In this document: positions 1 to 64,000 of the stretch, in pieces
Layout: each line of letters opens with the position of its first letter
Numbering within the stretch: position 1 is the first letter of the stretch
Source of the DNA: Diplonema papillatum
Lineage: Eukaryota
DNA length: 64,000 bases
Direction: 5' to 3'
Assembly (NCBI GenBank): GCA_030068145.1
Contig: JAPJBO010001134.1
Location: 1,408-65,407 of the forward strand
Made by a program: the position numbers and the translations under genes
The notes under the pieces: model-generated
Told to the model about the DNA's origin: nothing
What the model saw: the letters and a program-made list of their open reading frames with translations, nothing else
The model's database searches: none

Positions 1-844
1 GAACCCGATACAAGCTCTATCGCGCACCGTTCGTCCTCAGGGAATGTTGGCCCTTCGTGAACCCGGTTCACTCGCTCGATTCCCCCTGGCAAACACCCGC
101 AGGTGCATCCTTCTGGCAAAAGAAGGATATGCCCCCATTTCCTGAGGTGGGGTGCGCGAGGTCGTTCTCCGTCAAAAAGCATTGAACGAGCTCCATTCGT
201 GCGGCGTTTCAAAAAAAAATCGATGCAGGGATTCCGGTGGGGAATGTTGGATTGCCGTTTTTGAGGCAGACGACTGCCACCCCATGCGCATGCTTCATGC
301 TGGGAGGGGAAGGAAAATGGGCCTAACGCAAGAAAAAAAAAGGGGGTGGGGATTTAAAAAAAAGCCGAAACCGCCGCAGGAGGTAGGTCGCATTCCGGAG
401 TGTCTCTCGGCCGATTCGTCGCGCCGACTGTGCGAAACGCTTTCCGACGGTACCGCACACTGTCTGCTTCTGATTGAAGCAAAGCAAGGGTGGGCGGTAG
501 GTCAAGCTGCAAAAGCACAGGTCAGGGAGGACGAAGTGCACGGGAGACTACCCGGGCGACGCATGGGAAGCAAAACCAGCATCAAATACAACCGCAGAAT
601 ATTACGAGCTGGGCCCCCCCTCGTTTTGTAGGGGGTCAGTCAGCAGGGGAAAATGCTCCTTTTCTTTCCCATGTGATGTGAATCTTGTCGGCAAGACTCT
701 GTCGGGGCAAAGAAAAGACAACGAAGTCGCCAGCCGTGCGCTCTTATAAAGCCGGCGTGCTATCTTCGTTCACAGGTCTGCTGCTGCAAGCCGTAATGGA
801 TGCTGTTTACGAATGCTCTACTTCCCAACTACTCAACTGCGGCC

Positions 845-3306
845 TTATCCTCAGCAACCACCTTGTTCCGCGCTGGCACCGCTTGACTTCGTCTGTCGGG
901 TGTGTTTGTAAGATATGGTCGGACCGGTATGTGAATTCGTCGAAGTGGACACCACGTTGGGCATGGCCAAGTCGTAAGTACCCTCCCGCATTGTATTGCG
1001 CCGATATCCACGAAGTGTAGGGGACCTGGATTATCAGCCTCCCCGGTTAGCATGTCACTGGTGACACCTGGATGAACCTTCTCCTCTTCATCCAGGGGTC
1101 ACCGGTGGAAGGAATGCATGTCGATCCGCTGGTCAGAGAGGTTCAGAACTGGGGTGAATGCACTAGTTGTGAGTAAGTGGTTGGGATTCGACGCTGGCGG
1201 CAAGCCTCGAGGCTCGAACAAAAGCCGTCCCGAGGAGTCTTGGTGCGGCGAGTACACTTCGTGCGGTTCCTGTGCACGGGGTGCCTCGGGCTTTGTATCT
1301 TTGGACCACGAGTGAGTCGTGCAGCCAGGTGCGCGAGCTTGGAGCCGTTTTGCTTGTTGGCAAACACAGCGAGTGTAACCGTAGGCCGCAAGGTAGGTCA
1401 CTAGGCAGAGCAACACGAGCGAGCTGTTTCATAGTTACGTTTTCTGAGACGCGTGCGAAAGCACGCATCTTTTCTCGTTGGTTACCCTAAATTTGTAGCC
1501 CGCAGCCGGTAATAGTTGTACATGACGAAAACATACGACGGTGAGGGTAGTCATCTGTTCAGCGACGGTTGGATGGATACCGACGGTGTCGTCGAAGTGC
1601 TTCTTGGTAGCGCCGCACTGCATCGCGACGCCGACGCCTTGAAGGATCTCGCCCGCGTTGGGAGACGTGATGTGGAAGCCGACAACACGCTCGGCCTCTG
1701 ATTTGAGGGTGATCATCTTCACGTAGCAGTTCGAGGCATCGCGGTGCGGGACGGTCCACTCCAGCGGGGTGAAGTACGCGTGGTAGATCTCGAGGTTCTC
1801 CTCGCCGAACTTCTTGATGGCGTCCTCCTCCGAGTACCCGCAGACTCCGTATTCAATGGGCGTGAACACAGTCGTCGGCACCATGTTTGAATAGTCCATC
1901 AGGTTTGACTTCTTCCCGTACAACCTGCCAGCTAAATACCTACCCGACTGGATAGCCACCGGGGTAAGCTCAAGCCCCCCTTCGACGATGTCACCAATTG
2001 CGTACACATTTGGCACTGACGTCCTCTCACATGCATCGACCGCAACCTTTCCAGACCGCGACAAGGTGATGCCGATCTCCTGCAGGCCGATGTTGGTGTC
2101 TGCCGTGCGGCCCATCGCGAAGAGCACAGTGTCGCACTCTTCTTTGTGCCCGTTGCTGTAGGTCACCACCTTCTTGCCGCTGGCGAGCTGCTCGACCGAA
2201 GTAGGCGTCACACCGCGGACGACCTTCGTGCCCTCGTGCTCCATCTGCTTGACGATAAGCTCCGCAATCTGCTGGTCGAACCCGCGAAGTGGAATGGACC
2301 GCATCATGACGATAGTCTCGTAGCCCAGCCCGGTAAGGAACCCGGCGCATTCCAAGGCGATGTACGATGCGCCGACGACGACAGTCTTGCCAGGCGCCTG
2401 CTCGAGAGAGAAGATGTCGTCGGAGGTGATGCCGTACTCTTTGGCTCCCGGAATTTCGGGGTACGACGGGCGTCCGCCCGTGGCGACGATGATGCGGCGA
2501 GCCGTGATTGTCTCCTTCGCGCCCTTCTTGTTCGTGCACTCAACGGTGTGGCTGTCGACCAGTCGGCCCAGCGCGTTCTTGTACTTGACGTTGCCGGTTC
2601 GCATTTCGGCGACCGACCCGAAGTTGATCGACTTGATGTGCATCTGGATGTTTTCCCTGACGGTCTCCCACACGGTGGCACCCAGCTTGGCTGTTTCCTC
2701 CGGAGTACCGTATGCTGGAGACAGCTTGACCGTGTCGCGCGTGATGGCGGCCGTGTGGTACAGCTTTTTGGGAATGCACCCAACATTGACGCATGTCCCA
2801 CCGAATCCCCACTTCGTGCCAATCGGAGATGGCTTGACGAAGTCGAGGCAGCAGACTTTCGGTGGCAACCCGGAGTCACCGCCTCCAGGGGTGAGGTACG
2901 AGGCTGCCGCCTTCGAAACAGCCATGCCTCCAGAACCACCACCGATGACGATCAGGTCGAAGTCGTATGAGTGCTCCTCTGGTTCGTCGTCGTCTACGAA
3001 CTTGACCGACTTAGCCTGCGACTCTTCGTAGAGACGCAGGAACTCGAGGACGTCGTCGCAGCCGCCGAGGAACATATCATTTTTGGTGACCAGCGGGCTC
3101 GACTTGTGGGTGTTGTTGTACTTCACGGTCTGCTCCGCAACCCACTTCTGGAACTCCGGCTTGACCATGTCGTTGATCTCAGCCGTGAAGTCGCCCGGGT
3201 ATTTCTGCGCGACTTCTTGGGCGCGCTTGGCGGCTTTTTCGAAAAAGCCGCATCCGGACCAGCCGGTGATCACCAGCTTCACCGGCTTCTTCGCTGCGCC
3301 GCTCAT
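845..3306 (-). CDS. Selenoprotein thioredoxin/glutathione-reductase-like (TGR-type). An N-terminal monothiol glutaredoxin-like domain is fused to an FAD/NAD(P) pyridine-nucleotide disulfide oxidoreductase. Two exons: 3306..1537 and 892..845 (TAA stop at 847..845).
   Basis: The ORF at 1435..3894 contains the GGGSGG FAD motif and the CVNVGC redox site. It also has an IGGCDD-like Grx motif (FLGGCDDVLEFL) and an SGCGFF active site. It has an HPT(V)AE dimer-interface motif, ending ...TTLTV. Directly after that codon the minus strand reads GTATGT, a 5' splice donor. At 892..845 the minus strand reads cag|ACG AAG TCA AGC GGT GCC AGC GCG GAA CAA GGT GGT TGC TGA GGA TAA, which translates to TKSSGASAEQGGCUG*. 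This matches the mammalian TrxR C-terminus TKRSGASILQAGCUG. The ATG at 3306..3304 (MSGAAKKPVKLVITGW...) is the most plausible start; the ORF sequence upstream of it is probably 5' UTR. Confidence 0.8.
851..853 (-). other. In-frame UGA read as selenocysteine, penultimate codon of the GCUG motif
   Basis: The minus strand reads GGT TGC TGA GGA TAA (G C U G stop). This position is diagnostic of Sec-containing animal-type TrxR/TGR. Confidence 0.7.
893..1536 (-). other. Spliceosomal intron (about 644 nt) of the TrxR/TGR gene; donor GTATGT, acceptor CAG
   Basis: The donor GTATGT starts at 1536 on the minus strand. A pyrimidine-rich tract (tcttacaaacacacccgacag) precedes the acceptor. Exon phase is consistent (phase 0 on both sides). 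Confidence 0.65.
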
Positions 3307-5024
3307 CGCGCGAAGCTGCTGGGTCTTGGCACAGCCGAGGAAGGGGTTGTTTCCCCAGTGCAGTGTTGGCGCTCTCGACGCTTTCCCAGCAGAGCCGACG
3401 AACCCGGATTGACCTCGGCTTCGACTCGAAACTGCGAGCGCCGCCCGCCGACCGATGCGCAGCAAGCTGGCCACGCTGACTGCAAACCCACCCTCCTTTA
3501 AATGACCTCTGTGACCCTTTCGTGGTTGTTTTAAAGCTTCGACAAGGGCAAGGGAAAACCGCTCGTAGCATGCAGTGGGTGGGCAACCTGAGCTCTGGAA
3601 CCGACTGCGAGCTTTTTGACAGCAGCAGCAATAGTACGCTAACGGTGCCGCTGGCCAAGCGCCGATAACCGGAAACGGCCTCCGTGATGGCGATGCCGAG
3701 TCCGCGAAGCTCTGACCTGCACCCGGGGGTACCCCAACTGGATAGCCACCGGGGTAAGCGGGAGCACGGCACCCTTCCGCAATAAGAATGTCCGGCCGAC
3801 AACGGTGCCGAACCCGCCCCTGCAAGTGGGGGGCTGGGAGCAGAGACATCGAAAATCGAGAAAACGGTCTCCCTCCCGCGTTTTTAGTTTGCACTCCGAG
3901 AGGAAACGTTCATGCTCGTCGTTGACCCAGCTGGTCTTGCGCTCTGCTGTCCCGCATGCAAGAAAGTGGGCAGAAGGAGAGAAGTGAGTGTGGGGAAGAT
4001 GCAAACGATGCAACTATAGCCCGCGTCCAGAATAGGGACACCGAGACTGAAACGACCGAGAACTGAGGGAGGAATCGCAAAAGGTGGGGGTCAGGGCAAG
4101 GGGCCGAAGCGAGGGTCCCATACCCTTTGTAGAAGGCTAGTACGAAGGCGAAGGAGGGTGAACAAGTACCTTTGGCGCAGCGAGCAGACGAGTGGTGGCA
4201 CCCGCGGCGAACGTGGTACGACAATAGTAGTATAGTGCTGGGCAGCCGCGTACCAACTTTGCCGTTTTCAGAGTGCCGATTTTTCGCACCAAGGCAGGAG
4301 AGGAAATTCATGTTCAGGCAGAAACACTGGCTTTCAGGGAGGTGTGGAGCTAGGCTTTTTACCTGTCGCCGGTCCAGAGGAGTAAATACGTTGGCGGGGG
4401 CTTCACACGTGCGAAAAAAAGGGCCTGAAACAAACGGTACATTTTCAGAATCCCGCGGTGCCTAGTGTGAAGATTCATCCGCAAACGCTTTCTACTAGCA
4501 CCTAGTTGGAATCTTTGGTGTGAGTCGCAGCTTCCTTTTTGCCGGCAGCTGGACAATCTTCGCTCAGGTCTCCGGCGACAGAATAGGCAGCTTGGGAGTG
4601 CGGGGCATGTATCTTCTCTGTATCTCAAATACCCTCGTCCTTTGACGGAAGAGGGGGGAGAAAAACGTCCAGCTAGAGACTTGGGGTTTGAGAGGATTGG
4701 TCTTGTTTTTGCCAGCGAAGCCAATGAGCGCACATATTAAGCGCACAAACGCGCAGCAGAAGGGCGACTCGACGAGGGGACCGCGCCTCGGGGCCGAGAA
4801 GGGCCGGGAGTGTGTAGGGAAGCGAAAACACCAGATTTTATTTGCAGCTACATCAGAACGCGCGGACAATTACACCACAGGTGCGATCGGGCCAGGCTAG
4901 GACGTGTTCTTCGGAGGCCAGGAGCTGGAGAAGGGGCAGGTAGGCAAGTATATGTCAGAGGAAGATGTACTCTTTCGCAATTTGGCAAGAGTGGACACCT
5001 GCCGTCGTGTGTGTCCAAGCTCTC

Positions 5025-5627
5025 TCAGAAGCGGCGGGTCGTTCTCACGACAGCTACGCGTCGTGGGCGCGGCGCGCATACGGATCGACGAGTCCTGACG
5101 ACGGCAACTACTGGTCTCGTCTGGGTCCGGGTCACTGGGCGTACTCTCCGAGTTCTCACGACGGTGACACGAGGTCTCGTGTGTCTCACTGGCACCACAC
5201 GGCGCGTGCGTGTAACAGGAACTACTCTACGTCGTGTAGTGGTGGCTGGTCTCGTCCGGGCAACGGGTGCTACACGGCGTCTTTTAGTCTGTCCAACACG
5301 TCCATCGTGGTTCAGGTCTTTGTGGGTCAACCGCTCTGCGGTGCCGACAACCTTCCGCATGAGGCCGTTCGACTTTTTGTGCGGGGCGCGCCTTCCATAC
5401 GGCACGGCCCCCACGCGGCCGTCGCCGTTCAAATCACGACCTGTCCTTCTTTCGACGTTGCGTACGCCTGCATTGACTTTGCTACCTGTCGTCCTGCGAA
5501 CGGGTGCCCTCGTCGTTGTTGCTGTAGTTGTTCTGTACACTGGTTTCCTTGCGTACCCCACGCGGCCGTCGTGGTTGAGGTCCTTGCCGGTGCGCGTTTC
5601 GAGCTTGCGGACGAGTTTGTTTAACAT
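5025..5627 (-). CDS. Small basic protein, paralog A of a three-member family. It has three TG(K/R)DLN(H/G)DGRVG repeats (dockerin/EF-loop-like DxNxDGxV) followed by an Arg/Thr/Val-rich tail.
   Basis: ORF 5025..5684. The conserved start MLNKLVRKLETRTG is shared with the ORFs at 17665..18312 and 18989..19588. The ATG is at 5627..5625. Confidence 0.5.
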   Translation of the reverse strand: MLNKLVRKLETRTGKDLNHDGRVGYARKPVYRTTTATTTRAPVRRTTGSKVNAGVRNVERRTGRDLNGDGRVGAVPYGRRAPHKKSNGLMRKVVGTAERLTHKDLNHDGRVGQTKRRRVAPVARTRPATTTRRRVVPVTRTRRVVPVRHTRPRVTVVRTRRVRPVTRTQTRPVVAVVRTRRSVCAPRPRRVAVVRTTRRF

Positions 5628-6039
5628 TTTCTGCCCTTCTTTATTTGCTTTTTTTACGGCTACTTTTCGGTGGAGAAAAAACACCTGCGTGTGGCGTCTG
5701 CTAGCAGCATGTGAACTGAACAGAAACAGTTGCTGTTTCTACGGCAGCTTCTGCCGTTCTGATACGAAGAGGTAGGCTCTTGCGAGTTGCGGGGATTGAT
5801 TGTACCTCCCCGAGTCGGCGGCAATTGCTGTGGCAGTGTCGACAGCTGAACGCCGACGGACCGCGCAGTGTGTGGCAAAGGAGGTGACACGCGTTTGTCC
5901 CGGTGATTCTGAACTGTTTCCCCCACGTGTCGCACTAGGAAGGAATGTTTGTGCGAGGGGATGCGCTCGGTGGTCAGTGATGCCGGAAATACGTAAAAAA
6001 TCAGCTGGCATGCCATGCGGCTTAAGAAACGCTCGGAAT

Positions 6040-9000
6040 CAGGTCACGTTTTTTCTTCTTTGCTGTATTGAAAAATAGGGGAAACGTTGGAAAGGGCCGG
6101 ATGGGCCCGAGCGGACAGAACTGTGAACTTGAAAACTTGGGCTAGTCCACCCCATCCTGGTGGTACCTCAGCCACGGGACCACAGAAGCAGCACAAGGCG
6201 ACGCGGGCACAAACTGGCGAGATGCAAGCCTGTTTTCTTGTACGGCAACGGACGACCCAAAAAGCGGGGACTCCTCCAAAAGTCACTTTTCCGCAGTTCA
6301 AGGCCGGTTGGTGTTGAGTGAAGCTGTTCTATGTTCAGAACACGTTCGGAAAGAATTGAGAGTGGACGGAGACAACTGGAGTTTCATTGAAAACACAGGG
6401 GGGAAATCGGTCTAAATCGTTGTCATTTACCCCCCCTGGCTCATTGTCAAGGGTGTAAGAGCCCCAGACTGCCTGTGAACACTGGCAGACCCCATCCCAT
6501 GGACGGTTCCATACACAACTGAATGCGTCCCAGGGGCGGCCCCGGTGGGGGGGGTGTTTTTTCAAGCGTTATTTGTGGATTAGAAGGTCGGTATTTTAAA
6601 GTCTCCGGTTGACCGTAGAGGCTTGGGTATGGCGGGGGGCTTTTTCTTTTCATATAGAGCCCCCGAAAAGGGCGGGTAAGTTTAGGAAGGGGGTAAAAAC
6701 AACGAAATGGACTGATGCACGATTATCCTTTTGGGGGCTACCGTCGATGCCGAGGGACGATCAGTTTGGTCTTGTGACCTTGGTTTGTTGGTGAGATTTT
6801 GATGACGCGCCTCAGTTAAAACAAAAAGGGGAAGAAAGATACACTGCCACCAGCTAGCTCGCTCTCGTTGGCCGGGTGTTCAGCCCACTTCTCAGCCAGG
6901 TCGCCCACTCGGCAGCTTCGTCTCCCGACTCTTGCACTCGCATCCGTTCGCAGACGCTCTTCCTTGCAGCTTTGTTGCACCGCAAGGGTTCAGTCAGCAG
7001 ATCTTGCAGGTGGCGGCTCTCTGCCGTAGCGTGGTTTTAGATTTTCTTCATCCATGGGGGCGTACACTTTTTTGGAACAGATCAGGGATTTTTGAATGGC
7101 TTTCAGGTTTCGGCTCAAACCTGTGGGCGGGACAACGCAGTCTATGTGGCTGAGCAGGCGGTGCCACATTCTCCGATGCAAAAAACGTTCACTGCACGGT
7201 CATGCTGGGCTGCAGGTCCAGATGGATCCTCTGACCGTTTGGATTCTCCGCATTCACCGCCAGCAATGCTTCGTACCGAAGAATGAGAGTTTGCTTTGCG
7301 TCAATATTGCGTCGCGATGGATTGACTTTCGAAGAGGGCTTCTCATGCATGAAGTCCCCCAATGTCAGGCGCGGTGCTGGCACTTCGGTCGTTTTTGGGT
7401 GCCGTGATTCCTACCAACCTTCAGCTCTCCTTCATGTGTGTGTAGCCGACTCTGCCCAGTTCATGACTTTCTGGCTAGTCATTTTTCCAAGCCGTCCCAA
7501 GTATTCAATGGGCTCGTGCAAAACTTCGGTGGTTAAGTTCACATAGGCTACACGAATCCCTGTTCAGTCACTGACCGCCAGTTAAGGCCCTTCGATGTAT
7601 GTTTCGTTGCCACATCGTCTATCTGGAATGTTGTACATACGTTTGCGGTGTGTTTTCCCTGGATTTCGGTGTTGCAGTACCGCCCTCTAAGCGCTTTCCC
7701 TTTCCCGAGCTGCTTTTGTACAGCCACGTTGTATATTCAGGTTTCCCAAGTTATTTTCAAGTTGCGCCGCCAACTTGGGTGGCTGCCCTTGTCCACGGAC
7801 GCTACGCACGCGGCAGTTGATGTTCCTGGTGTAGGTGTACTCCGAATCACTGAGCACGGTTGATAAGCTGTGCGTACTCATCTAAGGAGACCACGCGCGT
7901 CCGCGTTGTGTTCAGGCCGTTCACCACCGACACGATGTCATCGTAGGTGTGCGACCACACGTGAACGGGGATCACGCTGTACCCAGCGCTGCTGGTCGGG
8001 TCCATGGCTTGGGAGTTGAGGAGGCCGATCAGCTCCGAAACGTTGTGCTGCCCTTGCCACAGACAGTACCGTGCCCCGAGAAGCCAGCCTTGGTACTCAG
8101 GCGTCGACACGTACGTGTTGTTCCCATTCAGGTTGCTGTAGCCGCTGTACGGGTAGTACAGAACGTGCTGCATGCCCGCACGGAAGTATGGAACCGCAGC
8201 TGCGGCGGCGGTGGCCAGATCGGTGGTGCTGCCCATGACGTTGACAACTGCTATGCCGTCTGCTTTGAGGTTGGAGGCCGATTCATTCGTGAAAATGGTG
8301 GCCCACTTATCGGGCATTTCGTCTATGTAAGTGTAGGTGTCGCCGGACACACTGCCGACGAACGTGTCATTCTGCGTCTTGACGCGCTGGAGGTAGTGGT
8401 AAATGGGCGCCGCTACATCACGCGAGGACACCGACAGCGTCCACCCGACCGGAACGGCACCTCTCCGCGGGCATCCGTACCACTGCGCGCTGGTGGCGAA
8501 CGTGTTGTCGAGCCATTGCAAGTTGTCGCCGTCGGTCATCACAAAAGCGATGACGTGCCGGTTGTCGTCGTCTGCTTGTTGCTGTGCGTGCTGCTGCGCA
8601 CTCGGTTTGGGTTGGACGTGTCGGCGTGAGAACTGAGGTACCGCGCCCATGCCGTAGTTCGTCATCGTCGCCACGTTCAGCGCCCAGTCACTCGCAAGGA
8701 GGCCGTTGCCGCTTTCCGAAAGCGCTGAGACCGTGTCGAACTCGTCGGGTCCGTACCCCAAAGTCACCGCGCCTTTGCCTTCGGCGCTGGTGTATTTCAG
8801 GATCTCGGCCACCATCGACGGGACCGGGCTGAAAGACGGCACGAAGTACACGGGGCACCGACAGAACGCCGCGTAGTCCGCAAGACTCGGCCACGTCGCC
8901 GGTTTCTGCAGAATTGACACGCGCTGTCTAAAAGACGTCAGCGGCGTCGCGGCGTAGAAGGCCTCGTACGTCGCATTCCTCGAGTCACCAGCAGGTTTAT

Positions 9001-10300
9001 ACTGCAGTTGCGTCAACGTATCGCACGCAGTGTCCGCGCACACGACGCAAGGAGAAGATGTTTGAGCACGCAACGCACACTGCATCAAACCGACGCCGAC
9101 TGAATCTGTGCCCATGGTCACCTCCACGAAAGAATTGGCCAAGTTGGCGGCCATGGCCTCCTTCATGACGTTGGCGAAGCTCGACTCGGTCCGGAAGGTG
9201 ACGTTCCAGTACAGCTCGAGCTCCCGCGCCCAGAGGCTCCACCCGGCCTGCCCGTCGGGAGTGTTCGCGGTGAACAGCCACGGCTTCGTCTGGGCCGCCA
9301 CGCCCTGCAGCGAGTGGACGGCCAGCACCTCCCCGGGCGACATGCCGGTGGTGTTCACCAGCAGCAGCTCGGCGGACGCGTTGGGCCCGGCGCTGGCGGC
9401 CGGGAAATAGTACTGCGTCCACTCGTCGGAAGCCGAGGCGAGGCTGGCAACGCAGCAAACCGCTGCGAGACTGGTTCGCATCGCGACCTGAAAGGCGCTC
9501 TGATAATCCCCGAGGCGGCTGCGTGTCTTGCAAAGTGCTGTCCACGCCCGGTTTAGTTTCTCCTTTAGTGTGGTTACCGCGTGTAGCGAGGCTGGTCCGG
9601 ATCCCGTGACTTCGGGAATAGGGTTGGCTTGAGGATTTGAGGATACATGGGTGTTTTCGTTCCTATATGTTGCTTTTCGTCTGAAAGCTTTTGAGTCCAG
9701 CAGTGGTTGCGAGCCCATCGATTGCTTGATCGGGGGTAGGCGACCTCTCACAGTTTCACTGAGGGAGTTGATGCACCACGAAAGTCAATAAGAGGTTGGG
9801 TTAAATGCACAGAATCTGTGGCGATAGTCTGGCGCGGTTATCTCTTTGCACGTGATGTGTCATGCTTTCGCCTCTTTTAGCTCGTCTTGATCGTCGCGCT
9901 CAGGCGCGCGCTTGGTGTCTCGCTTCTTCTTCGACTGCTCGCCCAGGTTCATCGGTTGCGCTTCGATTTCTGCTTCTTCACGGCGCTTGGGCGATGCTGC
10001 GCTTCGACGGGCGCTCCACTCACGCCGTTTTGTTCGGCTCCGACGTAGAGCTCGTTCGCTGCTTCTTCGCTCGCGTCGGTGCCGTCTTTTTGACCCTCGC
10101 CGCTGGTTTCGATGTTGATTCGATAAGAGACCTTCATACAGCCAGCAGGGTGTGGTTGGTTCAAAGAAAAAGTCAAGCTTGACCTCGCCCAAGCTCGTTT
10201 ACATTCCCTTGCGCTGGTGATATCAACGTGTTCTTACTTCTCCCTTTCTTCAAGGCAGTTCTCGCCAGACAATACCGAGCAGAAAACTCCTAGTTTCCTG
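6040..10300. repeat. Segmental duplication unit A (about 4.2 kb), paired with unit B at 13060..17200
   Basis: Long blocks are shared with unit B, with indels in the non-coding parts. Examples: 6070-6560 versus 13090-13880, 7050-7170 versus 14240-14360, the 7847-9751 ORF versus the 14897-16588 ORF, and 9750-10300 versus 16980-17200. Confidence 0.6.
7847..9481 (-). CDS. Secreted, heavily N-glycosylated protein of unknown function, copy A (signal peptide MRTSLAAVCCVASLASASDE)
   Basis: ORF 7847..9751. The real start is probably the M at 9481..9479, which begins a hydrophobic signal peptide. Multiple NxS/T sequons are present. It is about 95% identical to the ORF at 14897..16588. Confidence 0.55.
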   Translation of the reverse strand: MRTSLAAVCCVASLASASDEWTQYYFPAASAGPNASAELLLVNTTGMSPGEVLAVHSLQGVAAQTKPWLFTANTPDGQAGWSLWARELELYWNVTFRTESSFANVMKEAMAANLANSFVEVTMGTDSVGVGLMQCALRAQTSSPCVVCADTACDTLTQLQYKPAGDSRNATYEAFYAATPLTSFRQRVSILQKPATWPSLADYAAFCRCPVYFVPSFSPVPSMVAEILKYTSAEGKGAVTLGYGPDEFDTVSALSESGNGLLASDWALNVATMTNYGMGAVPQFSRRHVQPKPSAQQHAQQQADDDNRHVIAFVMTDGDNLQWLDNTFATSAQWYGCPRRGAVPVGWTLSVSSRDVAAPIYHYLQRVKTQNDTFVGSVSGDTYTYIDEMPDKWATIFTNESASNLKADGIAVVNVMGSTTDLATAAAAAVPYFRAGMQHVLYYPYSGYSNLNGNNTYVSTPEYQGWLLGARYCLWQGQHNVSELIGLLNSQAMDPTSSAGYSVIPVHVWSHTYDDIVSVVNGLNTTRTRVVSLDEYAQLINRAQ

Positions 10301-10603
10301 CCCGATTGCTAGGAACCCAGTGAGGCGCGTTGGCTTGCTTGTTCTGCATGCGCAGATGCAGTGCATACCTATGTAGTCGGCAATTGTGCGAGCGCTGCTG
10401 AATGATTACTTCTCTTACTGCCTGTTCTATCCTAAGCAGTAGCAACGCACCACTCTGCAGCGTTCTTGCACCAGGACGTATGACCCCCATCCGAAAGCAA
10501 AAGAAGAAAAGGAAACGACTTTTGGCCTGACACCTCGAGTCAAATCGTGAAGGAAACGAGGGCAACCCACGCACGAGAATACGACTCGTATGCATTGTAT
10601 ACC

Positions 10604-10648
10604 GGGGGGGTTGCAAGAACGTGCTTGGAATGGGTATGTGCTCAACAC
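10604..10648 (+). repeat. Truncated copy 1 of a roughly 170 bp SINE-like dispersed element (core TTGCAAGAACGTGCTTGGAATGGGTATGTGCTCAACAC)
   Basis: The first 42 bp are identical to copy 2 at 12586. The copy is followed by a G7 run. Confidence 0.5.
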
Positions 10649-10679
10649 AGGGGGGGAGACTGAAATCTAAACGTTAATG

Positions 10680-10800
10680 TTTAGGCAGGGTCTCATGCAT
10701 GCAGGGGGGGTCGGGGAATCGCCCGCCAGTGATGCTAGGATACATAACCGTATCCAGGATAAGTATCCCTATTTCTCCGAAAATGCAAGGATACGTGTTG
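10680..10800. repeat. Left arm of an inverted-repeat pair, rich in GGATAC/GTATCC sub-repeats. The partner is at 12448..12548.
   Basis: The reverse complement of 12448-12548 (cagtgatgctggatacgtgaggatacg...) aligns with 10700-10800 (cagtgatgctaggatacataaccgtatcc...). Confidence 0.45.
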
Positions 10801-12447
10801 GATGCGTGGTGTACAGACAGTAAGGGTAGTGAGTAATACGTGCAGCAGGAGGTCATCAAAATACACGTAAGCCCAGGTGCAAATGAAAATGCAGCGCAAA
10901 TGTCCACCGCCAAGCCGGCGGCGAAGCCAGCCGGAAAGCCAGCCCCGAAGCCAGCAGTTAAGCGCAAGGCAGGAGATCCGATGTGGGGCTATGAGCGCAG
11001 GTGTCCCTGAAATCTCTCTTCCCGGGGGTTTAGAAAAAAAAGACGACCCCCCTTGGACGAGTTCAGCCCGATATAATTAGAATTAGATCATACCGGGAGC
11101 GCGTATGATATGTGCCCGCTGCTCCCGAGAAGACACGGAATGGAAAGATTGGTCACGCAATCGTCAAAATACCACCTCGGATCCCAAAAAAGGTTGGCCT
11201 CCATGGCCCCTCCTTTTGCACCTCGCTTCACCAGACAAATTACCATCACCCAATGAACGCACATCAGAACTGGGATGGCAGGTACTGAAGAACAGGGATG
11301 CTGCAAAATTGGCTGTGCGAACACCTGGAGAAAGGTTGCTTTGTTTCCTCAGCCCGTGTCGCGTGTGCTCGAAGTGAAGAAGAGACTGGCACAAGAGGAA
11401 TGTATCGCCTCCAGGAGTGTGGTGCCATGCACACCACACCTTCGGACGAAGCGCACACGACTACGACTGCAGCGGCAACAACTACGACTGTAAGGTGCAA
11501 GGTTCCAAAAAGCGACGGCAAAGACTACTTAGACAAGCGCCTTCAAGCTGCCCGAATAGGATGCTTGTTGTGAATGCTCCTGTCTATGCACCCCCAGAAG
11601 TCTCTGCTTCGGATGCTACAAACCGTGCCTTTCGGCGGAGCAGAACCCATCTGCCTTCGATACCCTCTGGAAGTTGCAAATTCGGGCAAAAGTGCCGACC
11701 ACGACTGCGGCGAGAACAATGTCACACGCATTCTTGAACGAGGTTCCGACACTGCCGTTGACATGGAATACAATGAGAAGGAGATCAATGCAGCGTTTTG
11801 CGATTAAAGAATTCGGATGCAGCTGCAGAGAATTCTTCAGGAGCCTTCTGATAGCCGCCAAACGTCATCTTCCTGAGTAGTAGGTGCCCTGAAAAAAGAG
11901 CCTAAGCCCACAGGGTCTAGGCCCTCGTGGTGCCCCTAGTGGTATAGTACGGTGACGCAGGGGAAAGCTGTGGCAGTCCATACACCCACCATCCCCGCCT
12001 CTAATTTGGCCAATCAAAGAGGATTTTAATCCGGAACATGCCTGAAAACTCTGTTCCCGGGTGCTACCAACAAACTGGCGACCCCCTCGATGGCAAAACA
12101 TGAAAATGCGTTTTTCGCAAACCCTAATTTTGGGATGTGGCCCGCCAGATATCGAGCTTCGGAGCCCGGCGAGGGTCGGAATGAAAAGATCGGATTCAAA
12201 ACAGTTCAAAAACGCCCTCGGGCCAAAGAAAATGACCCGGGGTTGACCTTCAGATGGTATTTTCCATATTTGAACGGTCGCCATGAGAATGACTGATATA
12301 GGTTGAGCAGTTATTCGGTTATCAGTGTCTTCTGCTTCGCGTATTCTAGAACATACGCGTTCTATATAGGTTGAGCAGTTAAGAAGTGGCAGTCATAGTT
12401 TGAACTTGGTATGCAGCAAGGCCTCGTAGTAAGGCTACCCGACAGTA

Positions 12448-12548
12448 TTGCGGGCACGTATCCATCGAGGACGGATGCGTATCCGGATATGTATCCGTAT
12501 CCTGATTCTCGAAATCCCACGTATCCTCACGTATCCAGCATCACTGCC
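12448..12548. repeat. Right arm of the inverted-repeat pair (partner 10680..10800)
   Basis: See the left arm. A G7 run follows this arm, and then the SINE-like copy 2. Confidence 0.45.
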
Positions 12549-12570
12549 CAAGGGGGGGAAAATGTTTCTT

Positions 12571-12745
12571 GAGTTTGAAGGGGGGATTGCAAGAACGTGC
12601 TTGGAATGGGTATGTGCTCAACACCGCACTGGTCCCGTCTGCGCCGTGTTTCGGTCCTTTAAGCCACGAACATATAAGGCGGACCATCATCAGCGCGGAA
12701 CCTGAGTGTCTGCAGACAGGACAGCGGTGTGAGCCTGGTTTGTCA
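12571..12745 (+). repeat. SINE-like dispersed element, copy 2 (the most complete, about 175 bp)
   Basis: It shares a conserved core with 55021-55190, running from GAGTTTGAAGGGGGG through TTGCAAGAACGTGCTTGG, GGTCCTTTAAGCCACG and CCATCATCAGCGCGGAACCTGAGTGTC to GCAGACAGGACAGCGGTGTGAGCCTGG. Confidence 0.5.
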
Positions 12746-12902
12746 GACGGCTGTTCGTAGCTCGTCACAGCCAGGACCACCCGTGCTACTAGAGCACAGG
12801 CGAATCCGTCGCCCCTACAACCGTGTCTGAGCAATCAGTTAAAAAACTCAGGGCACTCGCCCTGATGGTGACTGCGACTCGCTAGGCAGCACTGACTTGT
12901 GT

Positions 12903-13012
12903 GAGTTTGAAGGGGGGGAAAATCTTAGTTCAGGCGCGACGGGGGAGGGGGATCGCATGAACGTGCTTGGTATGGATAGTGCTCAACACCGCAATGGTCC
13001 TTTAATGCAGGG
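12903..13012 (+). repeat. SINE-like dispersed element, copy 3 (diverged and 3'-truncated)
   Basis: Motifs shared with the other copies: GAGTTTGAAGGGGGGG, GCATGAACGTGCTTGGTATGGATAGTGCTCAACACCGCAATGGTCC. Confidence 0.45.
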
Positions 13013-13059
13013 GGGGGCCACCCACGCCTCAGCTAGATGTTTCGGTAAAAACATCCGCG

Positions 13060-16000
13060 ATAGTAAAACGTCCTCTCCCCCTTTGCTGTATTTAAAAACA
13101 GGGGAAACATTGGAAAGGGCCCCGAGCGGACAGTCGAACGCAGTCTGAGAGATTAGATTGTCAAGCGGCACTCAACTGCTGCGAACCCAGCCCGCTAATG
13201 CGTTCGACGACCTGATGAGTCTCATGATTCTGCAATTCCTTCATTGACTATCGCGACTGGCCGCGGTCTTCATCGTTCCCAGAGGACTGTGAACTTGAAT
13301 TATTGGGTCAGTCCACCATCTTGAGGTACCACCAGGGGTCATCTTGGTGGTATCGCAGTTCACGGGACCACAGGAAGCAGCACAAGGCGACGTGGGCACA
13401 ACTGGCGCGATGCCTGATTTCTTGTACGGACGACCCAAAAAGCGGGACTTCTCTAAAAGTCACTTTTCCGCAGTTCATGACCGGTTGGTGTTGAATGAAG
13501 CTGTTCGATGTCCATCGAACATTTTCGGAAACAATTGAGTGTGGAGGTTCAGTGAGAACACGGGGAGGAAATCAGTCTAAATCGCTGGCATTATCCCCCA
13601 TCCCGGGATAGGGTCCATCCTATCAAGACTACCGGAAGAGCGTTTGAATGTGTAGGGGGTGGTCTTCTGGTAAAAGTTCACAAGACATCAGAGCATACTC
13701 GAGATTTCTAGAAACAAAAGCAAGCAATTCTAGAAAAGGATAGAGGCCTGGATGGTTGACCCTCCTTACGGCTTTCCGCAAGGCACACGGTGGCTCATTG
13801 TGAAGGGTATAAGAGCCCTGTGAACACTGGCAGACCTCATTCCATGGACGGTTCCGTACACAACTGAACATGTCCCAGGGGCGGCCCTACGGGGGGCTGT
13901 TCCACATAGGAAATCCCGAAAAGGGCTGGTAAATCTAGGGAGGGGGATAAAAACAACGAATTGGACTGATGGGGCTACCGTCGATCCCGAGGGACGATCA
14001 GTTTGGTCGTGTGACCTTGGTTTGTTTGGTGAGACTGCTGAAACAAAAATGGGAAGCAAGATGCGGGTTCAGCTTTTTGTGTTTTTCCTTTGCCGACATC
14101 TGGTGCCTTTGGGCCGCCCGGGTATGGACTCTTCCTCATCTCGTCTTTTAGTCTCTGTATGTAGAGCAGACGAATAGGGGGTTAAAAGCTTTTTTTGCGT
14201 TTCCGGCAATATGCGCTCAGTAAGTTGCCCCTTTTGCTTTCTCCATGTGGGCGTACACTTTTCTGGAACACAGATTAGGGATCTTTGAATAATAGCTTTT
14301 CAGGTTTCGGCTCAAACCTGTGGGCGGGACAACGCAGTCTATGTGGCTGAGCAGGCGGTGCCACATTCTCACTGCACGTTCATGTTGTGCTGCAGGTCCG
14401 GGTTTGCGGATAGATCCACTGTCCGTCTCGTTGGATTCTCCGTATTATTTGCCAGCAATGCTTCGGACCGAAGAACGAGAACTTGTTTTGCGTCGGCAGG
14501 CGAAGAGTGGGCTCCCCATTCATGAATTCCGCCAATGCCAGGCACAATACCCGTTTACGTGTGTGAAGGCGACCCAGTTCATGACTTTCTGGTCCAAGTT
14601 TTCAATGGGCTCTGTGCAAAACTTCGGTGATCAAGTTCGCTAGGCTACACAAATCCCTGTTCAGTCACTGACCGAGTTTACCCCCAGTTAAGGCCCTTCA
14701 ATGTATGTTTCGCTGCCGCGTCGTCTGTCTGGGGTATGCACATAGCGCGTTTTCCTGGTTGTTTTCGTCCGTCGGCACCGCCCTCCAATCGCTTTCCTTT
14801 TCCCGAGTTGCTTTTGTACAGCCACGTTGTATATTCAGGTTTCCCACGTTATTTTCAAGTTGCGCCGCAAACGGCGGCTGCCATTGTCCACGGACGCTAC
14901 TCACGCGGCGGTTCATCCTGGTAAATATCTGGCTTAGCACGATTGATGAGCTGTGCGTACTCATCCATGGAGACCACGCGCGTCCGCGTTGTGTCCAGGC
15001 CGTCCACCACCGACACGATGTCATCGTAGGTGTGCGACCACACGTGGACGGGGATCACGCTGTACCCAGCGCTGCTCTCCGGGTCCATGGCTTCTGAATT
15101 GAGGAGGCCGATCAGCTCCGAAACGCTTTGCTGCCCTTGCCACAGACAGTACCGGGCCCCGAGAAGCCAGCCTTGGTACTCAGGCGTCGACACGTACATG
15201 TTGTTCCCATCCAGGTCACAGTAGCCGCTGTACGGGTAGTACAGAACGTACTGCATACCCGCACCGAAGTATGGAGCCGCAGCTGCGGCGGCGGTGGCCA
15301 GATCGGTGGTGCTGCCCATGACGTTGACAACCGCCATGCCGTCTGCTTCGAGGTTGGAGGCCGATTCATTCATAAAAATGCTGGCCCACTTATCGGGCAT
15401 TTCGTCTATGTAAGTGTAGGTGTCGCCGGACACACTGCCGACGAACGTGTCATTCTGTGTCTTGACGCGCTGGAGGTAGTGGTAAATGGGCGCCGCTACA
15501 TCACGCGAGGACACCGACAGCGTCCACCCGACCGGAACGGCACCTCTCCGCGGGCATCCGTACCACTGCGGGCTGGTGGCGAACGTGTTGTCGAGCCATT
15601 GCAAGTTGTCGCCGTCGGTCATCACAAAAGCGATGACGTGCCGGTTGTCGTCGTCTGCTTGTTGCTGTGCGTGCTGCTGCGACTTCGCTGAGGTGCCCGG
15701 GACTGCACTCGGTTTGGGTTGGACATGCCGGCGTGAGAACTGAGGTACCGCGCCCATGCCGTAGTTCGTCATCGTCGCCAAGTTCAGCGCCCAGTCACTC
15801 GCAAGGAGGCCGTTGCCCCTTTCCGAAAGCGCTGAGACCGTGTAGAACTCGTCGGGTCCGTACCCCAAAGTCACCGCGCCTTTGCCTTCGGCGCTGGTGT
15901 ATTTCAGGATCTCGGCCACCATCGACGGGACCGGGCTGAAAGACGGCACGAAGTACACGGGGCACCGACAGAACGCCGCGTAGTCCGCAAGACTCGGCCA

Positions 16001-17200
16001 CGTCGCCGGTTTCTGCAGAATTGACACGCGCTGTCTAAAAGACGTCAGCGGCGTCGCGGCGTAGAAGGCCTCGTACGTCGCCTTCGTCGAGTCACCAGCA
16101 GACGTATACTGCAGTTGCGTCAACGTATCGCACGCAGTGTCCGCGCACACGACGCAAGGAGAAGATGTTTGAGCACGCAACGCACACTGCATCAAACCGA
16201 CGCCGACTGAATCTGTGCCCATGGTCACCTCCACGAAAGAATTGGCCAAGTTGGCGGCTATGGCCTCCTTCATGACGTTGGCGAAGCTCGACTCGGTCCG
16301 GAAGGTGACGTTCCAGTACAGCTCGAGCTCCCCCGCCCAGAGGCTCCACCCGGCCTGCCCGTCGGGAGTGTTCGCAGTGAACAGCCACGGCTTCGTCTGG
16401 GCCGCCACGCCCTGCAGCGAGTGAATGGCCAGCACCTCCTCCGGCGTCATGTCGGTGGTGTCCACCAGCAGCAGCTCGGCGGACGCGTTGGGCCCGGCGC
16501 TGGCGGCCGGGAAATAGTACTGCGTCCACTCGTCGGAAGCCGAGGCGAGGCTGGCAACGCAGCAAACCGCTGCGAGACTGGTTCGCATCGCAAACTGAAA
16601 GGGGCTCTGAAAATACCCGAGGCGGCTGCGTGTGCTGCTGGTGTCGCTTTCAAAGTGCTGCCCACACCCGGTTTTGTTCTCCTTTGGTGTGGTCCGTTAG
16701 TTGTGAACCGTTTTTCCACCGCATCTCTTCGTGTGCATCTCCGGGACAACCGCGTGTAGCGAGGTGGCAAAGTTGACCCGTGATTAGAGTTGGCATTCTA
16801 ATGCTACTACTAGGATACCCGGCGCTTTGGGTCCTATATGTTGCTTGTCGTCTGAGCCTTTGAGCCCAGCAGTGTTTGCGTGCCTACATCAATTGTGCAT
16901 TGCTGGGTCTGCTGTTGATGTCTCCTTTCAGTTGCGAGCCGTCGATTGCTCGAGGTAGTCTCAGGGGTAGGCGACCTCTCACAGTTTCACCGAGGGAGTT
17001 AATGCACCACGAATCGTCGATAAGAGAAATTCACACAGCCAGCAGGGTGTGCTTGGTTCAAAGAAAAAGTCAAGTTTGACCTCGCCAAGCTCGTTTCCCC
17101 GGGGTAAGGCAGTCATTGCGCTCGTGATATCAGTTACAAAGACGTGTTCGTAGTTCTCGCCAGCCAATACGAAGAGCAGAAGCTCCTAGTTTCCTGCCCG
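13060..17200. repeat. Segmental duplication unit B (partner of 6040..10300)
   Basis: See unit A. Unit B carries two extra insertions of about 200-270 bp relative to A. Confidence 0.6.
14897..16588 (-). CDS. Secreted N-glycosylated protein, copy B (563 aa). It has the same signal peptide as copy A and a slightly longer C-terminus.
   Basis: ORF 14897..16588 starts directly at MRTSLAAVCC. It is collinear with copy A, apart from a small AVPGTSAKS insertion and the C-terminal extension. Confidence 0.55.
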   Translation of the reverse strand: MRTSLAAVCCVASLASASDEWTQYYFPAASAGPNASAELLLVDTTDMTPEEVLAIHSLQGVAAQTKPWLFTANTPDGQAGWSLWAGELELYWNVTFRTESSFANVMKEAIAANLANSFVEVTMGTDSVGVGLMQCALRAQTSSPCVVCADTACDTLTQLQYTSAGDSTKATYEAFYAATPLTSFRQRVSILQKPATWPSLADYAAFCRCPVYFVPSFSPVPSMVAEILKYTSAEGKGAVTLGYGPDEFYTVSALSERGNGLLASDWALNLATMTNYGMGAVPQFSRRHVQPKPSAVPGTSAKSQQHAQQQADDDNRHVIAFVMTDGDNLQWLDNTFATSPQWYGCPRRGAVPVGWTLSVSSRDVAAPIYHYLQRVKTQNDTFVGSVSGDTYTYIDEMPDKWASIFMNESASNLEADGMAVVNVMGSTTDLATAAAAAAPYFGAGMQYVLYYPYSGYCDLDGNNMYVSTPEYQGWLLGARYCLWQGQQSVSELIGLLNSEAMDPESSAGYSVIPVHVWSHTYDDIVSVVDGLDTTRTRVVSMDEYAQLINRAKPDIYQDEPPRE

Positions 17201-17664
17201 ATTGGTGTGACGGAGTGAACGTGTTGGCTTGCGTGCGCAGATGCAGTGCAAACTATGAATTCGGCTGCTGCGCAAACGCCGCCGAACGGCTACTTATTCT
17301 ACTGACTGTTCTGCAGCAGCAACAACGCACCACTTTGCGGCTTTCTTGCACCAAGACTGATGACCCCGTCCGAAAGCAAAAGATGAATGGGCAGCAATTT
17401 TGGCCTGACCTCGAGTCAAATCGTGAAGGAAACGAAGGCAACCGTAGAACGAGAGAGAAGGCGAACGAGGGGCAGGGCTCTGGCAGGGCATGTGCCTACC
17501 ATTTCAAGGCTAGTGGAATGAGTGCGCAGCAAAAGATCGGGGCAATTGTGTTCTGCAAACAGCGTGCGGTGAAATAATATCGAGGAATTATTTTTGTTTT
17601 GAAACTGTTGCGGCGGACGGGTGCGGGTTAGAGTCGCACCCGCACGGCATCAACAAACAGTTCA

Positions 17665-18219
17665 TCAGTAGGTGCGGGTTGTTTTGCGGGTTTTGGTCAC
17701 GGTCACTGGTCGGCGACTGCGTGTGACAGGACGTGTTCTCCGGGTCTTCACAACAGTAGTTGCCGGTCTAGTGCGTCTTACGGGGGCTCGTCGCGTGCGT
17801 ACAGGAACAGCACGAGTCCGAGTGGTCGTCGTTTTCGTCGTTCGCCTCGTTGCAGGAGCCACGACGCGACGTCTCCTGCCCTGCCCAACACGTCCATCGT
17901 GGTTCAGGTCTTTGTGGGTTGCCCGCTCTGCGGTGCCGACAACCTTCCGCATGACACCGTTCGACTTTTTGTGCGGGGCGCGCCTTCCATACGGCACGGC
18001 CCCCACGCGGCCGTCGCCGTTTAAATCACGGCCTGTCCTTCTTTCGACGCTGCGTACGCCTGCATTGACTTTGCTACCTGTCGTCCTGCGAACGGGTGCC
18101 CTCGTCGTTGTTGCTGTAGTTGTTCTGTACGCTGGTTTCCTTGCGTACCCCACGCGGCCGTCGTGGTTGAGGTCCTTGCCGGTGCGCGTTTCGAGCTTGC
18201 GGACGAGTTTGTTCAACAT
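17665..18219 (-). CDS. DLNxDGRVG-repeat basic protein, paralog B
   Basis: ATG at 18219..18217 (MLNKLVRKLETRTGKDLNHDGRVG...). It is nearly identical to paralog C. Confidence 0.5.
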   Translation of the reverse strand: MLNKLVRKLETRTGKDLNHDGRVGYARKPAYRTTTATTTRAPVRRTTGSKVNAGVRSVERRTGRDLNGDGRVGAVPYGRRAPHKKSNGVMRKVVGTAERATHKDLNHDGRVGQGRRRRVVAPATRRTTKTTTTRTRAVPVRTRRAPVRRTRPATTVVKTRRTRPVTRSRRPVTVTKTRKTTRTY

Positions 18220-18988
18220 TTTCGCTGGATACTCCGCTTTTGGGTGGCTTTTCTTTTTGCGAGGTAGCAGGAGAGATTCCCTGAGTGAATGTATTCTGCT
18301 GTACACTCCCACGGCATATGCGAGAGCTACGAACTCATGCTCTGCGACCCAGGAGGTGGCTACCAGCTGATGAAGACGTTCACCCGGATGATTGCATCAC
18401 GTATGTCGTCCTCAAGGTGGGCAACAAACTACGAGCTATAATGGGTTGCATGTGCTAGTTTTTGCACGATCCCGAACGCATACTTGGTGCTCGCTCAAAA
18501 CATTCGCTTCGTTGAATGCACGTGATTGACGCAACGCTGGCGCTCTGAAGGCAAGGAAAATGGAAAAGGAAACAACTTGGGCTGACACCTCGAGTGGAAT
18601 CGTGATGTCAAGTTCCTCCCCGCGAAACGGTTTCCTTGTTTTGAGGCCTCGGAGATAGAAGAGAGAGACTTAGGACCAAGAAACTGTTTGCGGTAGACGG
18701 GTAACCTCAGAACGAGAGAGGAGGCGAAGGAGGGGTAGGGCTCTGGCAGGGCATGTGCCTACCATTTCAAGGCTAGTGGAATGGGTGCGCAGCGAAAGAT
18801 GGGGACAAATTGTGTTCTGCGGCTGTATTTTGCACGCAGCCATTTTTCCCAAGGACACTCTGGACGGTTTCGGCTTGAGAATGTTGTGGCGAAGGTGAGG
18901 AGGCGGGATTAGAAAAGTAGTTCGTCCCTTTGCAGTGTGCGGAAGGAGAACCGAAAGCTCGTCGCACCCGGCATCAACAAACAGTTCA

Positions 18989-19543
18989 TCAGTAGGTGCG
19001 GGTTGTTTTGCGTGTTTTGGTCACGGTCACTGGTCGGCGACTGCGTGTGACAGGACGTGTTCTCCGGGTCTTCACAACAGTAGTTGCCGGTCTCGTGCGT
19101 CTTTCGGGGGCTCGTCGCGTGCGTACAGGAACAGCGCGACTCCGAGTGGTCGTCGTTTTCGTCGTTCGCCTCGTTGCAGGAGCCACGACGCGACGTCTCC
19201 TGCCCTGCCCAACACGGCCATCGTGGTTCAGGTCTTTGTGGGTTGCCCGCTCTGCGGTGCCGACAACCTTCCGCATGACGCCGTTCGACTTTTTGTGCGG
19301 GGCGCGCCTTCCATACGACACGGCCCCCACGCGGCCGTCGCCGTTTAAATCACGGCCTGTCCTTCTTTCGACGCTGCGTACGCCTGCATTGACTTTGCTA
19401 CCTGTCGTCCTGCGAACGGGTGCCCTCGTCGTTGTTGCTGTAGTTGTTCTGTACGCTGGTTTCCTTGCGTACCCCACGCGGCCGTCGTGGTTGAGGTCCT
19501 TGCCGGTGCGCGTTTCGAGCTTGCGGACGAGTTTGTTCAACAT
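18989..19543 (-). CDS. DLNxDGRVG-repeat basic protein, paralog C (tandem copy about 1.3 kb from B)
   Basis: ATG at 19543..19541. It is more than 95% identical to B at the protein level. Confidence 0.5.
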   Translation of the reverse strand: MLNKLVRKLETRTGKDLNHDGRVGYARKPAYRTTTATTTRAPVRRTTGSKVNAGVRSVERRTGRDLNGDGRVGAVSYGRRAPHKKSNGVMRKVVGTAERATHKDLNHDGRVGQGRRRRVVAPATRRTTKTTTTRSRAVPVRTRRAPERRTRPATTVVKTRRTRPVTRSRRPVTVTKTRKTTRTY

Positions 19544-19974
19544 GTTTCGAACTCTTGCGTTTAGGTGGTTTGTTTCCTTTGGTAACACTCTACCTGATAA
19601 TAGAGTGAGGGTTTGACCAATTGTGACCCCCCTTCCAGCTAACCGTAGCTACGGTAGCATGCAAATGATTTTCCGGTCCCGCTCGTGTTGCATTGGTGAG
19701 AGTAGTCAGCAAGCCAATGTGCACCACAATGTGCCAGATTTTAGTTACGCGACACCGAAGGGGTCGACTCGTGACGGTTGCAAACGTTGCTGCGGGGCTG
19801 GTGGCAAGTTTACAGTCAGAGTCGGAATCAGATTCGAGATCGTTGTCAGAGTAATTCTCGCTGATGCAGGGTCTGATTTCGTGCCTAGCGACAGAGTACG
19901 AGCGCTCGGCGAAAGGCCGGCGGGGGCGAGACTGGAGGTAGCTGTTAAAGTTCGGGAAACAGTAAAGCTCGGGC

Positions 19975-20100
19975 GCAGCTAAGTTCGGGCGATGTTAAGT
20001 TTGGCTGATGCAAAGTTCGGGTTCTAGTTCGGCGTGTGGTAGCAAGTTTAGCCTGTGACAGCAAGTTCGGCCCCAGTACCCGGGGGGGAGACCCCCCCCG
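19975..20100. repeat. Degenerate (A)AGTTCGG(G) mini-repeats followed by a CCCGGGGGGG-AGA-CCCCCCCCG palindrome
   Basis: Read directly from the sequence at 19978-20075 (gctaagttcgggcgatgttaagtttgg...agcaagttcggcccc) and 20079-20100. Confidence 0.4.
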
Positions 20101-20222
20101 ACTCCGTTTCCCGTTGTGACCCAAATGCGAGATACTGAGAAACTCCGCAAAAACGCAAATTTCGGGCCCATTGGACCCCGAAACCCAACAAACCTCGAAA
20201 ACAATCTTCGACCGAAAAAGTG

Positions 20223-20292
20223 TGATGGGCGGGGTTCGAACCCGGGCCTACCGGCCTGAAGGTCAACGCCCGCTCACTCTGCCACCCCTATG
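20223..20292 (-). ncRNA. Pol III-type tRNA-like unit with an A-box-like TGGCAGAGTGAG, a B-box GGGTTCGAACCCC and an oligo-T terminator. It does not fold as a canonical cloverleaf; it may be a tRNA pseudogene, a SINE head or a small structured RNA.
   Basis: The minus strand reads GCATAGGGGTGGCAGAGTGAGCGGGCGTTGACCTTCAGGCCGGTAGGCCCGGGTTCGAACCCCGCCCATCACACTTTTT. The acceptor stem pairs poorly, and the unit is only about 68 nt long. Confidence 0.35.
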
Positions 20293-21404
20293 CATTTTGG
20301 CAGGGGAAGAAAAAGCTTGCTCCGCACTATTACCCTAGTCCAGAAACTATACACTTTCGCAACATTAAAAGCCGGGTTGGTTCGAATAGAAGCTATTCGC
20401 ATTGCATGTTCATAGGACCTCCAGTCTCGAAAATAATAAAAGTTCTGAGTGTGAACGGTCGTAGCACAAAGGCACTTATGTTTGCCGCTGGTCCTTGAGC
20501 AAGTGGCACAGATACAAACGAAGACAAAATGTGAGTTCGGAGTTGTCACATAGCTCGTAGCCGCAAGCACATGACGGACAGGTAGTACCCGGAGAGAGAA
20601 AGAGAGAGGTGGGTTCAAGAAATTCACAAACGAAGTGCGAGCAGTTCAGGGCGAACTGCTGGCACGGCCGTGGCCATGACCGCAACTTTGACCGGTCAGT
20701 TTTTTTGATCGCAGGCTTGAAAAGGTGTTTGCAGCCACAATGACCAATAACGGCTGTAGTTCATGCGGTCCCGTGTCTAACAGTGCGTGGCTACAGCGCA
20801 AAAAGGTGGCCACTTTCGGTACCTCAGTTTCAATCGCAATCTGGGAGAACCTGCTGGTAAAACTTGCTGTTTTCGACTGCAAACCTTCATTGCCACGGAG
20901 CAGGGCAATATCGAGCTCAGGGGCTAGGTTTACGTCTTGACAGCGAATTCGTGAGCAGCAAATTGTGAGGACGCTCTCTGCTGTTCCTGAGTTGACATTT
21001 TATGAAGACGCGCAGCAAGCTTACCACATCACTTATCCTCTGGGTGGAAGCAAACACTCCAGAAGCACGCGTCTCGGGCGCCGACAGGCCGTGCAGCGAC
21101 CCCAGGCTCTGGACGAGGGGCACCATGCATGCGACCGTAGTATGGCGCTGCAAAGTACGCTTGCACCGCGTAACGGCAGCCTTTCGTCCCACTGGGGAAT
21201 CAAAGCCAGGAGGCGATCTCAGCGGGGACAGAGGCGAAACGTTCACGCTTCATCAGCGACGTCTTCTTTGGAACCGTCGGCAGCAACAGGGCCCTCATGC
21301 GACTGCTATAGGCACACAAACAGCCAAAGGTAATAGGCACCACTGCCTTGTCTAATCGCCGTCTGATTGCAACCTGAGCTCGACAAGCGGCAAAGAGTCG
21401 CAGT

Positions 21405-23007
21405 TCAAAGAGATAATAGCTCGCTGTCGGGTTCTGCTGCTCGGTCTGCGCGCCGGTGTCTGATGGTGGCCCCCCCCCGCACCACGGGGGCGTCGAAGTC
21501 AGCCGGCAGCCCCAGGGGCGACGAATCGTCGGAGTACGTGCTCTCGCTCTTCTCGAGCGACGTCTTCGGGAGGGTCAGCAGCGACAGGATCGCGACCGCC
21601 ACCGCCATCGGCACCACCAGCAGCACCATGGGCAGCACCGCGCTCGCCGGTGTCCCTTTGTTCACTTTATACAGCGAGGCTCCACAGTACGACCCCACCA
21701 TGTCCCCGATCCCCTGCGCGGACGCAAGCGCCCCGAAAGCACGCGCCTGGCTGGAAGGCAGGGCGTACAGGGACGCGACGCTCTTGATGATCGGCTCCAA
21801 GCAAGCGAAGCACGCAAACGCCGAGATGGCCCCGGCGACATGCAGCGACTTGCCGGCGAAGGTGCCCCCCGCGTACACGGGTGCTGTGAAGGCGGCGACG
21901 GCGGTCGCGCTTGCGAGAATGGACAAGGCTATGGCGGACCGGAAGTGGCCGTGCGCCCCCTCCAAATACGGGGCGGCCGAGACGAAGGCGGTGACGAGGA
22001 TCGAAGAGGCGAAGAGCACGTACGAGTACTCCACGGGGGACCACTTGTACTGCTCGTGCAGGAAGAGGGGCCACAGCAGCGTGATCACCGAATTGGAGAT
22101 GGCCATCCCGGACAGCGCCACGGCGCACAGCACCAACGAAATGGTGTGACTCGCAGGGGCAGCGGTACGCTCCGTTTGAGCCAACCTTTCAGGCTCACAT
22201 TCACAATCGCCACTGGTCGCAACGTTGCTCAAGCTGCGTTCTGCTTGCGGTTCCACAGCACTAGCCGGGCTTTGCGTGGGACTCCTGCTCGCTTCCACCA
22301 GCGGCTGTATGTCGGTAGAAACGGGTTGCGACAGCTTGTCTCTGTGCTTGAAGAGGATAAAAATCCCGACGAAGCAGAACACCGTGCACACCGCCATGTT
22401 CATCCGGAACCGAGGCAAGTCTTCGCGAAACCCTATGGCCCAAAAGAAGCCGTCCGCCACCGGATAGAGGGCTTTCCCCGCAATACGCAGGACCCCGACC
22501 TGTACCAGGTACCCAGTTACATGGTAGTTCCGCCTCGCCTCGGACGTATGTCGGGTAATATGACTCAGTGTTGCGATCCACAGGTTCCCGCCGCCTAATC
22601 CAAGCAGGGCCACTCCTATCAGACACGCTGTAGTGTCCGTCGCTAGTCCCCGTACCAAGCAACCCATAGCGCACAGGAAGCAGGAGAACGTCATCACTGG
22701 AAAACTCCCGCTTAGATCCAACAACCAGCCGTACAACGGACTGAGGAGCACGCTGCCTCCTGCTGCTATCATGGAGAAGATGCCGATATCCATTTCGGTC
22801 GCGCCGAGTTCAAGGTAGTAGAACGCTGTGACAGGTGCGTGCAAAGCCCCGCCGAAAGACGCCACCCAAATCATGATGATGGCTCCCCTGAACACGTCTT
22901 CATGCAAGAAGTGCTGTGCGACGTCCCACTGCTCTTTCACTCTTTTCGAGACCCCCGTAAACGTCTTTGCCGCCAGGCTGTCCCGCCCGACACATGTCCG
23001 CCCCATA
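21405..23007 (-). CDS. Major facilitator superfamily (MFS) transporter, about 534 aa, apparently a single exon
   Basis: ORF 21405..23159 shows about 12 hydrophobic segments and Gly-rich helices typical of MFS. The first ATG in frame is at about 23007..23005 (MGRTCVGRD...). The ORF track started this ORF at a GTG. Confidence 0.65.
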
Positions 23008-24607
23008 TCACAACCTGAATGTGACGTTTTAGTTATAAAATTCTGCTTGCGCCGTACATCGCCACGGTCTATCCGGTATCCCTCTCCTGGAGCATAAGAA
23101 CTCTTTTTTTGTGCTGTCTTGCACGCTACGGCATTGACACGTACAAAGGAGGTAGTCACCTGAGTGACGAATGCAGCCCATCGCCACAGAAGCTCTGCAT
23201 TCTACCTTCAAACTTTCGTGAGACCAAGGGTTTTGGCGAAGGTGTTGAAGACGAAAGCGCGGAGCAGGACCATTGCTATCCTGTCGTCGGCTGAGGAGGG
23301 TCGGGTCGTTGCGCACCGTCGGCGCTCCGCGGTACCTCACCCACGGGTATGAGTTCCGCCCGGTCTTTCGGGCAGGCGAGGAGACCATGCGGATGCTCGA
23401 GACCCAGCTAATGGCCTGCAGACACGGGTTTTTGTGGCGTGGCGCGGGGGATAAACAGTTTCTCCGGATAAGACGGTGTGCGCGGGGTGCGGGCAGGAAG
23501 AGAGACGAGTTGGCGTACAGGGACCATCTCTCCGAGGAGTTTCCGGTCGCCTCAATACAACCACGTACTTCTAAGGCGGGTGTAGGTCGTTCCGTCGGAG
23601 GCACGTTGCGGGCCGCGGCCCCGTCACCGAGGGTGACGGCGTCGGTGTTGACACAACCGGGGCCGATCTGGCTGGCGGGCGAGCGCGTTTCGCGGGGGAG
23701 CACCGTCTTGACGCGTCGCGGGCTCTCTTCTTCTTGGCAATTGCACGGCCTACGGCGGCGGCTAGCGTCTGATGGGAAACTTCAGCGCCCACTGAAAGAA
23801 AGGAATACGTGCGCCCTGACCACCAGCGGGTGTGAATGCAGATTGTATCTGAAGGTGATGTGCACTTGCGAGACGCGGCCACCACCACCACCACTAACAC
23901 AAACATCGCGCGACGGGTGAAACAGTGTCGCAGGAAGCGTGAGGACTAGCCAGAGCCTCGAAGGACCTGCGACAACGCAGCGTCCGGACAGTTGAGAGGG
24001 ATAGTGGGACGAGTTGGAGAGTGCGCTGATGCGCGGACGAGGGCAAGCCCCTCCCGCGTTGATGATGCACCCACAATAGGTCGACGGCGAAATGAGAAAA
24101 GGCGCGGGGAGAAATACGTTCAGTACACTTGAATTAATCACGAGGGGAAGGAGCATTTGAACACGATCTACGGCAAGACAAAAAAAAAAGCAAAAGGTGG
24201 TTTGGTACAGGTACTAGGGGACAGCCCTCGATGAGGGACGTGTTGGAGAAGACGAGGGAAAGGGAATCATTTGACACTGGGTGGCGCCGGTCTCTTGGCA
24301 GAAACGAAGCCTCCAAGACGGTGCGAAGCTCGGTAAGGTGAGACCAGCGCGGGATACCAGCAGGCCGAGTATCAGCCGGGTTGTATCCATTTGTGAGCAG
24401 GCTGGTGCCACTACTGATGGAGGGTGAGCCCGTCGGGCCAGCGAGAGGAACTTCGGTTGCACACCGTCGACTCACGACAAAATACATCGATATCAACTCA
24501 ACATTGAGATACTCATTTTTGGAGCATTGATTCTGCAGCAACCGGGCGAGCTGCTGCCCAGCGGTTGCTTTCACGCTGCAATTCAGGGTTCCTTTCTTTC
24601 GCTCCAT

Positions 24608-24608
<1 letters not shown>

Positions 24609-24650
<42 letters not shown>
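24609..24650. repeat. (CA)21 microsatellite immediately 5' of the retrotransposon
   Basis: Direct read: cacacaca... Confidence 0.95.
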
Positions 24651-24652
<2 letters not shown>

Positions 24653-24694
24653 GGGGAAAACCATAACGCACTCAACACATACTCAAACGGTAAA

Positions 24695-25933
24695 ATGACT
24701 ACGAACAACCTCCACGCGGTCCCCCTGGGGCCCGAGGGAATACCCTCGGGCAGCGAAAGGTTCGAAGCCGAAGTGCGTGTGGTGCACCTACCCGAAACCC
24801 GTGCATACACTCTGCGTCTTGAGACGTTGAAGGGGCGGGTAGGTGCGTACGAGCGCCTGGTCGAGCAGCTTGGGTGGGCTGGGGCCAGAGTGCGGATCAA
24901 GAAGGGAGTCGCGCACATCGAGGCGACGGAGCCACCACCAGTTGCCAAGGTGCGCGTTGGCGAGGAGGAAGGCGAAATCGTCGACGTCGAGGCGCGCGAC
25001 CGGGCCCGGCAAGAGGCGCACCGACAGGAGCGCATCCAGCGAACCCGCCAAGAGCTGGACAGCCTCGCCGCTGCAGGACCGCCGAAACGCCTGCCGGACA
25101 ACGGGGCCCCCAGGGGACCCACGTACTCCAAGCCCGAGTTCCTCGCCGAGTTCGGGAAGAAGAAGGGGGAAGACGAGTGGCGCTGGGCGCTCAAAGCGCA
25201 TGAAGAAGTGCGGAAGAGGCAGCTGACGAGACTGCGGGAGCAGCTGAAGGAGCTGTCCCCGACGGACGACGCGGAGATGCGAGAAGAGAGGCGCGAGCAG
25301 GGGAACCAGGACGAGACGGCAGCGGCCTGGGAAGCCTGGGCGCAGCAGCAGAGCAGGCAGCGAGAGGCCTGGCAGAAGGAGCGAACTGCCGCGCGAGAGG
25401 CTTGGGAGGGCGCGTTCGAAAAGCGCTTCCGAAGCTGGGCTGACGCCCAGACGCAGATAGCCACCAAGCGCGAAGACAACGCCTACACGCGCCAGATAGG
25501 GTGGATGGCGGAGACGGAGCAGAAGCTGGACCGTATTACGCAGGAGATGTGCGCCAGAATCGACTCAGCGCTTGGGAGAATTGCACAGGTCGCACAGCAA
25601 TCTGCCGCCGCAGGCGTGCCCGCGCGGACAGACGAGCCCGTACCTGCAATCCAACCGACTCCACCCCCTGCCGAGCCGCCGGTACCTTTAGCCGAAAACG
25701 CCGCGCAGGAGCCCCTCCCGGCCCAGCCCCTCACCACAGCTTCCAAGAAAGGGAAGAAAGCTAAGAAGGAGGCTGACGAAAAGGAGCTGGCCGAGCAGTT
25801 GAAGCAGCTCAACGAAGCTACAAAGAGACCGGTCGCCGGAAAGGCGAAGGGCGGGAAAGGCGGGGGTAAGCAGCAGCTCCTGACTGACATGGTGTCAACC
25901 AACCGCTACAGCCCCATCGATAAAAAGTAGGGG
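24695..25933 (+). CDS. LINE ORF1: coiled-coil (E/R/Q-rich) protein with a Lys-rich basic C-terminal tail
   Basis: ATG at 24695 (MTTNNLHAVPL...). The track ORF beginning at 24527 reads the upstream (CA)n as HTHTHT. The ORF ends at the TAG at 25931-25933, and ORF2 follows in the same reading frame. Confidence 0.6.
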
Positions 25934-25975
25934 GCTGGGCGTGCCGGACAAGAACTGACACCAAGCAAGGAAAAC

Positions 25976-28900
25976 GTGTCAACTGGCGCTGTCCGGTGCG
26001 CCAACCCTACTACTGGCAAGCGAAATCGACGAGGGGAGGAAGTCAAGAGTGTAAACCAGTCAACCGCCGTGAATCAACCGACGCCAGCTGAAAGCGGCGA
26101 CACGGAACTCGACAGGGCGGCTGCGATCTTGCGCGCGAAGCGGATACCGGTTGAGAAAGATGGTAACTGCCAATTTGCCGCGCTGCTGCGAAGTAGTAAG
26201 CTGAGTCTTTCGGCTACTTCCCTAAGGCAGAAGGTAACCTGGCAGCTGCGACACCACCCGCCTTCGGCGTTCCTCCCTACTGATTCGTCTCTATCTGAGT
26301 ATCTTTCCACCGTAGCGCGGGACGGACACTACGGTGACCACCTCACGTTGCAAGCCGCAGCAGAAGTGCTGAAGGCAACTGTGTGGGTACTATCAACAAC
26401 GAATTTGGCGCACCTCAGGTGCGAAGGAAGAGCTGGTAATTCGTCACGCATCATCACCGTGACGTACCGGCCGCAGCACTATGACGCGTTGCACGTACCG
26501 CATGAAACTCTGCAGCTGCTGTCGACCCTCGGCCCCGAGGTGTCACAGCTTCCCCTGAGTGAGATAGCAGCAGACAGTAAACCCAGACTCTCAGCCCGGA
26601 ATACGATAGCGCCCCCTGGTCGCACGATAGTGCTAGCAACGGCAAACGTGGGTTCCATAAATGCGAGAAGTCGGACAGTGGCGACCCTCCCGGCGGACAT
26701 CGTCGCTCTGCAAGAGACCAGGGCGGGCCCAGAGACAAAAAGGACATGCGGGCTGTTTCTTGCGGCATACGGATGGGACTGTCACTGGGGCGAAGACGTG
26801 CCTGTTGTTGTGGGTGCGAACGGTATAGGACAACGGGTGCCAGGAGGCGCAGCTGTCGCCACCCGCGGCATGGTGGCTAGTGTCTCCCAGCCCACAACAG
26901 AGTTGGAGAGAGAGTTGGCGAGGAGTACACGAGTCGCGCACGCGGTGGTGGCAACGGGAAATGCGCGTATGGTGCTGCACGTGATATCGGTGTATGCACC
27001 CGTAGGCAGGGAGGCGGCGGTGGTACGGGATCGGGAGAAGCTCATTGCAGATGTTTTCGAAATGGCGGCAGGACTCGGGCAGGTACCGATAGCTGTCATG
27101 GGTGACTTCAACACGCCGGCAGAGGAAAGCATGTCCCTGACCACAGCCTGCCAAAGTGGATGGGTCGATGCGGCGTCAGCGGCTGCGCGAGCGGGGTCAC
27201 AGGACGCACCGCCCACCTGCTGGGCGGCGGCGGCGGGCTCCCGAATAGACATGTGCTTCCTGAACGCAGTAGCAGCACAGACCGTGGTGACCGTCCAAAC
27301 CGCGAAAGCGGGAGAGTATGACATACCGACCCACTGCCCAATCTTTGTCACACTCAACATACCGGCTTTCACGCCGCCCAAACGCAACCACCGGATACCC
27401 GCCCCTTTCCCGAGGAGAGTGCCAGTGCAGACGCAGGAGCAGAAGCAGAGCATGCTAGCGTCGGCCTTGCGTCGAAAGCGAACGGAAAGTGGGGCGGACG
27501 GGGCGTTGAGGAATGCGTCTGAAGTGGCGGAGGCGTACCTGATTGATTTGCACCGAGAGAACCTCGAACCAGGGTCGACTGCTTACCGGGGTAGAGCCGG
27601 CGGCTACCGCACACGGGAGGCGCACGCATCTGCGAGGCAGGCATGCACGACGCGAGGAGCTATGAATTGGTCCACGAAGCAACGCGATAGAGTTCTTGGA
27701 ATGCTACGCTCAGTGGTCGCGGAGGCAAGGCAGAGGCTCGGTAGCGGACAAGTGGGTGCGATGACGGTAGCAGAACGCAACGCACGAAACGCGTTGCGGA
27801 GAAGAAATGTGGAAGAGTTCTTACCGCAGCTCACGCACTTCGGAAGCAGCGATGAGTTGCAGGAACTCGTGGCGGCGGTAGAGAGGCTGGAAGGATCCCA
27901 ACGTGAAGCGATTGCCGCGCTGAAGACGCAGCGCTCACGCCTCTGGAAGGATCGAATGCAGAAGGCTTGGAGTGGCCCAGAAAAAGGCGATATATATCGG
28001 TTTCTAGCTGGACAGCAAGGGATCCCAACGGCATTTCTGCGACGACAGGATGGCACCTTAACCGCGTGCCCGACGGAGATCGATGAGATGCTGAGAGGGC
28101 CCGGCGCCTGGGGAGGTATATTTCAAAAGTATGCGGACCAACCGGAGCCAGAGTGGGAGGCATTCAAGTCGCAGTACGCACGGTATCTACCCGCGCCGCA
28201 TGCGATGGAATGCGAGCCCATCAGTGCTGCTGATGTGGACGCGGCACTCAAGAAGATGAAAAAGACATCGTCCCCCGGACTACATGGATGGCGCGTGCAC
28301 GAGCTACGACAACTCCCCTCGGAAATCCTACAACTCATGGCAGATGCCATGAACGCAGTGGAAAGCGAGGGACGATGGCCGGAACAGCTAATGCATGCGA
28401 TCATTCACCTGCTTCCGAAGCCCGAAAGCAACGGGGACCCCTTGTCGCAACGACCGATTTCGATAACGCCTGTCCTGTACCGGATATGGGCAGCCGTAAG
28501 GGCGAAGGCAGCACTCGCGTGGATGGACGAGATTGCGCCGAGCGGCCTGCATGGATGTCGGAAGGAACATGGAACAGACGACCTGGTATGGCACTTGGCA
28601 GCGCTTATCGAAGAGGCGCACCTAACGGGAGAGCCACTCTTTGGCCTAGCGCTGGACTTCCAAAAGTGCTTTGACTCGGTACCGATCGAAGTAGCCTTTA
28701 AGCTGGCCGAGGAGCTGGGGTTTAACGAGGTTGTACTGCGGACTCTGAGGGCAGCCTACACCAACATGCGGCGTCACTTCCGGGTGGGAGCAACGGTTGG
28801 AGAAGGCTTCGTGCCTACGAACGGGATAATGCAGGGATGCCCGCTGAGTGTCATCCTAATTAACGTCATCATCAGTGTCTGGATGCGACACGTAGCGGAC

Positions 28901-31768
28901 ATCGAAGCGGCGATTCCGCTATCGTACGTCGATGACGTGTATGCAATGCTGAAGACGTTTGCCGATTTAGAGGAGGCAGCCAGGCGGTCAGGAATGTTCG
29001 CCGGGCTGACCGGGATGAAAGTCTGCACGCAGAAAAAGTCGCATTTTTTCACGACGGCGTCGGACACCCCGCAAACCCTTGATTATGCGGAAAGCGACGG
29101 CACAGCAGTGAACAACGGGCGACAAGAAGGTATACAAAGGCGGGTGACATTCGACGTTCTCGGCGTGATGCTAACCACAGAGAAGGTGCCACCGGGGGAG
29201 GTAATTCGGCCGTCGAAACGGATTGTGGAGAGGAACTCCGAAGCTGAGCGGGTGCTGAAAAGGGCAGCTTGCCTCCCGCTGCCAGGCGAAGCGAAGGACC
29301 TCGTGGTCAGCATGTCAGCGGGAGCTAAACGGTACTACGGTGCAGCAGTATCGGGAATGACGAAGCGGGACAGCGTGCGCCTGAGAAGATTGTTCACGGA
29401 GGCGATGTGGACTGGGCCGCCGCGCCGAGCTCAAGAGGCGGTCCTACATATCCTACATCATGGGCACCGACTCGACCCGGTAGTTGTGCCGGCATACAGA
29501 AGAATCACCACCTGGGCAGTGCAACTCAAGAAGTGGGAGTCCGCGAGATCTCTGTCACAGACAGCGTGGGAGCACAGCGACTCGCTTGCGACATTGCATG
29601 GACCTTTCGCCTTCTTCAAAGAAGCGCTAGACGGACTCGGGTGGCGATGGGTGGCACCAACCAGCATCGCCTACACGAACGAAGCCGGAGACGAGGTAGT
29701 GCATGATGCAGCGGCACAGGACAACACGAAGCTTCTACAGCACGACCTGCGATACGCTTTGAGACTACGCGAAATGGCTCAGCTCGCGGCAAGGCGGGGA
29801 GGAGACTTCGGGGGAGTGCGGGACGGGGTGGATTACCAGACAACCCGGCACCTGCTGGAGATGCACGATTCCCCACTCACCGCGTATCAAGCCGGCATGC
29901 TGAAATCAGTGATTGTGGGAGCCACGCCGGCGGCTGGACGAACAGGGGCCGGTGAAGAAAGCTGTCTATACTGCAATACGGAGGAACGAGAAACGGTGGA
30001 TCACCTTTTCTGGAGCTGCCCCGCTTGGGAGCACTTGCGCGCGAAGTACGAAGACATAAGGACCATGCAGGTAAACTGGCCCCCGTGTCTGCGCTTGTGC
30101 GGGATAGCCCCAGCCCCTCAGGTAGACGAAAGCACCTCCGTGCTGCCGGCAGAAAAGGAGAAAAGGCGGCATGTAGTGAAGCGACTGCAACTGTTCTTTG
30201 TCGAAGTGCTGAGGGAACGCCAGGGTGCCGACGGCCTGCTCGACAGGTCAGCCCGGCATCACAGGACAGAGAGCTACCCGCGAGGCTGGAGACCAACTGA
30301 ACCCTGCCGACTCGCAGTCCCTTTCATTGCGCCATCCGCCGTGACAACGAAATGGAAATACGGACGGGAAATGTGGATGGCGTTCACCGACTGGCTGCGG
30401 CAGGTGAAATGGGCACCCCCGGGACACGACGAGCTGGGCATCAGCTTCATCGAGTTAGCTGTAGAGTTCGAAATGCACACCGGACAGCGGCTCCCTGACC
30501 TCAAAAGCAGGTACTATACAGCAGTACCTCAAGCACAGACAGGCAAGGTGACAGCAGCTCGCACAACGCTAGCGGATGGGGAAATGGGCGACAGCAGGTT
30601 GCTTGTGTGCTTCGATGGTGGGGCGAGAGCGAACGGAACCGCCTTCGCCGTTGCTGGCGCAGGGGCGGTGATGTACCGAGACGGCGTCAAGGTGTCGGAG
30701 GTAATCCTGCCGCTGCCCACCGTGCGCAGCAATAACGTGGCAGAGTATGAAGCGGTGCTAGCGGGCCTGCATCTGCTGAACGAAGCGAACGATGCGGACG
30801 GCACGCAGTGTACGGTGCGGGGGGACTCGGCACTGGTAGTGGGGCAGCTTTTGCGACGCCTGGCATGTTCCGAGGAGCTCAAGCCATACCAGACACGCGC
30901 TGCCAGAATGGTTTCTTCCCTGCAGCGACGGATGACAGTGCGCATCGAGCACGTCAAGCGCGAGAGGAACACGGACGCTGATGCCCTGAGTAACGCCGCC
31001 ATGGACTTGGTGCAGCGCCAGCGGCCGACTCCTCGAAGGCAAGAGAAGATGCTAACCGACTTTCGCCGGTCCGCCTTGGGCAAAGCGCTTAGCCTCGTTG
31101 AGATGGGGAAGGCGTACAAGAAGGTGACGGGGCAGCCGTGGTTCTATGGCCATGAGTACTCCTCCACCGTGCTGACATCCCTGGGAGGGACGGTTGTACG
31201 GGGCGTCTCCCGACGAGCGCAGCTGTCAGAGGCGACAGAAGGCATCATCGTGAGGATACGCGAACACGCGCAGGCGGGAATCGCGGACGAACATGAGAGC
31301 AGCCCTTACCCGCCACACCTGAAGTGGGCCGCAACCTTCTTGCCAGAGGAGGCTTACCCGGCAGGATGGACACAGGGAAAACCCGACTGGAAAGGCAGAA
31401 CGGAAGAGGCCGAAAGGGGTTCAAGCACTGACCCGCGCAAAGGTGCCCCCCCGTGCGAGGCCCCAGAAGGCGCTGCTAACACTTCCCGCCCTGGAGTGGT
31501 TTGCTCGCTCCACAAAAAGCCGCGATGCAGTGAGTGCGTAAAAAAGCGTCTACCGGCGGAGACCTGCTGTCGCCTCAAGCAGCATCATCACGGATCGGAT
31601 GGTCTAAGGCCCCGGATGCACTTCTGCACAGCTCACAGACTAGGACGTTGCGGCGATTGTGTGGCTGAAAACGAAGCATTAGCCAGCTGCTGCACAAAGC
31701 ATCACGCAAACAGGAGAGCGAATGGAGGCCCCCACTCCCAGCCCGGGGGTGCATCGGCCGTCACCTAG
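25976..31768 (+). CDS. LINE ORF2 polyprotein (1930 aa). N to C: OTU-like cysteine protease, AP (exo/endo/phosphatase) endonuclease, reverse transcriptase, Cys-rich knuckle, RNase H, Cys/His-rich C-terminus.
   Basis: OTU: VEKDGNCQFAALLRS, then GDHLTLQAAAEVL and RPQHYDAL. Endonuclease: IVALQETRAG, and later GDFNTPAEE. Reverse transcriptase: the F/YxDD box is YVDDV. Knuckle: CLYCN...H...C. RNase H: FDGGARANG, VAEYEA, GDS. C-terminus: CSLHKKPRCSECVKK...CTAHRLGRCGDC. Confidence 0.85.
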   Translation: MSTGAVRCANPTTGKRNRRGEEVKSVNQSTAVNQPTPAESGDTELDRAAAILRAKRIPVEKDGNCQFAALLRSSKLSLSATSLRQKVTWQLRHHPPSAFLPTDSSLSEYLSTVARDGHYGDHLTLQAAAEVLKATVWVLSTTNLAHLRCEGRAGNSSRIITVTYRPQHYDALHVPHETLQLLSTLGPEVSQLPLSEIAADSKPRLSARNTIAPPGRTIVLATANVGSINARSRTVATLPADIVALQETRAGPETKRTCGLFLAAYGWDCHWGEDVPVVVGANGIGQRVPGGAAVATRGMVASVSQPTTELERELARSTRVAHAVVATGNARMVLHVISVYAPVGREAAVVRDREKLIADVFEMAAGLGQVPIAVMGDFNTPAEESMSLTTACQSGWVDAASAAARAGSQDAPPTCWAAAAGSRIDMCFLNAVAAQTVVTVQTAKAGEYDIPTHCPIFVTLNIPAFTPPKRNHRIPAPFPRRVPVQTQEQKQSMLASALRRKRTESGADGALRNASEVAEAYLIDLHRENLEPGSTAYRGRAGGYRTREAHASARQACTTRGAMNWSTKQRDRVLGMLRSVVAEARQRLGSGQVGAMTVAERNARNALRRRNVEEFLPQLTHFGSSDELQELVAAVERLEGSQREAIAALKTQRSRLWKDRMQKAWSGPEKGDIYRFLAGQQGIPTAFLRRQDGTLTACPTEIDEMLRGPGAWGGIFQKYADQPEPEWEAFKSQYARYLPAPHAMECEPISAADVDAALKKMKKTSSPGLHGWRVHELRQLPSEILQLMADAMNAVESEGRWPEQLMHAIIHLLPKPESNGDPLSQRPISITPVLYRIWAAVRAKAALAWMDEIAPSGLHGCRKEHGTDDLVWHLAALIEEAHLTGEPLFGLALDFQKCFDSVPIEVAFKLAEELGFNEVVLRTLRAAYTNMRRHFRVGATVGEGFVPTNGIMQGCPLSVILINVIISVWMRHVADIEAAIPLSYVDDVYAMLKTFADLEEAARRSGMFAGLTGMKVCTQKKSHFFTTASDTPQTLDYAESDGTAVNNGRQEGIQRRVTFDVLGVMLTTEKVPPGEVIRPSKRIVERNSEAERVLKRAACLPLPGEAKDLVVSMSAGAKRYYGAAVSGMTKRDSVRLRRLFTEAMWTGPPRRAQEAVLHILHHGHRLDPVVVPAYRRITTWAVQLKKWESARSLSQTAWEHSDSLATLHGPFAFFKEALDGLGWRWVAPTSIAYTNEAGDEVVHDAAAQDNTKLLQHDLRYALRLREMAQLAARRGGDFGGVRDGVDYQTTRHLLEMHDSPLTAYQAGMLKSVIVGATPAAGRTGAGEESCLYCNTEERETVDHLFWSCPAWEHLRAKYEDIRTMQVNWPPCLRLCGIAPAPQVDESTSVLPAEKEKRRHVVKRLQLFFVEVLRERQGADGLLDRSARHHRTESYPRGWRPTEPCRLAVPFIAPSAVTTKWKYGREMWMAFTDWLRQVKWAPPGHDELGISFIELAVEFEMHTGQRLPDLKSRYYTAVPQAQTGKVTAARTTLADGEMGDSRLLVCFDGGARANGTAFAVAGAGAVMYRDGVKVSEVILPLPTVRSNNVAEYEAVLAGLHLLNEANDADGTQCTVRGDSALVVGQLLRRLACSEELKPYQTRAARMVSSLQRRMTVRIEHVKRERNTDADALSNAAMDLVQRQRPTPRRQEKMLTDFRRSALGKALSLVEMGKAYKKVTGQPWFYGHEYSSTVLTSLGGTVVRGVSRRAQLSEATEGIIVRIREHAQAGIADEHESSPYPPHLKWAATFLPEEAYPAGWTQGKPDWKGRTEEAERGSSTDPRKGAPPCEAPEGAANTSRPGVVCSLHKKPRCSECVKKRLPAETCCRLKQHHHGSDGLRPRMHFCTAHRLGRCGDCVAENEALASCCTKHHANRRANGGPHSQPGGASAVT

Positions 31769-31828
31769 CTTAATCTGAGCGTGGTCGTACTTTCGTGAAG
31801 GGAGGCACCACGTTAAAACGGGTCCGTA

Positions 31829-31862
31829 ACACACACACACACAAACACAAACACAAACACAA
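31829..31862. repeat. (AC)n/(ACACAAAC)n microsatellite-like 3' tail of the LINE, followed by (TCAC)3
   Basis: Direct read at 31829-31876. Confidence 0.8.
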
Positions 31863-31925
31863 TCACTCACTCACTCGCTGACGGAAGGTAACACAAAACA
31901 GAAGCGCTGTGTGCCGCGCAACTTT

Positions 31926-33416
31926 CTACTCCAACGGAATAACGTCGCCTTCCTGCGTCCAGCCATAGATGGGCAGAGGCGAATCGTATTCAAGGGGCTC
32001 CGAGTAAGGCACGTTGGTCGGCGTCGTGGTGTTGACGGCGGTCGGGGACAGCGTGAGCGCGATGGCTTCGGGGCCCAGCGCGTGGTACGGCGTGTTGCAC
32101 GGCGTCGGCTTCGCGTAGCAGAGCCCCGGCGGCGCCGCCGCCGCCGCGGGGCGGCCGGGCAGCTGCGGAGCGGGCTGCGCGGGGACCGACGTCGGCCGGG
32201 CCACCGTCGTCGGTGGCTGCTCTGCAGGGCGTTGCGCGGGTTGGCGGTGGGGCTCGGCTGGCGGGCGGAAGTACTGCTGGCGGCCCTGCGACGACGGGTG
32301 GCCGTGCGGCACGGCGCCGGGCTGCTGCTTCGCGGCCAGCGGCGGCGCGGGCGTCGCCGGCGGCGACTGCAGCGGCGGCGGGCGGGCGGCCGGGGGCTGC
32401 TGCCCGGCATCGGCGGCGGCGGCGGCGGGGTGCGCGCGTGGGCGGTGCCTGGCCGACGGCAGCCTGGCGGCGTACGGGCGAGACGGCGGCGCGCTCGACG
32501 GCGCGGCTGAAAGCGGGTCGCTTTCTTTCGTCGGGTAATTCGCCGGCGTTTTGATGGAACCGACGGTGACTTGGCTGCTGGGTGCGTCGTAGGACAGCAT
32601 GTAATCTTCGTTGGCCAAATCGGGTCTCGTCGGCGTGCAACTTGGCGTCACGTCGGTTGCCGGGCTTCCAACCCCACGTTTCGCTGGCGATCTCCGGGCA
32701 CTGAGGCCCCTTGGCCTGCTCAGGCGGACGACATACGGCATTCCCACGGCGCCTGTCGCATTCCCAGCGGCCCCGCGCATCATGGTTCTCGCCCTCTGCC
32801 GTGGCCGTGCGACGTACGGCATTCCTTTGGTTTCCCCGTCGTCCATGAGGGGGGGTCCCTTGCTGCTGTCTGCGGACGAGATGTAAAGCGTGGCAGCCCG
32901 GGTCCTGCCGATGGTTGAAGCGGGTGCACTGTGTTGCACCGGCTGCATCGGACTCTGCGCTGCGGGGATGCTGGGTGGTTCGCGGATGGTCGCGTGCATC
33001 GATGTTGGTATAGACGGCAGGCTCGACGGTATCGTGGAGGCAGATGAGCTGGGCATGGGAGGGTCTGTGGCATCGCCTTCACCTGCGGCGCGGTTCGCTA
33101 ACTGGGTGAGGGTGAGCGGCTTGCGAGCGCTGTTGTCACTGAACCGGGCTGGCGCGCCGTTGGGCGAGCTGGCGTCGGCTGCGTGAATGTTTTCGTGCGC
33201 GGGCTGCTGCGGATGGTTTCGCATTGCGGACGCGAGGCACACCATGGCGCAGACAGCCAACGTCAGCAGCACCGCGAATGCGACGTAGTAGAACGCTTCG
33301 TTCGCCAACAGGCCATCGTATCCGGTCCCGCCGACTGTTAACCACGGTTCCGCTTCGGCCGGAACAACCCCGGCAACTAGAACGACACCAGCGATCGTCG
33401 CTCTGCACAGCGGCAT
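31926..33416 (-). CDS. Putative single-pass membrane protein. It has an N-terminal signal peptide and a transmembrane segment, then a long Pro/Ala/Ser-rich low-complexity cytoplasmic region (mucin- or proline-rich-like).
   Basis: ORF 31926..33416: MPLCRATIAGVVLVAGVVPAEA, then FYYVAFAVLLTLAVCAMVCLAS, then extreme P/A/S/Q bias. The region is very GC-rich, so over-calling is possible. Confidence 0.3.
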   Translation of the reverse strand: MPLCRATIAGVVLVAGVVPAEAEPWLTVGGTGYDGLLANEAFYYVAFAVLLTLAVCAMVCLASAMRNHPQQPAHENIHAADASSPNGAPARFSDNSARKPLTLTQLANRAAGEGDATDPPMPSSSASTIPSSLPSIPTSMHATIREPPSIPAAQSPMQPVQHSAPASTIGRTRAATLYISSADSSKGPPLMDDGETKGMPYVARPRQRARTMMRGAAGNATGAVGMPYVVRLSRPRGLSARRSPAKRGVGSPATDVTPSCTPTRPDLANEDYMLSYDAPSSQVTVGSIKTPANYPTKESDPLSAAPSSAPPSRPYAARLPSARHRPRAHPAAAAADAGQQPPAARPPPLQSPPATPAPPLAAKQQPGAVPHGHPSSQGRQQYFRPPAEPHRQPAQRPAEQPPTTVARPTSVPAQPAPQLPGRPAAAAAPPGLCYAKPTPCNTPYHALGPEAIALTLSPTAVNTTTPTNVPYSEPLEYDSPLPIYGWTQEGDVIPLE

Positions 33417-34164
33417 GCTTGCGCGTGGCGTGTGGAAGGGGGTGTGCAGTGGTGGGCGCTGAAGAGGTCTTCTTCTCTCTTTCTCTCACGTTCGTCTAAC
33501 CTTTCCCGATCGGATCGCTCCGTGTGTGCCCACCCTCTCGCCTACTTTCTCCCAAAGGGGTGGTTCTTAAGTTTGCAAATCGTTTCGGTGAAGCAAAACG
33601 CTTCGCGAGATGCTTGATGTCTTGTGCACAGCGCGTGTCATTTAGAGTACGTGACACGCGAGCAAGGAGTATCAGCCGGTCGATACTTCTGTTTTCGTGC
33701 AATGGTAGTTCTTGGCCTATGGTCTACCTATGTCGTGGCGCTGGAGTGGCAGCCTCCCTGATACTAGAGATACCCGGCACTTACAGGCACCAGGTGACTG
33801 CGGCGAATGGAATCAGTGGGGCTGATTTCATGGGTAGACGCGGCACACTACGCTCGCGTCCGGCATTGTGCAAAGCGACAGATAGTGTTAACGGGGGTTT
33901 TCACCGGACACTCGAGCGAGCTTCGTTACTTCACCACCGAAGGTGTTTCCTGGAAGAGCGATGTTCTCGGCTGTCTCCTACGCACATCTTCTCCGATTTC
34001 GTGCGGTTCCATCGTCGGTGGTCTTCACCGTTTTGCATGCTTCGATTGCATCCACAACACTGAGGGGAAAGCGAATGGGCAAAGAACACTGCGTACTACT
34101 GCCTTGTGCACGAGTGAGAGAGGTAGACGTTCGATTACTGCCCGCCAGAAACTCGAACAAGAAC

Positions 34165-34185
34165 GGGGGGGGGGGGGGGGGGGGG
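34165..34185. repeat. Poly(G) tract of 21 nt
   Basis: Direct read. Confidence 0.95.
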
Positions 34186-36326
34186 CGAGGGCTCTGTAAG
34201 CTTCCCTGCGTGTGCTTCTTTTTAAGTGGTTGAACAAAAGAAAATGGCGCGGCGAGGGAGCTGCGTTATCGTGGAATGGAGGAAGCATGGGGCAAGAAAG
34301 GGAAAGGATGAAGCGTCCATAGAAGGTGTTTGTGGGAAAGTTAGCAAAGTTAGCAGGAAACAGTGTCTGAGTCGCAAGAGAAAAAAGACGGCAAAGGAAT
34401 GGGAATCCGTCTTCTTGACCCAATTGGTGTCACGAGCGAGCTGCCTTCTGCCCACCGTTCAAGTAAAACAGCTTCAGGGCCACACATTCGGGATCACGTC
34501 ACCCAAGGCACACGGGTGTGACTTTGTGAAGAGGTTACTACGTTGGGTCCCCGTATGTGTCGATCCAAACTCAAGGTCTGGCCAACGATTCCCTGCAGGA
34601 TTTGCACCCTTCAAAACCGCCAGATTCGCGTGTATAAATATCTCTGAGGTTTTTCCTGGAGTCGCTCTATTTCGCTGGCTTCGTTGAACGTTCCGTTCCG
34701 GGAAATGTTCCTTTTTGAGTACAAATGTACCACTAATATAATATTATTGGCGATTTTGTTTGTGCGCACCAACAGAACTCGCCTGCATTTTGTAGTACGC
34801 TGTCAACTAGTATATTTTAGAACCAAAAATGCATTCGTAACACGTGTGAGTCTGAAGATTGCGCTTGCCGACTATTTGGTACAGTCGCACGCAAAACAAA
34901 ACCTCGCAACGAAGCAAAGCCCTTCCGATGAGCACACACACATAACCTCTCGTTGCATGCTCCAGCAGCTGTCAGGTACCAATGTCACTGGACAGAAACC
35001 TGGCTGGGGCAAGAGAGGACTCGAATTCGTGAAGCAGGCGGCGCGCGGACGTGTTTGAGAGTGAGAGAGTGAGAGACAGAGAAGATAGCTCCAAAACAGA
35101 CAAATAAGTAAAACTCCTGCGGCTCAACAGCCGAAAGGAGGCATTGGTGAATGCTGGGGAGGTCGGGAAGGGAAGGAGAAGTGCGCGTGACGTTGACGTT
35201 CGAAATCAGCGTGAAAGGCGCGCCACACTGCTTGCTTGGGCCAGTGTGCGCGCATTCCTTTATTTTTGTGCATTGCGTTGTCCAACCACCAGGGATATTA
35301 GTTCGACCCCTTTTTTTCGGAATCTGGAGGGGGTCAGCCTCGGCACAGGCTCTGTCGCACCAGCGCAGTGCCTGGTGTCCAGTGAACACACGTCTGTACC
35401 GAACACGTAGCGTACCGGGTTCATGCTGTCCGACCGAAAGCTTCTTTTTCTGACCCGTCCCCAAACCCGGAAGAAGAAAAATCGTGAGGGGGGTCGTATC
35501 CGCCCCGTCACCCTAAAATAACTCTGCAGGTCCCGTGCGGATGCTGTCGGTCAACCTTGCTGAGATGCTTCGCGCGTGTATGGCGGCTACCTCGTCGCCG
35601 TGTATGAAAGAGCCACAGGTGCGTGATGCGTGTGGGTGAGTTGCCACGGTTTTCAGAATTAAAGTTCGCTTTTCGTTGGAACAATGTGGAACTTAGTTCG
35701 CGCCACCAATCATACCACCAGCCGTGTTGAACAAGTTGATTGGCGAGTTGCCGTCGGTGATGAGGTACCTGTGGGGTGTGCGGTATGGGTTGATCCTGTA
35801 CTTGCCCCTCCACTCGTCACTGTGACAGAGGGAGAGAGAAAGAGACAAAGAGGGAAACACTCCTTATTAAAACAACGATACAGTTCGGTGGGTCTGCTTT
35901 TGCGGGCTTCTGGCTTGTCACGTTGTCGGTTTTTGTGCCTTCGTCCGGATCAAACAGGCGATACGTGACGCCTGAGCCCAGAAGTCTGAAAACTATTGCA
36001 CCTATCTTCACGTCGATTCCGCTGCTCGATAGTAGAAGGCGTTTGAGCTGTACTGTCAGGGACACCTTTCGCCGCGCCTTGTCCCAGCACCGCTGTTCAC
36101 GGTGCAAAGGTAGGTGGCGCGTCCTTTGCTTACGCGGGACGACAAGATGGTGCCGCCTTCCCGTGTTGCGAGCGCGCTGTGAGCAATGGCTAGCGTCCTG
36201 GGTAGAGAAGAGACGGGGTCTACAGTGTACTGTAGGGCAACTAGTGCTCACGGGGAGGCAGGTGAAGTGCGATATAGCTGCGCAAGGGACCTCCTCCAAT
36301 CAGTCAAAGAAGGGCGGAAAGCATAC

Positions 36327-36730
36327 CCCTTGAGGCCCAAGCCTTCGAGAAGCTGCGCCTGGAGCTCAGGCCCGGCCTTCGCCATCGCGAGCACAGTTTC
36401 GGGTCCGATGGCTTCCATGGTGGCGGCGAACTTGTCGGCTTCGATCTGGCTGAGCTTCGAGACCTTCGTCACTTCGATGTCGTCCGCCCTCTTCTGGTAG
36501 TCCAGCGCGGACTTGTTCTTGCCGGTGAGCATTTCGAGGTCAGCCTGCGCAGTGATCCTTTGCGCGTCGGCCTTCAGGTTGGCCTGCTCCAACTCGCTGT
36601 TTGCCTCAATAATCATTGCCTCGGCCCTCGCCTCCGCCTCAGCCCGGGCCTGCCCAGTGGCCTCAATCGCTTCGTTCTCTGCCTGCAGCTTCAGGAACTC
36701 CTTCTTCTGGGCTTCCGACTCTGAGGAGTC
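36327..36730 (-). CDS. MVP: Major vault protein, exon 3 (cap-helix region). Further 3' exon(s) were not located.
   Basis: The acceptor is cacacag|GACTCC. ...EADKFAATMEAIGPETVLAMAKAGPELQAQLLEGLGLKG matches human [37 protein letters not shown]. The next donor, GTATGC, begins at about 36326. Confidence 0.75.
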
Positions 36731-37230
36731 CTGTGTGTTCGTTGAAAACTTTGTATGTGGTCATGTCCTGCCTACCCGAACCGCAGGCTGGTTATCCGCC
36801 GTTGTGGCCAGAATACCGGTAACTCCTCCGGCACAGTTTCTTTTTTAGGAGAGGCCGCTGCTCTTGTTTACGTGATGACGCATCGCAAGCATCGAACAGC
36901 CTGAAGAAGGGTGAGCACTTTGGTGCTTAGGCAGGCATGCATGCTTCATACTAGCGGCTTAGGCAGGCATGCATGCTTCATACTAGCGGGTATTATGCTT
37001 AGGCGGATGCCAGCATCAAACAGGGGGCGGAGTAGTTTGCAAATTTCAAGAGCGTGTGGTGCTTGCGAAGGGGACACAATAAATGGCCCGTAGAAACAAG
37101 TAGCATCAGGTCTTCGGGGGATCTTTGTGTAACGTAGAAGCATGCGCCACTGGAGGCCATTTGTTTTGGGCATCAAGTCGCCGCAGTGGCAAGCTATCTA
37201 AGCTGTCATGCGGGGGGAGAGAGTGCATAC

Positions 37231-38475
37231 GCGTAGCTTTCTCCGCTCCAGCTCGCTGTTGGCCTTCTGAGCCTCTCGCTCGGCGCGGTGACGGGCGGCG
37301 GCTTCCTGCGACTTTGTCATGATCTCGATGGCAAGTTGGACGGACTTCTGCAGTGAATCGCGTGTTCGCTGGTCGACTGGCTCGACGCTCTGAATGTCGA
37401 CGTTGACGATGACCAGTCTGTTCGCCGGAAACTCGAACCGATCCCTGACCTTCTTGGTATCATCCAACCCGAACACCGCGGCGCGGATGATCTTCGCGCT
37501 GTTGCGGTGGAACGTCTCGAACGACTCCATCGCGACCTGGCCACGCACTCTGCCTGCGATGGCCTTGCACGCGTCTCCCACAAAGTCGGGGACGCAGAAA
37601 ATCTTCTTCGCCTCTTCCTGCGGCGTGTTGCTGTCTACGTCGAACTTCCAATTGTACGACAACTTCAACTCCAGCCTCGCGTGATCGCTTGTCTCGACGG
37701 TAATGACATCTGTCATGAAGTCAGGTCCCAGCTGAAGCTGGACTGACTTGATAACGTGCGGCACCTTCGGTGTGTCTCCACTCAGTGACAATACAGTGAA
37801 ACACTCGTCTGGTTCGAGCATAACAAGGTCAGGTCCGAAGATGACCTTAGGCTCCTTTCCGGCGTAATCGTAAACTTGAACAGCGGCGTTGTGTGCGATG
37901 TTCAGTCTGACGGCACGGGTCTTATCCCTGACGGGGATTTGCAGCTTCGAGTCTCTGATGGCGTGCTTTGATCCGCCCAGGTGCAGCAGTTCTTCAACCA
38001 CAGGAGGAACGTCCTTCTCCCACAGCACCTCCTCGGCGGCCCTCATGTGCGCCGTGTTGGTGACCATCGACACCTCGCCTGTGTTCAGGTTGCGGATGTA
38101 AATCCCTTCGTTCTCGTCGAGGGGAATCGTTGTCCGCTTGTCCACGACTTCGACCTCAACCGGGGGAACGTACTCCAGCGGCCCCCGAAGCAGCCATCGG
38201 TCGCCCGCCTTCCGCTGAGTCTTCCCGTCTTTGAAGCCCTCGATCGCTTTGACGAGCAGCGCTTCGTCGGCTCCGAGAACCTGCACGTCGAGCACCTTGT
38301 CTGACACCAGACGCTCGCCCGGGTAAAGGAAGAAGCTGGTGCCTTCGCCCTCCCCACGGCGGATCTCCCGGTGGCCGAACAGCTGCACCCCGTTTTTGAA
38401 CGGGTCGACGACGACGCAGTACTGCCGGTTGCTCAGCGTCGTGATCGGCACAGTCCGCGTCACCTTCTCCGTGAC
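37231..38475 (-). CDS. MVP: Major vault protein, exon 2 (repeats 6-9 and shoulder domain)
   Basis: ORF 37198..38511. The acceptor is cacag|GTCACGGAG. VTRTVPITTL, SFFLYPGE, AGDRWLLRGPLEYVP, VPDFVGDACKAIA and SVEPVDQRTRD all align with human MVP. The exon ends ...ERRKLR, followed by the donor GTATGC. Confidence 0.8.
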
Positions 38476-39064
38476 CTGTGTGCACGGTGTGTGTTTCTGG
38501 GTTATAGCCATGGCAACGTCTGAAGCAAAGCACAGCCATAGACGCGGGTTTTAGTTTTCGCCGCTTGTTTCGGGTCCTGTATAAGAGTAGCGGGCAGTAT
38601 CCTTCGGGGACGGATAGCCATTCGTGATACTGCTTAGGTCCGCCGGCAGGCGCTGCTGCTGCCGACGGCACAAACAAAGTAGGAAAGAAGAGCCGGCAGT
38701 CTGGATCCGTAACTTCGGGAAATCGAATTGGAACTGAGTACACATGCTGTATGTCAGTGCGGGTATAGGTCCGGGCTCAGATTGAAGGTGCTGTGCGTGG
38801 AGCGCTCGGGTGCTACCCTCGGCTCGATTTATTCCGGCATCCTTGCCGGAGCGGTAGTGGGTGGAGTGTGACTTCTGCCCAGCAACGCTGAAAGTTCAAA
38901 AGGTCAACCGTGCAGGTAGCCAAATGCCTCGTCGCGTAAAGACGCGCATGGGTGGGCCAATGAGACTCGTTCTGTGTCTACCTGAAACGAACGACCACGT
39001 GCTGGGTGGGGCGCACAGGATTTGCACAGCCATAGCTTCGAGAAAGAAAGCAGGTGCGGCCTAC

Positions 39065-39907
39065 CTCCGGGATGAACGAGGACGTGTCCTTCGAAGTGAC
39101 CAGCCACCTCTCGCCGGCAGCCCGCTTCTTGCCAAACCCGTCGACGTGGGTGATGAGCGCCTCGACTTCGACAGCTTTGCGGTCGGTTACGACACGCGCT
39201 TCCACAGTTGAGACGACCTCTTCTTCGGCTGCGGGGAGGTAGGCGCCGTCGGACTTGACGAGCCATTCTTCGCCGCCTTTTCTCTGCTTCCCGTCGCGGT
39301 CGACGAAGTCGATGCGCGCCCGCATGTGCAGCGCCTCGTTGGGCTTGATCACCCTCGCGTTGCATTTGGACACGAACTTCACTTTTTCGGTCGGAACGTA
39401 CGTCGCCGGACCTTCAAAAAGCCACTCGTCGCCGGCCTTCCGATCCTTGCCGTCAGCATCGACGAAGTCTTGCTCAGCACGGAGCAGGAGCGCAGTGTTC
39501 CTGGCGACGACTGTCAGCTTCTTGATCGGATGCTCGCTCGCGTCCTTGAGCGCCTCGCCCGGGTACAAGGGGAAAGGGCTGGTCCACTGCCGCCCGTCGT
39601 TGACGCGGACTTCCTCGTCGCCGTAGCGGACCTTCGCTTCGCCGTTCGCGTCAAGCTCCGGCGCGCCGCCGGCGCCGCGCACGCACGGGTTGCCGACGCG
39701 GCAGTACGTCTGCGGCGGCAGCGAGATGCACTTCGACGGGCCTTCGACCAGCACCTCGTGCGACTTCCGCGTGAACGTGATGGGGCCCACGATGCACCGC
39801 GTCGTGTTCTCGTTGTCGTCGAGCACGTGCAGGTACTCGTCCCTGCGCAGCCGCGTCACGACGGCATTCTGCGGAGACGACGAAGGCGGGGCGACGCCAC
39901 GTTTCAT
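39065..39907 (-). CDS. MVP: Major vault protein, exon 1 (N-terminal MVP repeats)
   Basis: ORF 38978..39907. VVTRLRRDEYLHVLDDNENTTRCIVGPITF aligns with human MVP [30 protein letters not shown]. The MVP-repeat motifs FPLYPGE and AGDEWLFEGP..YVP are present. The exon ends ...SSFIPE, followed by the donor GTAGGC. Confidence 0.8.
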
Positions 39908-40924
39908 TCTGGGCGGAGGATCGGTCTTTTGTTCTTTTGGTTCCTTTCCTCTGTTTTCCTCCTAGGTGGGGACGTTCTCAAGTTGCCCGTGTTTGCTGCA
40001 GCCTATTCCTACAGTCTGGGTTTCTAGGTTTTCGAATCAAACCTCCTGTCTGGTGGATCTTCTTGAACTTCCACAAGATTCTGCTCGTCCGCAATCTTGA
40101 GGGCACATTCATTCGGCTTTCTACCCATCTTCGAATTGCCCGTGTTGCCAGAAGCTCGAGAAAAGGGACGAGGAAAGCGAATGCAAACGTGGGCGATGTA
40201 GCGGTGGCGCTGCGGGCTAGTGTTCGGAGGATAATAACCTCGCGTGGGCACCAGTTGGCGCCGTCAGCATCAGTTCTTCCACTGCATGGTTTCGTGGAAG
40301 ACCTGATGGCAGGCGTTGCGTGGTGATTCTGTGCGCGATTCTGCGTGCAATGGATGCGGCTGCAGATACTTCGTGACGGTCAAGCACGTGTAGAGCCAGG
40401 CGGAGACTGCAGAAAACGGACGATGCCCCACACGGACAGGACAGCGCAGCGAGAAGCCGACCCCCGGTCTCTGTCCTGGTCGGTAGCGCCTCGGCAAGAA
40501 GAGCGGTGCTCTGCGTCCGCAACGATGTGTTTGTAGGGCGAGAAAAGGCATATACACAGCGACCGGTGGCACACTAGTCCGAAGTATTTACCTCCTCGGG
40601 CGCATTCGGACCGGCCGCCTTGTACCATTGCTCTCAGGGGAATGCCACCTCGGCTTCAGTGTGGTCACGCAAGCTTTCGGATGTCATTTCGCTCGCTGTG
40701 GACGTTCGGTTGACAGGAAAGGTTCGGTGTGTCACTGCCTCAGCAAGGACCGAGGAGAATAAAATTGTAGACACCCGCGACAAGTCCAGTCTTGAGCCGA
40801 AAGCGTGGCTCGGGACAGCCGTCGAGGTTAGAGCTACCACTTCACAAATACGCCAGCATGACACCACGGTATCTGCATGAACCCAGAGCACGCGATACAG
40901 CTCGAGTAAGTTCCTCTGCGGAGA

Positions 40925-41760
40925 GGAACGGCGCAGTATGTCACGGATTGCGTTGCATCTTTCTCTTCTTATCTCTTGTTCCCAAAGAACATGTCGTTGA
41001 CCTCGTCTGTCAACGACTGGTCGGTGGCAAGATTGGGCAAACCGCCGCATTTCTCACTGCCGAGCGACACTGTCCTAGGCAGAGACCGCCGCAGGTCGCG
41101 CGGACTGGCGAACGGTCTCCTCCGTTTCGGAGTCGAACGTGTTGATCAGGTCGTTCCCGCCTTTCGCGACCGCCGGCAGCGGTCTATGGCCCCGACGACG
41201 CGAGCTCCGCCGAGTCGCTCCGCACGACCGAATCGCTGCCGCGCCAGCCCGTCGTCACCAATGGACAGGCGCCAGCCGCCTCCTGACAGTCCGCGTTTCA
41301 CGGCCGGTTTCAGCTTGAGGCCTCAGCGGGCAGGAGCGGTGCGGTATGTCACGGATTGCGTTGCATCTTTCTCTTCTTGTCTTTGTTCCCAAAGAACATG
41401 TCGTTGACCTCGTCTGTCAACGACTGGTCGGTGGCAAGATTGGGCAAACCGCCGCTTTTCTCACTGCGAAGCGACACTGCCTTAGGCAGAGACACTGCCT
41501 TAGGCAGAGACACTGCCTTAGGCAGAGACCGCCGCAGGTCGCGCGGCACCGTCGACGCGGCAGTGGACTGGCGGCGGACGGTCTCCTCCGCTTCGGAGTC
41601 GAACGTGTTGCTCGGGTCGTTCCCGCCTTTCGCGACCGCCGGCAGCGGTTCTATGGCCAGCACCGACGAGGCGAGCTCCGCCGAGTCGCTCCGCACGACG
41701 GAATCGCCGCCGAAGAGCGCCAACCCGTCGTCGCCGATGGACACTTCCACCGGCGCAGGC
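40925..41760. repeat. Tandem duplication of about 420 bp x2. The second copy overlaps the 3' coding end of the HMG-box gene; the first copy lies in its 3' flank.
   Basis: 40925-41110 and 41340-41560 are near-identical (gtatgtcacggattgcgttgcatctttctcttctt...caacgactggtcggtggcaagattgggcaaaccgccgc...). Confidence 0.6.
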
Positions 41761-42326
41761 TCCTCGGGCGCTAGCCGCCTCCTGACAGTCCGCGTTTCAC
41801 GGCCGGCTTCGGCGTGCCGCTTGGCCGGTCGAAAGGCGGCGGCGGGGTTTGCGGGGTTGGCGTCGGCGTCGTCGCTGCCGTCGTCGATGATCTCGGGCTT
41901 CGCCAGGTGGGCAGCAGCTTTGCGGCGGTTCGGTGCGAGAGGCTCACGAATTGGTCTTTTTTTCGCGTCCTTCGCGCCGTTGTCGTCGCTGTGTAGGTCA
42001 CCGCCACTGTCTGTGTCCCACTCGTGGACCCAGCGCCCGTCGTCCGCCAGGCGCCACGACGTGTTGCGCTGGAACCGCGCGTAGAACGACGCGTCGGAAC
42101 CCTGCCTCGACAGCCCTCCCGCCACCTGCCCTCCCGCCTGATCGGCGGCGGCGGCGGCGGAGGAGGAGGAGGGGGGCTTGCCTTTCCGGGGCGAGCCTGC
42201 TTTGGGCGGCGACTTTCGCCCGGGCGCGCGGCGCGCGTCGCTTGCCTTCGCCTCGCTCTGGGCGGCGGCCACCGTCTTGTACTCGTCTGTCTTCTTGTAC
42301 TCTTCGAGCTCTTGCGCGTAGCGTTC
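41349..42326 (-). CDS. HMG-box protein, 3' exon (end of the HMG box, then an acidic/Ser/Ala-rich tail). Coordinates are within about 2 nt.
   Basis: ORF 41349..42446. ...(K)ERYAQELEEYKKTDEYK completes the HMG box begun in the upstream exon. The acceptor is ...ccccacgacag|A GAA CGC. The tail contains an 18-bp x3 micro-repeat encoding SLPKAV. Confidence 0.5.
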   Translation of the reverse strand, partial: ERYAQELEEYKKTDEYKTVAAAQSEAKASDARRAPGRKSPPKAGSPRKGKPPSSSSAAAAADQAGGQVAGGLSRQGSDASFYARFQRNTSWRLADDGRWVHEWDTDSGGDLHSDDNGAKDAKKRPIREPLAPNRRKAAAHLAKPEIIDDGSDDADANPANPAAAFRPAKRHAEAGRETRTVRRRLAPEEPAPVEVSIGDDGLALFGGDSVVRSDSAELASSVLAIEPLPAVAKGGNDPSNTFDSEAEETVRRQSTAASTVPRDLRRSLPKAVSLPKAVSLPKAVSLRSEKSGGLPNLATDQSLTDEVNDMFFGNKDKKRKMQRNP

Positions 42327-43449
42327 TCTGTCGTGGGGTGTGGGTTGCAGATCTGTTACCGGGGGGCAGACGATCCAAAGGTCTCCCACACTCGAAATTG
42401 GCATATAGCCAGGTGAATAATTTGAGGGGGTGTGACTGGCGCACACGACATGCGCTTCCGACGATTCCGTATGGGCAATACAGGTGGCCGCCTTTCGACC
42501 GTATGTTTGTTTGTGAGGTTCAGGTTTGTACGTGCCGGGTGGCCGGTGGGTGGGGCTGGGATGGAAAGCTGTACTGTATCGGGCTAGAACTCAACTCGTG
42601 CGTGCGTCGTTTTTTCTTAGGCATAGCCGGGGGCACCATTGAAAGGCGGGTGCTTGCAACGACGTGAAGGACAACGCACGGTCGGTTCGAAGTAAGGTGC
42701 TACGGTTCTTGAAGTCCTGAGTCGAACGCACACTCCGCGTGCGGAGTGCTCAGTGAGCTTCCAAATATCGTTGACTATCACTATTTTTGCGGCTTCGCGG
42801 TCGGTCCAGGCTGAACTAGCCATGTCCCCGCCCATTCCTTCCGGCGAAGGACCAACTGGGCTACCGCCGGATCTTTGTGGTTAAGCAATTCAACCGGGAC
42901 CGGTGCGATCACCGAGGCCTGGGAACCCGCGCCGAGGACTGACTCGGCCTCCCACTCAGGCGGCAGTACCTCCTCGGCTTCCTCGGGTTCCGGTTCAACC
43001 GGATACAACGGGCTGCCGTTGTGCACCAGCCAACAGCAAGTGGGACATACCCACGTGGTGTTGAGCGGCGAATCTGTCACGATTGTCCCTGCCCCTGAGT
43101 CGGGACCGCAGGCATGAGGCGATACAAACGCCGCCACAACGCGAACAGTGTCGTCCGTTGGCGACATCATGGGCGGTGTCGCATGATGGGGAAAAAACGC
43201 ATTGTCTTCGTCCCACAGCAGCCGGGCGGCTCGCCGGATATAGTACGACTGGGATGGTATCCCAATCTACGTTCGGTAGATCCATTTGTTCTAGGGTAGG
43301 CACAGCCGGCATATTTCTTGTTTGTGCGTACGTGTGTAAACCCTGTTTTGAGTGATTTAACACAGCACGCTGCCATCCGACACTTTTTGAAATAGACAAG
43401 CAAGCTTGTTACCATAAGAAAATGAGACTGACCCCGCAGCGAGGCATAC

Positions 43450-44936
43450 TTGTCTTGCTTGGCAAGAGCCGCGTACTTCTTCTTGTCGTCTTCGCTGCAC
43501 TCGCGCCAGAGAGCGCCCATAATTTTGGACAAGGCGGCGACGCTGACACCCGGGTTGGCTTGCGTCGTCTCTCGACGCACGGCGGCGAGGAAGTGAAAAT
43601 AGGCAGTCAGCGGGACCTTCGGCGCGTTGGGGTACACCTTCCGGGTCACCCGTCCTCGCCCGGCGGCAGTGGCGGCGCGCGGGCGGGTGGTGGCGGCGGC
43701 GGCAGCGGGGCGCGCCGCGGATGTGGGGCGCTGCATGAACGCCGGAAGGTGCCTCGCCGGCGGCGTGCTGGCGTCGTCGGTGGCCGCTGTCGGCGGTGGC
43801 GTGGCGGGTTCTTCTTCGGGCTTTAGCACGGCGGCCGTGGCTGTGGCTGTGGCTGTGGCTGCGGGATGCGCAGACGTGGCAGACGACGTCCGGGCTTGCG
43901 TTGATTCGGTGTCGTGTGAGGGGAGAGCGGCTAGGTAAGCCAGGTCTTTCAGAATAGACGCGGCGACAGCGTTCGGGCCTTGCTGCTGAGAGCCAAAGGC
44001 TATTGCGCCGACGGGTGCTGCTGCCGGGTTGTTGACGATGGGTTCAGGTTGATGGTCTGGCTCTTGGTGAGTCTGTTGCTGTGGGTCGGGATGGGTAGGT
44101 TCGTCTGTGTCCTCGTCGTCCTGTTGCAGGGCGTTGGACCGGTAGTTCAGCACCACGCCGACCACCGAAAGATGCATCGCAGCACCAGCCGCGTGCCGGC
44201 ATTTCGCGATGTTGTCGACCATGTCCTTGCCGCACTCGCACAGGGCCGCAGCTATCGAATCGAACACCGGCGCGAACGCCGCGTCGGCGGCATCGCTCCC
44301 TTTTTGCGGCGACCGTCCATCCGCCGCCTTCGGCGCTTCTTCTCCTTCAGCGTCCGGTTCTGACTTCACCTTCCCGTCATCGTTCCGCACGTTCAGCGTC
44401 AAGAACACTGAGTACGCCTTGTTCCCATCCGCCGCCACGCATGTATACCGTGCGTCAACGGTGCCGCCTCCATCGTTCTCGAAGCGCGGCGCGTCGCAGG
44501 ACACGAGTTCGACCATGCCCTTCTTGAAGAACTTCGCGCCGCGGGCGACCTGCGCGTCGCCGAAAAAGGCGACGACTTTGTCTTCGGCGATGGCCAGCGG
44601 CGCGGCCGCCTCCCGCGGCGCCCCGCCGGCGGCCGGCTTGTCTGAGCCGACGAGGGCCGGCAGGCTGTCGCCGAAGGCGGCGGCGTCCTTCTTCTGCATG
44701 ACGAGCCCGTGGTACGTCTTCGTCGTCGAAGTCCGGGAGGCGACCTCATGCTGCACGTAAGCGTCCCGCGAGCCGGCTGAGTCCTCGGGAGTTAGGTACG
44801 GATACGGGTGCCGCGCCGCTCGGTTGACGGACCCCACAAACTCTAGCAGCCGGCCGCCCGGTTTCTCGCTGTGGAGATGTTGTCCGTTTTTAGAGTGAAA
44901 GGTCGTTTGCTTGCGCGCACTGCCTTTGTCCTTCAT
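43450..44936 (-). CDS. HMG-box protein, 5' exon (about 495 aa). It holds a long N-terminal region of unknown function plus the first two-thirds of the HMG box.
   Basis: ORF 43167..44936, with ATG at 44936..44934. The HMG box reads PNAPKVPLTAYFHFLAAVRRETTQANPGVSVAALSKIMGALWRECSEDDKKKYAALAKQDK. The exon ends with AA before the donor GTATGC at about 43449. Confidence 0.55.
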
Positions 44937-45201
44937 TTCGTTTTCTTCTCAACGGGTGGCGTGTGTGTTTGAAGGTGCGGAAACTGTGGCGGAAAGAAGA
45001 CAGAAACGAAGTGGTGTGCAGAGACGTTGATCCCAGTGGTACGCACTCAGTGCACACCGCACACACCTTTCGAACCATCACGCGGTTGCATGCACACGTT
45101 TGAAGAAGATGCAGCGGAAAGTAAACATGGAGCGGTGTGCAGATGATCATCTATTGTAGACGCAGTACACAGGTTCCACCTTGCACATTCCACACTTGGG
45201 T

Positions 45202-46308
45202 TCACAGGGGGGGAGCGCACCTAATTTTCTTCAAGACGGAGCCTATGTCTGCATGTGACGCAGCTGCGGCAAATAGAGCGTTGGCATCCACGTAGCGTAG
45301 GCCGACGACGGCAGCCAGCCTCCGCAGTTTTTCAGCGGCGGAGCCGAGGAGCGACGTGCTGGACGAGACGTAGCAGTGCTTGAGGTTGAGGTTGTGTTTG
45401 TGCTGCAGGTACGCGAAGTCTGCCTGGCGGAGCGAGTCTACAGTCAAGTCTTTGGCTTCGGCCAGCACTTGGCCCAGTCCACTGCACGGCCGCGCAGATG
45501 GTTTCGAAGTGCCGGTGCTGGTGGTGTTGGTTGCTTCCACTGAGTCGAGGACCCGCAGCGGGGCGTACACGTAGATGGGAAATGGGGCCTGCAGGGCCGC
45601 CAAGCACCGCTCGAGCGTGGCTGCAATCGTCGGCATGTCAGGGCCGGTGCAGCCGGCTCGTTTCATGACGGATTCTTCCCTCATGATGACGATCGCTACT
45701 TTCACAGATGAAGGGATCGCGTACCACGCGTGCAGAAGAGGTGTCACATCCGGGCGCAACTGATCGCCTGCTAGCATGACGGACGCGTCGAGAACGAGAG
45801 AGCTTGTATTCAGGGCTGACCGAGGCACAAGCTTCACCTGTCTCCTCCACAAGACGTCGAAACCTTCGCCAATAGCTGGGGGGATGGGTTCTATGTCGAT
45901 TTGCTCGCGCGGATGCCACGAGGCGCCCTCCTCCGAACGTTGCCACTCCCTCTCCCACACCTTTCTCTGGTCCCCGCCATACGCGTCTACGAGGACGCCT
46001 TTCACTTGCAACGCGATCGAGTGCCCCTTCGCTACAGTGCTGGCGGCTTCGATCAGGCTCTTCCGCGCACCTTCGCCCAGTGTCACGTCGTCGTCGATCA
46101 CGACTCTTGACGAAAACGTACTCCCGGCCGCCGCTCCTGCTCCTGGCGCCGCGTCTCCTGTCAAAGCGGCCTTCAGTTTCTTCACCCCCCAGTGCAGCGA
46201 CCGTCCGCCCAGCGAGACCCGCACGCCCGGGCCCGCCTTTCGCCGCGCCCAGTCCTCTCTTCCGGAGTACGGCTCGCCCATCACGATCACCAGTTCTTTG
46301 CTCTGCAT
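45202..46308 (-). CDS. Hypothetical protein with a degenerate P-loop-like N-terminus (VIVMGEPYSGRED); function unknown
   Basis: ORF 45202..46308 is 368 aa and the only long ORF in this interval. No confident family assignment can be made by eye. Confidence 0.35.
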   Translation of the reverse strand: MQSKELVIVMGEPYSGREDWARRKAGPGVRVSLGGRSLHWGVKKLKAALTGDAAPGAGAAAGSTFSSRVVIDDDVTLGEGARKSLIEAASTVAKGHSIALQVKGVLVDAYGGDQRKVWEREWQRSEEGASWHPREQIDIEPIPPAIGEGFDVLWRRQVKLVPRSALNTSSLVLDASVMLAGDQLRPDVTPLLHAWYAIPSSVKVAIVIMREESVMKRAGCTGPDMPTIAATLERCLAALQAPFPIYVYAPLRVLDSVEATNTTSTGTSKPSARPCSGLGQVLAEAKDLTVDSLRQADFAYLQHKHNLNLKHCYVSSSTSLLGSAAEKLRRLAAVVGLRYVDANALFAAAASHADIGSVLKKIRCAPPL

Positions 46309-47279
46309 TCTCCCGCCGCTCTCTCTTTTCTCGCTGTTGTTACCCTACTTTGTATCGACCGCCCGCCACATGGCCCAGACCCGACCTTGTCGTGTATAAA
46401 TTTGCTTGAAACTCCGGGTTTCTGGAGGCTCCGGTAACATTCGGGAAACTTCCTTGTTTGCAACGCGTGCGCAACTTCGGGACAATGTGCTCATTTGGAC
46501 GTCTGAAAAACGTGGCGAGCACGTGTCTTTCTGCAGTATGACATGACCGTGGATAGACAGTAAAATAGGGGGATAATCACCACATGCACAGCATCATACG
46601 TTTACAACAAGCCTTCCATCCAAATCATTTCTCGTTGGCATCGCCTCATATCCCCACAGATCGCGAGGTTCGCCCTCCAGTCAGGGGGCAACTCCTCAAC
46701 ACAGACTCTTACGGCCACCACCTTTATTGCACTTACTTCTCTCAAGTTCACGAAGAAGCGTCGAAAGAGGAACTTTGGAAGCAGTCCTGCCTGACAAGAT
46801 ACTGAGACGCTCCCGGTGGAATCCCCCGGAACGCTTCTAAATCTGTCCTCGGAGAATCCCCTAAGATATTGCATATCATCCGTAACTGGGTTTGATCAGC
46901 TTCATCGCCGGATGATCGACTTTTCCCTTTTGAATACTCTTGTCGTATTCGGGTAAAGCACGCTGGTCTGCATCGTTATTGTCTGTCAGAGTGTAGGCAT
47001 GCAGGATTTGGCAAAGAGAACGGGGCACACGTAGACCGAATGCGTTGTAGGGAGGCTTGGGTGAACACATGCAACTAAGCCTCGAGAAAGTGTACCGTAC
47101 GAAAAGAGTACGAGTGGTCACAACAGTGCCAGGAGACCGCCGCTGTTGAAAAATGCAACGAATGCGCGTCTTGGGACGGGCGCAGGGCTGCACGTGAAAG
47201 AGATAGCAATGGTGCGGCGATGTCCGCACTTGCCGCTGGCAAAGGCTGGACGCATTCGCACACCTGGCCTTTTTTTAAG

Positions 47280-47720
47280 TGTTATTTGTGGTTTAGAAGA
47301 AGGCCCTTGTTTCTTCTCTTTTGGAGCGAGAGCTCGGTAAAGGGGGGGGGGGGGGGGGCAGCGCTCTTGTTAAGGATCAGCCACTTTGGCCGGATGGCCG
47401 GATAAACCAGACCCCCCCCCCCCCTCCCCCCCTCTACAGTGCAGTTGCCTTGGAGGCTGGGTGGTCAAATTCTCTAAGGTGAAATGGTCAAAATTCCCTG
47501 CCAAAAGTGGGCCCACAAAAATTTTCCAAAGTGTGGTATTTTGGGTATTTGGGGCAAAAAAAAAACTTTTTTTTTTCTGACCGCCCACCGTGGTGACCAC
47601 CTTAGAGTGTGACAGGTAGCGTCTCCCCCCTCCACAGTGAAAATAGCCTGAGGGGGGGGGGGGCAGGGGTGGAAACTGAATCTGGCCGGTCTGGGTTTTG
47701 GGTTTTATGTTTCCTGGGGG
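47280..47720. repeat. Homopolymer-rich low-complexity island: G17 at 47342-47358, C12 plus C6 at 47417-47436, A10/T12 at 47551-47576, G12 at 47642-47653
   Basis: Direct read. A GGGTTTTGGGTTTTATGTTTCC motif is shared with 51118-51145. Confidence 0.7.
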
Positions 47721-48273
47721 GGGTGGCTTGTCCAGGACACCAGCGTTTGTACTTAGAAGAATTCGAGGCCCACCTCACGGTTTTTGTGAAAGTTTCAAGA
47801 ATGGGGGGTCCGGGGGGCCAAGCCCCCCGGCCGGACGGTACGGTACGCCAAGGTACGCCTTCGGCGTTTTTTCGCGTTGATCTTCGGAAACCCAGTGCTT
47901 CTAGTGGATGTCCCGAAAACTATACAATATTACAGTATGTGGCGTATATTTGCGGGAATATCAAAATACAATCATTCCCCGCAAGTTACCCCTCCGAACC
48001 TTCAACTCGTATGGGATAGCCGGAACATTCGACGTTGTCTATCATCAGAGGCAGAGTATGCTTGCGGACAACGTCCCGAACGGCAAGACAAGGAAAGAAA
48101 CTCCGAAGCTGTGCTTTCAATTTTCCCCAGTTCCAGGTCAGGGTGGGAACCAAAGTGAAAAGTCCTAGCAAGCAAGCCGTCTTCGTTTTACCAAAAATGA
48201 TTTACGGCACATTGAAAAACAGAACAGTTTTATTTTATGTACCAATGGACTCGGGGTACGTACGGCAGTATGG

Positions 48274-49107
48274 CTAAGACGACGATGACGACGACGACGA
48301 TGAACATGATGATGATGCTGATGATGATGATGATGATGACGACGACACGTTGCTTCGCTTTATGGCCTTGGGCGGCGGACAAGAGGGCGGGCATGACGAG
48401 GCACGTTTTCGTTTGCCTTGTGGGACTGCGGGAACAGCTGCTGAGGAACGATTGTCAGTTGTTGACGGGGCGGGTTTAGTGGCCGGTGTCGTGCGTTTGC
48501 CTTGTGGGACTGCGGGAACAGCTGCTGAGGAACGCTTGTCAGTTGTTGACGGGGCGGGTTGAGTGGCCGATGTCGTGCGGAGGCGTTTGTGTGTTCGCAG
48601 TGTATCGGGCTGGTGGGTTTGCTTTCTTTTCGCTGAAGCCGTAACAACAGGGAGCTCAATAGGCAAAGCAGATGCAGGCTGCGATGGAGCTGCTACGGCA
48701 GACGGCGCTGCAGAGGCTGATGTGGACCCTCTTGGCCGATAAGTGGCAGGTCTTGATTGAGCAGTGTTGGCAGGCGACGACGTAGCTGCGTTGGCGGCTG
48801 GGGCAACTCGTGAACGAGCACCCGCGGAAGGGGTGCTTCGAGCTTTCGGCTGCTGCCCAGGCGATGAGGTAGCTGCGTTGGCGTCTGGGGTAACTCGCGA
48901 TCGAGAAACCGCGGATGGAGTGATGCTTGGGCGGGCCACCGGCTGCTGCCCAGTCGGACCTGCCACGCGAGCCGTCAGCAGAACCGCAACGATGCTGGCA
49001 ATTGCGATGTTACCCCGGAGGCCCTTTACCCCGAGCCAATGCGCGAACCCGAAGGTGCCGAAGTAGAATTCTCCTTGGTGGGGACAACTCGAAACAATGA
49101 AATTCAA
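48274..49107 (-). CDS. Possible repetitive Ser/Thr/Pro/Ala-rich protein with a poly-Ser C-terminus and internal repeats of about 85-88 bp x2. Coding status is uncertain.
   Basis: ORF 48274..49107. It contains RSSAAVPAVPQGKR x2 and PSAGARSRVAPAANAATSS x2. It abuts the 102-bp array but sits in a different frame. Confidence 0.25.
   Translation of the reverse strand: MNFIVSSCPHQGEFYFGTFGFAHWLGVKGLRGNIAIASIVAVLLTARVAGPTGQQPVARPSITPSAVSRSRVTPDANAATSSPGQQPKARSTPSAGARSRVAPAANAATSSPANTAQSRPATYRPRGSTSASAAPSAVAAPSQPASALPIELPVVTASAKRKQTHQPDTLRTHKRLRTTSATQPAPSTTDKRSSAAVPAVPQGKRTTPATKPAPSTTDNRSSAAVPAVPQGKRKRASSCPPSCPPPKAIKRSNVSSSSSSSSSASSSCSSSSSSSSS
48277..48345. repeat. (GAC/GAT)n trinucleotide microsatellite (encodes poly-Ser on the minus strand)
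   Basis: The read gacgacgatgacgacgacgacgatgaacatgatgatgatgctgatgatgatgatgatgatgacgacgac. Confidence 0.9.
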
Positions 49108-49890
49108 GTGTCTCCCTCAAAGTTTGAAGGTTTCCAGGGTGGGGACATCTCCGGACGTCAAAATAGAGGTGTCTCCTTGGTGGGGACAACTCGAAACGAT
49201 GAAATTCAAGTGTCTCCCTCAAAGTTTGAAGGTTTCCAGGGTGGGGACATCTCCGGATGTCAAAATGGAGGTGTCTCCTTGGTGGGGACAACTCGAAACA
49301 ATGAAATTCAAGTGTCTCCCTCAAAGTTTGAAGGTTTCCAGGGTGGGGACATCTCCGGATGTCAAAATAGAGGTGTCTCCTTGGTGGGGACAACTCGAAA
49401 CAATGAAATTCAAGTGTCTCCCTCAAAGTTTGAAGGTTTCCAGGGTGGGGACATCTCCGGACGTCAAAATAGAGGTGTCTCCTTGGTGGGGACAACTCGA
49501 AACAATGAAATTCAAGTGTCTCCCTCAAAGTTTGAAGGTTTCCAGGGTGGGGACATCTCCGGACGTCAAAATCGAGGTGTCTCCTTGGTGGGGACAACTC
49601 GAAACAATGAAATTCAAGTGTCTCCCTCAAAGTTTGAAGGTTTCCAGGGTGGGGACATCTCCGGACGTCAAAATAGAGGTGTCTCCTTGGTGGGGACAAC
49701 TCGAAACAATGAAATTCAAGTGTCTCCCTCAAAGTTTGAAGGTTTCCAGGGTGGGGACATCTCCGGATGTCAAAATAGAGGTGTCTCCTTGGTGGGGACA
49801 ACTCGAAACAATGAAATTCAAGTGTCCCCTTCAAAGTTTGAAGGTTTCCAGGGTGGGGACATCTCCGGATGTCAAAATGGAGGTGTCGTA
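49039..49890. repeat. Tandem array with a 102-bp unit, about 8.3 copies, 95-99% identical. The array is open in at least three reading frames.
   Basis: The period was measured as 49085 to 49187. The unit is CAACTCGAAACAATGAAATTCAAGTGTCTCCCTCAAAGTTTGAAGGTTTCCAGGGTGGGGACATCTCCGGACGTCAAAATAGAGGTGTCTCCTTGGTGGGGA. Confidence 0.9.
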
Positions 49891-50084
49891 GCTGAGGGTG
49901 TAAAGGTTGGTGAAGCCTCGAGATTCTGTTGGAATTTTGCGAAGCTTGTGTGTTTCCTGCACACGAGCTGTAACGCTGTACCGTACCGTTCGGCCGGGGG
50001 GCGGTGCCCCCCGGATCCCCCCCTCTCTTTTGGAAGGATTGGTGCCAAAAAAAAAAACCCCCGGGCTACGCCCGTTTAGATTCG

Positions 50085-50125
50085 AAGGTATATCACCCAT
50101 TCCACGAAAAAGTGTCACAGATTTC
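50085..50125. repeat. Left arm of a roughly 40-bp inverted repeat (partner 51012..51055). The pair brackets a structure of about 970 bp that contains a pol III tRNA-like unit.
   Basis: ggtatatcacccattccacgaaaaagtgtcacagatttc is matched by gaaaatctgtgacactttttcgtggaatgggtgatattc at the partner site. Confidence 0.6.
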
Positions 50126-50499
50126 GGCTTTTTTCGGATTTCTGCCGAAGATTTCCATCTGCAGGTCCGAAAATGGTCGGTTTCGAGATTTTGAGGACAC
50201 GTTTGAATCCGTTGAGGACAGGGCTTTCCGAATATTTGGTCGGATAAAATTTTGACCGACCCCCCCCCCGGAAATGGAGGTCGGCACCCGAAAAAATGGG
50301 GTCCTGGAGATCGGTTTTTTTTCTCTCTGCATCCAGGAGGGGGTCAGATTTTGATCGCTGGGCTAGCTGGCAGCTTGCCCATAATCGCGCATCCCAGAAC
50401 TACTCGAAAACCAAAAGATTTCCCAAAAAGACCTCGAAAATAATTTCCAGACGGCTGCTTTTCACACCGAAAAATCGCAAAAAAAAAAAATCGGACCGG

Positions 50500-50578
50500 G
50501 GGAATCGAACCATGGCCTACAGGGGCCCAGGAGGGTGCGGTAACCGTTAGGCTATGTTGCCAAACCTCGGGCCAAAAT
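50500..50578 (-). ncRNA. Pol III-type tRNA-like unit 2, with an A-box-like TAGCCTAACGGTTA, a perfect B-box GGTTCGATTCC and a T12 terminator. It is not a canonical cloverleaf.
   Basis: The minus strand reads TTTGGCAACATAGCCTAACGGTTACCGCACCCTCCTGGGCCCCTGTAGGCCATGGTTCGATTCCCCCGGTCCGATTTTTTTTTTTT. The T-stem and acceptor do not pair. Confidence 0.35.
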
Positions 50579-51011
50579 TCGCTTTTAGCGCCTGCTCAGT
50601 TGGAATTCTTATCGGAAAGTGCGAGATCGTCATTTACTCGTTTCCAGTGTCCCAGGACGGTATTTCTGCTCTCTCAGAGCTTATTTCGCCCGGTTTGCGA
50701 AGAACTCAAAATGAGTCCAAAAATTCTCACTCGGTAGTGAACAAAAAAAATTCCGCCGTTTTTTTAGCCCATGGTCCAGAGGTTACCACACCCACACAGG
50801 GGTTTGTGGGTCGGTGGTTCGATTCCCGCCGGAAATCGTTTTTTTGGGTTTTTAAAACAGCCCCAAAACCGACCTTTTGTCCATCTGCACGCCAGATTTT
50901 GGTCGCCACGCGAGCTGATTGCTTGCCCATAATCGCCAGGGATAGCTCTTTCCATCCCAAAAAAAAATTCCCAAAAATTCCAAAATTTTGACCCAAAACG
51001 GGCTGCTTTTC

Positions 51012-51055
51012 AGACGGAAAATCTGTGACACTTTTTCGTGGAATGGGTGATATTC
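51012..51055. repeat. Right arm of the inverted repeat (partner 50085..50125)
   Basis: See the left arm. Confidence 0.6.
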
Positions 51056-51289
51056 AAGATCGGGAACCGGGACCAGCCAGCCAGTAGTGGCTGCCACCAA
51101 ATACTTGGTATCTGGTGGCCTTGGGTTTTGGGTTTTATGTTTCCATCTATGGGGGGGGGGAGGGGGGGGGGTCAGCCGGCTGATGGGATGGGATGGATGG
51201 TTCTTAACAGATGCCCTGGGGGGGGAAAAACTTAGTTTAATGTTTAGCAGAGTACTGCCCTCATCAAGTCTTCGCTCGAAGAAAGTTTA

Positions 51290-51475
51290 AAGGGGGGGGT
51301 GGGGGGGGGGGGTCGAATAATAGCAGGTATTTGACACGCGGCTGGTTGTCTAAAACCACTACCACTATTTGTTCCTGCTACTGGTCGGCTACCTGCAACT
51401 TTTTTTAGTATTCGACAAATCGAATAATAACACAGGTGGTATTATTCGACCCCCCCCCCTCTTTAAAACTGCAGG
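51290..51475. repeat. Foldback structure. GGGGGGGGGGGGTCGAATAATA at 51300-51330 and TATTATTCGACCCCCCCCCC at 51445-51470 are inverted. There is an internal perfect hairpin, TATTCGACAAATCGAATA, and nearby G12 and G10 runs at 51149-51171.
   Basis: Direct read. Confidence 0.55.
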
Positions 51476-52135
51476 GGTTCAAATGTCTATCTTTTCCAGC
51501 AAGCGAGTTGTTTTTGCGGTGGTTCGCGCACATGAAACAAGTTTTCCTCTTTTCCCGGTTTCCCGTAGTCCAGTGGCGGAATCCACGGTTTCTACATAAA
51601 ACGGTACAACTTTTTGAATGGCAAGAATACTGCAAACTCTCCCCCGGTGCACCACATGGCTTCTACCGTGCCGTCCTCAAAATACTCGGAGGCTAAAGGA
51701 GAGACCCACAGAATAGGTCTTTTCTTTGTTGCGCGCGTGCACCCTGGCGCTGACCCGTGAGTTCCCTGTTTTGTTCGGGGATACAGGAACATTGCCGCCC
51801 TTTCGCAATTCGCAACACGGCGGTCCGCTTTGAGTGTCTTCTACAAGCCGGGTGCTTTTTCAAGAATACTCGAGGGGCTGTCTTGTGCTTGCCTCGAAGG
51901 ATAATACAACTACAAAGTGGAGTTTTGCTAACGCTTACATCCGCCACGAACCCCAGATTTCCCTGTGCTTCGTGTGGGTTGCAGCACATGTACCTCGTTT
52001 GAGATTTCGCAACTGGCAGCTTCCTCAAGTAATTCTACAAAGCAGGTGCGTGTGCGTAAAACAAACAAAAAACGGCAGCTGTCGGTGTTTTTGGTACACT
52101 TACTTCGCAAGGTAGTTCGGCGTGTGGTCGTCCGT

Positions 52136-53080
52136 TCAGTCGGCGGCATCGCCGTCGCCGCCGGTGCCGTCGTATTCCAGGAAGATGCCTCCTTTGCACG
52201 AGTACTCGGGCTTGTACGGGTTGAGAAACAGGATCGACGCGGTCATGTGCGACGACACGAAGATGGTGAGGAACAGCGAGATCACGCCGGTGGTGTCCCA
52301 CTTGGCCTTGACCTCCAGATTTTCGTCGACTTTGCACCTGCCGGCGACCGCGATCTGAGAATCGGCGCCGGAGGACTTCGTGAACAACCCGCCAAACTGC
52401 GCCTTCGGGGTGATATCGAGCGCAAACCCAGCCTGAAAGCAAGAGGACCACCCAGCATCGTCGCACGCTCTGCCCACCCGGAAAGCCAAGACGAGGTCCC
52501 GGACTGCCTGGCTAAGGGAGAGCCCGACCCGCTTTATCCTGCCCTCGCCCCCGTTGTAAAGACCCTCGGCCCCTGCGGTCATCCCCTTCCATTCGTATGA
52601 AGCCGACTGGACCAGACTCACGCCTTCTTCGGCTGCTGTGCTTTTGAACGCTCTTAACGAGTGGATCCATCCGTCTCCTGCTCGGGACGCTTCTATCCCA
52701 AAGCAGTCGTCGCCCTCTCCGTGGTTCAGGTCCGCTGATGTTACAATTGTGGTGTTGTCAATGCCGAACGGAGTATCGAACCTTGCGTTTATCTCAGTAG
52801 ACCCGCTGGACTTGAGTGTGGTGTCCACCGCAAGGTTGGTTGCTCCCACAGCCGACTCGTAACTCGAAGTCAAGCTCCCCTCCGATGCTGAGCCCGGCAA
52901 ATGCTTGTGCCATGCCGACAGCAACACCCCGCCTTGGCTCCTTCCTTTCACATTCACTTCCACTGCCCCTGGACACGCCTCGAACCCGTCCATCATCAGC
53001 TCTTCCACAGGGCCGAAGACCTCTGCCACATGGCCAGCGACATCGTCCATGCTCTCCCTGGGCTTCTCCGACCCCCTCAC
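52136..53080 (-). CDS. Tom40-like mitochondrial outer-membrane beta-barrel protein (eukaryotic porin superfamily)
   Basis: N-terminal FGPVEELMMDGFEACPGAVEVNVKG matches Tom40 [30 protein letters not shown]. C-terminal KVDENLEVKAKWD...FLNPYKPEYSCKGG matches SVDSNWIVGATLEKK...FLNHRKNKFQCGFG. The alternating beta-strand pattern is present. Confidence 0.5.
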   Translation of the reverse strand: MRGSEKPRESMDDVAGHVAEVFGPVEELMMDGFEACPGAVEVNVKGRSQGGVLLSAWHKHLPGSASEGSLTSSYESAVGATNLAVDTTLKSSGSTEINARFDTPFGIDNTTIVTSADLNHGEGDDCFGIEASRAGDGWIHSLRAFKSTAAEEGVSLVQSASYEWKGMTAGAEGLYNGGEGRIKRVGLSLSQAVRDLVLAFRVGRACDDAGWSSCFQAGFALDITPKAQFGGLFTKSSGADSQIAVAGRCKVDENLEVKAKWDTTGVISLFLTIFVSSHMTASILFLNPYKPEYSCKGGIFLEYDGTGGDGDAAD

Positions 53081-53219
53081 CGGCTTCCCCCCGCCTCCCG
53101 CCTAGCTGCAGACTGGTTTGATTGTTCTTGTTCTTGCACACAGGCGGAACTAAACTGCTGTGTTATGTTGCACGCGAGGGGGTACCGCGCCTTTGAACCA
53201 GGGAAATACGGCACGCTCC

Positions 53220-54790
53220 GACCACGGATGATCCTAACGGCACAGATAGACTCCGTCAGGGCTCAAGGTGGTCGTCTGTTTGCGAGTAGGGGGCACCGTG
53301 TCAAACCAGGACAACGTGCTTCATGATCCTAACGGCACAGATAGACTCCATCAGGGCTCAAGGTGGTCGTCTGTTTACAAGTAGGGGTGTTCCCGTGCCA
53401 AACCTGGGTAATATGTTCATCTCCAACCACGGATGATCCTAACGGCACAGATAGACTCCGTCAGGGCTCAAGGTGGTCGCCTGTTTGGGCACCGTGTCAA
53501 GCCAGGACAACGTGCTTCATCTCCGACCACGGATGATCCTAACGGCACAGATAGACTCCGTCAGGGCTCAAGGTGGTCGTCTGTTTGCGAGTAGGGGGCA
53601 CCGTGTCAAACCAGGACAACGTGCTTCATGATCCTAACGGCACAGATAGACTCCATCAGGGCTCAAGGTGGTCGTCTGTTTACAAGTAGGGGTGTTCCCG
53701 TGCCAAACCTGGGTAATATGTTCATCTCCAACCACGGATGATCCTAACGGCACAGATAGACTCCGTCAGGGCTCAAGGTGGTCGTCTGTTTGGGCACCAG
53801 GACAACGTGCTTCATCTCCGACCACGGATGATCCTAACGGCACAGATAGGCTCCGTCAGGGCTCAAGGTGGTCGTCTGTTTACAAGTAAGGGTTCCCGTG
53901 CCAAACGAGCTCTAATACGTTCATCTCCGACCACGGATGATCCTAACGGCACAGATAAACTCCGTCAGGGCTCAAGGTGGTCGTCTGTTTACAAGTAAGG
54001 GTTCCCGTGCCAAACGAGCTCTAATATGTTCGTCTCCGACCACGGATGATCCTAACGGCACAGATAGACTCCGTCAGGGCTCAAGGTGGTCGTCTGTTTA
54101 CAAGTAAGGGTTCCCGTGCCAAACGAGCTCTAATACGTTCATCTCCGACCACGGATGATCCTAACGGCACAGATAAACTCCGTCAGGGCTCAAGGTGGTC
54201 GTCTGTTTACGAGTAGGGGTGTTCCCGTGCCAAACCTGGGTAATATGTTCATCTCCAACCACGGATGATCCTAACGACACAGATAGACTCCGTCAGGGCT
54301 CAAGGTGGTCGTCTGTTTACAAGTAAGGGTTCCCGTGCCAAACGAGCTCTAATACGTTCATCTCCGACCACGGATGATCCTAACGGCACAGATAAACTCC
54401 GTCAGGGCTCAAGGTGGTCGTCTGTTTACGAGTAGGGGTGTTCCCGTGCCAAACCTGGGTAATATGTTCATCTCCAACCACGGATGATCCTAACGACACA
54501 GATAGACTCCGTCAGGGCTCAAGGTGGTCGTCTGTTTACAAGTAAGGGTTCCCGTGCCAAACGAGCTCTAATACGTTCATCTCCGACCACGGATGATCCT
54601 AACGGCACAGATAAACTCCGTCAGGGCTCAAGGTGGTCGTCTGTTTACAAGTAGGGGTGTTCCCGTGCCAAACCTGGGTAATATGTTCATCTCCAACCAC
54701 GGATGATCCTAACGACACAGATAGACTCCGTCAGGGCTCAAGGTGGTCGTCTGTTTACAAGTAATTCCCGTGCCAAACCAGGTCTAATAT
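53220..54790. repeat. Satellite array, about 15 units of roughly 96-112 bp, with two alternating spacer variants. Shared core: GATGATCCTAACGGCACAGATAGACTCCGTCAGGGCTCAAGGTGGTCGTCTGTTT.
   Basis: The unit starts at 53225, 53333, 53437, 53533, 53631, 53737 and so on. The ORFs at 53668..53998 simply translate the repeat. Confidence 0.9.
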
Positions 54791-55020
54791 GTTCATCTCC
54801 GATCACAGATGATGAAGTAGCGGGTACCGCCCTAAAATCGGCGTATATTCTGAGCTTCTGAGACTGGAGGTAACTGTAGCTCTCTGCGGCCTGTGCTACG
54901 TCTTTCTTCTGGCTAGAAACCAGCTAGGACTGGAATGAATGATTCAAACGTCAAATGGCAACATAGGATGGCACGGACATAACAGGAGAATGAACAAAAG
55001 AAAGAAGTAAGGGTACAAAG

Positions 55021-55190
55021 GGGGGGAAGGGGGGATGCAAGAGCGCGCTTGGAAAGGTGTGTGCCTCAACGCCGTGTCCTTTTTAGCGCCGTGTTGTTTT
55101 GGTCCTTTAAGCCACGGACCCATTAGCGGGGCCATCATCAGCGCGGAACCTGAGTGTCCGCAGGCAGGACAGCGATGTGAGCCTGGTCAC
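55021..55190 (+). repeat. SINE-like dispersed element, copy 4 (complete, about 170 bp)
   Basis: It shares the core with copy 2: GGTCCTTTAAGCCACGGAC, CCATCATCAGCGCGGAACCTGAGTGTCCGCAGGCAGGACAGCGATGTGAGCCTGG. Confidence 0.5.
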
Positions 55191-56758
55191 GTGGCTGAGG
55201 GGGACGCGTCGCTTGCAAAGCTCTAAAAAAAAATGACTCCTCTTTTACTCCTCCTTTGTTTCCATCTCGGATGGCCCTTCTTGTAGCCCGCGCTGCTAGA
55301 TTTTGCTGCTCCAGCCAGGGGTAGTACTCGCCTGAATATGCCGGCCACCAAAACGTGGCCGACATACGGTCAATAGCATTGGCCGGAGCACTGGTCCCAC
55401 GTTCGCTCTCCGACGCCTATAAAAATGTTGCAGAATGGTCAACGTGACGCCCTTTTCAGTCGCGTCAACCTTCCTCGAATGGCCGATGATGCACGTTTTA
55501 TTTTCTCCCAAACCCTCGTAGGGGGGAGCTTTTCGGGCGTTTCTCGATGAGCGTCACCAAGATGCTGCGCAGGGCTTTCGAGAGTATCTTTTCGGTACGA
55601 CAGTGAGAGACCAGGGCCGAAGAAATATGAGAACTATTTTCGCGGTCCCATTAGCTGAGAAATGGGTATCGAAATAACATTTCCAGAAGGCGCATCACAC
55701 CCGATGTTTCGAGCGTGCCCACACCCGATTGTCGAGACGACGGCTTTCGCGTCATGCGGCGGCAAGACGCTTGACTGCAAGCGGCGTATCAGAGGTAGGC
55801 CACGAAGGAGGAGGGGAGAAGCTTCGCACAGAAGGTTGTGTTACATCTGGCATCTACAGACCAGCGTTTTGAGCGATCCAAAAAAAATTAAAACAAAAAA
55901 AACAAAAAACAAAAACTCTGAAGCGCCGTCCCGTGCTTGTTTCGGCGGAGGCTAGGGAGGAGGGATGAACAGTACAGCTGACCAATGGCAAAGTTTCGCT
56001 GTATGCGTACTCCGTTGCACTAAACCAAGATCCTGCTACTACCTGCAGTTCATGTGGCAGACAACACATTTCCTCTTTTGTAACTAGCGACGGGCGGTCT
56101 CCTTGAGTGTTTCCTACAAAGCAAGTTGCTCAAAAGAAAAGGAATGGAGAGACGTTTCTAAAGTGAGGGGAGCTGTAGGGGGGAGGTACACGAGGACAGA
56201 AACAAGACACACAGCGCAGCGGAGCTGCGTGTGTACAGCAGACTTTTTTCCTGGAACGCCTTGTGCGTAAGTTTAGAACAAGTGTTTGAAGGTTGCTGGT
56301 ATAAGGCAGGTTGTCCGGAGGACACGTCTATCACGAAAGCCCGATGATGGGAAGGGGCGGGATTTGTTTGCGCACCCCGTCGGAACCCACGAAACGTGCG
56401 TGGCAACGCAGACTGTTGCAAAAGATTCCGGCCCTTCCACGACCCGTGCACTCAGTTGACCGGTTAAGACGTTGACTACTCAGACAAGAAAATGCACGAC
56501 GTCCATCCCAGCACTTGCGCAGGGCCTGCGATTTCCGGCTGTCGATTTGTACGATCGAGGACCGGATAGAAGCACCAGGCCAGGAGGTTTCCTTACTTCG
56601 TTCCCTGGTTAGGATGGGGCGCGGTTGTGGCGTGCCCAGCTTGTCGTTCCGCAACGGCCGACGAAGAGTCTGGTTCGTGGGTAGCGTGGCAGTGGCGTTG
56701 GCCGACGAACGATGTATTCTGCGGGCGAATTTGGAGAGGGAAAAAAAAGAAGGGATGC

Positions 56759-57379
56759 TCAGAGCAGAGTGAGAAGCTCACGAAGCCCGGCGGTGGCCGA
56801 CTGGGAAAGCAGCGACGCGTGTTTGTCCGCAGCAGCCCGGGCCAGGTTGCGAAGGTCGTCGGCTTGCGCCCCCGGCAGTGCCCGCAGGCGCGCTGCCAGC
56901 TTGGGGGCCGGGCAAGGCAGGAGTGCCGCCGCCGCCTCGACGCGTACTACGGGCTCTGTGTCGTTGAGTGCAAGGAGCGCTGCCTTGAACACAGCGGCTG
57001 GCTCGCTGCACAGGCGCAGTGCCTGTGCGGCGGCGACACGTGCCGCTATGCTGCCGGATCGACCGCCCTTCAACAACACGTCCTGCAGGACCCCGAAGCC
57101 GCGGCTGCCTGACAGTGCCAGCAGCGCGCACGCCGCTATCCTCACCTTCGCCTCGTCGCACGTGCACAGCTGCATCGCCTTGTCGATGGCGACCCCCGCG
57201 ATGCGGCTCGACGTCAAGCTCACTTCCCCGTCGCCCTCCGCCGATCCCCTCGCAGGGGTCGCCGGGGCCAACGGGTTGGCCAAGTACCCCGCCAGGCACC
57301 CGAGGGACAGCAAAGCTTGCTCCCGCAGCTCGCCTGCGCTGGCGACGTCGCTGCAGGTTTGCCCCAGGCACTCGATCAC
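56759..57379 (-). CDS. HEAT/ARM-like repeat protein, 3' exon (PBS-lyase-type E..VR..AA.AL repeats). It possibly belongs to the same gene as 57952..58719.
   Basis: The ORF has repeated about-30-aa Ala/Leu-rich helical units (EAKVRIAACALLAL, EPVVRVEAAAALL). Confidence 0.3.
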   Translation of the reverse strand: MIECLGQTCSDVASAGELREQALLSLGCLAGYLANPLAPATPARGSAEGDGEVSLTSSRIAGVAIDKAMQLCTCDEAKVRIAACALLALSGSRGFGVLQDVLLKGGRSGSIAARVAAAQALRLCSEPAAVFKAALLALNDTEPVVRVEAAAALLPCPAPKLAARLRALPGAQADDLRNLARAAADKHASLLSQSATAGLRELLTLL

Positions 57380-57951
57380 GCTGTCCTCCAGCAGCGGGTC
57401 GCCCTGCGTGTGGATGTGGGTTCAGCGCTTCCGCGAGCAGTCCCCGGTCTCCCTTTGCGAGCACGGTTTGGGAGCGCCAGAAAACGGAGAATGCTTGTTC
57501 CATTGGAACAGGGATTAAGGGCACGCTGTACTGAAGTAGCTTGCTCCGTTTAGGTCCTTGTGGGGTTCTTGTTATGGTCTTTTTGTTGGTCCTTTTAGGG
57601 GTCTTTTGGGGGTCGTTTTACGATCCTTTTTACGGTCCTTTTGAGGGTTATTATTGGATTGGGATTGGGTGGAGACGGTCGCAACAAGACCCACAGGACC
57701 AAAGCTTCAACTGTTCGGCAGCACTGCAGAACCAGGCGGCGGGTCGTGTGGCTACCAACTTCTCGCAAAAGGCACCAAGGCGTGGCGTACTTTGGAGGGC
57801 TCGGCGGTCTGAAGAAAAAGCCTGCAGAGGCGGTAGCCGCAGGGCAGAACCTGGCGGGATTGCGGCAGTGTGACCCCAACTCAAGCCTTGTACGCTGCAG
57901 CCGCTTATCGTTTCTGAGAAATGGTGGCCCCTGAGTGCATGCCGCCCCTTC

Positions 57952-58719
57952 CTACTGCACGTGTTTTTTTCCTGAAACGGAGAATGTCGGCATGACTTGG
58001 TGCAACTCCCCCGGCGGAGTACTAGTTTGGTCGATTATTTCTTTGCGGGCTCGTGGTCGTGGAGTTTCTTGCTTGCACAGAAAATGAACGAGACGGGAAA
58101 ACAACACCTTGACGGCTGCGACGTAGACTTTGCCGAGACCGTACAGGCAGGCTTTCCGGGCGGTGTCGTCGACAGCTCGCGCGTTGGCCACATTGATCAG
58201 CGATGTGACGCCCTTCGGTACCACCGTCGATATCGTGTGTGCCACCTGGTAGCGGTTCACCTTGCCGTCTCGCAGGACGCCGAGCAGCATTTGAAGGAGG
58301 GACGCATTCAGCTCGCAGCAGCGCAACCCAATGACGGCGGAAAGCCTGACCCTCGGATGTGTATCAGACAGCGTGTGCGTGAGCAAGCTCAGCGTGTCGG
58401 TGGGGAAAGAAGCCGCCGGACTCCTGCGCACAGTCTCGGACACGAGGTGCACGACGCCAGCCCGCAGGGGAGGGTGCGGGCCGTTCAAAAGGCTTCGCAG
58501 GGCGGTCAGGCTGCCTTCGACGAGAGCTGGCGGGAACCACGTCAAGACGAACAGCGCTTCCGCCTTCACCTTCACGTCGCCGGCGCTGTCCCCAGGGCCA
58601 GTCGCCGTGCTCGTGAGAGTCGACACGATGCGGTTATGCAGCTGGTGCGATATCGGCGGCAGCTTGTCCGCTGGCTGTTCGGGGGGGGGGTGATTCACAG
58701 TTGCGTTGTGAACTTGCAT
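57952..58719 (-). CDS. HEAT-like repeat protein, 5' exon (possible N-terminus of the same gene)
   Basis: ORF 57952..58719 with DTHPRVRLSAVIGLRCCE-type repeats. Confidence 0.3.
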   Translation of the reverse strand: MQVHNATVNHPPPEQPADKLPPISHQLHNRIVSTLTSTATGPGDSAGDVKVKAEALFVLTWFPPALVEGSLTALRSLLNGPHPPLRAGVVHLVSETVRRSPAASFPTDTLSLLTHTLSDTHPRVRLSAVIGLRCCELNASLLQMLLGVLRDGKVNRYQVAHTISTVVPKGVTSLINVANARAVDDTARKACLYGLGKVYVAAVKVLFSRLVHFLCKQETPRPRARKEIIDQTSTPPGELHQVMPTFSVSGKKHVQ

Positions 58720-59633
58720 TTTTTTTTCGTGGGATCAAAGTGGACCAGGGGACTTTAGCTCTTTGACTGGCCGAGTAAAAAAGCCGGTTTCAGCGAAAGC
58801 CCCCCAATTTTTGGGCTCTGTGGTGCCGGGGTGTCTGAGTGCCTGGAATCGTCGTCCCGCACACGCAAACTAGGGAACGGAGAGGAGTGGTGAGATATAG
58901 GCCTGCGGTGGCGGTGTGCACGTGTCATCAAACTACGGAGGTGGTAAGTGAAAAAAAGCTTCGAATAGCAGTAACCGGTAGTGAGATATTGCAAAACAAG
59001 TGGGAACGTGAAGCCGTGGAACGGGGGGCACTCAAGCGACGCAAACATGCTGTCCTCTGTGTTTGTCGTTCTGGAGACAACTCGCGGAGCGCCTGTGCGC
59101 ACCAAGGCTTCCTTGGGGTTTTTGAATGAGCAGAAACAATTTGCTCGTGTTCTTCAGCTTCTGCTCCAGTCCGCGCATGATGTCCTTCAACGTATCATCG
59201 TGCAGAGTGGCTCGGAGACGGCTCCTGACAAGTTTCAGGAGCGAAAACATCCTCTCCGCACCGGCAGTTCCAATCGGAACAGTTGCTGCAACTAGCAGCA
59301 TTTGGGTACAGCGTTCGGAGCTGGATGTCACCCAAGAGCCTTGTCAGCACTTGACTGAACTCCGTCCACCGGACCAATGAAAACAGTTCCTTTAGCGAGG
59401 TCGTGTGCGAGTGTACAGGTGGCAGTCATCCATGGGAGAGCTTGTGCTGTTTTCAGGTGGTTCACAAGAGGAGCAACCTTTTCTTGGACTTTTCGACGTC
59501 GCCAAAAACTCCCAGCGTGGATCAAACACACGGCTTGTAGGGACTCCCGACTCTCCAAATCGTGTTTAGCACAAACTCAAGAGGTCTAGTCAACTATCCC
59601 CTGCAGTAGTAGCATACTTTCAATAGGAAAATA

Positions 59634-59662
59634 AAGAGAGAGCGAGAGAGAGAGAGAGACGA
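59634..59662. repeat. (GA)n microsatellite; this is (CT)n on the minus strand, adjacent to the 3' end of the antisense LINE relic
   Basis: The read aaagagagagcgagagagagagagagac. Confidence 0.85.
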
Positions 59663-60129
59663 GTTAGAGTAGAGATAAGAGATAAGAAAATAAATAACGA
59701 ATACCGAATGCGGGGGCTTCAGCGAATGCTGCCATTTCAGCAGCGGAGACGTGAGAATGCCTCTGCCGCCCGTGACGGGACGGAACGTGACGAGGAACAA
59801 AGAAGCTGTCGCAAGATCAGAGTCGCTGGGTGCCGCCTGTCAGTGTGTGATGCCTCCAAAGAGAGAAGGGGAGGCGGGAAACCGTGATTTGGCAAAGTCA
59901 TCTTCGAAGAAAGTGAGAAACAACAAGGTGAAAGAAAACAGAGTAACGAACGCAGACCAGTCCAATAGGAGGACTAGGATCTACGTTTCCTTTGCCGCAT
60001 CGCGATGTTCGCTACGGCGAAATCCAGGGAGCCAGGGCGGTAGTAGGGCCAGTAGTTTGAACTTGTTCTGCAGCAACAATCTGTCGATAGACTGCACAAG
60101 CCGCTACAGACTACCTCTTTGCACGCGTC

Positions 60130-63100
60130 GTGTCATGCTTCGGTCGCTTCTTGCCCCGCGTACGTAGATTGTTTCCGCGGCCGAGATCTCAACTCCTGAG
60201 CCTGCTCGTCTTCGCGGCTCCGCTTCGGCTGGGCTTGTGGGCTGTCCTCTTTTGGGGTGCGCTTCTCGTTCAGAGGCGGCTGCTGCGGCTTCGGCTTCTT
60301 GCGGGCGCTCCCACCGGCTTGCTCTTCGTCGCGTCCGCGCTTCTGCTGGGAGCAGGCGCCGTCCGTCCCTTTTGCACGCTCACCGTTGAACGGGGACACC
60401 GTCCGGAATCCGCTTCGGGTCGCCTCCCTGAACCGCCAGCCTCTGCCCCCTCCTGGCAGGCGCCGACACATCCTCGGGACCCCACTGGGCAGCACGATCA
60501 CTCCTTTGTCCACCGCGCTCCGGGGACACATCCGCGCCCCACGACTCGCCGTTAAAGCCAGGGCGCGTACGCAGCAGCTGCGTTTCCAGTACTTCTCTCG
60601 TTTCTTCCCCCCTCGGAATATCGGTCTTCGCGTGTACCCCGTAATGTACGGTGAGCCACCAACCGTCCTCAGCGTGTCCACCCGGACTTTCTTTTCCGCC
60701 GGCATCAGCGAGCCGCCTCGGGCAGCCACCAGCGCGCTGCTCAGGGTCGCCAACATCTTCGCCATCTGCTTCGTTCGCGTGAGGAGCGAGACTTTCAAGG
60801 AGGTCGCGATAAGGGGGCCCGGCAGGTCTACGCCGGTGAAGACCTCAAAGTCTATCGCCAGCTCGCCGTCGAGACCTCGCCTGCCGTCCAGCCATGCTTG
60901 TGCCGCCCGGAAGACCCTCTCTCCGCCGACTGCCGCTACTATTTCAGGTCGATCAATGCTGCCGAGGTCAACAGGGTGGGCACTGCACGTCTCGTGGTCC
61001 AACTCTCTCCACGGGTGGTTTCGCTCGGCCGGGATGTCTCCCCGCTCCAGCTCTCGCTTCTTCCGGCATATTTCGGCAAACATCGTTTGCAGCAACTCCA
61101 CCTTTACCCCTCGGCAGGATGCAATGAATGGTCAGGCAGCGTGGCCACGCACTGCGGTCGAAGAGCGCCACCTCTTCGTACTGGAGGTTCCGGTGCACGT
61201 CATCGTATGCCCCGCAGCGCCACCATACGTGTTCAAGTGTTTCCTCCTCACCGCTCGCGCAGTGAAGGCATAGCGCGGCACAGCGCGGTGTGTGACCTCG
61301 TCGACATTGACCGGCGATAACCCCCGCGACGTCCCTCGCAACGTCAGGTGCCGTCGCGGACGCCGTCCAGAGCCAGTTGGTACTCCGATGGTCCACTCCT
61401 GCTGACATGCCGCTCAAATCCGGACGTCGCTTTCCCAACTCCTTCGCCGCCACGTGCGCACCAGGTCTCTCACCAGGTGCTTGAGCGCGCCGTTCTCAAG
61501 CTCCAGAAGCCCAAGTGTCGTTTCATTCTCGGCTCTGACATCCGATACATCGCTATCCCACCGTAACCCAACTCTCCGCACGTATTCGGCGGCAATCCCC
61601 ACGGGGCCGTAAAGGCGCACCTCATCTCCGTACCCTTCTCTTACTCTCTTCCGACACATTTTCACGAGCAGCACTATGGAGGCGCATGGTAGGACTACGT
61701 GGGGGTCTAGCAGATGCGCCTTGTTGAACACTCCGGGCACCACCTCTTGCGACCTCCTGAGCCGCGCCGTACCCCACAGGCCCCGCACGAGCGACGCGGA
61801 AACCGGTTCATCCCTCTCACCGTTGGCACCGCGAACGGCGTACCGCAAACAGCCGCTGGCACCATCGACATCGACGCCGGCCAGGCGCTCCACCTCCTCG
61901 CGCCGTTCGTCAAACCTTGCATCCGATACTCTCCGCGTCCGACGGGTGCTCACGCGGCCACCCGATCACGAGCTCGCTCACTGTCCCGAGGGTCTCGTCG
62001 CCAACTTTCAAAGTGGTCCTGTACTTCGGCTGCGTGCTGAAGGCGTGCGTCTTTTGCACATTGAGCTTCATTCCGGTCAGCCGGCAGAGCTCGTCCACCA
62101 ACCCCAGGCCGAGCTGCACACACTCTTCCCGTAGGTTCGAGAGCAGGGTCATGTCGTCTGCGTACGACTCCCGTGGTCCCCGCCTCTATGCATCTTGTCA
62201 ACACGGAGAGCTGCGCGTTGATCAGGATTACGCTCAGTGGGCACCCCTGCAGGATGCCGTTCGTGACCTCGAAGGTCTGTCCCACGCCCATAGGCAGGTT
62301 GAACCGCCTCCTGAGACGCTTGTAGACGTCGCGGAGTGGGGCCAGAACCCTGTCGTGCATTCCCATGTCCTCTACAAGTTTGAGCACCAGCTGCTGCGGC
62401 ATGCGGTCGAAGCACTTCGCAAAGTCGAGGGCGACCCCGCAGAGCGGCTCTCCGCCGAGCAGCGCCTCCTCGATCTGCGTTGTCACTTCGAAAAGGACAT
62501 CCTCGGCACTGTGTTTCGGCCTGAACCCGTGTTGCGTCCCGCAGATCCATGCCTCCTGCCATTGTACAATGTCGCGCAGTCGGACACAGGCCCATAGCCT
62601 GTAGACCGCGCTCGTAACGGTTATTGGCCGCATGGCCAGAGGCGCGATTGCATTGAACACCGCCACCAGGGCATCCAGCAGCAGCAGCGGCAGCTTCTTC
62701 AGCTCCGCCATGCTCCAGCCATCGACCGGGGGCACTCGCAGACTTCTTCGTCAACACCCTCTCGAGGTCGAGACCCACAACATCCACGCATGGCATCGCA
62801 TGTTTAGTGATGAACCGCCCATACCCATAGGGGCCTTGAACCTTCCGTAGGAGGACTGCGGCTTACTCACGTAAAGCCTGAGGATGGGATCCCACTCGCG
62901 CTGGAGAATTAAGTCCATCTCGTTCATGCTGGCTGGCACAGCATTCGCTGATCTGAGCACTGTCACACCCTCCATCGGCCTCCGCTTGCACAACCCGAGC
63001 AATTGTGCTTTGTCCGAGCAATGCAGCCTCTGCATCTTCGCTTCCAATTGTGACACGGGGTTCTTCCGCGCACGGGCTGCCAGCCCCTGGCTCCGTTGCT

Positions 63101-64000
63101 CCAGGTTCCGCACCTGCATCGATGGTCGGCGGTACCTCCCAGCCCCCTGACCCACTCCATTTGCCCCGGCAGACACTTTAGCGCAGCGTATTCGCCCACG
63201 TCTTCTCGAGGTGGCGCGGGAGCTGGAATGGCCCATTCGCGGCCGCCATCACGTCTCGAAGCCCAAGTACGTATGCGCTGACTCCGTTGGAGGCCTTGCG
63301 GCACTTGACGGTGGCATACGTAGCTGCCCCTGCTCCTTTCGGCGCTGCTCTCGCAGATACTGGCACTCTCTTCGGTTGTCTCTCTAGACCTCTCCCCCGG
63401 TACGCTTTCACGTGGCTGTCCAAATGCCCCTGTCCACACAACAATCCGAGCAAATATCCCTCGCAGGCCTCTGACGCTGCCCGTCACGTCGCTGGAATCA
63501 ACCGCGGCGAACCCGCTAGCAGCAAGCGCCCTCGCGCCTCTGCGGCGTCGACGTCGGCCAGCTCCCTGACCGGTAGCGGGCGCGGCATCCGGTACCTGTC
63601 GCACAATTCAGCATACGTGTCCAGCTGCAGCTCCACCGTCAGCATGCTGTGTTGGGGGATTCTGCACCCCTCCCCGTCCACAACCATGTCGGTGCTGCAG
63701 GACTTCAGCGAGCGGGTCGCTACCTCGCTTAGGAGGATGTAATCAATCCTGGAACCGAGTGTGGTTTCACGCTCGTATGTATTCGGAGGCGCTCCGTCGC
63801 TGCACAGCTCGGCAGCATCGTGCCACCCTGTCCTGAGCATGCACGCCAGGGCATCCGATGACTCGCGGTTGGTGTTAAAGTCACCAACGATGGCCACCGG
63901 CACGTCTCCAAGGGCCGCAGCCTGTTTGTGGACGTCAGCGATGAGACGCTCTCTGTCGTCGGCCTTCTTGTAGCCGCAGTGGGCGTACACGGAGAACACG
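60130..64000 (-). mobile_element. Degenerate, frameshifted non-LTR retrotransposon related to the 24.6-31.9 kb element. It is truncated by the window end, and its 5' part lies beyond 64000.
   Basis: The minus-strand ORF fragments follow the same domain order. 63484..63999 is the AP endonuclease (VAIVGDFNTNRES, SRIDYILLS). 61950..62735 is the reverse transcriptase (GVALDFAKCFD, ILQGCPLSVILIN). 60968..61453 is the Cys/His knuckle (CLHCASGEEETLEHVWWRC). The fragments are split across three frames. Confidence 0.65.

Follow-up and report, generated by a model that had tools for sequence, protein, structure and literature searches.

We found that a 64,000-nt stretch of Diplonema papillatum DNA (henceforth the window) carries a two-exon gene whose product is an animal-type, high-Mr thioredoxin reductase (TrxR), and that both the gene structure and its match to TrxR1 are far beyond chance. 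We consider it probable (at roughly 78%) that this is a nuclear gene for a homodimeric FAD/NADPH enzyme with a fused, monothiol glutaredoxin (Grx)-fold domain, in which an in-frame UGA is recoded to selenocysteine (Sec). The gene lies on the minus strand and its ATG start was read from the sequence at 3306..3304. Exon 1 (1537..3306; 1770 nt, in frame, codons 1-590, GC3 79%) is followed by a GT..AG intron (893..1536; 644 nt, GC 54%) with the donor GTATGT at 1536..1531 and the 3' end CCCGACAG. The terminal mini-exon (845..892; 48 nt) holds the last 15 codons of the coding sequence, the in-frame UGA among them, and reads ACG AAG TCA AGC GGT GCC AGC GCG GAA CAA GGT GGT TGC TGA GGA TAA, i.e., TKSSGASAEQGGC-U-G-stop with U as the presumed Sec. 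The UGA itself occupies 851..853 and is followed by GGA (Gly) and by TAA at 845..847, meaning that Gly-Cys-UGA-Gly and a stop (GGT TGC TGA GGA TAA) are present at 859..845. The coordinates which a sequence-only reading of the window had given for the exons, intron, mini-exon and UGA were exact to the base, and re-reading the minus-strand open reading frame 1435..3894 gave the same result as before, namely that it runs past the donor into the intron. An alternative, Cys-encoding C-terminal exon, which that reading had named as contrary evidence, was not found in any frame of 1..1540 on the minus strand.

The assignment to TrxR rests on both sequence and structure databases. Specifically, the product matched Pyr_redox_2 (PF07992; aa 116-455, E 4e-56) and Pyr_redox_dim (PF02852; aa 476-587, E 2e-28) in Pfam, and, in PDB, rat TrxR1 (3EAN; E 1.6e-163), the alignment spanning residues 106-603 and reaching the final GC; the class I pyridine nucleotide-disulphide oxidoreductase fold and the dimerisation domain are thus both present. 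The N-terminal redox centre, Cys-Val-Asn-Val-Gly-Cys, can be read directly at 2776..2793 (minus strand; TGC GTC AAT GTT GGG TGC), and the mini-exon aligns with rat TrxR1 ...VTKRSGGDILQSGC, the common pattern being ...TVTK(R/S)SG....GC. Up to the Cys, the spliced product showed 100%/100% identity with NCBI KAJ9443039.1 ("Thioredoxin reductase SEP1 [Diplonema papillatum]"), so the exon junction 1537|892 is already annotated. This model crosses the junction and ends at the UGA, while its cluster partner, the older gene model P0121, does not extend past exon 1 and is joined to the upstream ORF. The name SEP1 was transferred by similarity from the Emiliania huxleyi selenoprotein thioredoxin reductase SEP1. 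If the UGA is recoded, the C-terminus of KAJ9443039.1 should be corrected from GGC to GCUG.

We compared the gene with its counterparts in three other diplonemid genomes (L001, L002 and L003) and one transcript contig (L004). The string TGC TGA GGA TAA was invariant in all five species. Of the 12 codons ahead of it, by contrast, 9 varied, mostly synonymously. An intron of the GTATG...ACAG form was found at the same position in each of the three genomes (90 nt in L001, 70 nt in L002 and 117 nt in L003), and the placement of Gly-Cys-UGA-Gly on its own mini-exon behind an intron (about 644 nt in D. papillatum), as proposed by the sequence-only reading, hence recurs in all three. The CVNVGC centre was invariant in 12 diplonemid homologues. 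Transcriptome-derived homologues, including that of Hemistasia, all end in ...TKSSGxxAxxGGC, meaning that their models stop at a UGA; a metagenome scan for further diplonemid transcripts of the gene gave no close match beyond the L004 contig.

From the reading frame and its conservation, we infer that the UGA at 853..851 encodes Sec. According to this proposal, the pre-mRNA would be spliced at 1537|892 and the penultimate UGA codon would be translated as Sec, giving a Gly-Cys-Sec-Gly C-terminal arm. Electrons would reach this arm from the CVNVGC/FAD centre on the other subunit of the dimer and be handed on to thioredoxin, and possibly also to the fused Grx-like domain. A high-Mr TrxR cut short before the Sec is unable to reduce thioredoxin, and therefore conservation of a Gly codon and a second stop past a real stop would lack an explanation. 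[quoted passage not shown]

To look for this element, we searched the 3' flank within the window (1..844, minus strand) with a UGA..AA..GA scanner and with a covariance model (CM R1) derived from four canonical TR SECIS elements. Both methods recover control SECIS elements, and the control TR mRNAs L016 and L018 carry canonical type-II elements; by contrast, no such element was found in the 844 nt of D. papillatum. The scanner gave one marginal match (where shuffled sequences gave 1.36 on average) and the covariance model gave none on the minus strand at E<=10, in keeping with the earlier impression that only weak candidates are visible by eye. The sole scanner match to pass all filters, a GUGA..GA candidate at the window edge (70..21), was rejected as no better than shuffles; it requires a 2-nt bulge and 4 unpaired nucleotides beside the 3' GA. 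Searches with Rfam cmscan were likewise negative, both at E<=10 (window 1..1600, the L004 3' UTR and the L001 3' region) and at the gathering threshold (window and L001-L004), and we give them little weight because cmscan missed the obvious canonical SECIS in the polyadenylated control TR mRNA L016. Neither tRNA-Sec nor other Sec machinery was found in the 64-kb window, a span too small to be informative. The flank searched was 844 nt; the contig of the record, which holds KAJ9443039.1, measures 65,407 nt and thus exceeds the window by 1,407 nt, so that there may be further sequence past window position 1. Since a canonical SECIS is absent from these 844 nt, we infer that the element lies either further downstream, past the window edge, or is non-canonical in form.

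Two hairpins had been put forward as candidates from the sequence alone, and neither withstood closer inspection. The first, proposed at about 718-770, folded no better than background (700..790; z = -0.63 vs shuffles) and lacked the 3' GA. In the corresponding hairpin (705..786, minus strand), the 5' arm carries CCUGUGAACG at 776..767, which is similar to the [A/G]UGACG SECIS core of the relatives and includes GUGA at 773..770, and the 3' side carries CGUUGUC at 723..717. The eukaryotic SECIS core consensus has a 5' UGAN facing a 3' KGAW (PMC3753652). The hairpin departs from it, with GUGA-A at 773..769 opposed by U-G-U-C at 720..717, i.e., with GU at 719..718 in place of the required GA. In this hairpin, about 24 nt separate the GUGA from the apical-loop AA, as against the usual spacing of about 10-13 nt, and the minimum free energy (MFE) of -26.3 compares with a shuffle mean of -24.4. 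The second candidate, proposed at about 215-300, gave z = -0.40 (205..305), with no helix beside its AUGA/CGAU and again no 3' GA. We also noted a near-perfect and very stable inverted repeat inside the intron (1056..1107, minus strand; MFE -31.2 kcal/mol, z = -4.46; none of 200 shuffles was as stable), the arms of which occur only once in the window. It was rejected as a SECIS, being spliced out of the mature mRNA and having its GUGAC/GUCAC arms in Watson-Crick pairing.

The 3' regions of the relatives bear on whether the element could instead be of an unusual form. A block conserved in three of them, UAAYACCCUUGAUGGUG, and the L004 3' strand GAUAACUAUUCUGA have a weak look-alike of uncertain homology in the window at 576..606 (minus strand; CGUAAUAUUCUGC...UUUGAUGCUGG), and the two sites which have a 3' UGA in the SECIS-like motifs of the relatives read UGU (719..718) or UGC in the window. 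In the relatives, a tblastn search of the stretch between the TR gene and the conserved RNA blocks for a conserved coding gene returned nothing significant. It is conceivable, if rather unlikely in our view, that diplonemids including D. papillatum read the TrxR UGA via a SECIS unlike the canonical model. Such an element may be centred on a GUGA core, lack an apical AA at the usual spacing and either contain large insertions or be split into two parts, and the C-rich-UGUGACG and UAAYACCCUUGAUGGUG blocks of the relatives may be parts of it; if real, it would account for the failure of the pattern and covariance model searches in all five species.

The more specific proposal, that a non-canonical SECIS lies within the window and is based on the GUGA of hairpin 705..786 (at 773..770), perhaps with a distant partner UUUGAUG at 586..580, seems to us quite unlikely. 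It draws on the observations that a 5' motif, C-rich-U-[A/G]UGA-CG, is common to all five diplonemid 3' regions and to the control TR SECIS (AUGACG), that in L004 this motif is part of an AUGA/UGA internal loop within a hairpin scoring z = -3.5, and that the flanks of 773..770 and 586..580 can form a helix-I-like CAGCA/UGCUG pairing. However, the local hairpin has the defects described above (no 3' GA, AA 24 nt off the core, z of -0.63), the distant pairing would span about 186 nt without a helix II, and RNAalifold gave only a weak consensus on the conserved block (-3.8 kcal/mol). We also rejected a single SECIS formed by the motif GUGA and the conserved-block UGAU, given the weak folding of the corresponding inner segments (-4.0 kcal/mol in L001 and -2.7 kcal/mol in L003). 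A K-loop or C/D-box snoRNA reading of the conserved block was checked by hand; the boxes and terminal stems are not kept in L002 and L003, and this candidate too was discarded.

We regard it as very unlikely that translation really terminates at the UGA in D. papillatum, i.e., that the enzyme ends in ...Gly-Gly-Cys as a truncated, Sec-less reductase whose SECIS has decayed: the missing SECIS in 844 nt, the U or C found in the window at the two motif look-alikes in place of the A with which the 3' GA ends in the relatives, and the end of the deposited annotation at the UGA all agree with a stop, but the span searched is just those 844 nt and the motif homologies are weak, TGA GGA TAA is identical in five species on a mini-exon clearly under coding constraint, a TrxR without a Cys-Sec or Cys-Cys pair is inactive on thioredoxin (established biochemistry), and Sec is usually lost by replacement with Cys (TGC/TGT) rather than with TGA being kept. 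Recoding of the UGA to Sec thus remains the reading that we favour.

The enzyme had been described from sequence alone as TGR-like, and this holds for its architecture only, as the N-terminal domain has a single Cys (CGFF). This domain of about 100 aa (3007..3306, minus strand) contains G-C-G-F-F, an SSP at the cis-Pro position and GGCDD. An AF2 model of residues 1 to about 100 (pLDDT 82) showed a beta-alpha-beta-alpha-beta-beta-alpha, thioredoxin/glutaredoxin fold, in keeping with a Grx-fold domain fused to TrxR, and Foldseek matched the model to Grx/Trx folds (E. coli Grx1, TM 0.61/0.75), with axonemal MDH1B-type N-domains as the top matches. With a profile built from 11 diplonemid N-domains, the E-values were 1e-3 for Grx and 6e-4 for the MDH1B N-domain. 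The Cys aligns to the first Cys of Grx CPFC, and GGCDD is also found there. On the other hand, Pfam Glutaredoxin gave no match in the domain even at E<=10, and the active-site motif C-G-F-F (C-G-F-H in relatives) is monothiol, with neither Ser nor Cys at position +3.

Compared with known systems, the gene product would be an ordinary selenoenzyme. With mammalian TXNRD1 (3EAN, 1H6V, 2ZZ0) it shares the Pyr_redox_2 and dimerisation domains, CVNVGC and a C-terminal extension of the form ...TVTK(R/S)SG......GC-UGA-G-stop, whereas it differs in its extra, ~105-aa N-terminal Grx-fold domain, in its euglenozoan host and in having the C-terminal 15 codons on their own exon. With TGR (TXNRD3; Schistosoma 2X8C, Echinococcus 5W1J) it has in common an N-terminal thioredoxin-fold domain fused to a Sec-type TrxR module and a Grx C-terminal motif, xP-V-...-GGCDD, aligned from residue 70 (E 2e-163). 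By contrast with TGR, the D. papillatum domain carries C-G-F-F/H rather than C-P-Y-C, has no Pfam Glutaredoxin match and folds closest to MDH1B-type axonemal N-domains. Emiliania huxleyi SEP1, also a high-Mr TrxR from a protist, has Sec as its penultimate residue and comes from a lineage other than the diplonemids.

Diplonemids are among the most species-rich groups of marine protists, and kinetoplastids are their sister group within Euglenozoa. Our reading of the gene would imply that diplonemids use Sec in a TrxR-type enzyme, and five diplonemid TrxR 3' regions in which our searches detected no standard SECIS offer a test case for how well SECIS prediction models cover this lineage. In the kinetoplastid genes SelK, SelT and SelTryp, UGA and SECIS are 200-1100 nt apart (800-1100 nt in Leishmania), and some kinetoplastid elements are atypical and missed by standard patterns (Lobanov 2006, PMC1557815). 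SelK and SelTryp have their Sec near the C-terminus, as the D. papillatum protein would, the difference being its intron: the reported kinetoplastid selenoprotein genes have none (PMC1557815). Trypanosomatids have lost TrxR altogether (PMC7052976), and a Sec-using TrxR in diplonemids would be relevant to the divergence of the thioredoxin and trypanothione systems within Euglenozoa.

We read the minus-strand sequence of 1..4200 and rebuilt the coding sequence of the D. papillatum thioredoxin reductase (TrxR) gene base by base. It starts at an ATG (3306..3304(-)) and runs in frame through a 1770-nt exon 1 (3306..1537(-), with the CVNVGC redox centre at 2793..2776(-)) ending ...ACC CTC ACC GTC. 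A GTATGT donor (1536..1531(-)) then opens a 644-nt intron, whose 3' end is CCCGACAG at 893(-), followed by a 48-nt terminal exon (892..845(-)) that reads T K S S G A S A E Q G G C UGA G TAA, with the in-frame UGA at 853..851(-). GC3 of the TrxR exon is 79%, and the GC content of the intron and 3' flank is 54-55%. Exon 1, intron, mini-exon and UGA coordinates proposed in the sequence-only reading were reproduced exactly, and the track ORF 1435..3894(-), said there to run into the intron, does pass the donor.

Up to the Cys, the spliced product is 603 aa long and matches the deposited NCBI protein KAJ9443039.1, 'Thioredoxin reductase SEP1 [Diplonema papillatum]' (a name that goes back to a known selenoprotein), with 100% identity over 100% of the length; that model already includes the 1537|892 splice and ends at the UGA. 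In EukProt, the older gene model P0121 (786 aa) breaks off after ...TTLTV, where exon 1 ends, and is fused to the upstream neighbouring ORF (5025..5684(-)), whose product is repetitive, with repeats of the GKDLNHDGRVG type. The intron is 5-9 times as long as in three related genomes (70-117 nt) and holds a near-perfect inverted repeat (1056..1107(-); -31.2 kcal/mol, z = -4.46) that occurs once in the window and was equalled in stability by 0 of 200 shuffles. Given the greater length of the intron, this repeat may represent an insertion or the precursor of a small RNA.

Strong comparative evidence suggests, with a probability of roughly 80%, that the UGA is decoded as selenocysteine (Sec). In homologues taken from the transcriptomes of other diplonemids, Hemistasia among them, the C-terminus is always ...TK(S/A)SGxxAxxGGC, and these diplonemids therefore have a stop at the Sec position. 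An intron-blind gene finder gave the orthologues in three ENA genome assemblies (L001, L002 and L003) protein ends of ...TT(V)C.., reading into GTATG; an intron of 90, 70 and 117 nt, respectively, interrupts each gene at the same codon boundary and is followed in each case by CAG|ACN AAG TCC AGY GG. ... TGC TGA GGA TAA. Transcript contigs L004-L007 carry the same 3' coding end, uninterrupted. Across five species (the window and L001-L004) TGC TGA GGA TAA is invariant, while 9 of the 12 codons preceding TGC vary, mostly synonymously. High-Mr TrxRs truncated before Sec do not reduce thioredoxin, so this conservation of Gly-stop would be unexplained if the UGA were a true stop. A Cys-containing alternative exon, which the sequence-only reading had named, together with a 3' end lacking any SECIS, as one refuting case, was sought in 1..1540(-) and not found. 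Past the TAA, the first ~15 nt are partly conserved between the window (844..830(-)), L001, L002 and L004 (TAAG..YGCAGUKGA / GCACUGA / GCGGCC), which could reflect a termination-context or Sec-redefinition-type element, or chance.

Sec-type high-Mr TrxRs are widespread; for the deposited protein the result is an annotation correction, and the SECIS question is the sole part with potential for surprise. Diplonemid TrxR genes were previously reported without mention of Sec ('seleno' occurs 0 times; PMC7052976), and full-text literature searches that paired the genus or group name with selenocysteine, selenoprotein or SECIS yielded no relevant paper.

Rfam cmscan returned no SECIS in the window or its relatives. 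The same search ('evalue' mode, E<=10, 800-nt search) left unreported the textbook element (AUGA-C-GGCGCGC-UUACAAA...GCGCGCC-C-GA, 2320..2376) of L016, a polyadenylated control TR mRNA ending GC-UGA-G-stop, likely due to E-values being multiplied over 4227 families; without a control these negatives are thus untrustworthy. A pattern scanner (NUGA, helix II of at least 7 bp, AA, GA, helix I) ranked the true L016 element first and recovered canonical AUGA elements in L018 (also a control TR mRNA), L019 and L021. In 1..844(-) a single match passed all its filters (70..21, of poor geometry), and shuffles of this region average 1.36 such matches. R1, a covariance model trained on four control SECIS elements, all AUGACG-type and hence narrow, scored these at 45-53 bits; it found nothing above 10 bits in L001-L004, L017 and L020, no minus-strand match in 1..3400 and nothing above 10.5 bits across the whole 64 kb. 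Neither candidate picked out by eye held up: the hairpin around 718-770 (folded as 700..790(-)) has -26.3 versus -24.4 kcal/mol in shuffles (z = -0.63), and the structure around 215-300 (folded as 205..305(-)) has z = -0.40. Set beside the consensus core UGAN/KGAW (PMC3753652), the hairpin has GUGA (773..770) in its 5' arm facing UGUC (720..717), with the loop AA ~24 nt from the core.

Two further observations concern other parts of the window. At 699..721(-), 146 nt past the stop codon, a polypyrimidine tract precedes CCCGACAG, the same 8 nt with which the intron acceptor ends. This site could accept trans-splicing for a transcript further downstream, or be an alternative cis acceptor, which would yield a 20-codon Sec-less tail (SLADKIHITWERKGAFSPAD-stop). 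At 13166..13284(-) there is a 5.8S rRNA match (model positions 25-154; 53.1 bits, E 3e-10, above the Rfam gathering score), possibly a piece of rDNA or a dispersed copy; the rest of the window looks like protein-coding nuclear DNA.

In kinetoplastids the distance between UGA and SECIS is 200-1100 nt, and standard patterns miss some of the elements (PMC1557815). The D. papillatum SECIS may lie off the window, which holds only 844 nt after the TrxR stop; the contig with the KAJ9443039.1 record (65,407 bp) is 1,407 nt longer, so more sequence may follow past position 1. Alternatively, the SECIS may be lineage-specific and non-canonical. Least likely is that the SECIS has decayed and the enzyme is truncated, because UGA-GGA-UAA is intact.

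Comparison of the 3' regions gave leads, not a SECIS, and no single structure could be assembled that holds in all species. All five diplonemid regions share a C-rich-U-[A/G]UGA-CG 5' motif (window 776..767; UTR positions 932 in L001, 164 in L002, 663 in L003 and 170 in L004, with AUGA in the last); the canonical control elements have a matching core, AUGACG. In the L004 transcript the motif faces UUCUGA across the internal loop of a hairpin (z = -3.5) that is SECIS-like, except that its helix II is very long and an apical AA is missing. The sequence UAAYACCCUUGAUGGUG, a block of 17-20 nt, recurs with perfect conservation, one copy per locus, in the otherwise unalignable 3' regions of L001 (8850..8862), L002 (8142..8154) and L003 (8637..8649), 973, 288 and 715 nt past the stop; the only structure that RNAalifold supports there is a small CACC/GGUG hairpin, and the block was found nowhere in the whole window. 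L003 also has a well-formed SECIS-like hairpin (GUGA / helix / GAAG / GA, i.e., GUGA..AA..GA; 10270..10345), 2.35 kb past the TrxR stop, with a WD40 gene lying just downstream; the hairpin's 5' 17-mer UCCUUGUGAG[A/U]UGUGAG recurs at L001 8614..8630. No conserved coding sequence was found between TR and the conserved 3' elements of the relatives. Two window sites resembling a relative's 3' UGA have UGU (719..718) and UGC instead.

The sequence-only reading had called the enzyme TGR-like. Residues 1-~105 have no Pfam match, Glutaredoxin at E<=10 included. A profile from eleven diplonemid N-domains matched the MDH1B N-domain (E 6e-4) and, at E 1e-3 to 0.04, glutaredoxins of Synechocystis and E. 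coli, with the invariant Cys aligned to the first Cys of CPFC and GGCDD to the Grx GSH-site motif. In the AlphaFold model (pLDDT 82) the secondary-structure order is b-a-b-a-b-b-a, the Grx topology, and Foldseek placed axonemal MDH1B-type domains first (TM 0.76, 0.68), glutaredoxins and thioredoxins next. Since these matches point to a Grx fold, the TGR-like architecture stands, but the domain itself is predicted to be a divergent, monothiol (C-G-F-F/H) Grx-fold domain. Pfam assigned Pyr_redox_2 (E 4e-56) and Pyr_redox_dim (E 2e-28) to the product. Among solved structures its closest matches are rat and human TrxR1 (3EAN, E 1.6e-163), with the alignment continuing through ...TVTKRSGGDILQSGC, and TGRs match with similar strength (5W1J, E 2e-163, aligned from residue 70).

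Follow-up and report, generated by a model that had tools for sequence, protein, structure and literature searches.

Three reading frames on one strand of a 64,000-nt stretch of Diplonema papillatum DNA (the window), each faced by a long open frame on the opposite strand, raise the question of whether they are genes, which strand is read, and what their repeated DLNxDGRVG loops might do. We found that they are three real, unannotated protein-coding genes on the minus strand of a nuclear contig; their products are small, very basic and mostly disordered. All three frames (copies A, B and C: 200, 184 and 184 aa; 21–23 kDa) are intact and lie exactly where the earlier note had placed three paralogs; in each, three DLNxDGRVG loops are followed by a tail of Arg/Thr/Val/Pro (Table 1). 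The first in-frame ATG is the Met of MLNKL in every copy. Over the N-terminal 113 aa the aligned copies are 96–99% identical, an agreement that may reflect gene conversion instead of selection. B and C, described earlier as a near-identical tandem pair, are indeed 98% identical end to end; the tail of copy A is longer and diverged (∼50% identity, several in-frame indels), is still open and has kept its composition. Similarity among the copies begins 4–6 nt upstream of the ATG and is limited to the CDS (alignment, self-blastn); a separate block found 3′ of both B and C is a candidate shared 3′UTR element. The copies are dispersed, and by self-blastn their arrangement is not collinear with the 7-kb duplication around them.

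Table 1. Features of the three copies and of the strand opposite them; positions are counted from the first nucleotide of the window
Feature	Position	Strand	Description and basis
Copy A CDS	5025..5627	-	200 aa + stop; most diverged paralog; ORF, alignment; tblastn with P0001, E 1.5e-21
Copy B CDS	17665..18219	-	184 aa + stop; homologues P0001 (E 4e-18), rotifer P0002/P0003
Copy C CDS	18989..19543	-	184 aa + stop; tandem with B, DNA identity 97.8%
Unit 1, copy B	18148..18216	-	residues 2-24: helix, Glu10, loop D16-G24; translation, AlphaFold helix 2-13, unit consensus
Unit 1, copy A	5556-5624	-	equivalent coordinates
Unit 1, copy C	19472-19540	-	equivalent coordinates
Unit 2, copy B	18001..18072	-	residues 50-73: helix, Glu59, loop D65-G73; translation, AlphaFold helix 50-62, unit consensus
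Unit 2, copy A	5409-5480	-	equivalent coordinates
Unit 2, copy C	19325-19396	-	equivalent coordinates
Unit 3, copy B	17884..17958	-	residues 88-112: helix, Glu98, loop D104-G112; translation, AlphaFold helix 88-101, unit consensus
Unit 3, copy A	5292-5366	-	equivalent coordinates
Unit 3, copy C	19208-19282	-	equivalent coordinates
Tail, copy B	17668..17880	-	Arg/Thr/Val/Pro-rich, 71 aa, net +26, no acidic residue; composition; fast-diverging, in-frame indels
Tail, copy A	5028-5288	-	87 aa; equivalent coordinates
Tail, copy C	18992-19204	-	equivalent coordinates
Block 3′ of copy B	17437..17556	-	shared with region 3′ of C (18700-18820); self-blastn, 90.9% identity
Mirror ORF over copy A	4810-5775	+	judged non-coding by-product
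Mirror ORF over copy B	17672..18370	+	judged non-coding by-product
Mirror ORF over copy C	18996-19616	+	judged non-coding by-product

The repeated element is a unit of ∼23 aa, in which an amphipathic stretch is followed by E-x2-[T/F/L]-[G/H/N]-x-DLNxDGx[IV]G; that is, a short amphipathic helix with a near-invariant Glu leads through a T-G/H turn into a Dx[DN]xDG loop, a hydrophobic residue and Gly (E-x5-D-L-N-x-D-G-x-[IV]-G). The earlier note had given three copies of TG(K/R)DLN(H/G)DGRVG per protein; the three loops are there, but the third unit differs (it reads THKDLNHDGRVG), and the helix and upstream Glu had been missed. All nine window units contain DLN(H/G)DGRV, which fits Dx[DN]xDG and puts a hydrophobic residue at loop position 8, and all nine matches to D[LIVM]NxDGx[VIL]G in the six-frame translation of the window fall inside A, B and C. 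Among 203 units selected by the loop alone, 99% carry a Glu at the sixth residue ahead of the first Asp (Glu −6) and 96% a Gly at +8; the hits had been recruited with a profile containing Glu −6, so that the conservation of this Glu is partly circular. In the AlphaFold models, both of low confidence (pLDDT 53), each loop is preceded by a helix and not followed by one, and the units do not pack against each other. Diplonema units have K/R at −1 and +6, and their surroundings are strongly cationic.

Judging from sequence comparison, this unit defines an undescribed family that extends to bdelloid rotifers and to a contig of kinetoplastid type. Its members are hypothetical proteins of Rotaria and Adineta (e.g. 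UniRef A0A815B7Y9), the D. papillatum proteins DIPPA_62312/62313 and a tandem array on a kinetoplastid-type metagenome contig; we found no Pfam model, name or literature for it. The earlier view that no family could be recognised by eye was right, in that no curated family covers the protein; the description as a three-member family was too narrow, as rotifer and euglenozoan-type homologues take it beyond the D. papillatum genome. In the alignment of 24 family sequences unit 1 starts at Met1 and three units are in register. Copies A, B and C share the start at Met1, are significantly similar to other members and have three units each, where at least two define membership; they do not have the neutral Gly/Pro/Tyr/Gln/Asn-rich spacers, and spacers and tail are Arg/Thr/Val/Pro-rich instead, which is the mark of a Diplonema-specific variant. 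Polycationic members of the family are limited to Diplonema. The protamine-like composition reported earlier for the tail was borne out: the tails (71–87 aa; net charge +25 to +30) consist of 31–33% R, 18–30% T, 13–24% V and 8–10% P, with no Asp or Glu in A and B and one Glu in C. The whole proteins have pI ∼12 and net charge of +43 to +48, and the sequences of A, B and C contain no Trp.

How could such a protein work? Dx[DN]xDG loops are reported to bind Ca2+ near-identically in 16 structural contexts (PMC3123361). Each unit would be half of an EF-hand, with the entering helix and the loop and without the exiting helix; Ca2+ could be held by loop positions 1, 3 and 5 together with the position 7 carbonyl, and the absent position 12 ligand could be replaced by a Glu, either Glu −6 in the helix of the same unit or the one in an adjacent unit. 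A ligand role of Glu −6 has no geometric support, because both AlphaFold models are low-confidence. Arg/Thr-rich spacers and tail, seen in Diplonema only, would form a disordered polycation binding a polyanion, most plausibly nucleic acid. EF-loop-like motifs of disordered proteins are reported to bind Ca2+ at ∼100 µM with a change in compaction (PMC8391695); if the Diplonema units bind Ca2+ and the tail a polyanion, Ca2+ occupancy could alter compaction or polyanion binding. The cationic surroundings of the units should, on the other hand, disfavour Ca2+ binding. The best explanation as a whole combines three minus-strand genes, an undescribed family of half-EF-hand units, Ca2+ binding and a polyanion-binding Diplonema tail; we would put our confidence in this combination at an even balance.

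Alternatively, the unit may have nothing to do with calcium and serve instead in structure or peptide recognition, as a repeated short linear motif for binding of a protein partner or for self-association, with a convergent likeness to EF-hand and dockerin loops. As the earlier note had observed, the Glu at -Z (position 12) is lacking: no window protein has an acidic residue there, and only 2 of 285 units do so family-wide. Furthermore, an extra acidic ligand was placed after the motif, never before it, in 16 of 16 known Dx[DN]xDG contexts (PMC3123361), and past the last unit neither Asp nor Glu occurs in 81 of 118 family proteins. Position 9 is Gly, not a ligand-bearing residue, the Diplonema units are set in basic sequence, and all Pfam matches of the window proteins are sub-threshold. 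Still, unit positions 1, 3, 5, 6 and 8 are exactly those of a Ca loop and nearly invariant, and all the structural contexts in which Dx[DN]xDG loops were examined showed Ca2+ binding (PMC3123361); the unit element also ends a domain of bacterial proteins automatically named RTX-like or serralysin (JGI), and a near-invariant Glu −6 is hard to account for as a turn residue. We consider a unit with no role in calcium binding to be doubtful, with a chance that is smaller than even and by no means negligible.

Returning to the genes themselves, A, B and C could be untranscribed or non-functional duplicates (recent copies or decaying relics, still open by chance) of a real gene elsewhere, the annotated D. 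papillatum paralog DIPPA_62312/62313. The three frames were found neither in the deposited proteome nor in the EukProt transcript-derived set; their codon usage is atypical (∼0 bits/codon versus 0.27–0.36 in neighbouring genes, whose bias is absent); they are too similar, with 8–12 substitutions per comparison, for a robust demonstration of purifying selection; and homology stops abruptly at the ATG, as expected of copied CDS fragments without a native upstream region. However, all three run from ATG to stop, and the tail of copy A has accumulated its indels and yet stayed open with unchanged composition. Substitutions among the copies are concentrated at third codon positions (11 of 19, p=0.024), and the copies are just 48–53% identical to P0001, thus are not recent copies of it. 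They also have the same orientation as the one-directional gene cluster around them: every neighbouring gene is on the minus strand, an arrangement consistent with the co-transcribed gene clusters reported in the D. papillatum genome (PMC10161547). The window belongs to this genome, as nearby ORFs match D. papillatum DIPPA_16414 and DIPPA_16416 exactly. We regard non-functional duplicates as unlikely, and we presume that A, B and C are expressed.

That the real gene is the plus-strand mirror ORF, or that both strands code, is very improbable. The earlier note was correct that a long mirror ORF lies opposite each copy; the mirror frame is open along the entire ORF in all three copies, and it stays open in just 1–3% of synonymous recodings. 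All the potential mirror stop sites, however, fall within the N-terminal part common to the copies, thus the openness counts as one event, not three. The dN/dS comparison of paralogs that had been proposed as a check of the strand gave similar values for both strands (omega 0.27 in the minus frame versus 0.22 in the mirror frame, with 8–12 substitutions per comparison) and has no power, because the two ORFs have third codon positions in common; for the same reason the mirror omega (0.22–0.26) is bound to be low together with the minus-frame value. We conclude from four lines of comparison that the minus strand is the coding one. First, homologues are limited to the minus frame: among 5.8 billion proteins searched, its product matched P0001 (E 4e-18) and the rotifer proteins P0002 (E 2.4e-10) and P0003 (E 2e-5), and the domain profile drew 285 cluster representatives at E≤1e-3, whereas the mirror-ORF product had no homologue in the same protein set and no Pfam match. 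Second, the rotifer homologue has an intron, and its antisense frames are closed by stop codons. Third, homology between the copies begins at the ATG. Finally, the neighbouring genes all share the minus orientation, so that the mirror ORF would be antisense to the surrounding gene cluster. The family alignment, with its start at Met1, and the share of substitutions at third codon positions also speak for the minus frame.

Membership of A, B and C in a transposable element or other selfish repeat is scarcely credible: their dispersal and the LINE in the same window could hint at it, but no terminal repeats, TE protein domains or phage matches were found for the copies, homology is restricted to the CDS, the homologues are ordinary small genes on rotifer and euglenozoan-type contigs, and the LINE, the single TE in the window (24.5–31.8 kb), is on the opposite strand ∼5 kb past copy C, so that the known TE-encoded protein allowed for in the earlier note did not materialise.

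Among known systems, the rotifer and kinetoplastid-type members are close to the Diplonema genes. Both groups are built on the ∼23-residue unit (Glu −6, Dx[DN]xDG loop, Gly +8), with three such units in register from Met1; in both, the proteins are small, have low-complexity spacers and no signal peptide, and the genes occur in tandem. The spacers of the rotifer and kinetoplastid-type members, however, are neutral and Gly/Pro/Tyr/Gln/Asn/His-rich and their tails short, whereas Diplonema has Arg/Thr/Val/Pro-rich spacers and a polycationic tail of 60–87 aa.

By alignment, a bacterial domain, W_rich_C (PF07483, Tryptophan-rich Synechocystis species C-terminal domain), closes with the same unit at its C-terminus: its last ∼20 positions are the unit element, x-E-x2-F-x-Q-D-L-N-G-D-G-x-I-G. 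Of 27 units in bacterial W_rich_C arrays, all have Glu −6 and 26 have Gly +8; hhalign of the eukaryotic with the bacterial unit gave 98% probability with 22 columns in register, a partly circular result, as the bacterial units were recruited by our own profile. W_rich_C proteins are long bacterial repeat proteins (600–3000 aa), some with the automatic RTX-like or serralysin names (JGI), for which we found neither a structure nor a functional study. The domain has a Trp-rich β-module of ∼85 residues ahead of its terminal element; window proteins are without it and do not match PF07483 even at E≤1.

We found no related solved structure for the unit; below threshold, the PDB and Pfam searches matched best to sites of the EF-hand kind. 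Pfam matches are limited to Dockerin, EF-hand and FG-GAP, all on the loop alone and, for the window proteins, all below cut-off; the dockerin/EF-hand-like DxNxDGxV core pointed out earlier fits the Dx[DN]xDG consensus. An EF-hand, e.g. CaBP1 EF-hand 4 (VDLNGDGRVDFEEF), has the same order of entering helix, Dx[DN]xDG loop and hydrophobic position 8; unlike it, the window units have no Glu/Asp at position 12 and Gly at position 9, the low-confidence models (pLDDT ∼53) show no exiting helix and seemingly unpaired sites, and EF-hand_5 scored 11.3–11.7 bits, below the cut-off of 25.9. Dockerin type I (PF00404) shares the DxNxDGx[VI] loop consensus. Dockerin_1 was the best Pfam match of the window proteins (E 0.02–0.035; 14.7–15.5 bits versus a cut-off of 22.9), and the summed dockerin score of P0008, a six-unit family member, was above the cut-off. 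In dockerins the loop precedes the helix, position 12 is Asp, and the 22-residue module is duplicated on extracellular enzymes; the window proteins have the helix ahead of the loop, a non-acidic position 12, no enzyme and no signal peptide.

The tail resembles protamine-like, arginine-rich basic nuclear proteins in its Arg content, near-absence of acidic residues and predicted disorder, and its Thr could be phospho-acceptors, as in those proteins; it differs from them in being rich also in Val and Pro, and Pfam, protein database and profile searches linked it to no known family of basic nuclear proteins. Of the modes of action described so far, that of Excalibur-like calcium motifs (Newcombe et al. 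2021, PMC8391695) comes closest, these likewise being short EF-loop-like motifs in disordered chains; the proteins that carry them are acidic, whereas those of Diplonema are extremely basic and have a motif that includes a conserved helix and Glu ahead of the loop.

The three minus-strand ORFs that the earlier note had proposed, copies A, B and C, lie exactly where it had placed them, and the long plus-strand mirror ORFs opposite them are present as it had described. In each copy the first in-frame ATG encodes the Met of MLNKLVRKLETRTG. Over the N-terminal 113 residues the three proteins are 96-99% identical; copies B and C, a tandem pair, are 98% identical over full length, while copy A has a longer tail with many substitutions and in-frame indels with respect to B/C. 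The N-terminal part carries three units, ~23-residue repeats consisting of a predicted amphipathic helix and a loop. The earlier note had read all three as TG(K/R)... repeats; this description has to be amended for the third unit, which differs and reads THKDLNHDGRVG. When the entire window was translated in six frames, the pattern of the loop, D[LIVM]NxDGx[VIL]G, had nine matches, every one of them inside A, B or C. The proteins are extremely basic (pI ~12; net charge +43 to +48), with tails composed of Arg (31-33%), Thr (18-30%), Val (13-24%) and Pro (8-10%); acidic residues are absent from the tails of A and B, and the tail of C has one Glu.

Features located in the window, in window coordinates
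Feature	Position	Strand	Remarks
Copy A ORF	5025-5627	minus	200 aa
Copy B ORF	17665-18219	minus	184 aa
Copy C ORF	18989-19543	minus	184 aa
GxGYxYP glycoside-hydrolase-like genes	7847-9751 and 14897-16588	minus	91.5% identical; DIPPA_16412/16414
Segmental duplication, ~7.1 kb	6058-10648 vs 13081-17454		75-92% identity; carries the two GxGYxYP genes
Short dispersed repeat, ~45 nt	10604-10648, 12580-12624, 12947-13000		86-98% identity; intergenic, between the two GxGYxYP genes
LINE-type retrotransposon	24527-31768	plus	OTU, endonuclease, RT, RNase H; sole transposable element in the window
LINE ORF1	24527-25930	plus	without Pfam match
LINE ORF2	25976-31768	plus	1930 aa; OTU protease, Exo_endo_phos endonuclease, RVT_1, RNase H/RVT_3
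Major vault protein, two ORFs	37198-38511 and 38978-39907	minus	

Neither an exact-sequence search nor one at the 90%-cluster level recovered A, B or C from the public protein collection; on the present data they are unannotated. A paralog of the same architecture is annotated on another contig (DIPPA_62312/62313, 160 aa, two identical entries; 48-53% identity); it does not occur in those supplements of Diplonema papers that were searched. A mitochondrial presequence at the N-terminus (MLNK.../MLRR...) was set aside, as this segment is repeat unit 1, conserved with rotifers.

Neighbouring ORFs match D. papillatum DIPPA_16414 (563 aa, GxGYxYP glycoside-hydrolase-like) and DIPPA_16416 exactly, and the contig measures 65,407 bp; thus, the window is nuclear DNA of Diplonema papillatum. 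A minus-strand run comprises genes for a Pyr_redox oxidoreductase and an MFS transporter and, between them, copy A, both GxGYxYP genes and then B and C; beyond this run come genes for the major vault protein and an HMG-box protein. This one-strand order fits the one-directional, probably co-transcribed gene clusters reported for the D. papillatum genome (PMC10161547). Of the two vault ORFs, the upstream one has the Vault repeats and the downstream one has Vault_2/3/4 and the shoulder domain; they probably represent two exons with an intron of ~470 bp between them. The GxGYxYP copy that starts with ATG has, judged by eye, a hydrophobic, signal-peptide-like N-terminus. The LINE is located in a region of strong positive AT skew (24-32 kb). 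An origin of A, B and C from a transposable element was rejected, the small ORFs being no part of the window's LINE; nor did tblastn against the phage collection match them. A scan for bacterial promoters and terminators gave background-level counts, irrelevant to a eukaryote.

The choice of coding strand could not be made by dN/dS between paralogs, the test suggested in the earlier note. It has no power here, as omega is ~0.22-0.33 in both frames (0.27 for the minus frame vs 0.22 for the mirror) because the mirror ORF and the minus ORF have third codon positions in common; the other two plus frames, with omega ≥1, were excluded. Codon-usage likelihood did not discriminate between the strands either, with ~0 bits/codon for both frames. 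In neighbouring genes codon bias amounts to 0.27-0.36 bits/codon, compared with ~0 in the small ORFs, and adenine occupies 12% of third positions in the former vs 24-26% in the latter; the absence of codon bias calls for caution before A, B and C are taken as typical, well-expressed genes.

What decides in favour of the minus strand is a set of other observations. Homologues were found for the minus-frame product only; the mirror product had neither a Pfam match nor a homologue among 5.8 billion proteins. One homologue, from Rotaria socialis, is encoded by DNA of 32-36% GC; an intron separates its units 1 and 2, and every antisense frame contains stop codons. In an alignment of 24 sequences, unit 1 of the Diplonema and rotifer proteins always opens at Met1, and the three units stay in register. 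DNA homology among A, B and C sets in only 4-6 nt before the minus-strand ATG. Moreover, the neighbouring genes are all on the minus strand. The concentration of substitutions at third codon positions (11 of 19, p=0.024) is a weak but consistent sign of coding constraint. As for an antisense gene, nothing supports it beyond the rarity of synonymous recodings that keep the mirror frame fully open (1-3%), a residual oddity; since all potential stop sites lie in the N-terminal part, which is common to the copies, the open mirror frames count as a single event.

Copy A shows no collinearity with the segmental duplication, and its DNA match to B/C is limited to 5289-5631, at 96-97%, while identity of the duplicated neighbour genes is lower (91.5%); the tail of copy A, in contrast to the repeat domain, has diverged to ~50%. 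Such a mosaic points either to gene conversion of the repeat domain or to strong constraint on it, and to a tail that evolves fast and is prone to slippage. In every pairwise comparison the upstream DNA homology ends 4-6 nt before the ATG (5628-5631, 18220-18224, 19544-19549), with unrelated 5′ flanks; B and C share blocks 3′ of the stop codon, yet their upstream homology also ends by 4-6 nt. Each copy has, 45-70 nt upstream of its ATG, a tract rich in pyrimidines and, after it, an A-rich stretch with AG; to judge by its sequence, this arrangement would be compatible with a candidate trans-splice acceptor.

An exhaustive search of 1.84 billion cluster representatives, with a profile of the repeat domain, produced 285 matches at E≤1e-3, falling into two classes. 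Proteins of the first class are small (58-450 aa) and have two to six units that follow the pattern (L/I/M)(I/M/V)-N-x-(L/V/A)-E-(K/R)-(A/T)-T-(G/N/H)-x-D-L-N-x-D-G-R-(I/V)-G-G, joined by spacers rich in Gly, Pro, Tyr, Gln, Asn and His. Those carrying a species name all come from bdelloid rotifers (Rotaria species, Adineta vaga, A. ricciae, A. steineri); some further members are on animal-like contigs. Four tandem members form an array, with Gln/Tyr/Gly/Pro/His-rich spacers, at L005:6081-8288 (JGI 3300066132, contig Ga0609847_1097; 63% GC, intron-less ORFs on a single strand). A gene near this array encodes a Tc-38 domain (36.6 bits, above the Pfam cut-off), which indicates that the contig belongs to a kinetoplastid-type euglenozoan. 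Bdelloid genomes (L001:896-1615, L004, L007/L008) hold many paralogs, compact ones of 84-93 aa as well as longer Gly/Pro/Tyr-rich ones, and in at least one of them units 1 and 2 are separated by an intron. For the rotifer protein P0003, the model on deposit appears to take its Met from a borrowed 4-nt first exon. Arg/Thr-rich spacers combined with a polycationic tail of 60-87 residues were seen in Diplonema members only (A, B, C and DIPPA_62312/62313); among the matches listed in a metagenome scan, all were neutral, rotifer-like versions. In a scan of 185,579 prokaryotic genomes none of the 555 pattern matches was confirmed as a relative.

The second class consists of long bacterial proteins with arrays of W_rich_C (PF07483), a Trp-rich domain, each domain ending in x-E-x2-F-x-Q-D-L-N-G-D-G-x-I-G. 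The one conserved acidic residue outside the loop is a Glu on the preceding helix, six residues before the first loop Asp (Glu -6). Among 203 distinct units picked by loop pattern alone, Gly +8 is present in 96% and Glu -6 in 99%, Glu -6 is found in 27 of 27 units of bacterial W_rich_C arrays, and hhalign places the eukaryotic and bacterial units in register with 98% probability; the Glu -6 conservation and the hhalign figure are partly circular, since the search profile included those residues. Strong PF07483 matches, with every domain ending in E-x2-F-x-Q-D-L-N-G-D-G-x-I-G, were observed in the bacterial proteins P0029, P0030 and P0102; two others, P0011 and P0015, have similar Trp-containing modules of ~125 aa that end in the W_rich_C terminal element, without a PF07483 match.

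No Pfam model covers the unit; Dockerin_1, EF-hand_5 and FG-GAP touch only the nine-residue loop and are sub-threshold for the window proteins. PDB was searched by sequence and by profile, the queries being the unit, the whole domain and one W_rich_C protein, and gave nothing significant; the best sub-threshold structure matches, CaBP1 EF-hand 4 and dockerins, were limited to the loop. The unit's motif strings do not occur in any of ~8 million searchable papers. PF07483 came up only within a domain-architecture survey, and neither a structure nor a functional study of W_rich_C was found. AlphaFold2 models, used for secondary structure only because of low confidence (mean pLDDT 52.9 for residues 1-120 of copy B and 53.4 for P0172, a compact rotifer member of 88 aa), both have a helix of 9-14 residues directly before each loop, disordered spacers and unpacked units (pLDDT ~53).

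The loop of the unit meets the calcium motif Dx[DN]xDG, with Asp1, Asn3, Asp5, Gly6 and, at position 8, a hydrophobic residue. According to Rigden et al., this motif binds Ca2+ near-identically in 16 structural contexts; at least one further acidic ligand is provided, always after the motif and ‘in not a single example’ before it (PMC3123361). In the new family the canonical position-12 acid is present in two of 285 units, and 81 of 118 proteins have no Asp or Glu after the last unit, including A, B and the D. papillatum paralog P0001 (acid-free tails of 61-88 residues). The most economical reading of the sequences would be that of a half EF-hand whose coordination of Ca2+ may be completed by Glu -6, from the same or a neighbouring unit. 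For the Arg/Thr tail, a polycation predicted to be disordered, the expected ligand would be nucleic acid or some other polyanion. In Diplonema the loops lie among cationic residues, which speak for at most a weak affinity for calcium; they also favour a serious rival, a partner-binding role of the unit that does not involve calcium, which we consider possible though on balance doubtful.

With the half EF-hand as the working description, one could speculate further. Glu -6 might make each unit a new, self-sufficient calcium site of reversed topology, the first Dx[DN]xDG context with its extra acidic ligand before the loop; such portable half EF-hands would be carried as beads on a disordered string, in Diplonema the polycationic tail would let the protein bind or condense nucleic acids or other polyanions under calcium control, and the patchy spread among bdelloid rotifers and euglenozoans, taken with the bacterial W_rich_C element, might represent horizontal transfer of a minimal calcium module. 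We regard this extended picture as unlikely to hold as a whole. Ligand topology and the pairing of calcium with a polycation in the Diplonema proteins are attractive, predicted features; the existence of the A/B/C genes and of the helix-loop family is solid. The three proteins are best described as hyper-basic, unannotated representatives, in Diplonema, of a helix-loop repeat family that had not been described; its Dx[DN]xDG loop is of the calcium type and unusually arranged.

If these inferences hold, at least three genes, absent from the public protein sets searched, are added to the reference diplonemid genome, and small, low-complexity genes can evidently be missed in that genome. The family would be defined by a 15-residue signature, E-x5-D-L-N-x-D-G-x-[IV]-G, by which the W_rich_C domain of bacteria, itself uncharacterised, is tied to small disordered proteins of eukaryotes. 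Should Glu -6 be the seventh ligand, it would break the rule, common to all 16 known contexts, that the extra ligand follows the motif; as the unit has only ~23 residues, the question is directly testable with synthetic peptides. D. papillatum is described as genetically tractable (PMC8611851). It has a very large organellar DNA content and elaborate RNA processing; a tie between these and calcium-modulated polyanion binding is speculative. Such binding is what the Diplonema version may suggest by its unusual make-up, calcium-type loops joined to a tail about as basic as a tail can be. Among the modes of action described so far, the closest is that of Ca2+-responsive disordered proteins, whose EF-loop-like motifs bind Ca2+ at ~100 µM with altered compaction of the chain (PMC8391695).

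What the first reader, a model, noticed from the sequence alone, without database searches (positions are those of the whole stretch)
10604..55190. A roughly 170 bp dispersed SINE-like element in four copies, with a highly conserved 3' half
The copies are at 10604-10648, 12571-12745, 12903-13012 and 55021-55190. They share GAGTTTGAAGGGGGG...TTGCAAGARCGYGCTTGGAA...GGTCCTTTAAGCCACG...CCATCATCAGCGCGGAACCTGAGTGTCYGCAGRCAGGACAGCGRTGTGAGCCTGG. The 3' 60 nt are almost invariant between copies 2 and 4 despite divergence elsewhere. This fits a functional RNA such as a SINE or snRNA-like structure, or a conserved RT-recognition tail. I could not match the element to SL RNA, U snRNAs, 5S or 7SL consensus by eye.
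Basis: seen in the sequence. Interest (0 to 1): 0.55.

Follow-up and report, generated by a model that had tools for sequence, protein, structure and literature searches.

The report
Short unclassified repeat in Diplonema genome
The reported ~160-bp repeat is real and non-coding, but it sits at only two independent places in a Diplonema papillatum contig, a genome already known to hold about 10,000 dispersed repeat families. It meets almost none of the criteria for a SINE or a known small RNA, so it is best treated as one more uncharacterised interspersed repeat.

Summary
Two full copies (12580-12739 and 55020-55187) align at 81.5% (E 7e-35). Two partial copies (10604-10648 and 12941-13009) share the same left end. 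The last 56 nt are 53/56 identical against 61/97 elsewhere (permutation p about 1e-4).

The window is Diplonema papillatum nuclear DNA. Published work reports 46-52% dispersed repeats, about 10,000 families and no curated transposon library.

Copies 1-3 are not independent. Copy 1 is a 98% duplicate of the head of copy 2. Copy 3 shares upstream flank with copy 2. All three lie in the 2.5-kb junction of a tandem gene duplication, so there are two dispersal events.

The element matches no Rfam family, tRNA, A/B boxes, protein, inverted termini or target-site duplication. It has no similarity to either end of the resident OTU-APE-RT-RNaseH LINE, and its fold energies are unremarkable.

Every copy starts at the same base after a G-run. 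Read on the minus strand, that is a shared 3' end with a variable C-run and 5'-truncated copies, which is the retroposon pattern. My best reading is an old, discrete, non-autonomous repeat, probably retroposed, with its partner unknown.

Genome copy number could not be tested. Interest is low.

The parts
12580..12739 (.). Copy 2, full length: G6, then A, then TTGCAAGAACG...GTGAGCCTGGT. It is preceded by G7 plus a 21-nt 'F2' piece at 12552-12579.
   Evidence: aligns to copy 4 at 81.5%, E 7e-35. Similarity stops at 12739, with only a weak ~60% continuation to about 12775.
55020..55187 (.). Copy 4, full length: G7-AA-G6, then A, then TGCAAGAGCG...GTGAGCCTGGT. It lies in the intergenic region between a porin-like gene (52136-53080, -) and a HEAT-repeat gene (57952-58719, -), 200 nt from a 109-bp tandem array.
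10604..10648 (.). Copy 1: G7 plus the first 38 nt of the element, followed directly by another G7. It is 44/45 identical to 12580-12624, run included, so it is a recent local duplicate of the head of copy 2.
12941..13017 (.). Copy 3: G5AG5, then A, then TCGCATGAACG...GGTCCTTTAATGCA, then G8. It covers about the first 75 element positions with a 22-nt deletion between two GGTCC repeats. Its core is 88% identical to copy 2. Homology to copy 2 also extends upstream into the preceding G7-AAAAT module (12910-12940).
   Evidence: 12550-12635 vs 12910-13000.
12684..12739 (.). Highly conserved 56-nt domain (CCATCATCAGCGCGGAACCTGAG...GTGAGCCTGGT) in copy 2. It can form an imperfect hairpin.
   Evidence: 53/56 identical to copy 4; a hairpin is predicted and all 3 substitutions fall at unpaired positions, but z-scores range from -1.7 to +0.95.
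55132..55187 (.). The same conserved 56-nt domain in copy 4.
10579..13080 (.). Repeat-rich 2.5-kb spacer between tandem duplicate units A (6058-10578) and B (13081-17454). It holds copies 1-3.

Best explanation
The element is a discrete, non-coding interspersed repeat of about 160 bp in the Diplonema papillatum nuclear genome. It is most likely an old remnant of a non-autonomous mobile element, one of the roughly 10,000 uncharacterised dispersed-repeat families reported for this species.

Shown:
- There are two independent insertions in this window, at 12.6 kb and 55.0 kb, about 19% diverged from each other.
- Two extra partial copies arose locally, next to copy 2, in a G-run-rich rearranged junction between duplicated genes.

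Inferred:
- It spread by retroposition, and its true orientation is probably the minus strand.
- Read that way, every copy shares the same 3' end (...CCAAGCRCGYTCTTGCA followed by a variable, interrupted C-run). The two short copies are then 5'-truncated, and the strongly conserved 56 nt is the 5' head.
- All copies would then lie in the sense orientation of the surrounding minus-strand gene clusters. They could be transcribed as part of long polycistronic or 3'-UTR RNA without a promoter of their own.
- The partner reverse transcriptase is not the LINE in this window.
For: - Real, discrete repeat with sharp common boundaries.
- Organism identified as D. papillatum: 100% identity to its annotated thioredoxin reductase.
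- The genome paper reports 46-52% dispersed repeats, about 10,000 RepeatScout families, more than 2,500 transposon-type gene models and no curated TE library.
- Non-coding. The best DNA alignment needs frame-shifting indels. There is no codon-position bias, and frames are open on both strands. There is no Pfam hit. Only two spurious repetitive-protein hits appear among 1.84 billion representatives.
- No Rfam family and no tRNA.
- All four copies begin at the same base after a G-run of variable length (G7; G6; G5AG5; G7AAG6). The other end varies: 38 nt, about 57 nt, and full length twice. On the minus strand that is the 3'-anchored, 5'-truncated pattern.
- A retroposed 5.8S rRNA piece sits 150 nt away, present in one duplicate unit and absent from the other. 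Reverse-transcript capture therefore happens at this locus.
- Neighbouring genes are on the minus strand.
Against: - No target-site duplications.
- No A/B boxes above chance.
- No similarity to the resident LINE's ends.
- A C-run tail is not a tail type I know from described LINE/SINE pairs.
- The truncation argument rests on c1 and c3, which are probably DNA-level local duplicates rather than independent insertions. c1 keeps the same run length as c2. c3 shares upstream flank with c2.
- The LINE in the window itself starts with G6 on the + strand. G-runs could therefore instead mark 5' junctions.
- Copy number in the genome is unknown.
- The uneven conservation (p about 1e-4) is not explained by neutral decay.
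Confidence: 0.55

Rival explanations
1. It is a fragment of a larger repeat: a solo LTR or terminal repeat, the untranslated end of another LINE family, or one end of a DNA transposon. It would not be a free-standing short element.
For: - The unit starts TG (TGCAAG) and runs to ...GGT(TTG)TCA, and is directly preceded by a purine run (GAAGGGGGGA), which resembles a polypurine-tract/LTR junction.
- c1 and c2 are direct repeats flanking 1.93 kb.
- D. papillatum has many LTR-type and DNA-transposon gene models.
- G-run/C-run-terminated MITE-like structures occur in this window and are discussed for other diplonemids.
Against: - Both full copies lose similarity at the same points on both sides.
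- No 4-6 bp target duplications.
- The sequence after the unit is not conserved, so there is no primer-binding site.
- c1 is only 45 nt, so c1 and c2 are not an LTR pair.
- The unit has no inverted termini.
Confidence: 0.2
2. It is a functional structured RNA or cis-acting RNA module read on the plus strand. Either it is a small-RNA gene family, or it is a SINE whose conserved 3' hairpin is a reverse-transcriptase recognition tail.
For: - Significant excess conservation of the last 56 nt.
- RNAalifold places that domain in one imperfect hairpin, and all three substitutions fall at unpaired positions.
- The two conserved blocks of the 5' half (CGYGCTTGGAA and TTTAAGCCACG) can pair using G-U pairs that exist only on the plus strand.
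- The c2 hairpin is more stable on + than on - (-27.5 vs -15.4 kcal/mol).
Against: - Fold energies are not better than dinucleotide shuffles (z from -1.7 to +1.0).
- There is no true compensatory change inside the homologous region.
- No Rfam family matches at E<=10, vault, Y, snRNA, snoRNA, 7SL and SL included.
- No A/B boxes and no T-run terminator after the unit.
- No similarity to the LINE tail.
- Partial copies would be 3'-truncated, which retroposition does not produce.
- With two sequences, the chance that 3 of 3 substitutions fall unpaired is about 0.05, and the structure was chosen to fit them.
Confidence: 0.13
3. It is a dispersed piece of a cellular sequence: an rRNA expansion segment or rDNA spacer, or a mitochondrial DNA segment (NUMT). 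It would have been captured like the neighbouring 5.8S piece.
For: [quoted passage not shown]
- A 5.8S piece lies 150 nt from copy 3.
Against: - With permissive thresholds, no LSU, SSU or 5.8S covariance-model match covers the element, whereas the 5.8S piece scores 53 bits.
- The two copies are 19% diverged yet share exact boundaries.
- The 5.8S piece has no G-run at either junction.
Confidence: 0.07
4. It is a short protein-coding exon or small cysteine-containing peptide gene. A 63-codon frame is open in both full copies.
For: ORFs 12569-12760 and 55035-55226 are in the same frame and 60% identical as peptides.
Against: - The opposite strand is equally open.
- Differences fall 13/9/17 over codon positions, which is not significant.
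- In the conserved domain 2 of 3 changes are non-synonymous.
- The better DNA alignment has frame-shifting indels.
- There is no Pfam match.
- No true homologue exists among 1.84 billion representatives, a library drawn from the collection that holds annotated D. papillatum proteins.
Confidence: 0.02

Closest known systems
SINEs (short interspersed elements mobilised by LINEs)
   Same: It is a short (~160 bp), discrete, non-coding unit at unlinked loci. It has conserved terminal regions and a variable centre. Truncated copies share one end, and that end carries a length-variable homopolymer run.
   Different: There is no tRNA-, 7SL-, 5S- or snRNA-derived head and no internal pol III boxes. No poly(A), A-rich or microsatellite tail is present. 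The run is C (or G). It does not resemble the tail of the LINE in the window. No target-site duplications are detectable. Copy number is unknown.
Degenerate trypanosomatid retroposons (RIME/NARTc, Leishmania SIDER1/2) in related Euglenozoa (from my own knowledge)
   Same: These are non-autonomous, decayed retroposon remnants lying between genes of polycistronic units. They are often in sense orientation in 3' UTRs and need no pol III promoter. The element here would be in sense orientation if read on the minus strand.
   Different: The ~79-nt 5' signature shared by those families could not be tested with the tools. Those families have A-rich tails, and SIDERs are about 550 bp. No regulatory role is shown here.
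Unnamed RepeatScout dispersed-repeat families of D. papillatum (Valach et al. 2023, PMC10161547), for example R=0, a 226-bp motif with about 6,000 copies
   Same: Same genome, same size class, no recognisable origin, and a location in repetitive intergenic stretches between gene clusters.
   Different: The published consensus sequences are not in the text or supplements held here. Identity with any listed family could therefore not be checked.
MITE-like elements with G-rich/C-rich inverted ends, proposed as the source of non-canonical introns in other diplonemids (PMC12621601)
   Same: A G-run sits at one terminus. Such G...C inverted structures occur elsewhere in this window (47342-47432, 51301-51459).
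   Different: This element has a G-run at one end only. It has no inverted terminus and is not in an intron here.

Membership tests
SINE | Short (about 80-600 bp), discrete, non-coding unit | tested here: met
   About 160 bp with common boundaries in both full copies. No coding signal.
SINE | Head derived from a pol III transcript (tRNA, 7SL, 5S, snRNA) with internal A and B boxes | tested here: not met
   No Rfam match at E<=10 on either strand. ARAGORN finds none. The best A/B-box matches have 1-3 mismatches, the same as in shuffles.
SINE | 3' part homologous to the 3' end of a partner LINE | tested here: not met
   Local alignment of both strands against the LINE's 3' 410 nt and 5' 160 nt falls within the shuffle range. 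Other D. papillatum LINE families could not be tested.
SINE | Poly(A), A-rich or simple-repeat 3' tail | tested here: inconclusive
   There is none after ...GCCTGGT on the + strand. An A9 run lies 37 nt downstream in copy 4 only. On the - strand every copy ends in a variable C-run: C7; C6; C5TC5; C6TTC7.
SINE | Flanking target-site duplications | tested here: inconclusive
   No direct repeat longer than 5-7 nt with a mismatch was found for any boundary choice. At 19% divergence, old duplications may have decayed.
SINE | Many copies dispersed through the genome | not testable with these tools
   The window shows two independent loci. D. papillatum DNA was not retrievable. Metagenome and viral scans with the core gave only chance 22-nt matches.
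Known small RNA gene families (snRNA, SL RNA, 5S, 7SL, vault, Y, snoRNA) | Covariance-model match to the family | tested here: not met
   The only hit in the window is a 5.8S fragment at 13166-13284 (-), outside the element.
MITE / DNA transposon | Terminal inverted repeats plus target-site duplication | tested here: not met
   No inverted repeat involves the element ends. No TSD.
Solo LTR / TRIM | TG...CA termini, 4-6 bp TSD, adjacent PBS/PPT in complete elements | tested here: inconclusive
   TG start, a ...TCA end and an upstream purine run can be read. There is no TSD and no conserved sequence after the unit.
Dispersed rRNA pieces / NUMTs of D. papillatum | Sequence identity to rDNA or mitochondrial DNA | tested here: inconclusive
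   No match to rRNA covariance models. Spacers, expansion segments and mtDNA are not available to the tools.
Trypanosomatid-type degenerate retroposons (RIME/SIDER) | Shared ~79-nt 5' signature and A-rich tail | not tested
   No reference sequence was available. The resemblance is in genomic setting only.

The most novel reading that the evidence does not exclude
The element could be a diplonemid-specific non-autonomous retroposon family whose 56-nt hairpin domain is under selection. The domain might be the recognition module for a reverse transcriptase that primes on C/G homopolymer runs. Alternatively it might be a sense-strand regulatory module in the long 3' UTRs or intergenic RNA of polycistronic units, as SIDER2 is in Leishmania. 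The G-run-bounded mosaic around copies 1-3 would then record template switching, or templated repair at G-tracts. That would make it the first characterised SINE-like family of diplonemids, with an unusual tail type.
Probability: 0.12. Interest if true: 0.5.

Novelty: new member of a known kind. Interest (0 to 1): 0.2.

Why it matters
As it stands, it matters little. D. papillatum is already known to be half repeats, with thousands of unannotated families, and this is one of them seen at two loci.

It would matter modestly to transposon and euglenozoan genome specialists if genome-wide analysis confirmed three things: a discrete family, a selectively conserved 56-nt domain, and a homopolymer-C tail. 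No transposable-element library exists for diplonemids, and no diplonemid SINE turned up in the literature searched here. The way repeats are transcribed and mobilised in genomes with polycistronic transcription is also poorly understood.

The recurrent G-runs at module boundaries in this window may be the more general and more interesting lead.

Tried and rejected
- **Rfam, all 4,227 families.** Gathering and E<=10 thresholds on both loci, and E<=1 on the whole window, gave nothing on the element.
- **ARAGORN.** No tRNA found.
- **Thermodynamic folding.** Whole element and sub-domains, both strands: z-scores from -2.0 to +1.0.
- **RNAalifold.** A hairpin is predicted, but the only 'compensatory' pairs involve non-homologous flank.
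- **More copies elsewhere.**
  - The metagenome scan with a 20-mer and the viral scan with an 18-mer returned only 22-nt chance matches in phage-like coding sequence.
  - The element is absent from two 21-kb loci of related diplonemid assemblies.
- **Retrieving more D. papillatum DNA by exact-protein look-up.** This failed for five proteins.
- **Published repeat consensus.** I searched the genome paper's supplements for the element's sequence and found nothing.
- **Coding test.** Codon-position counts, Pfam and a profile search of 1.84 billion representatives found only two repetitive proteins matching a short motif by chance.
- **LINE partner test.** Negative against the resident LINE's ends.
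- **A/B boxes.** At chance level.
- **TSD search.** Eight boundary definitions around the element copies, plus the flanks of the neighbouring hAT-like element and the 5.8S insertion, gave nothing.
- **Empty-site comparison using the tandem duplicate units.** The duplication ends 25 nt before copy 1, so no empty site is available.
- **Vault RNA.** Considered because major-vault-protein genes lie at 37-40 kb. Rejected: no Rfam Vault hit, no A/B boxes, no terminator, and the element is not adjacent to those genes.


Full report
**Observation**

- BLASTN with short words against the whole window gives c2 12577-12739 vs c4 55026-55187 at 81.5% identity over 168 columns, E 7e-35.
- c1 10604-10648 vs 12580-12624 is 44/45 identical (E 6e-13).
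- The c3 region 12910-13000 vs 12550-12635 is 78% identical (E 3e-14).
- A profile HMM built from the four copies finds nothing further on either strand.
- With 100-nt flanks added, similarity between c2 and c4 begins at the G-run and ends at ...GAGCCTGGT. After that there are about 35 nt of weak (~60%) resemblance, then nothing. The unit is therefore discrete and about 160 bp long.

**Uneven conservation**

c2 and c4 have equal length between the boundaries.
- Without gaps they match at 114/153 positions.
- Block identities run 82%, 53%, 35%, 59%, 94%, 65%, 100%, 88% and 94% along the element.
- The last 56 nt are 53/56 identical against 61/97 for the rest. Fisher p is 6e-6, and the best-window permutation gives p about 1e-4.

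**Whose genome**

- A thioredoxin-reductase ORF at 1435-2970 (-) is 100% identical to the NCBI protein 'Thioredoxin reductase SEP1 [Diplonema papillatum]', from a 65,407-bp contig.
- Per the genome paper (PMC10161547) and its supplement:
  - Dispersed repeats make up 46-52% of the assembly.
  - There are nearly 10,000 RepeatScout families.
  - The most abundant family is a 226-bp motif present about 6,000 times.
  - There are more than 2,500 transposon-type gene models.
  - A 7.7-kb LINE with an APE-RT-RNaseH ORF of 1,866 aa resembles the window's LINE at 24651-31875.
  - About 2,400 28S and 1,100 18S pieces of 30-200 bp are scattered through the genome, and there are at least 343 kb of NUMTs.
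  - No euglenozoan transposon compilation exists.
- No paper describing diplonemid SINEs was found.

**Local context**

- A self-comparison shows a tandem segmental duplication: unit A 6058-10578 and unit B 13081-17454, each carrying a GxGYxYP-family gene on the minus strand.
- Copies 1-3 all lie in the 2.5-kb junction between the units (10579-13080).
- c1 equals the head of c2 including the run length (G7T vs G6AT), which indicates a DNA-level duplicate.
- c3 is closest to c2 (about 88% in the core), and its homology extends upstream of the element into the preceding 'G7-AAAAT...' module. It too is a local duplicate, with a 22-nt slippage deletion between two GGTCC repeats.
- The window therefore documents two dispersal events, c2 and c4.
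- c4 lies between a porin-like gene (52136-53080, -) and a HEAT-repeat gene (57952-58719, -), next to a 109-bp tandem array.

**What it is not**

- *Known RNA family.* Rfam at gathering thresholds, and at E<=10 on both loci, gives no hit on the element. The only real hit in the window is a 5.8S fragment at 13166-13284 (-). ARAGORN finds no tRNA.
- *Pol III promoter.* A/B-box matches are at chance level.
- *Protein-coding.*
  - Both strands carry open frames.
  - Differences are spread 13/9/17 over codon positions.
  - The better alignment needs frame-shifting indels.
  - There is no Pfam hit.
  - A profile search of 1.84 billion representatives returns only two repetitive proteins that match a short motif by chance.
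- *DNA transposon.* The element has no inverted termini.
- *Target-site duplication.* None found for eight boundary definitions around the element copies.
- *Partner of the resident LINE.* Neither strand resembles the 3' 410 nt or the 5' 160 nt of the OTU-APE-RT-RNaseH LINE beyond shuffled controls.

**Structure**

- Whole-element and domain MFEs are within the shuffle distributions, with z from -2.0 to +1.0.
- RNAalifold puts the conserved 56 nt into one imperfect hairpin, with the three substitutions at unpaired positions.
- It also pairs the two conserved 5' blocks using G-U pairs that are available only on the + strand.
- With two sequences and a structure chosen to fit them, this is suggestive only. 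There is no compensatory change inside the homologous region.

**Orientation and mechanism (inference)**

- All four copies start at the same base, (A/T)TGCAAG or TCGCATG, directly after a G-run whose length and interruptions differ: G7; G6; G5AG5; G7AAG6. The far end is variable.
- On the + strand this would mean 5'-complete, 3'-truncated copies with no tail, which target-primed reverse transcription does not produce.
- On the - strand it is the standard picture: a common 3' end with a length-variable homopolymer tail, and 5'-truncated copies.
- The conserved 56 nt is then the head.
- All copies then lie in the sense orientation of the flanking minus-strand genes, so read-through polycistronic transcription could supply the RNA without an internal promoter.

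Caveats:
- c1 and c3 are probably local duplicates.
- C-run tails are not a tail type I know.
- The window's LINE begins with G6 on the + strand right after a (CA)22 tract. G-runs might instead be 5'-junction additions.
- G-runs also bound other modules here. In related diplonemids, inverted G/C-rich ends are attributed to MITE-like elements.

**Limits**

- Genome copy number, consensus, subfamilies, partner LINE and transcription could not be examined.
- The one metagenome scan found only chance matches.

**Verdict**

One structural criterion is met. Two are not met, two are inconclusive, and copy number is untestable.

The element is best described as an unclassified, discrete, non-coding interspersed repeat of D. 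papillatum. It is probably an old non-autonomous retroposon read on the minus strand. One domain is conserved more than neutral decay predicts.

In a genome already reported to contain about 10,000 such families, this is an ordinary finding.

Noticed in passing
13143-13292 (Rfam hit 13166-13284, minus strand): A 5'-truncated 5.8S rRNA piece (53 bits, model positions 25-154, with compensatory changes in a helix) plus about 23 nt beyond its 3' end. It is an insertion present in duplicate unit B and absent from unit A (6118-6153). It has no G-run, tail or clear TSD. It fits the published scattering of rRNA pieces in this genome.
   Followed up: partly
10727-10745 and 12529-12546 (reverse complement): A terminal inverted repeat pair, CAGTGATGCT(A)GGATAC, followed by several GGATAC/GTATCC subterminal repeats, encloses about 1.8 kb. 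This looks like a hAT-like non-autonomous DNA transposon. No 8-bp target duplication was seen.
   Followed up: partly
51218-51299; also 10650-10710, 12552-12585, 12912-12951: A second small repeat ('F2'): G-run, AAAA(A/T)CTTAG...TTAATGTTTAG...AGTTTRAA, G-run. It occurs whole or in pieces, always bounded by G-runs. It sits immediately left of three different elements: the repeat studied here, the hAT-like element, and a G-run/TCGAATAATA inverted-repeat element.
   Followed up: partly
47342-47432; 51301-51459; 6398-6436; 20082-20099: There are inverted G-run...C-run pairs, for example G17...C13TC7 and G12-TCGAATAATA...TATTATTCGA-C10. The first produces spurious microRNA-precursor hits in Rfam. 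They resemble the G/C-rich inverted ends proposed to be MITE-derived in other diplonemids (PMC12621601).
   Followed up: partly
whole window: Runs of G>=6 number 41 on the + strand and 21 on the - strand. Many are 10-21 nt long and cluster in intergenic repeat regions. Most genes here are on the minus strand, so these are C-runs in the sense strand. They could be pyrimidine tracts, element tails or breakage-repair junctions.
   Followed up: no
24651-31875 (+): A full-length LINE. It starts with G6 directly after a (CA)22 tract. ORF1 is 24695-25930 and ORF2 is 25976-31768 (OTU protease, AP endonuclease, RT, RNase H). Its tail is (CA)n(CAAA)n(CACT)n, so it may target or prime on CA repeats. Its closest annotated D. 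papillatum relative is only 66% identical.
   Followed up: partly
50090-51053: Perfect 35-nt inverted termini (ATATCACCCATTCCACGAAAAAGTGTCACAGATTT) enclose about 0.9 kb. Inside are two inverted copies of a tRNA T-arm-like motif (GGTTCGATTCC, near 50505 and 50815). Neither ARAGORN nor Rfam calls a tRNA.
   Followed up: partly
6058-10578 and 13081-17454; also 5110-5655, 17705-18223, 19029-19575: A tandem segmental duplication (about 83% identity) of a GxGYxYP-family putative glycoside hydrolase gene, plus three copies of an unannotated ORF family. This is consistent with the reported expansion of carbohydrate-degrading genes in this species.
   Followed up: no
48968-49981 and 53190-54813: Tandem arrays of 102-bp and 109-bp units. 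The latter lies just upstream of a porin-like gene (52136-53080, -). It recalls the published 'repeat-bounded gene structures'.
   Followed up: no
47693-47714 and 51123-51144: The 22-mer GGGTTTTGGGTTTTATGTTTCC occurs twice. One copy is followed directly and the other within 6 nt by a long G-run.
   Followed up: no
37198-39907 (-): Major-vault-protein coding sequence is split into two ORFs (437 and 309 aa). Its best database relatives are only 71% identical, and no D. papillatum protein appeared among the hits. It may be an unannotated gene or a pseudogene.
   Followed up: no

Follow-up and report, generated by a model that had tools for sequence, protein, structure and literature searches.

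Candidate tRNA-like pol III units in the non-coding spacers of a Diplonema papillatum locus that carries the major vault protein gene

The locus and its three tRNA-like units

The window analyzed here, a 64-kb stretch of Diplonema papillatum nuclear DNA, carries a one-directional gene array, in which all of the host genes are on the minus strand, and long non-coding spacers between them. Two of the window proteins are 100% identical to DIPPA_16415 and DIPPA_16422 of D. papillatum. A LINE is present in the window, as is an isolated 5.8S fragment. The major vault protein gene (MVP) occupies three ORF blocks at 36251-39961 on the minus strand, and matches both the Pfam Vault and MVP_shoulder families and, by tblastn, related diplonemid MVP genes. 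The Pfam matches bear out an earlier note on this DNA, which had placed MVP at about 36.3-39.9 kb.

Our analysis revealed three tRNA-like pol III units in the spacers of the window, designated U1, U2 and U3. U1 (20215-20292, minus strand) is a solitary unit, located ~1.1 kb downstream of the stop codon of an MFS gene on the same strand. U2 (50479-50575, minus strand) and U3 (50757-50853, plus strand) are arranged head-to-head, and thus divergently, within one element bounded by inverted repeats. The earlier note had described two units; both of them exist, but the third, U3, had been overlooked.

Each unit combines an A box, a B box and an oligo-T run. In U1, the A box TGGCAGAGTGAG (20273-20284) and the B box GGGTTCGAACCCC (20231-20243, with the 11-nt box at 20232-20242) are followed by a T5 terminator (20215-20219), all on the minus strand, which gives a predicted transcript of ~75-80 nt. 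In U2, also on the minus strand, the A box TAGCCTAACGGTTA (50541-50554) and the B box GGTTCGATTCC (50501-50511) are followed by a T12 terminator (50479-50490) and then by a second T5 (50470-50474). On the plus strand, U3 has the A box TGGTCCAGAGGTTA (50772-50785), the B box GGTTCGATTCC (50816-50826), a T7 terminator (50839-50845) and a back-up T5 (50849-50853). The A and B box motifs and the T5 and T12 runs quoted in the earlier note are all present on the minus strand, just where it had located them.

The B box scores 11/11 in all three units and the A box 9-10/11, while random 40-position windows reach an A-box score of at least 9 in ~9% of cases and of 10 in 0.5%. The A-to-B box spacing, measured from start to start, is 42, 43 and 44 nt across the three units; in canonical tRNAs, this spacing is 44 nt. 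The T5, T12 and T7 runs lie at most 12 nt from the unit bodies. The motif GGTTCGANNCC followed by TTTTT within 25 nt was observed at three distinct sites in the window, as compared with 0.02 expected from shuffles. U1, U2 and U3 therefore have the tRNA-type arrangement of internal A and B boxes at tRNA spacing with an oligo-T run just downstream. The box scores, the spacing and the T runs support the earlier description of non-canonical tRNA-like units with a type-2 pol III geometry and a terminator.

Folding of the units and the element carrying U2 and U3

With its default settings, ARAGORN identified no tRNA gene in the window. At the 90% threshold, its lone call in the whole window was U3, as a pseudo-Val(CAC)-like sequence of 83 nt. 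U1 and U2 were called only at the 85% threshold, alongside 10 background calls that possess neither a B box nor a T run, and U3 is the only unit above background at the relaxed thresholds. The 85% call for U1 spans 69 nt, with an acceptor stem of 6/7 (GGGGTGG vs CCATCAC) and a T stem of 4/5, and that for U2 has a T stem of 2/5. The T stem of U3 comprises 5-6 bp and encloses an 8-nt loop. The statement that neither an acceptor nor a T stem could form was thus too strong, in view of the U1 and U3 helices. In contrast, the conclusion that these are not ordinary tRNAs stands, as a tRNA is called neither by the ARAGORN defaults nor by Rfam. The Rfam tRNA, tRNA-Sec, Vault, snRNA and 7SL/SRP models, among them the vault and tRNA models that the earlier note had proposed to run, produced no match at E<=10 in the unit regions, and the mascRNA model detected nothing at the units. 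A scorable cloverleaf has been lost in each unit.

No unit has a better fold energy than shuffled sequence, with z-scores ranging from -0.94 to +1.27 (U1, -0.94; U2, +0.9 to +1.3). The lowest-energy fold of U1 is the only one that pairs the 5' and 3' ends, albeit weakly, and none of the folds of U1-U3 includes a significant terminal panhandle.

The element that carries U2 and U3 is 964 bp long. Its left arm (50090-50124) and right arm (51019-51053) form a perfect 35-bp inverted repeat, with 100% complementarity, and are separated by 894 nt. The inverted repeat reported in the earlier note is therefore real, but it consists of 35 perfect base pairs rather than 40, and bounds an element of 964 bp. 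A 129-nt direct repeat, module D, occurs twice on the plus strand: copy a (50345-50473) is downstream of U2, and copy b (50893-51021) is downstream of U3 and enters the right arm. The two copies share 69% identity (E=1.9e-12). U2 and U3 are themselves homologous, together with ~45 nt of upstream sequence, with 63% identity over 142 columns and nhmmer E-values of 0.001-0.009. The B box block is identical at 13/13 positions as compared with 63% overall, although this conservation is partly an ascertainment effect, because the units were found through the B box. These alignments mark U2 and U3 as an old inverted duplication, the copies of which have since diverged. The downstream flanks of U1 and U2 exhibit a marginal similarity (p ~0.04).

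The carrier of U2 and U3 looks like a repeat or a MITE-type element. At 964 bp, with subterminal repeats and perfect terminal inverted repeats of 35 bp, it is reminiscent of MITE or foldback elements. However, the target-site duplication is ambiguous, the sequence allowing either TA or ATAT, and no second copy of the element was seen, so that it is at most a candidate mobile element. As for the units themselves, nhmmer detected no further copies in the 64-kb window or in related diplonemid loci. No direct repeats were seen flanking the units, and no similarity was found between the units and the window LINE.

Possible nature of the units

As nothing ties the units to MVP or to vault RNA, they are most probably ordinary tRNA-like remnants, whose transcription may persist. 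The explanation that we favor, with about even confidence, is that they represent three tRNA-derived, tRNA-like pol III mini-units residing in the long non-coding spacers of D. papillatum. In such a scheme, box B and box A would be bound by TFIIIC, and TFIIIB and pol III would initiate ~10 nt upstream of box A and end at the T run. The products would be short RNAs of ~75-95 nt, probably unstable and devoid of tRNA function, and it would be the promoter or TFIIIC site, not the RNA itself, that carried any biological role. The tRNA-derived or repeat-borne origin, which the earlier note had offered as its alternative, is closer to the evidence; a classical SINE, with a body, a tail and many copies, would go beyond it.

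Another possibility, which we consider on the unlikely side, is that the units are inert relics, either tRNA pseudogenes or structural-RNA fragments, which are unbound and untranscribed and have retained their boxes by chance and ascertainment. In the D. papillatum genome, 375 tRNAscan-SE calls including pseudo-tRNAs were curated to 211; dispersed 28S fragments were reported to number ~3600, and SL fragments to run into the hundreds (PMC10161547). Fragments of rRNA and SL genes thus litter the genome, whose authors discarded 164 tRNAscan-SE calls, and the isolated 5.8S fragment shares the window with the units. The absence of a fold signal and the failure to find homologues elsewhere are also consistent with decay and, since the U1 cloverleaf is only moderately damaged, an intact B box in U1 is not unlikely. 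However, in 3/3 units the 11-nt B box is perfect, the A box stands at the exact tRNA distance from it, and a T run follows. The boxes of U2 and U3 are intact, even though their helices are damaged to the ARAGORN background level or near it. Neutral decay of such depth should erode the promoter in some copies too, yet nhmmer yielded no copies lacking the B box. If the units are relics, then they would join the structural-RNA debris for which this repeat-rich genome is already known, and the lesson would be one of annotation only: they should be labelled neither tRNAs nor vault RNAs.

It is doubtful, but conceivable, that in diplonemids, as in kinetoplastids, selection preserves the A and B boxes of pol III genes that are tRNA-like but form no cloverleaf. 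Such genes could then serve as landing sites for TFIIIC and pol III, whether to drive small RNAs that are so far unrecognised or to mark chromatin or pol II boundaries in one-directional arrays, or could encode a functional small RNA, such as an SRP- or vault-associated one. If this were true, then the tRNA-like promoter system would predate the kinetoplastid-diplonemid split.

A further proposal, which appears improbable, is that the units are kinetoplastid-style extragenic promoters of a divergent small-RNA gene starting ~105 bp upstream of box A, or pol II boundary elements. There is precedent for this in the sister group (PMC4950102; PMC2695483). Because 218 bp separate the U2 and U3 A boxes, the 105-bp points of both fall at 50659-50667; the plus-strand stretch 50659-50765 terminates in a T7 run. 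The U2 A box TAGCCTAACGG is also similar to TAGCCCAACAGG, the A box of the L. major tRNA-like element. On the other hand, the Rfam searches (E<=10) revealed no snRNA, 7SL or other Rfam family beside any of the units, and no snRNA or 7SL partner gene with its +1 at 104-106 bp from box A. Diplonema snRNAs have been reported as canonical and should therefore be detectable. The candidate spacer RNAs fold like shuffles (z-scores of -1.3 to +1.0), and there is no strand-switch at the units, as the host genes are all on the minus strand.

The earlier note had proposed vault-RNA-like units flanking the MVP locus. The idea that they are the vault RNA genes of Diplonema is highly improbable, although the A and B boxes, the terminator and the 75-95-nt size match a loose definition, MVP is present in Diplonema, TEP1 has been reported sporadically in the group, and the lowest-energy fold of U1 joins its 5' and 3' ends. 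The word "flanking" was an overstatement: U1 is ~16 kb and U2 ~10.6 kb from MVP, with several unrelated genes and the LINE in between. Two related diplonemid contigs are devoid of B boxes at up to 10 kb from MVP, and have no neighboring genes around MVP in common with the window. In humans, the vault RNA genes are not known to be linked to MVP, nor is such linkage a feature of known vault RNA genes; proximity was therefore never a criterion. Furthermore, the Rfam Vault model (RF00006) gave no match at E<=5 over the whole window, the stable stem joining the 5' and 3' ends of a vault RNA is lacking in U1-U3, which fold like shuffles, and beyond the boxes the three units show no conservation with one another. 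A vault-RNA identity is unsupported, and the units probably have no functional tie to the MVP gene.

Equally remote is the idea that the units are genuine, unusual or intron-bearing tRNAs, or RNase P-processed mascRNA-type 3'-end elements of upstream minus-strand mRNAs: the near-pass of U3 at the 90% ARAGORN threshold, the acceptor and T-arm minihelix of U1 ~1.1 kb past the same-strand MFS stop codon, and the introns of some Diplonema tRNAs are outweighed by the lack of an acceptor stem where the A box would place one, the position of the proposed introns, which is not 37/38, the failure of the Rfam tRNA and mascRNA models to match, and a published set that covers all amino acids with canonical genes. 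In addition, tRNAs carry a near-invariant U33 5' of the anticodon, whereas this base is C in the ARAGORN drawing of U3.

Comparison with known tRNA-like elements

Like tRNA pseudogenes, low-scoring tRNAscan-SE calls and dispersed fragments, the units are intergenic and have tRNA-derived boxes and degraded helices. They retain a perfect B box, the correct spacing and a terminator, which is more than one would expect of random fragments. As in tRNA-derived SINEs, the pol III head is related to tRNA but has no cloverleaf, and the window contains a LINE. However, the terminator directly follows the tRNA-like part, so the units have no SINE body or LINE-derived tail, and they also differ in lacking LINE similarity, a clear target-site duplication, and copies in the 64 kb or related loci. 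Vault RNAs (RF00006; T. brucei vtRNA), at ~80-100 nt, resemble the units in their type-2 pol III boxes, their oligo-T terminator and their size, but the units lack the Rfam model match, the stable terminal stem, the conservation and a meaningful linkage to MVP.

The closest precedent is provided by the tRNA-like elements of the Kinetoplastida, the sister group, where transcribed elements that form no cloverleaf combine A and B boxes with a T tract and produce transcripts of 89-109 nt, with box B as the best-conserved part (PMC4950102). The units agree with that definition in their A and B boxes, absence of a cloverleaf and T-tract terminator. Trypanosomatid examples are the companion of the L. 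major and T. brucei U2 snRNA genes and the SRP-associated sRNA-76/85. The Diplonema units differ in that Rfam places neither a divergent snRNA nor a 7SL gene at 104-106 bp from box A, and U2 and U3 face each other rather than a small-RNA gene. No sequence homology with the trypanosomatid elements was demonstrated. If the units are active TFIIIC/pol III sites, then no tRNA-like pol III element would have been noted in a diplonemid before them, and they would hint that the unusual kinetoplastid use of tRNA-like boxes predates the split between the groups. This would be of moderate interest to specialists in euglenozoan gene expression; D. papillatum is genetically tractable. The resemblance to the trypanosomatid elements encompasses the tRNA-like box spacing, the absence of a cloverleaf, the T tract, the small size, and a box B that is better conserved than box A.

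Three pol III-type units and the element that carries two of them

The window carries three units in which an A box, a B box and an oligo-T run follow one another. Two of them had been proposed in the earlier note, and both exist, on the minus strand. The first, U1 (20215–20292, −), has its A box, TGGCAGAGTGAG, at 20273–20284, its B box, GGTTCGAACCC, at 20232–20242 and a T5 run at 20215–20219. The second, U2 (50479–50575, −), has an A box, TAGCCTAACGGTTA, at 50541–50554, a B box, GGTTCGATTCC, at 50501–50511, and a T12 run at 50479–50490, after which comes a second T5 run at 50470–50474. Our B-box scan of the window revealed a third unit that had been overlooked, U3 (50757–50853, +), head-to-head with U2. 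Its A box, TGGTCCAGAGGTTA, is located at 50772–50785, its B box, with the same letters as that of U2, at 50816–50826, and its T7 run at 50839–50845, with a back-up T5. The best A-box match in the three units is 9–10/11, and the A box lies 42, 43 or 44 nt upstream of the B-box start. This is the spacing of tRNA genes, in which the canonical distance is 44. A 16-bp tandem-like repeat (GYTAAGTTYGGGCGAT, ~3–5 units) occupies 19962–20021, ~200 nt downstream of the U1 terminator.

The B-box motif GGTTCGANNCC occurs at 5 positions in the window, against 0.68 expected, and it is followed by TTTTT within 25 nt at exactly 3 sites, against 0.02 expected. An A-box score of at least 9 is reached in ~9% of random 40-position windows, and a score of 10 in 0.5%. 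The three-unit signal is therefore real and non-random. The two remaining B-box-like matches (24759 and 52782) lack both an A box and a T run and lie in or beside coding sequence; that at 24759 is a chance match inside a 467-aa ORF upstream of the main ORF of a retrotransposon.

U2 (50471–50610, −) is homologous to U3 (50719–50853, +), including ~45 nt upstream, with 63% identity over 142 columns (nhmmer, E=0.001–0.009). The B-box block is identical at 13/13 positions and GGTTACCNCACCC at 12/13. U1 aligns with U2 and U3 at the T-arm region only, and not significantly. Both homologous units reside in a structure that the earlier note had described as ~970 bp long with 40-bp inverted repeats; the structure is real, but it spans 964 bp and its perfect inverted repeat measures 35 bp (50090–50124 and 51019–51053). 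It also contains a weaker, nested inverted repeat and a 129-nt direct repeat (50345–50473 versus 50893–51021, 69% identity, E=1.9e-12), and a target-site duplication, TA or ATAT, is possible but ambiguous. Neither the inverted repeat nor the units have further copies elsewhere in the window, nhmmer with unit profiles recovered the three units alone, and scans of JGI metagenomes with the U2/U3 pattern and with the inverted-repeat core gave no match. The best-supported reading is that U2 and U3 are an old inverted duplicate in a repeat-like element bounded by an inverted repeat. The motifs ACACTTTTTCG and TTTTTCGGT ... TTTTCGAGGT, common to the regions downstream of U1 and U2 and to the inverted repeat, were set aside as evidence, being only marginal against shuffles (p ~0.04).

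Relation to tRNA genes and to structural-RNA debris

With default settings, ARAGORN found no tRNA in the window. At Rfam gathering thresholds the sole match in the window was a 5.8S-like fragment, and the tRNA, tRNA-Sec, Vault, snRNA, SRP and mascRNA models had no match at E≤10 at each locus (19600–21000 and 50000–51100) or at E≤5 in the whole window. The proposal that the units are not ordinary tRNAs thus holds. When the ARAGORN threshold was lowered to 90%, the single call in 64 kb was U3, as an 83-nt pseudo-Val(CAC)-like sequence. At 85%, U1 and U2 were called alongside 10 other sequences, which we regard as background because a B box and a T run are missing from every one of them.

The accompanying claim that neither unit of the original pair can form an acceptor or T stem was only partly right: in the ARAGORN drawings, the U1 cloverleaf has 6/7 pairs in the acceptor stem and 4/5 in the T stem, and the U2 T stem has 2/5. 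U3 has a T stem of 5–6 bp with a loop of 8 nt. Compared with a tRNA, the 5' strand able to pair with the 3' end is displaced by ~14–17 nt away from the A box in both U2 and U3. The minimum-energy folds of the units are no better than those of dinucleotide shuffles (z-scores −0.94 to +1.27). Several special tRNA readings were also discarded. U1 has a CUUCAGG loop with UCA, as a selenocysteine tRNA might, but its length of 69 nt is insufficient, the 9/4 fold is absent and Rfam tRNA-Sec does not match it. The order of the boxes is normal, which speaks against a permuted tRNA, and the introns proposed by ARAGORN for a split tRNA can be placed only at non-canonical positions and with the thresholds relaxed. 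In size and promoter geometry the units are tRNA-derived; they are not tRNAs.

U1–U3 are best described as tRNA-derived, non-cloverleaf pol III-type mini-units. Judged from their sequence, they may still recruit TFIIIC and pol III and yield short transcripts; we give this about an even chance and hold it somewhat likelier than the rival view, itself rather unlikely, that they are fully inert relics. The active reading is favored because a perfect B box, correct spacing and a terminator are kept in all three units despite damaged helices, although ascertainment accounts for part of the B-box conservation. In the D. papillatum genome, 375 tRNAscan-SE predictions, among them pseudo-tRNAs and undetermined anticodons, were curated down to 211 canonical genes, and dispersed 28S fragments (~3600) were reported together with fragments of SL RNA genes, which number in the hundreds (PMC10161547). 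Debris resembling tRNAs is therefore to be expected here. The isolated 5.8S rRNA-like fragment at 13166–13284 (−; Rfam 53 bits, model positions 25–154), which has no SSU or LSU match beside it in Rfam and is flanked by two minus-strand GxGYxYP paralogues (7847–9751 and 14897–16588), fits the dispersed rRNA fragments known for this species.

Surrounding genes and the major vault protein locus

Apart from a LINE, every ORF that bears the host coding signature runs on the minus strand. The proteins encoded are a pyridine-nucleotide oxidoreductase, two GxGYxYP proteins, an MFS transporter, the major vault protein (MVP), an HMG-box protein and a porin. The MFS ORF (21405–23159, −) is 100% identical to D. 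papillatum DIPPA_16415, and the porin ORF (52136–53080, −) to DIPPA_16422/32244. This identical porin appears under two locus tags on two D. papillatum contigs of 65,407 and 87,888 bp, so the region may be duplicated or represent a second haplotype in the assembly. The sole plus-strand coding in the window belongs to a non-LTR retrotransposon (24527–31768), with one 1930-aa ORF containing OTU protease, AP endonuclease, reverse transcriptase and RNase H domains, preceded by the 467-aa ORF, which has a coding signature. A SINE-LINE tail relation was rejected, as the unit flanks have no similarity to the LINE at 25976–31768.

The ORFs adjoining the units (49039–50079, +; 48274–49834, −; and 17.6–19.6 kb) lack the host coding signature, with a GC3 of 0.46–0.60 versus 0.71–0.82 in host genes. 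The units therefore lie in non-coding spacers of 5–6 kb, ~1.1 kb downstream of the MFS and porin stop codons, and a convergent strand-switch reading was dropped on the same grounds. The non-coding spacers repeatedly contain palindromic G-run/C-run hairpins (20070–20100, 47331–47443, 49994–50014 and 51303–51459). The hairpin at 47.3 kb matches many miRNA hairpin models on both strands; these matches are artefactual, since all are far below gathering scores.

That the units are vault RNA genes of Diplonema, as the earlier note had suggested from their flanking MVP, is very improbable. MVP (36251–39961, −) is a real gene and does lie between U1 and U2, but at ~16 kb from U1 and ~10.6 kb from U2, with the LINE and several genes intervening. 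The units have no Rfam Vault match (E≤10 per locus, E≤5 window) and lack a stable terminal stem, and the three are not conserved relative to one another. Conserved linkage was likewise rejected: two contigs of related diplonemids, L001 and L002, carry MVP at 71% and 68% identity and have no B box, tRNA or Rfam match within 10 kb of it, nor any neighboring genes in common with the window. Vault RNA genes described so far are not known to be linked to MVP. The vault-RNA interpretation is not supported. L002 (ENA ERZ25333236) has at least 4 tandem MVP copies, ~4.5–5 kb apart, at 3999–20774, and the window has one.

Comparison with kinetoplastid tRNA-like elements

The closest precedent comes from Kinetoplastida, the sister group. 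There, the well-described "tRNA-like" sequences combine A and B boxes and a T-tract terminator without a cloverleaf; they are transcribed into RNAs of 89–109 nt, and box B is their most conserved part (PMC4950102). Divergent snRNA and 7SL genes use them as extragenic promoters, box A lying 104–106 bp upstream of the small-RNA start (PMC4950102). Among the tRNA-like RNAs, sRNA-76/85 is part of the SRP, and sites of pol II termination are marked by tRNA genes as well (PMC2695483). The snRNAs of D. papillatum are canonical, human- and yeast-like (PMC10161547).

The 105-bp point of U1 is at ~20389, and, as the A boxes of U2 and U3 are 218 bp apart, that of both falls at 50659–50667. No recognizable RNA was found at these points, and Rfam searches for a small-RNA partner gene returned nothing relevant (E≤10 on 19600–21000 and 50000–51100; E≤5 in the window). 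The U2–U3 spacer offers 50659–50765 (+), which ends in a T7 run of its own, and 50574–50667 (−); it matches no known RNA family, its folds are not significant, and the candidate spacer RNAs have no fold signal. A 7SL-like RNA at 20389–20706 and a U1- or U5-like RNA in the U2–U3 spacer were weighed and rejected. An Sm-like AAUUUUUGG motif is present at 50717–50727 (−), in a context antisense to U3.

The three units share the anatomy of the kinetoplastid tRNA-like elements but lack the defining partner gene, and they are not located at a strand switch.

Follow-up and report, generated by a model that had tools for sequence, protein, structure and literature searches.

The 64-kb stretch of Diplonema papillatum DNA analysed here (the window, below) contains a full-length LINE that stands between two CA-rich tracts, and the order of parts in this element is ORF1 - UAG - OTU protease - APE endonuclease - reverse transcriptase (RT) - CCHC - RNase H - Cys/His tail. 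The features of the locus, all of which lie on the + strand, are as follows:

24609-24650, +, (CA)21, 5' microsatellite and putative target in the host, with 44 nt between it and the ORF1 ATG
24636-24650, +, putative target-site duplication (TSD), 5' copy, ACACACACACACACA, the last 15 nt of (CA)21
24651-31828, +, the LINE proper, full-length copy of 7.18 kb (OTU-APE-RT-RNaseH); ends putative
24651-24694, +, 5' UTR of 44 nt, opening with a G run (GGGGGGAAAACC...), placed from the copy in gene model P0201 and from the G-run starts of relatives
24695-25930, +, ORF1, 411 aa, ATG at 24695, ending in TAG (at least 37 annotated copies have the same end residue)
25928-25930, +, UAG, the proposed readthrough codon, in the context AAG-UAG-GGG-GCU-G
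25931-25937, +, G-rich spacer of 7 nt from stop to stem, GGGGCUG (GGGGGCG in relatives L001 and L002)
25938-25950, +, 5' arm of the putative readthrough stem (GGCGUGCCGGACA), from fold and covariation
25990-26002, +, 3' arm of the putative readthrough stem (UGUCCGGUGCGCC), from fold and covariation; 13-bp stem with a 39-nt loop
25931-31768, +, ORF2, 1945 codons plus TAG at 31766-31768, in the ORF1 frame
26159-26404, +, OTU-like cysteine protease domain (PF02338, 23.6 bits against a cutoff of 23.3)
26636-27277, +, APE-type endonuclease domain (PF03372, E 1e-13)
28418-29164, +, reverse transcriptase domain with YVDD (PF00078, E 6e-17)
29963-30019, +, CCHC motif, C-x2-C-x10-H-x4-C (C1345, C1348, H1358 and C1363 are invariant in the alignment)
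30605-31000, +, RNase H domain (PF13456, E 1e-8; PF00075, E 1e-4)
31769-31828, +, 3' UTR of 60 nt, ending in ...GGGTCCGTA, without poly(A) and without a repeat tail
31829-31843, +, putative TSD, 3' copy, ACACACACACACACA, which is (AC)7A
31844-31880, +, putative leftover of the degenerate host microsatellite, AACAC AAACAC AAACAC AA followed by (TCAC)3

ORF1 consists of a conserved N-terminal domain, a coiled-coil middle and a basic C-terminus with the motif NRYSPIDKK, and a Pfam search found no match to it. The OTU-like domain, which is also present in the relatives of the element, has its catalytic Cys in DGNCQF and its His in HYD, and both motifs are invariant in the alignment. Among PDB entries the RT matches human L1 ORF2p best (E 7e-14), with R2 slightly behind (3e-11). 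Pfam places the APE endonuclease and the RT in a single ORF, as in an APE-type LINE, and 5'-truncated copies of the kind that mark a LINE are present, namely P0034, a 99%-identical copy of ORF2 that begins in the RT, and L010 (below). Self-comparison of the element returned only the CA tracts and no terminal repeats, there is no A run at its 3' end, and neither ORF1 nor ORF2 contains an NPG or 2A (NPGP) motif.

Three ORFs of the window are identical to the D. papillatum proteins DIPPA_16414, DIPPA_16416 and DIPPA_16422. The annotated ORF1 copies of the window family are >99% identical and all end in ...NRYSPIDKK; variants of 411 aa are found on 12, 10, 6 and 4 contigs and three others on one contig each (35 contig occurrences), and two more single-contig models of 409 and 408 aa have the same C-terminus. 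The figure of at least 37 ORF1 copies is a lower bound, and the D. papillatum copies were compared as protein models. The family is abundant, young and multi-copy. The genome paper counted ~2500 retroelement-like gene models and left the elements themselves uncharacterised (PMC10161547).

DNA comparisons used relatives in other assemblies, as follows: L001, L002, L003 and L010 are from ENA ERZ25071330 (ORF2 ~46% identical to that of the window), L007 and L009 from ENA ERZ25333236 (43% and 29% identical, respectively) and L008 from a JGI metagenome (34% identical). We infer that the sources of these sequences are diplonemids. The ORF2s of L001 and L002 differ by 4% at first, 2% at second and 19% at third codon positions, so these two have separated under purifying selection, and every indel between them keeps the frame, including two in the linker that follows the ORF1 stop codon. 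Further scans of metagenome, genome and viral collections yielded no more than a weak 2.9-kb locus (L006), a 618-bp fragment (L011) and no match at all, respectively.

The stop codon between ORF1 and ORF2

ORF1 and ORF2 occupy one frame with exactly one stop between them, as had been proposed in a preliminary description of this DNA: over the first 190 codons of ORF2 this frame is free of stops, and the two alternative frames have 9 and 10. That description had put the ORF1 stop at 25931 and ORF2 at 25976, and these positions need adjustment; the TAG occupies 25928-25930, ORF2 can be read without a stop from 25931 on, and 25976 is merely the GTG that the ORF lister chose as the first bacterial-type start. 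The first in-frame ATG of ORF2 is codon 314 (nt 26870), which lies within the APE domain, and all of the ATGs before it are out of frame. An ORF2 protein started at an AUG would therefore lose the OTU domain and part of the APE domain.

The ORF1 stop is present in the window copy, but does it belong to the functional element? Every annotated ORF1 copy of the window family (at least 37) ends at this stop, and in the ORF1s of five D. papillatum families that are 45-100% identical the stop comes 2-4 codons after the motif NR[YF][SN]P[ILY]. Four of the five intact related lineages (29-46% identity) have the same frame with a single stop; the context is UAG-GGG in the window copy, L001 and L002, UGA-CCG in L008 and UGA-CUG in L009. 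These comparisons indicate that the stop belongs to the active element and not to this copy alone. In favor of the TAG being instead a decay mutation in a single-ORF element, or of UAG being a sense codon here, are three sequences with no stop at this position: L003 has GAG, gene model P0236 reads straight through without an extra residue, and L007 has TGG. These sequences are all either decayed in other respects (L003 and P0236) or frame-shifted (L007), and the downstream peptide of P0236, GGLGAPGKN, means that the same frame holds in this 59%-identical D. papillatum family. The many near-identical ORF1 copies that end at the TAG and the constant distance from motif to stop in the five families argue against a decay mutation. 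UAG also ends the host genes DIPPA_16414 and DIPPA_16416 as well as ORF2 itself, so it is a genuine stop in this genome. We thus consider the decay or sense-codon reading to be largely refuted, and very improbable indeed. Removal of the stop by an intron was also considered and was rejected as the conserved mechanism, since L001 reads AAUAGG at the stop and has no GU there.

In L007 the real stop lies 11 codons beyond the TGG, and after a 46-nt spacer ORF2 begins in another frame with its own ATG; separate frames and an ATG are thus a workable arrangement in this clade, which can switch strategy. The preliminary description had held that copies with ORF1 and ORF2 in different frames would refute its proposal; this 43%-identical relative is such a case in part. 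The shared frame is kept in the other four of the five intact lineages.

The RNA immediately 3' of the UAG is predicted to fold. A 13-bp stem (25938-25950 with 25990-26002) that begins 7 nt past the UAG forms the core of the window's minimum-energy fold, and an equivalent 14-bp stem is predicted for L001 and for L002, in each case from its own sequence. The stability of the stem is modest, with a z of about -2 in GC-rich sequence. In an alignment that includes L003, 92.9% of the stem cells are paired; shifting the 3' arm by 1-3 columns lowers this to 34-46%. There are four compensatory pairs (G-C/A-U, G-U/U-G/C-G, G-C/C-G and A-U/C-G) in a covariation set of four sequences that represent two or three lineages. 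The 5' arms of L001 and L002 differ by three substitutions, all of which keep the pairing yet alter the amino acids encoded (GGGRSGQ versus GGGHPGQ). The linker around the stem is otherwise unalignable, and the window copy is without 43 residues that are found in L001. L007 has no stem, so that the stem is missing in the one lineage that would have no need for it. Structures predicted after the stops of L008 and L009 were no better than those of shuffled controls; perhaps the UGA-C contexts of these two are enough, or else the signal is at another place. A search of Rfam found no relevant family.

Type III readthrough is characterised by a UAG-G that is followed by ~8 nt of purine-rich spacer and then by an RNA structure on the 3' side, and is found in gammaretroviruses, epsilonretroviruses and tombusviruses; extended stems that start from ~8 nt past the stop are a common stimulator of readthrough (PMC3542737, PMC3159437). 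The sequence features of this type are found in silico in the D. papillatum element, where the UAG is followed by a G-rich spacer, a predicted structure begins 7 nt 3' of it, and an ORF that would depend on the upstream start continues downstream in frame. A CARYYA (type I) context, one of the two signals suggested previously for this site, is absent; the other, a downstream stem-loop, is the one predicted here, 7 nt beyond the UAG in a UAG-GGG context.

Could ORF2 be made without readthrough? It might be reached, as has been put forward for human L1 and SART1, by termination and reinitiation or by internal or non-AUG initiation, in which case the shared frame would be incidental and the stem might serve reinitiation, RNA packaging or RT binding. 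Reinitiation or translational coupling is known in LINEs, and in SART1 it involves a downstream structure (PMC5972666). The spacer, ATG and different frame of L007 count in favor of this, and so does an ATG that lies just ahead of the OTU catalytic Cys in L001. The window element has 313 ORF2 codons with no in-frame ATG and only out-of-frame ATGs in this interval, and in L008 and L009 the first Met comes after the OTU catalytic Cys, all of which argue against separate initiation. The frame has been kept through many indels between L001 and L002, and the stop-proximal context, the spacer and the stem match readthrough signals. We therefore judge expression of ORF2 without readthrough to be unlikely, at perhaps a one-in-several chance. 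The previous suggestion that ORF2 is expressed by stop-codon readthrough is supported by the kept stop, the common frame in four of five lineages, the lack of a usable ATG and the covarying stem, and these sequence features make readthrough the preferred reading of the ORF1-ORF2 junction.

CA-rich DNA at the element ends

The (CA)21 that had been described upstream of ORF1 is indeed present at 24609-24650, and its distance from the ATG is 44 nt rather than 45 bp. The AC tract described after the element is likewise present and is (AC)7A at 31829-31843, followed by the AACAC/AAACAC units and (TCAC)3. Comparison of the two flanks shows that the 15-nt sequence ACACACACACACACA directly abuts the element on both sides, and because the 3' AC tract matches the last 15 nt of (CA)21 it reads as a TSD. 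Nowhere else in the 64-kb window does a CA/AC run reach 6 units. Another LINE-like sequence, an antisense relic at 60133-64000, had also been said to end next to a (CT)n tract. This is not supported: its ORF2 homology ends near 61082, its ORF stops at 60133, and the (AG)12 at 59635-59659 lies ~475 nt further on. The relic belongs to a different family, with 46% amino-acid identity in the RT.

The preliminary description offered two explanations for the tracts, targeting of microsatellites or a microsatellite tail made by the RT, and suggested a comparison with the flanks of other copies. The relatives discriminate between these as follows: L007 lies inside an actin paralogue, and an intact actin copy in the same locus supplies the empty site. 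The left flank of L007 aligns with the intact actin gene up to 22193 and the right flank from 22178, which gives a 16-bp TSD (ACCACATCACATCACA) and the exact ends of the element. L010, a 1240-bp 5'-truncated 3' fragment that is 99.9% identical to L001, has the TSD CACACACACGGG and a further 3-nt CAC microhomology at its truncation point. The TSDs of the related elements are thus CA-rich and 12-16 bp long. L001 has (CA)8 immediately 5' of the start of its G run, and a TSD was sought in L001 and not found; neither L001 nor L002 has CA-rich DNA on its 3' side. The three insertions that are defined by a TSD (L007, L010 and the window copy) all have their CA-rich strand in the sense orientation of the element. 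CA-rich TSDs are present in three of five readable insertions. When the 15-nt windows of this DNA and of the related loci are counted strand by strand, just 0.26% contain at least 5 CA dinucleotides; three CA-rich insertions among at most five readable ones is far beyond chance against this background. The targeting of CA-rich DNA is a preference and is neither strict nor absolute. In this clade it is probably brought about by the nicking specificity of the endonuclease on the TG strand.

The element boundaries agree with this. If 31828 is taken as the end of the window element, its 3' UTR measures 60 nt, beside 54 nt in L001, L002 and L010 and 55 nt in L007, where the 3' ends of L001 and L007 were set by copy comparison and by the empty site, respectively, and none has a poly(A) or repeat tail. 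A G run comes right after the CA-rich flank at all three 5' ends (window, L001 and L007). Gene model P0201, a chimera from D. papillatum, includes the window family's 5' UTR in translation (RGENHNALNTYSNGK), preceded by a different upstream sequence, so the 5' boundary lies at or near 24651. By analogy with these relatives and protein models, we regard the TSD and boundaries given above for the window copy as putative.

If the CA and AC tracts were parts of the element, they would be a 5' terminal repeat and a 3' simple-repeat tail produced by RT slippage. Many LINEs do end in short tandem repeats (PMC5405496), a (CA)n tract lies 26-44 nt before the ORF1 ATG in both the window element and L001, and the motif ACACAAAAC is present near the 3' ends of both. 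The L007 locus speaks against this, since its CA-rich sequence exists in the uninterrupted paralogue and is therefore target and not element; A/C-rich 3' tails as parts of the element are rejected on the same ground, as the empty site shows that the L007 "tail" is target DNA. Three copies of the L001 family have a common 3' end with no repeat tail, the 3' UTR lengths agree only with a window element that ends at 31828, and the different sequence ahead of the P0201 5' UTR argues against the upstream tract as an element part. Comparison of the UTRs (5' or 3') of the window element with those of L001 matched only CA runs and one 9-mer. This reading appears quite improbable to us, more so than expression of ORF2 without readthrough. 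Of the two explanations offered originally, then, targeting of CA-type repeats is supported by the TSDs and the L007 empty site, and an RT-made microsatellite tail is not supported by 3' UTRs of 54-60 nt that have no repeats. The flank comparison itself is mixed, with CA-rich TSDs in L007 and L010 and no CA-rich 3' flank in L001 or L002. No sequence capable of annealing to the target is common to the 3' ends of the three families, and no LINE remnant, such as the tail of an older element that might have served as target, was found upstream of (CA)21 by homology even at E = 10.

Expression and integration of the element and known systems

The reading that we favor, and which we hold to be probable with considerable room for doubt, is that of a young, multi-copy, CA-repeat-targeted APE LINE whose ORF2 is expressed by structure-stimulated readthrough of a UAG. 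The element would have entered a (CA)n microsatellite by target-primed reverse transcription, in the orientation that puts CA on its sense strand. Up to 15 bp of the repeat would have been duplicated in the process, and hence the (CA)21 on the left and the (AC)7A on the right would both be target DNA and not a tail made by the RT. ORF1 would be translated from its AUG, usually terminating at the UAG at 25928, and a fraction of the ribosomes would decode the UAG and carry on into ORF2, stimulated by the UAG-GGG context, the 7-nt G-rich spacer and the 13-bp stem. The product would be an ORF1-ORF2 fusion at a low and fixed ratio, as in gammaretroviral Gag-Pol. From the observed anatomy, conservation and covariation we infer the readthrough step; that the OTU domain then processes the fusion is speculation. 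A broader idea, which we put forward tentatively and at somewhat less than even chances, is that this diplonemid LINE clade has converged on the gammaretroviral plan, with a Gag-like ORF1, a leaky UAG with an RNA stimulator, and an OTU-type protease that heads an EN-RT-RNase H polyprotein and maybe releases ORF2p, together with endonuclease-directed insertion into CA-rich DNA.

To our knowledge the translation of LINE ORF2 is only partly understood, and the mechanisms described are reinitiation, translational coupling and frameshifting. The combination of a conserved in-frame stop, the lack of an ORF2 start and a covarying stem-loop makes this element a testable case of readthrough outside of viruses and LTR elements, and D. 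papillatum can be transformed. If the broader idea is true, a defined readthrough signal with a stimulating RNA structure would be described here for the first time in a LINE. Readthrough would explain how a low ORF2p:ORF1p ratio is set, and the position of the OTU protease right after the stop suggests that polyprotein processing may occur in a non-LTR element. The preference for CA-rich targets, backed by an empty-site control, adds a protist case of repeat-targeted LINE integration. There is also a consequence for annotation of the repeat-rich (52%) D. papillatum genome, in which current gene models split, truncate or chimerise such elements.

Microsatellite-specific APE LINEs include Mino, in (AC)n, and Waldo, in (ACAY)n, of the R1 clade, Kibi and Koshi of the Tx1 clade, and Dong (PMC3812793). 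CA-type targets are known for Mino and Waldo, and the D. papillatum element may resemble such LINEs as an APE-type element within CA-type repeats in a fixed orientation, as suggested by the CA-rich sense strands in three of the five readable insertions. It differs from them in its euglenozoan protist host, in its OTU plus RNase H domain set, and in what looks like a leaning towards CA-rich 12-16-mers, among them (CACAT)n and CACACACACGGG, rather than a strict microsatellite specificity.

Among LINEs the Paramecium group 3 elements are alike in that ORF1 and ORF2 share a frame and in that their authors proposed readthrough of the ORF1 stop; they differ in that the proposal was based on consensus sequences only and came without a stimulatory structure, that these elements live in a ciliate whose genetic code is a variant one, and that short repeats are present at the 3' end (PMC5405496). 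Human L1 and Bombyx SART1 share with the D. papillatum element an ORF1 and an ORF2 (APE-RT-CCHC), TSDs of ~15 bp and 5'-truncated copies. L1 differs in having a 63-nt inter-ORF spacer, unconventional reinitiation, a poly(A) tail and no OTU domain, and SART1 in that its translation is coupled at UAAUG. The trypanosomatid elements ingi and L1Tc are also found in euglenozoan hosts and have the same APE-RT-RNase H order; the D. papillatum LINE differs from these in having no 2A (NPGP) and no poly(A), and in having a separate ORF1 and an OTU domain. An incomplete search of the literature found no LINE readthrough site with a conserved covarying structure and a protease directly after it in a euglenozoan.

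The ORF1-ORF2 junction also has a parallel outside LINEs, in the Gag-UAG-Pro-Pol layout of MuLV. The gag-UAG-pro-pol arrangement of gammaretroviruses and epsilonretroviruses likewise has a structural ORF, a single in-frame UAG, a G, a purine-rich spacer of ~8 nt and an RNA structure (PMC3542737, PMC3159437), and in these viruses, as in the D. papillatum LINE, a protease comes first after the stop and is followed by RT and RNase H. Unlike them, the D. papillatum element is non-LTR and has an APE endonuclease and an OTU-type rather than an aspartic protease. Unlike the compact pseudoknot of MuLV, its structure is a predicted extended stem-loop after a 7-nt spacer.

Insertion sites and the 3' untranslated region

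A related LINE, L007 (43% identical to the window element), lies in an actin paralogue, where it has inserted at the very 3' end of a CA-rich tract that resembles an intron:
7889-16047 of its locus, LINE L007.
The insertion junction is ...CACATCACATCACA/G GACTTC (the slash marks the junction), and the AG acceptor is retained by the 3' copy of the target-site duplication. The junction of the window LINE is likewise (CA)nCAG/G, and the natural targets may be CA-rich tracts that precede acceptor sites. The neighbouring gene DIPPA_16416 is convergent with the window LINE, and its stop codon (31926-31928, minus strand) is about 98 nt from the LINE 3' end (interval 31829-31928); it follows that this gene has either a very short 3' UTR or one that extends into the LINE in antisense orientation.

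A short hairpin is present in the 3' UTRs of two LINE families, one represented by L001, L002 and L010 and the other by L007:
L001 14805-14819, 3' UTR hairpin.
L002 8379-8393, 3' UTR hairpin.
L010 1902-1916, 3' UTR hairpin.
L007 16000-16014, 3' UTR hairpin.
Its GCGCA loop is conserved across the two families, and its 5-bp stems covary fully between them (GATCC/GGATC versus ATTCT/AGAAT), and we consider it a candidate recognition element for the reverse transcriptase. A search of the window element's 3' UTR for this GCGCA-loop hairpin did not find it, and a different hairpin is present there.

Gene models and head-to-tail copies

The public D. papillatum gene models of these LINEs (P0021, P0034, P0182-P0184, P0201, P0208 and P0219) contain several kinds of artefact. 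Models of ORF2 begin at an internal Met within the APE domain, and P0021-type models join the C-terminal motif of ORF1 (SNKRY) directly to the middle of the OTU domain, apparently by means of an invented intron that spans the ORF1 stop. In several models the RNase H region of one LINE is joined to the ORF1 of a different, same-strand LINE, which suggests that head-to-tail arrangements are frequent. [quoted passage not shown]

Other repeats in the window

60133-64000, minus strand, second-family LINE relic, cut by the window end.
7497-9526 and 14594-16633, 2-kb segmental duplication (92%) bearing the paralogues DIPPA_16412 and DIPPA_16414.
49070-49887, tandem array, 102 bp x 8 (98%).
53216-54813, tandem array, 109/219 bp, about 1.6 kb.
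17645-18224 and 18969-19549, among the shorter dispersed repeats (343-581 bp, 96-98%).
Homology of the relic is limited to APE and RT (46% identity in RT), with no RNase H homology downstream; its nearest match at the DNA level is the related locus L009.

The two ends of ORF2

26159-26404, OTU-like cysteine protease domain (DGNCQF...HYD).
31500-31765, Cys/His-rich C-terminal tail (CSLHKKPRCSECVKKR...CCTKHH).
The tail, which has no match in Pfam, closes with a conserved ...GASAVT* motif common to P0008, P0033 and L001. The OTU-like domain forms the N-terminus of ORF2, just past the putative leaky stop, and is likewise carried by the relatives P0033, P0037, P0047 and P0107. The sole reported case of a mobile element with an OTU domain found in our literature search is that of the Helentrons.
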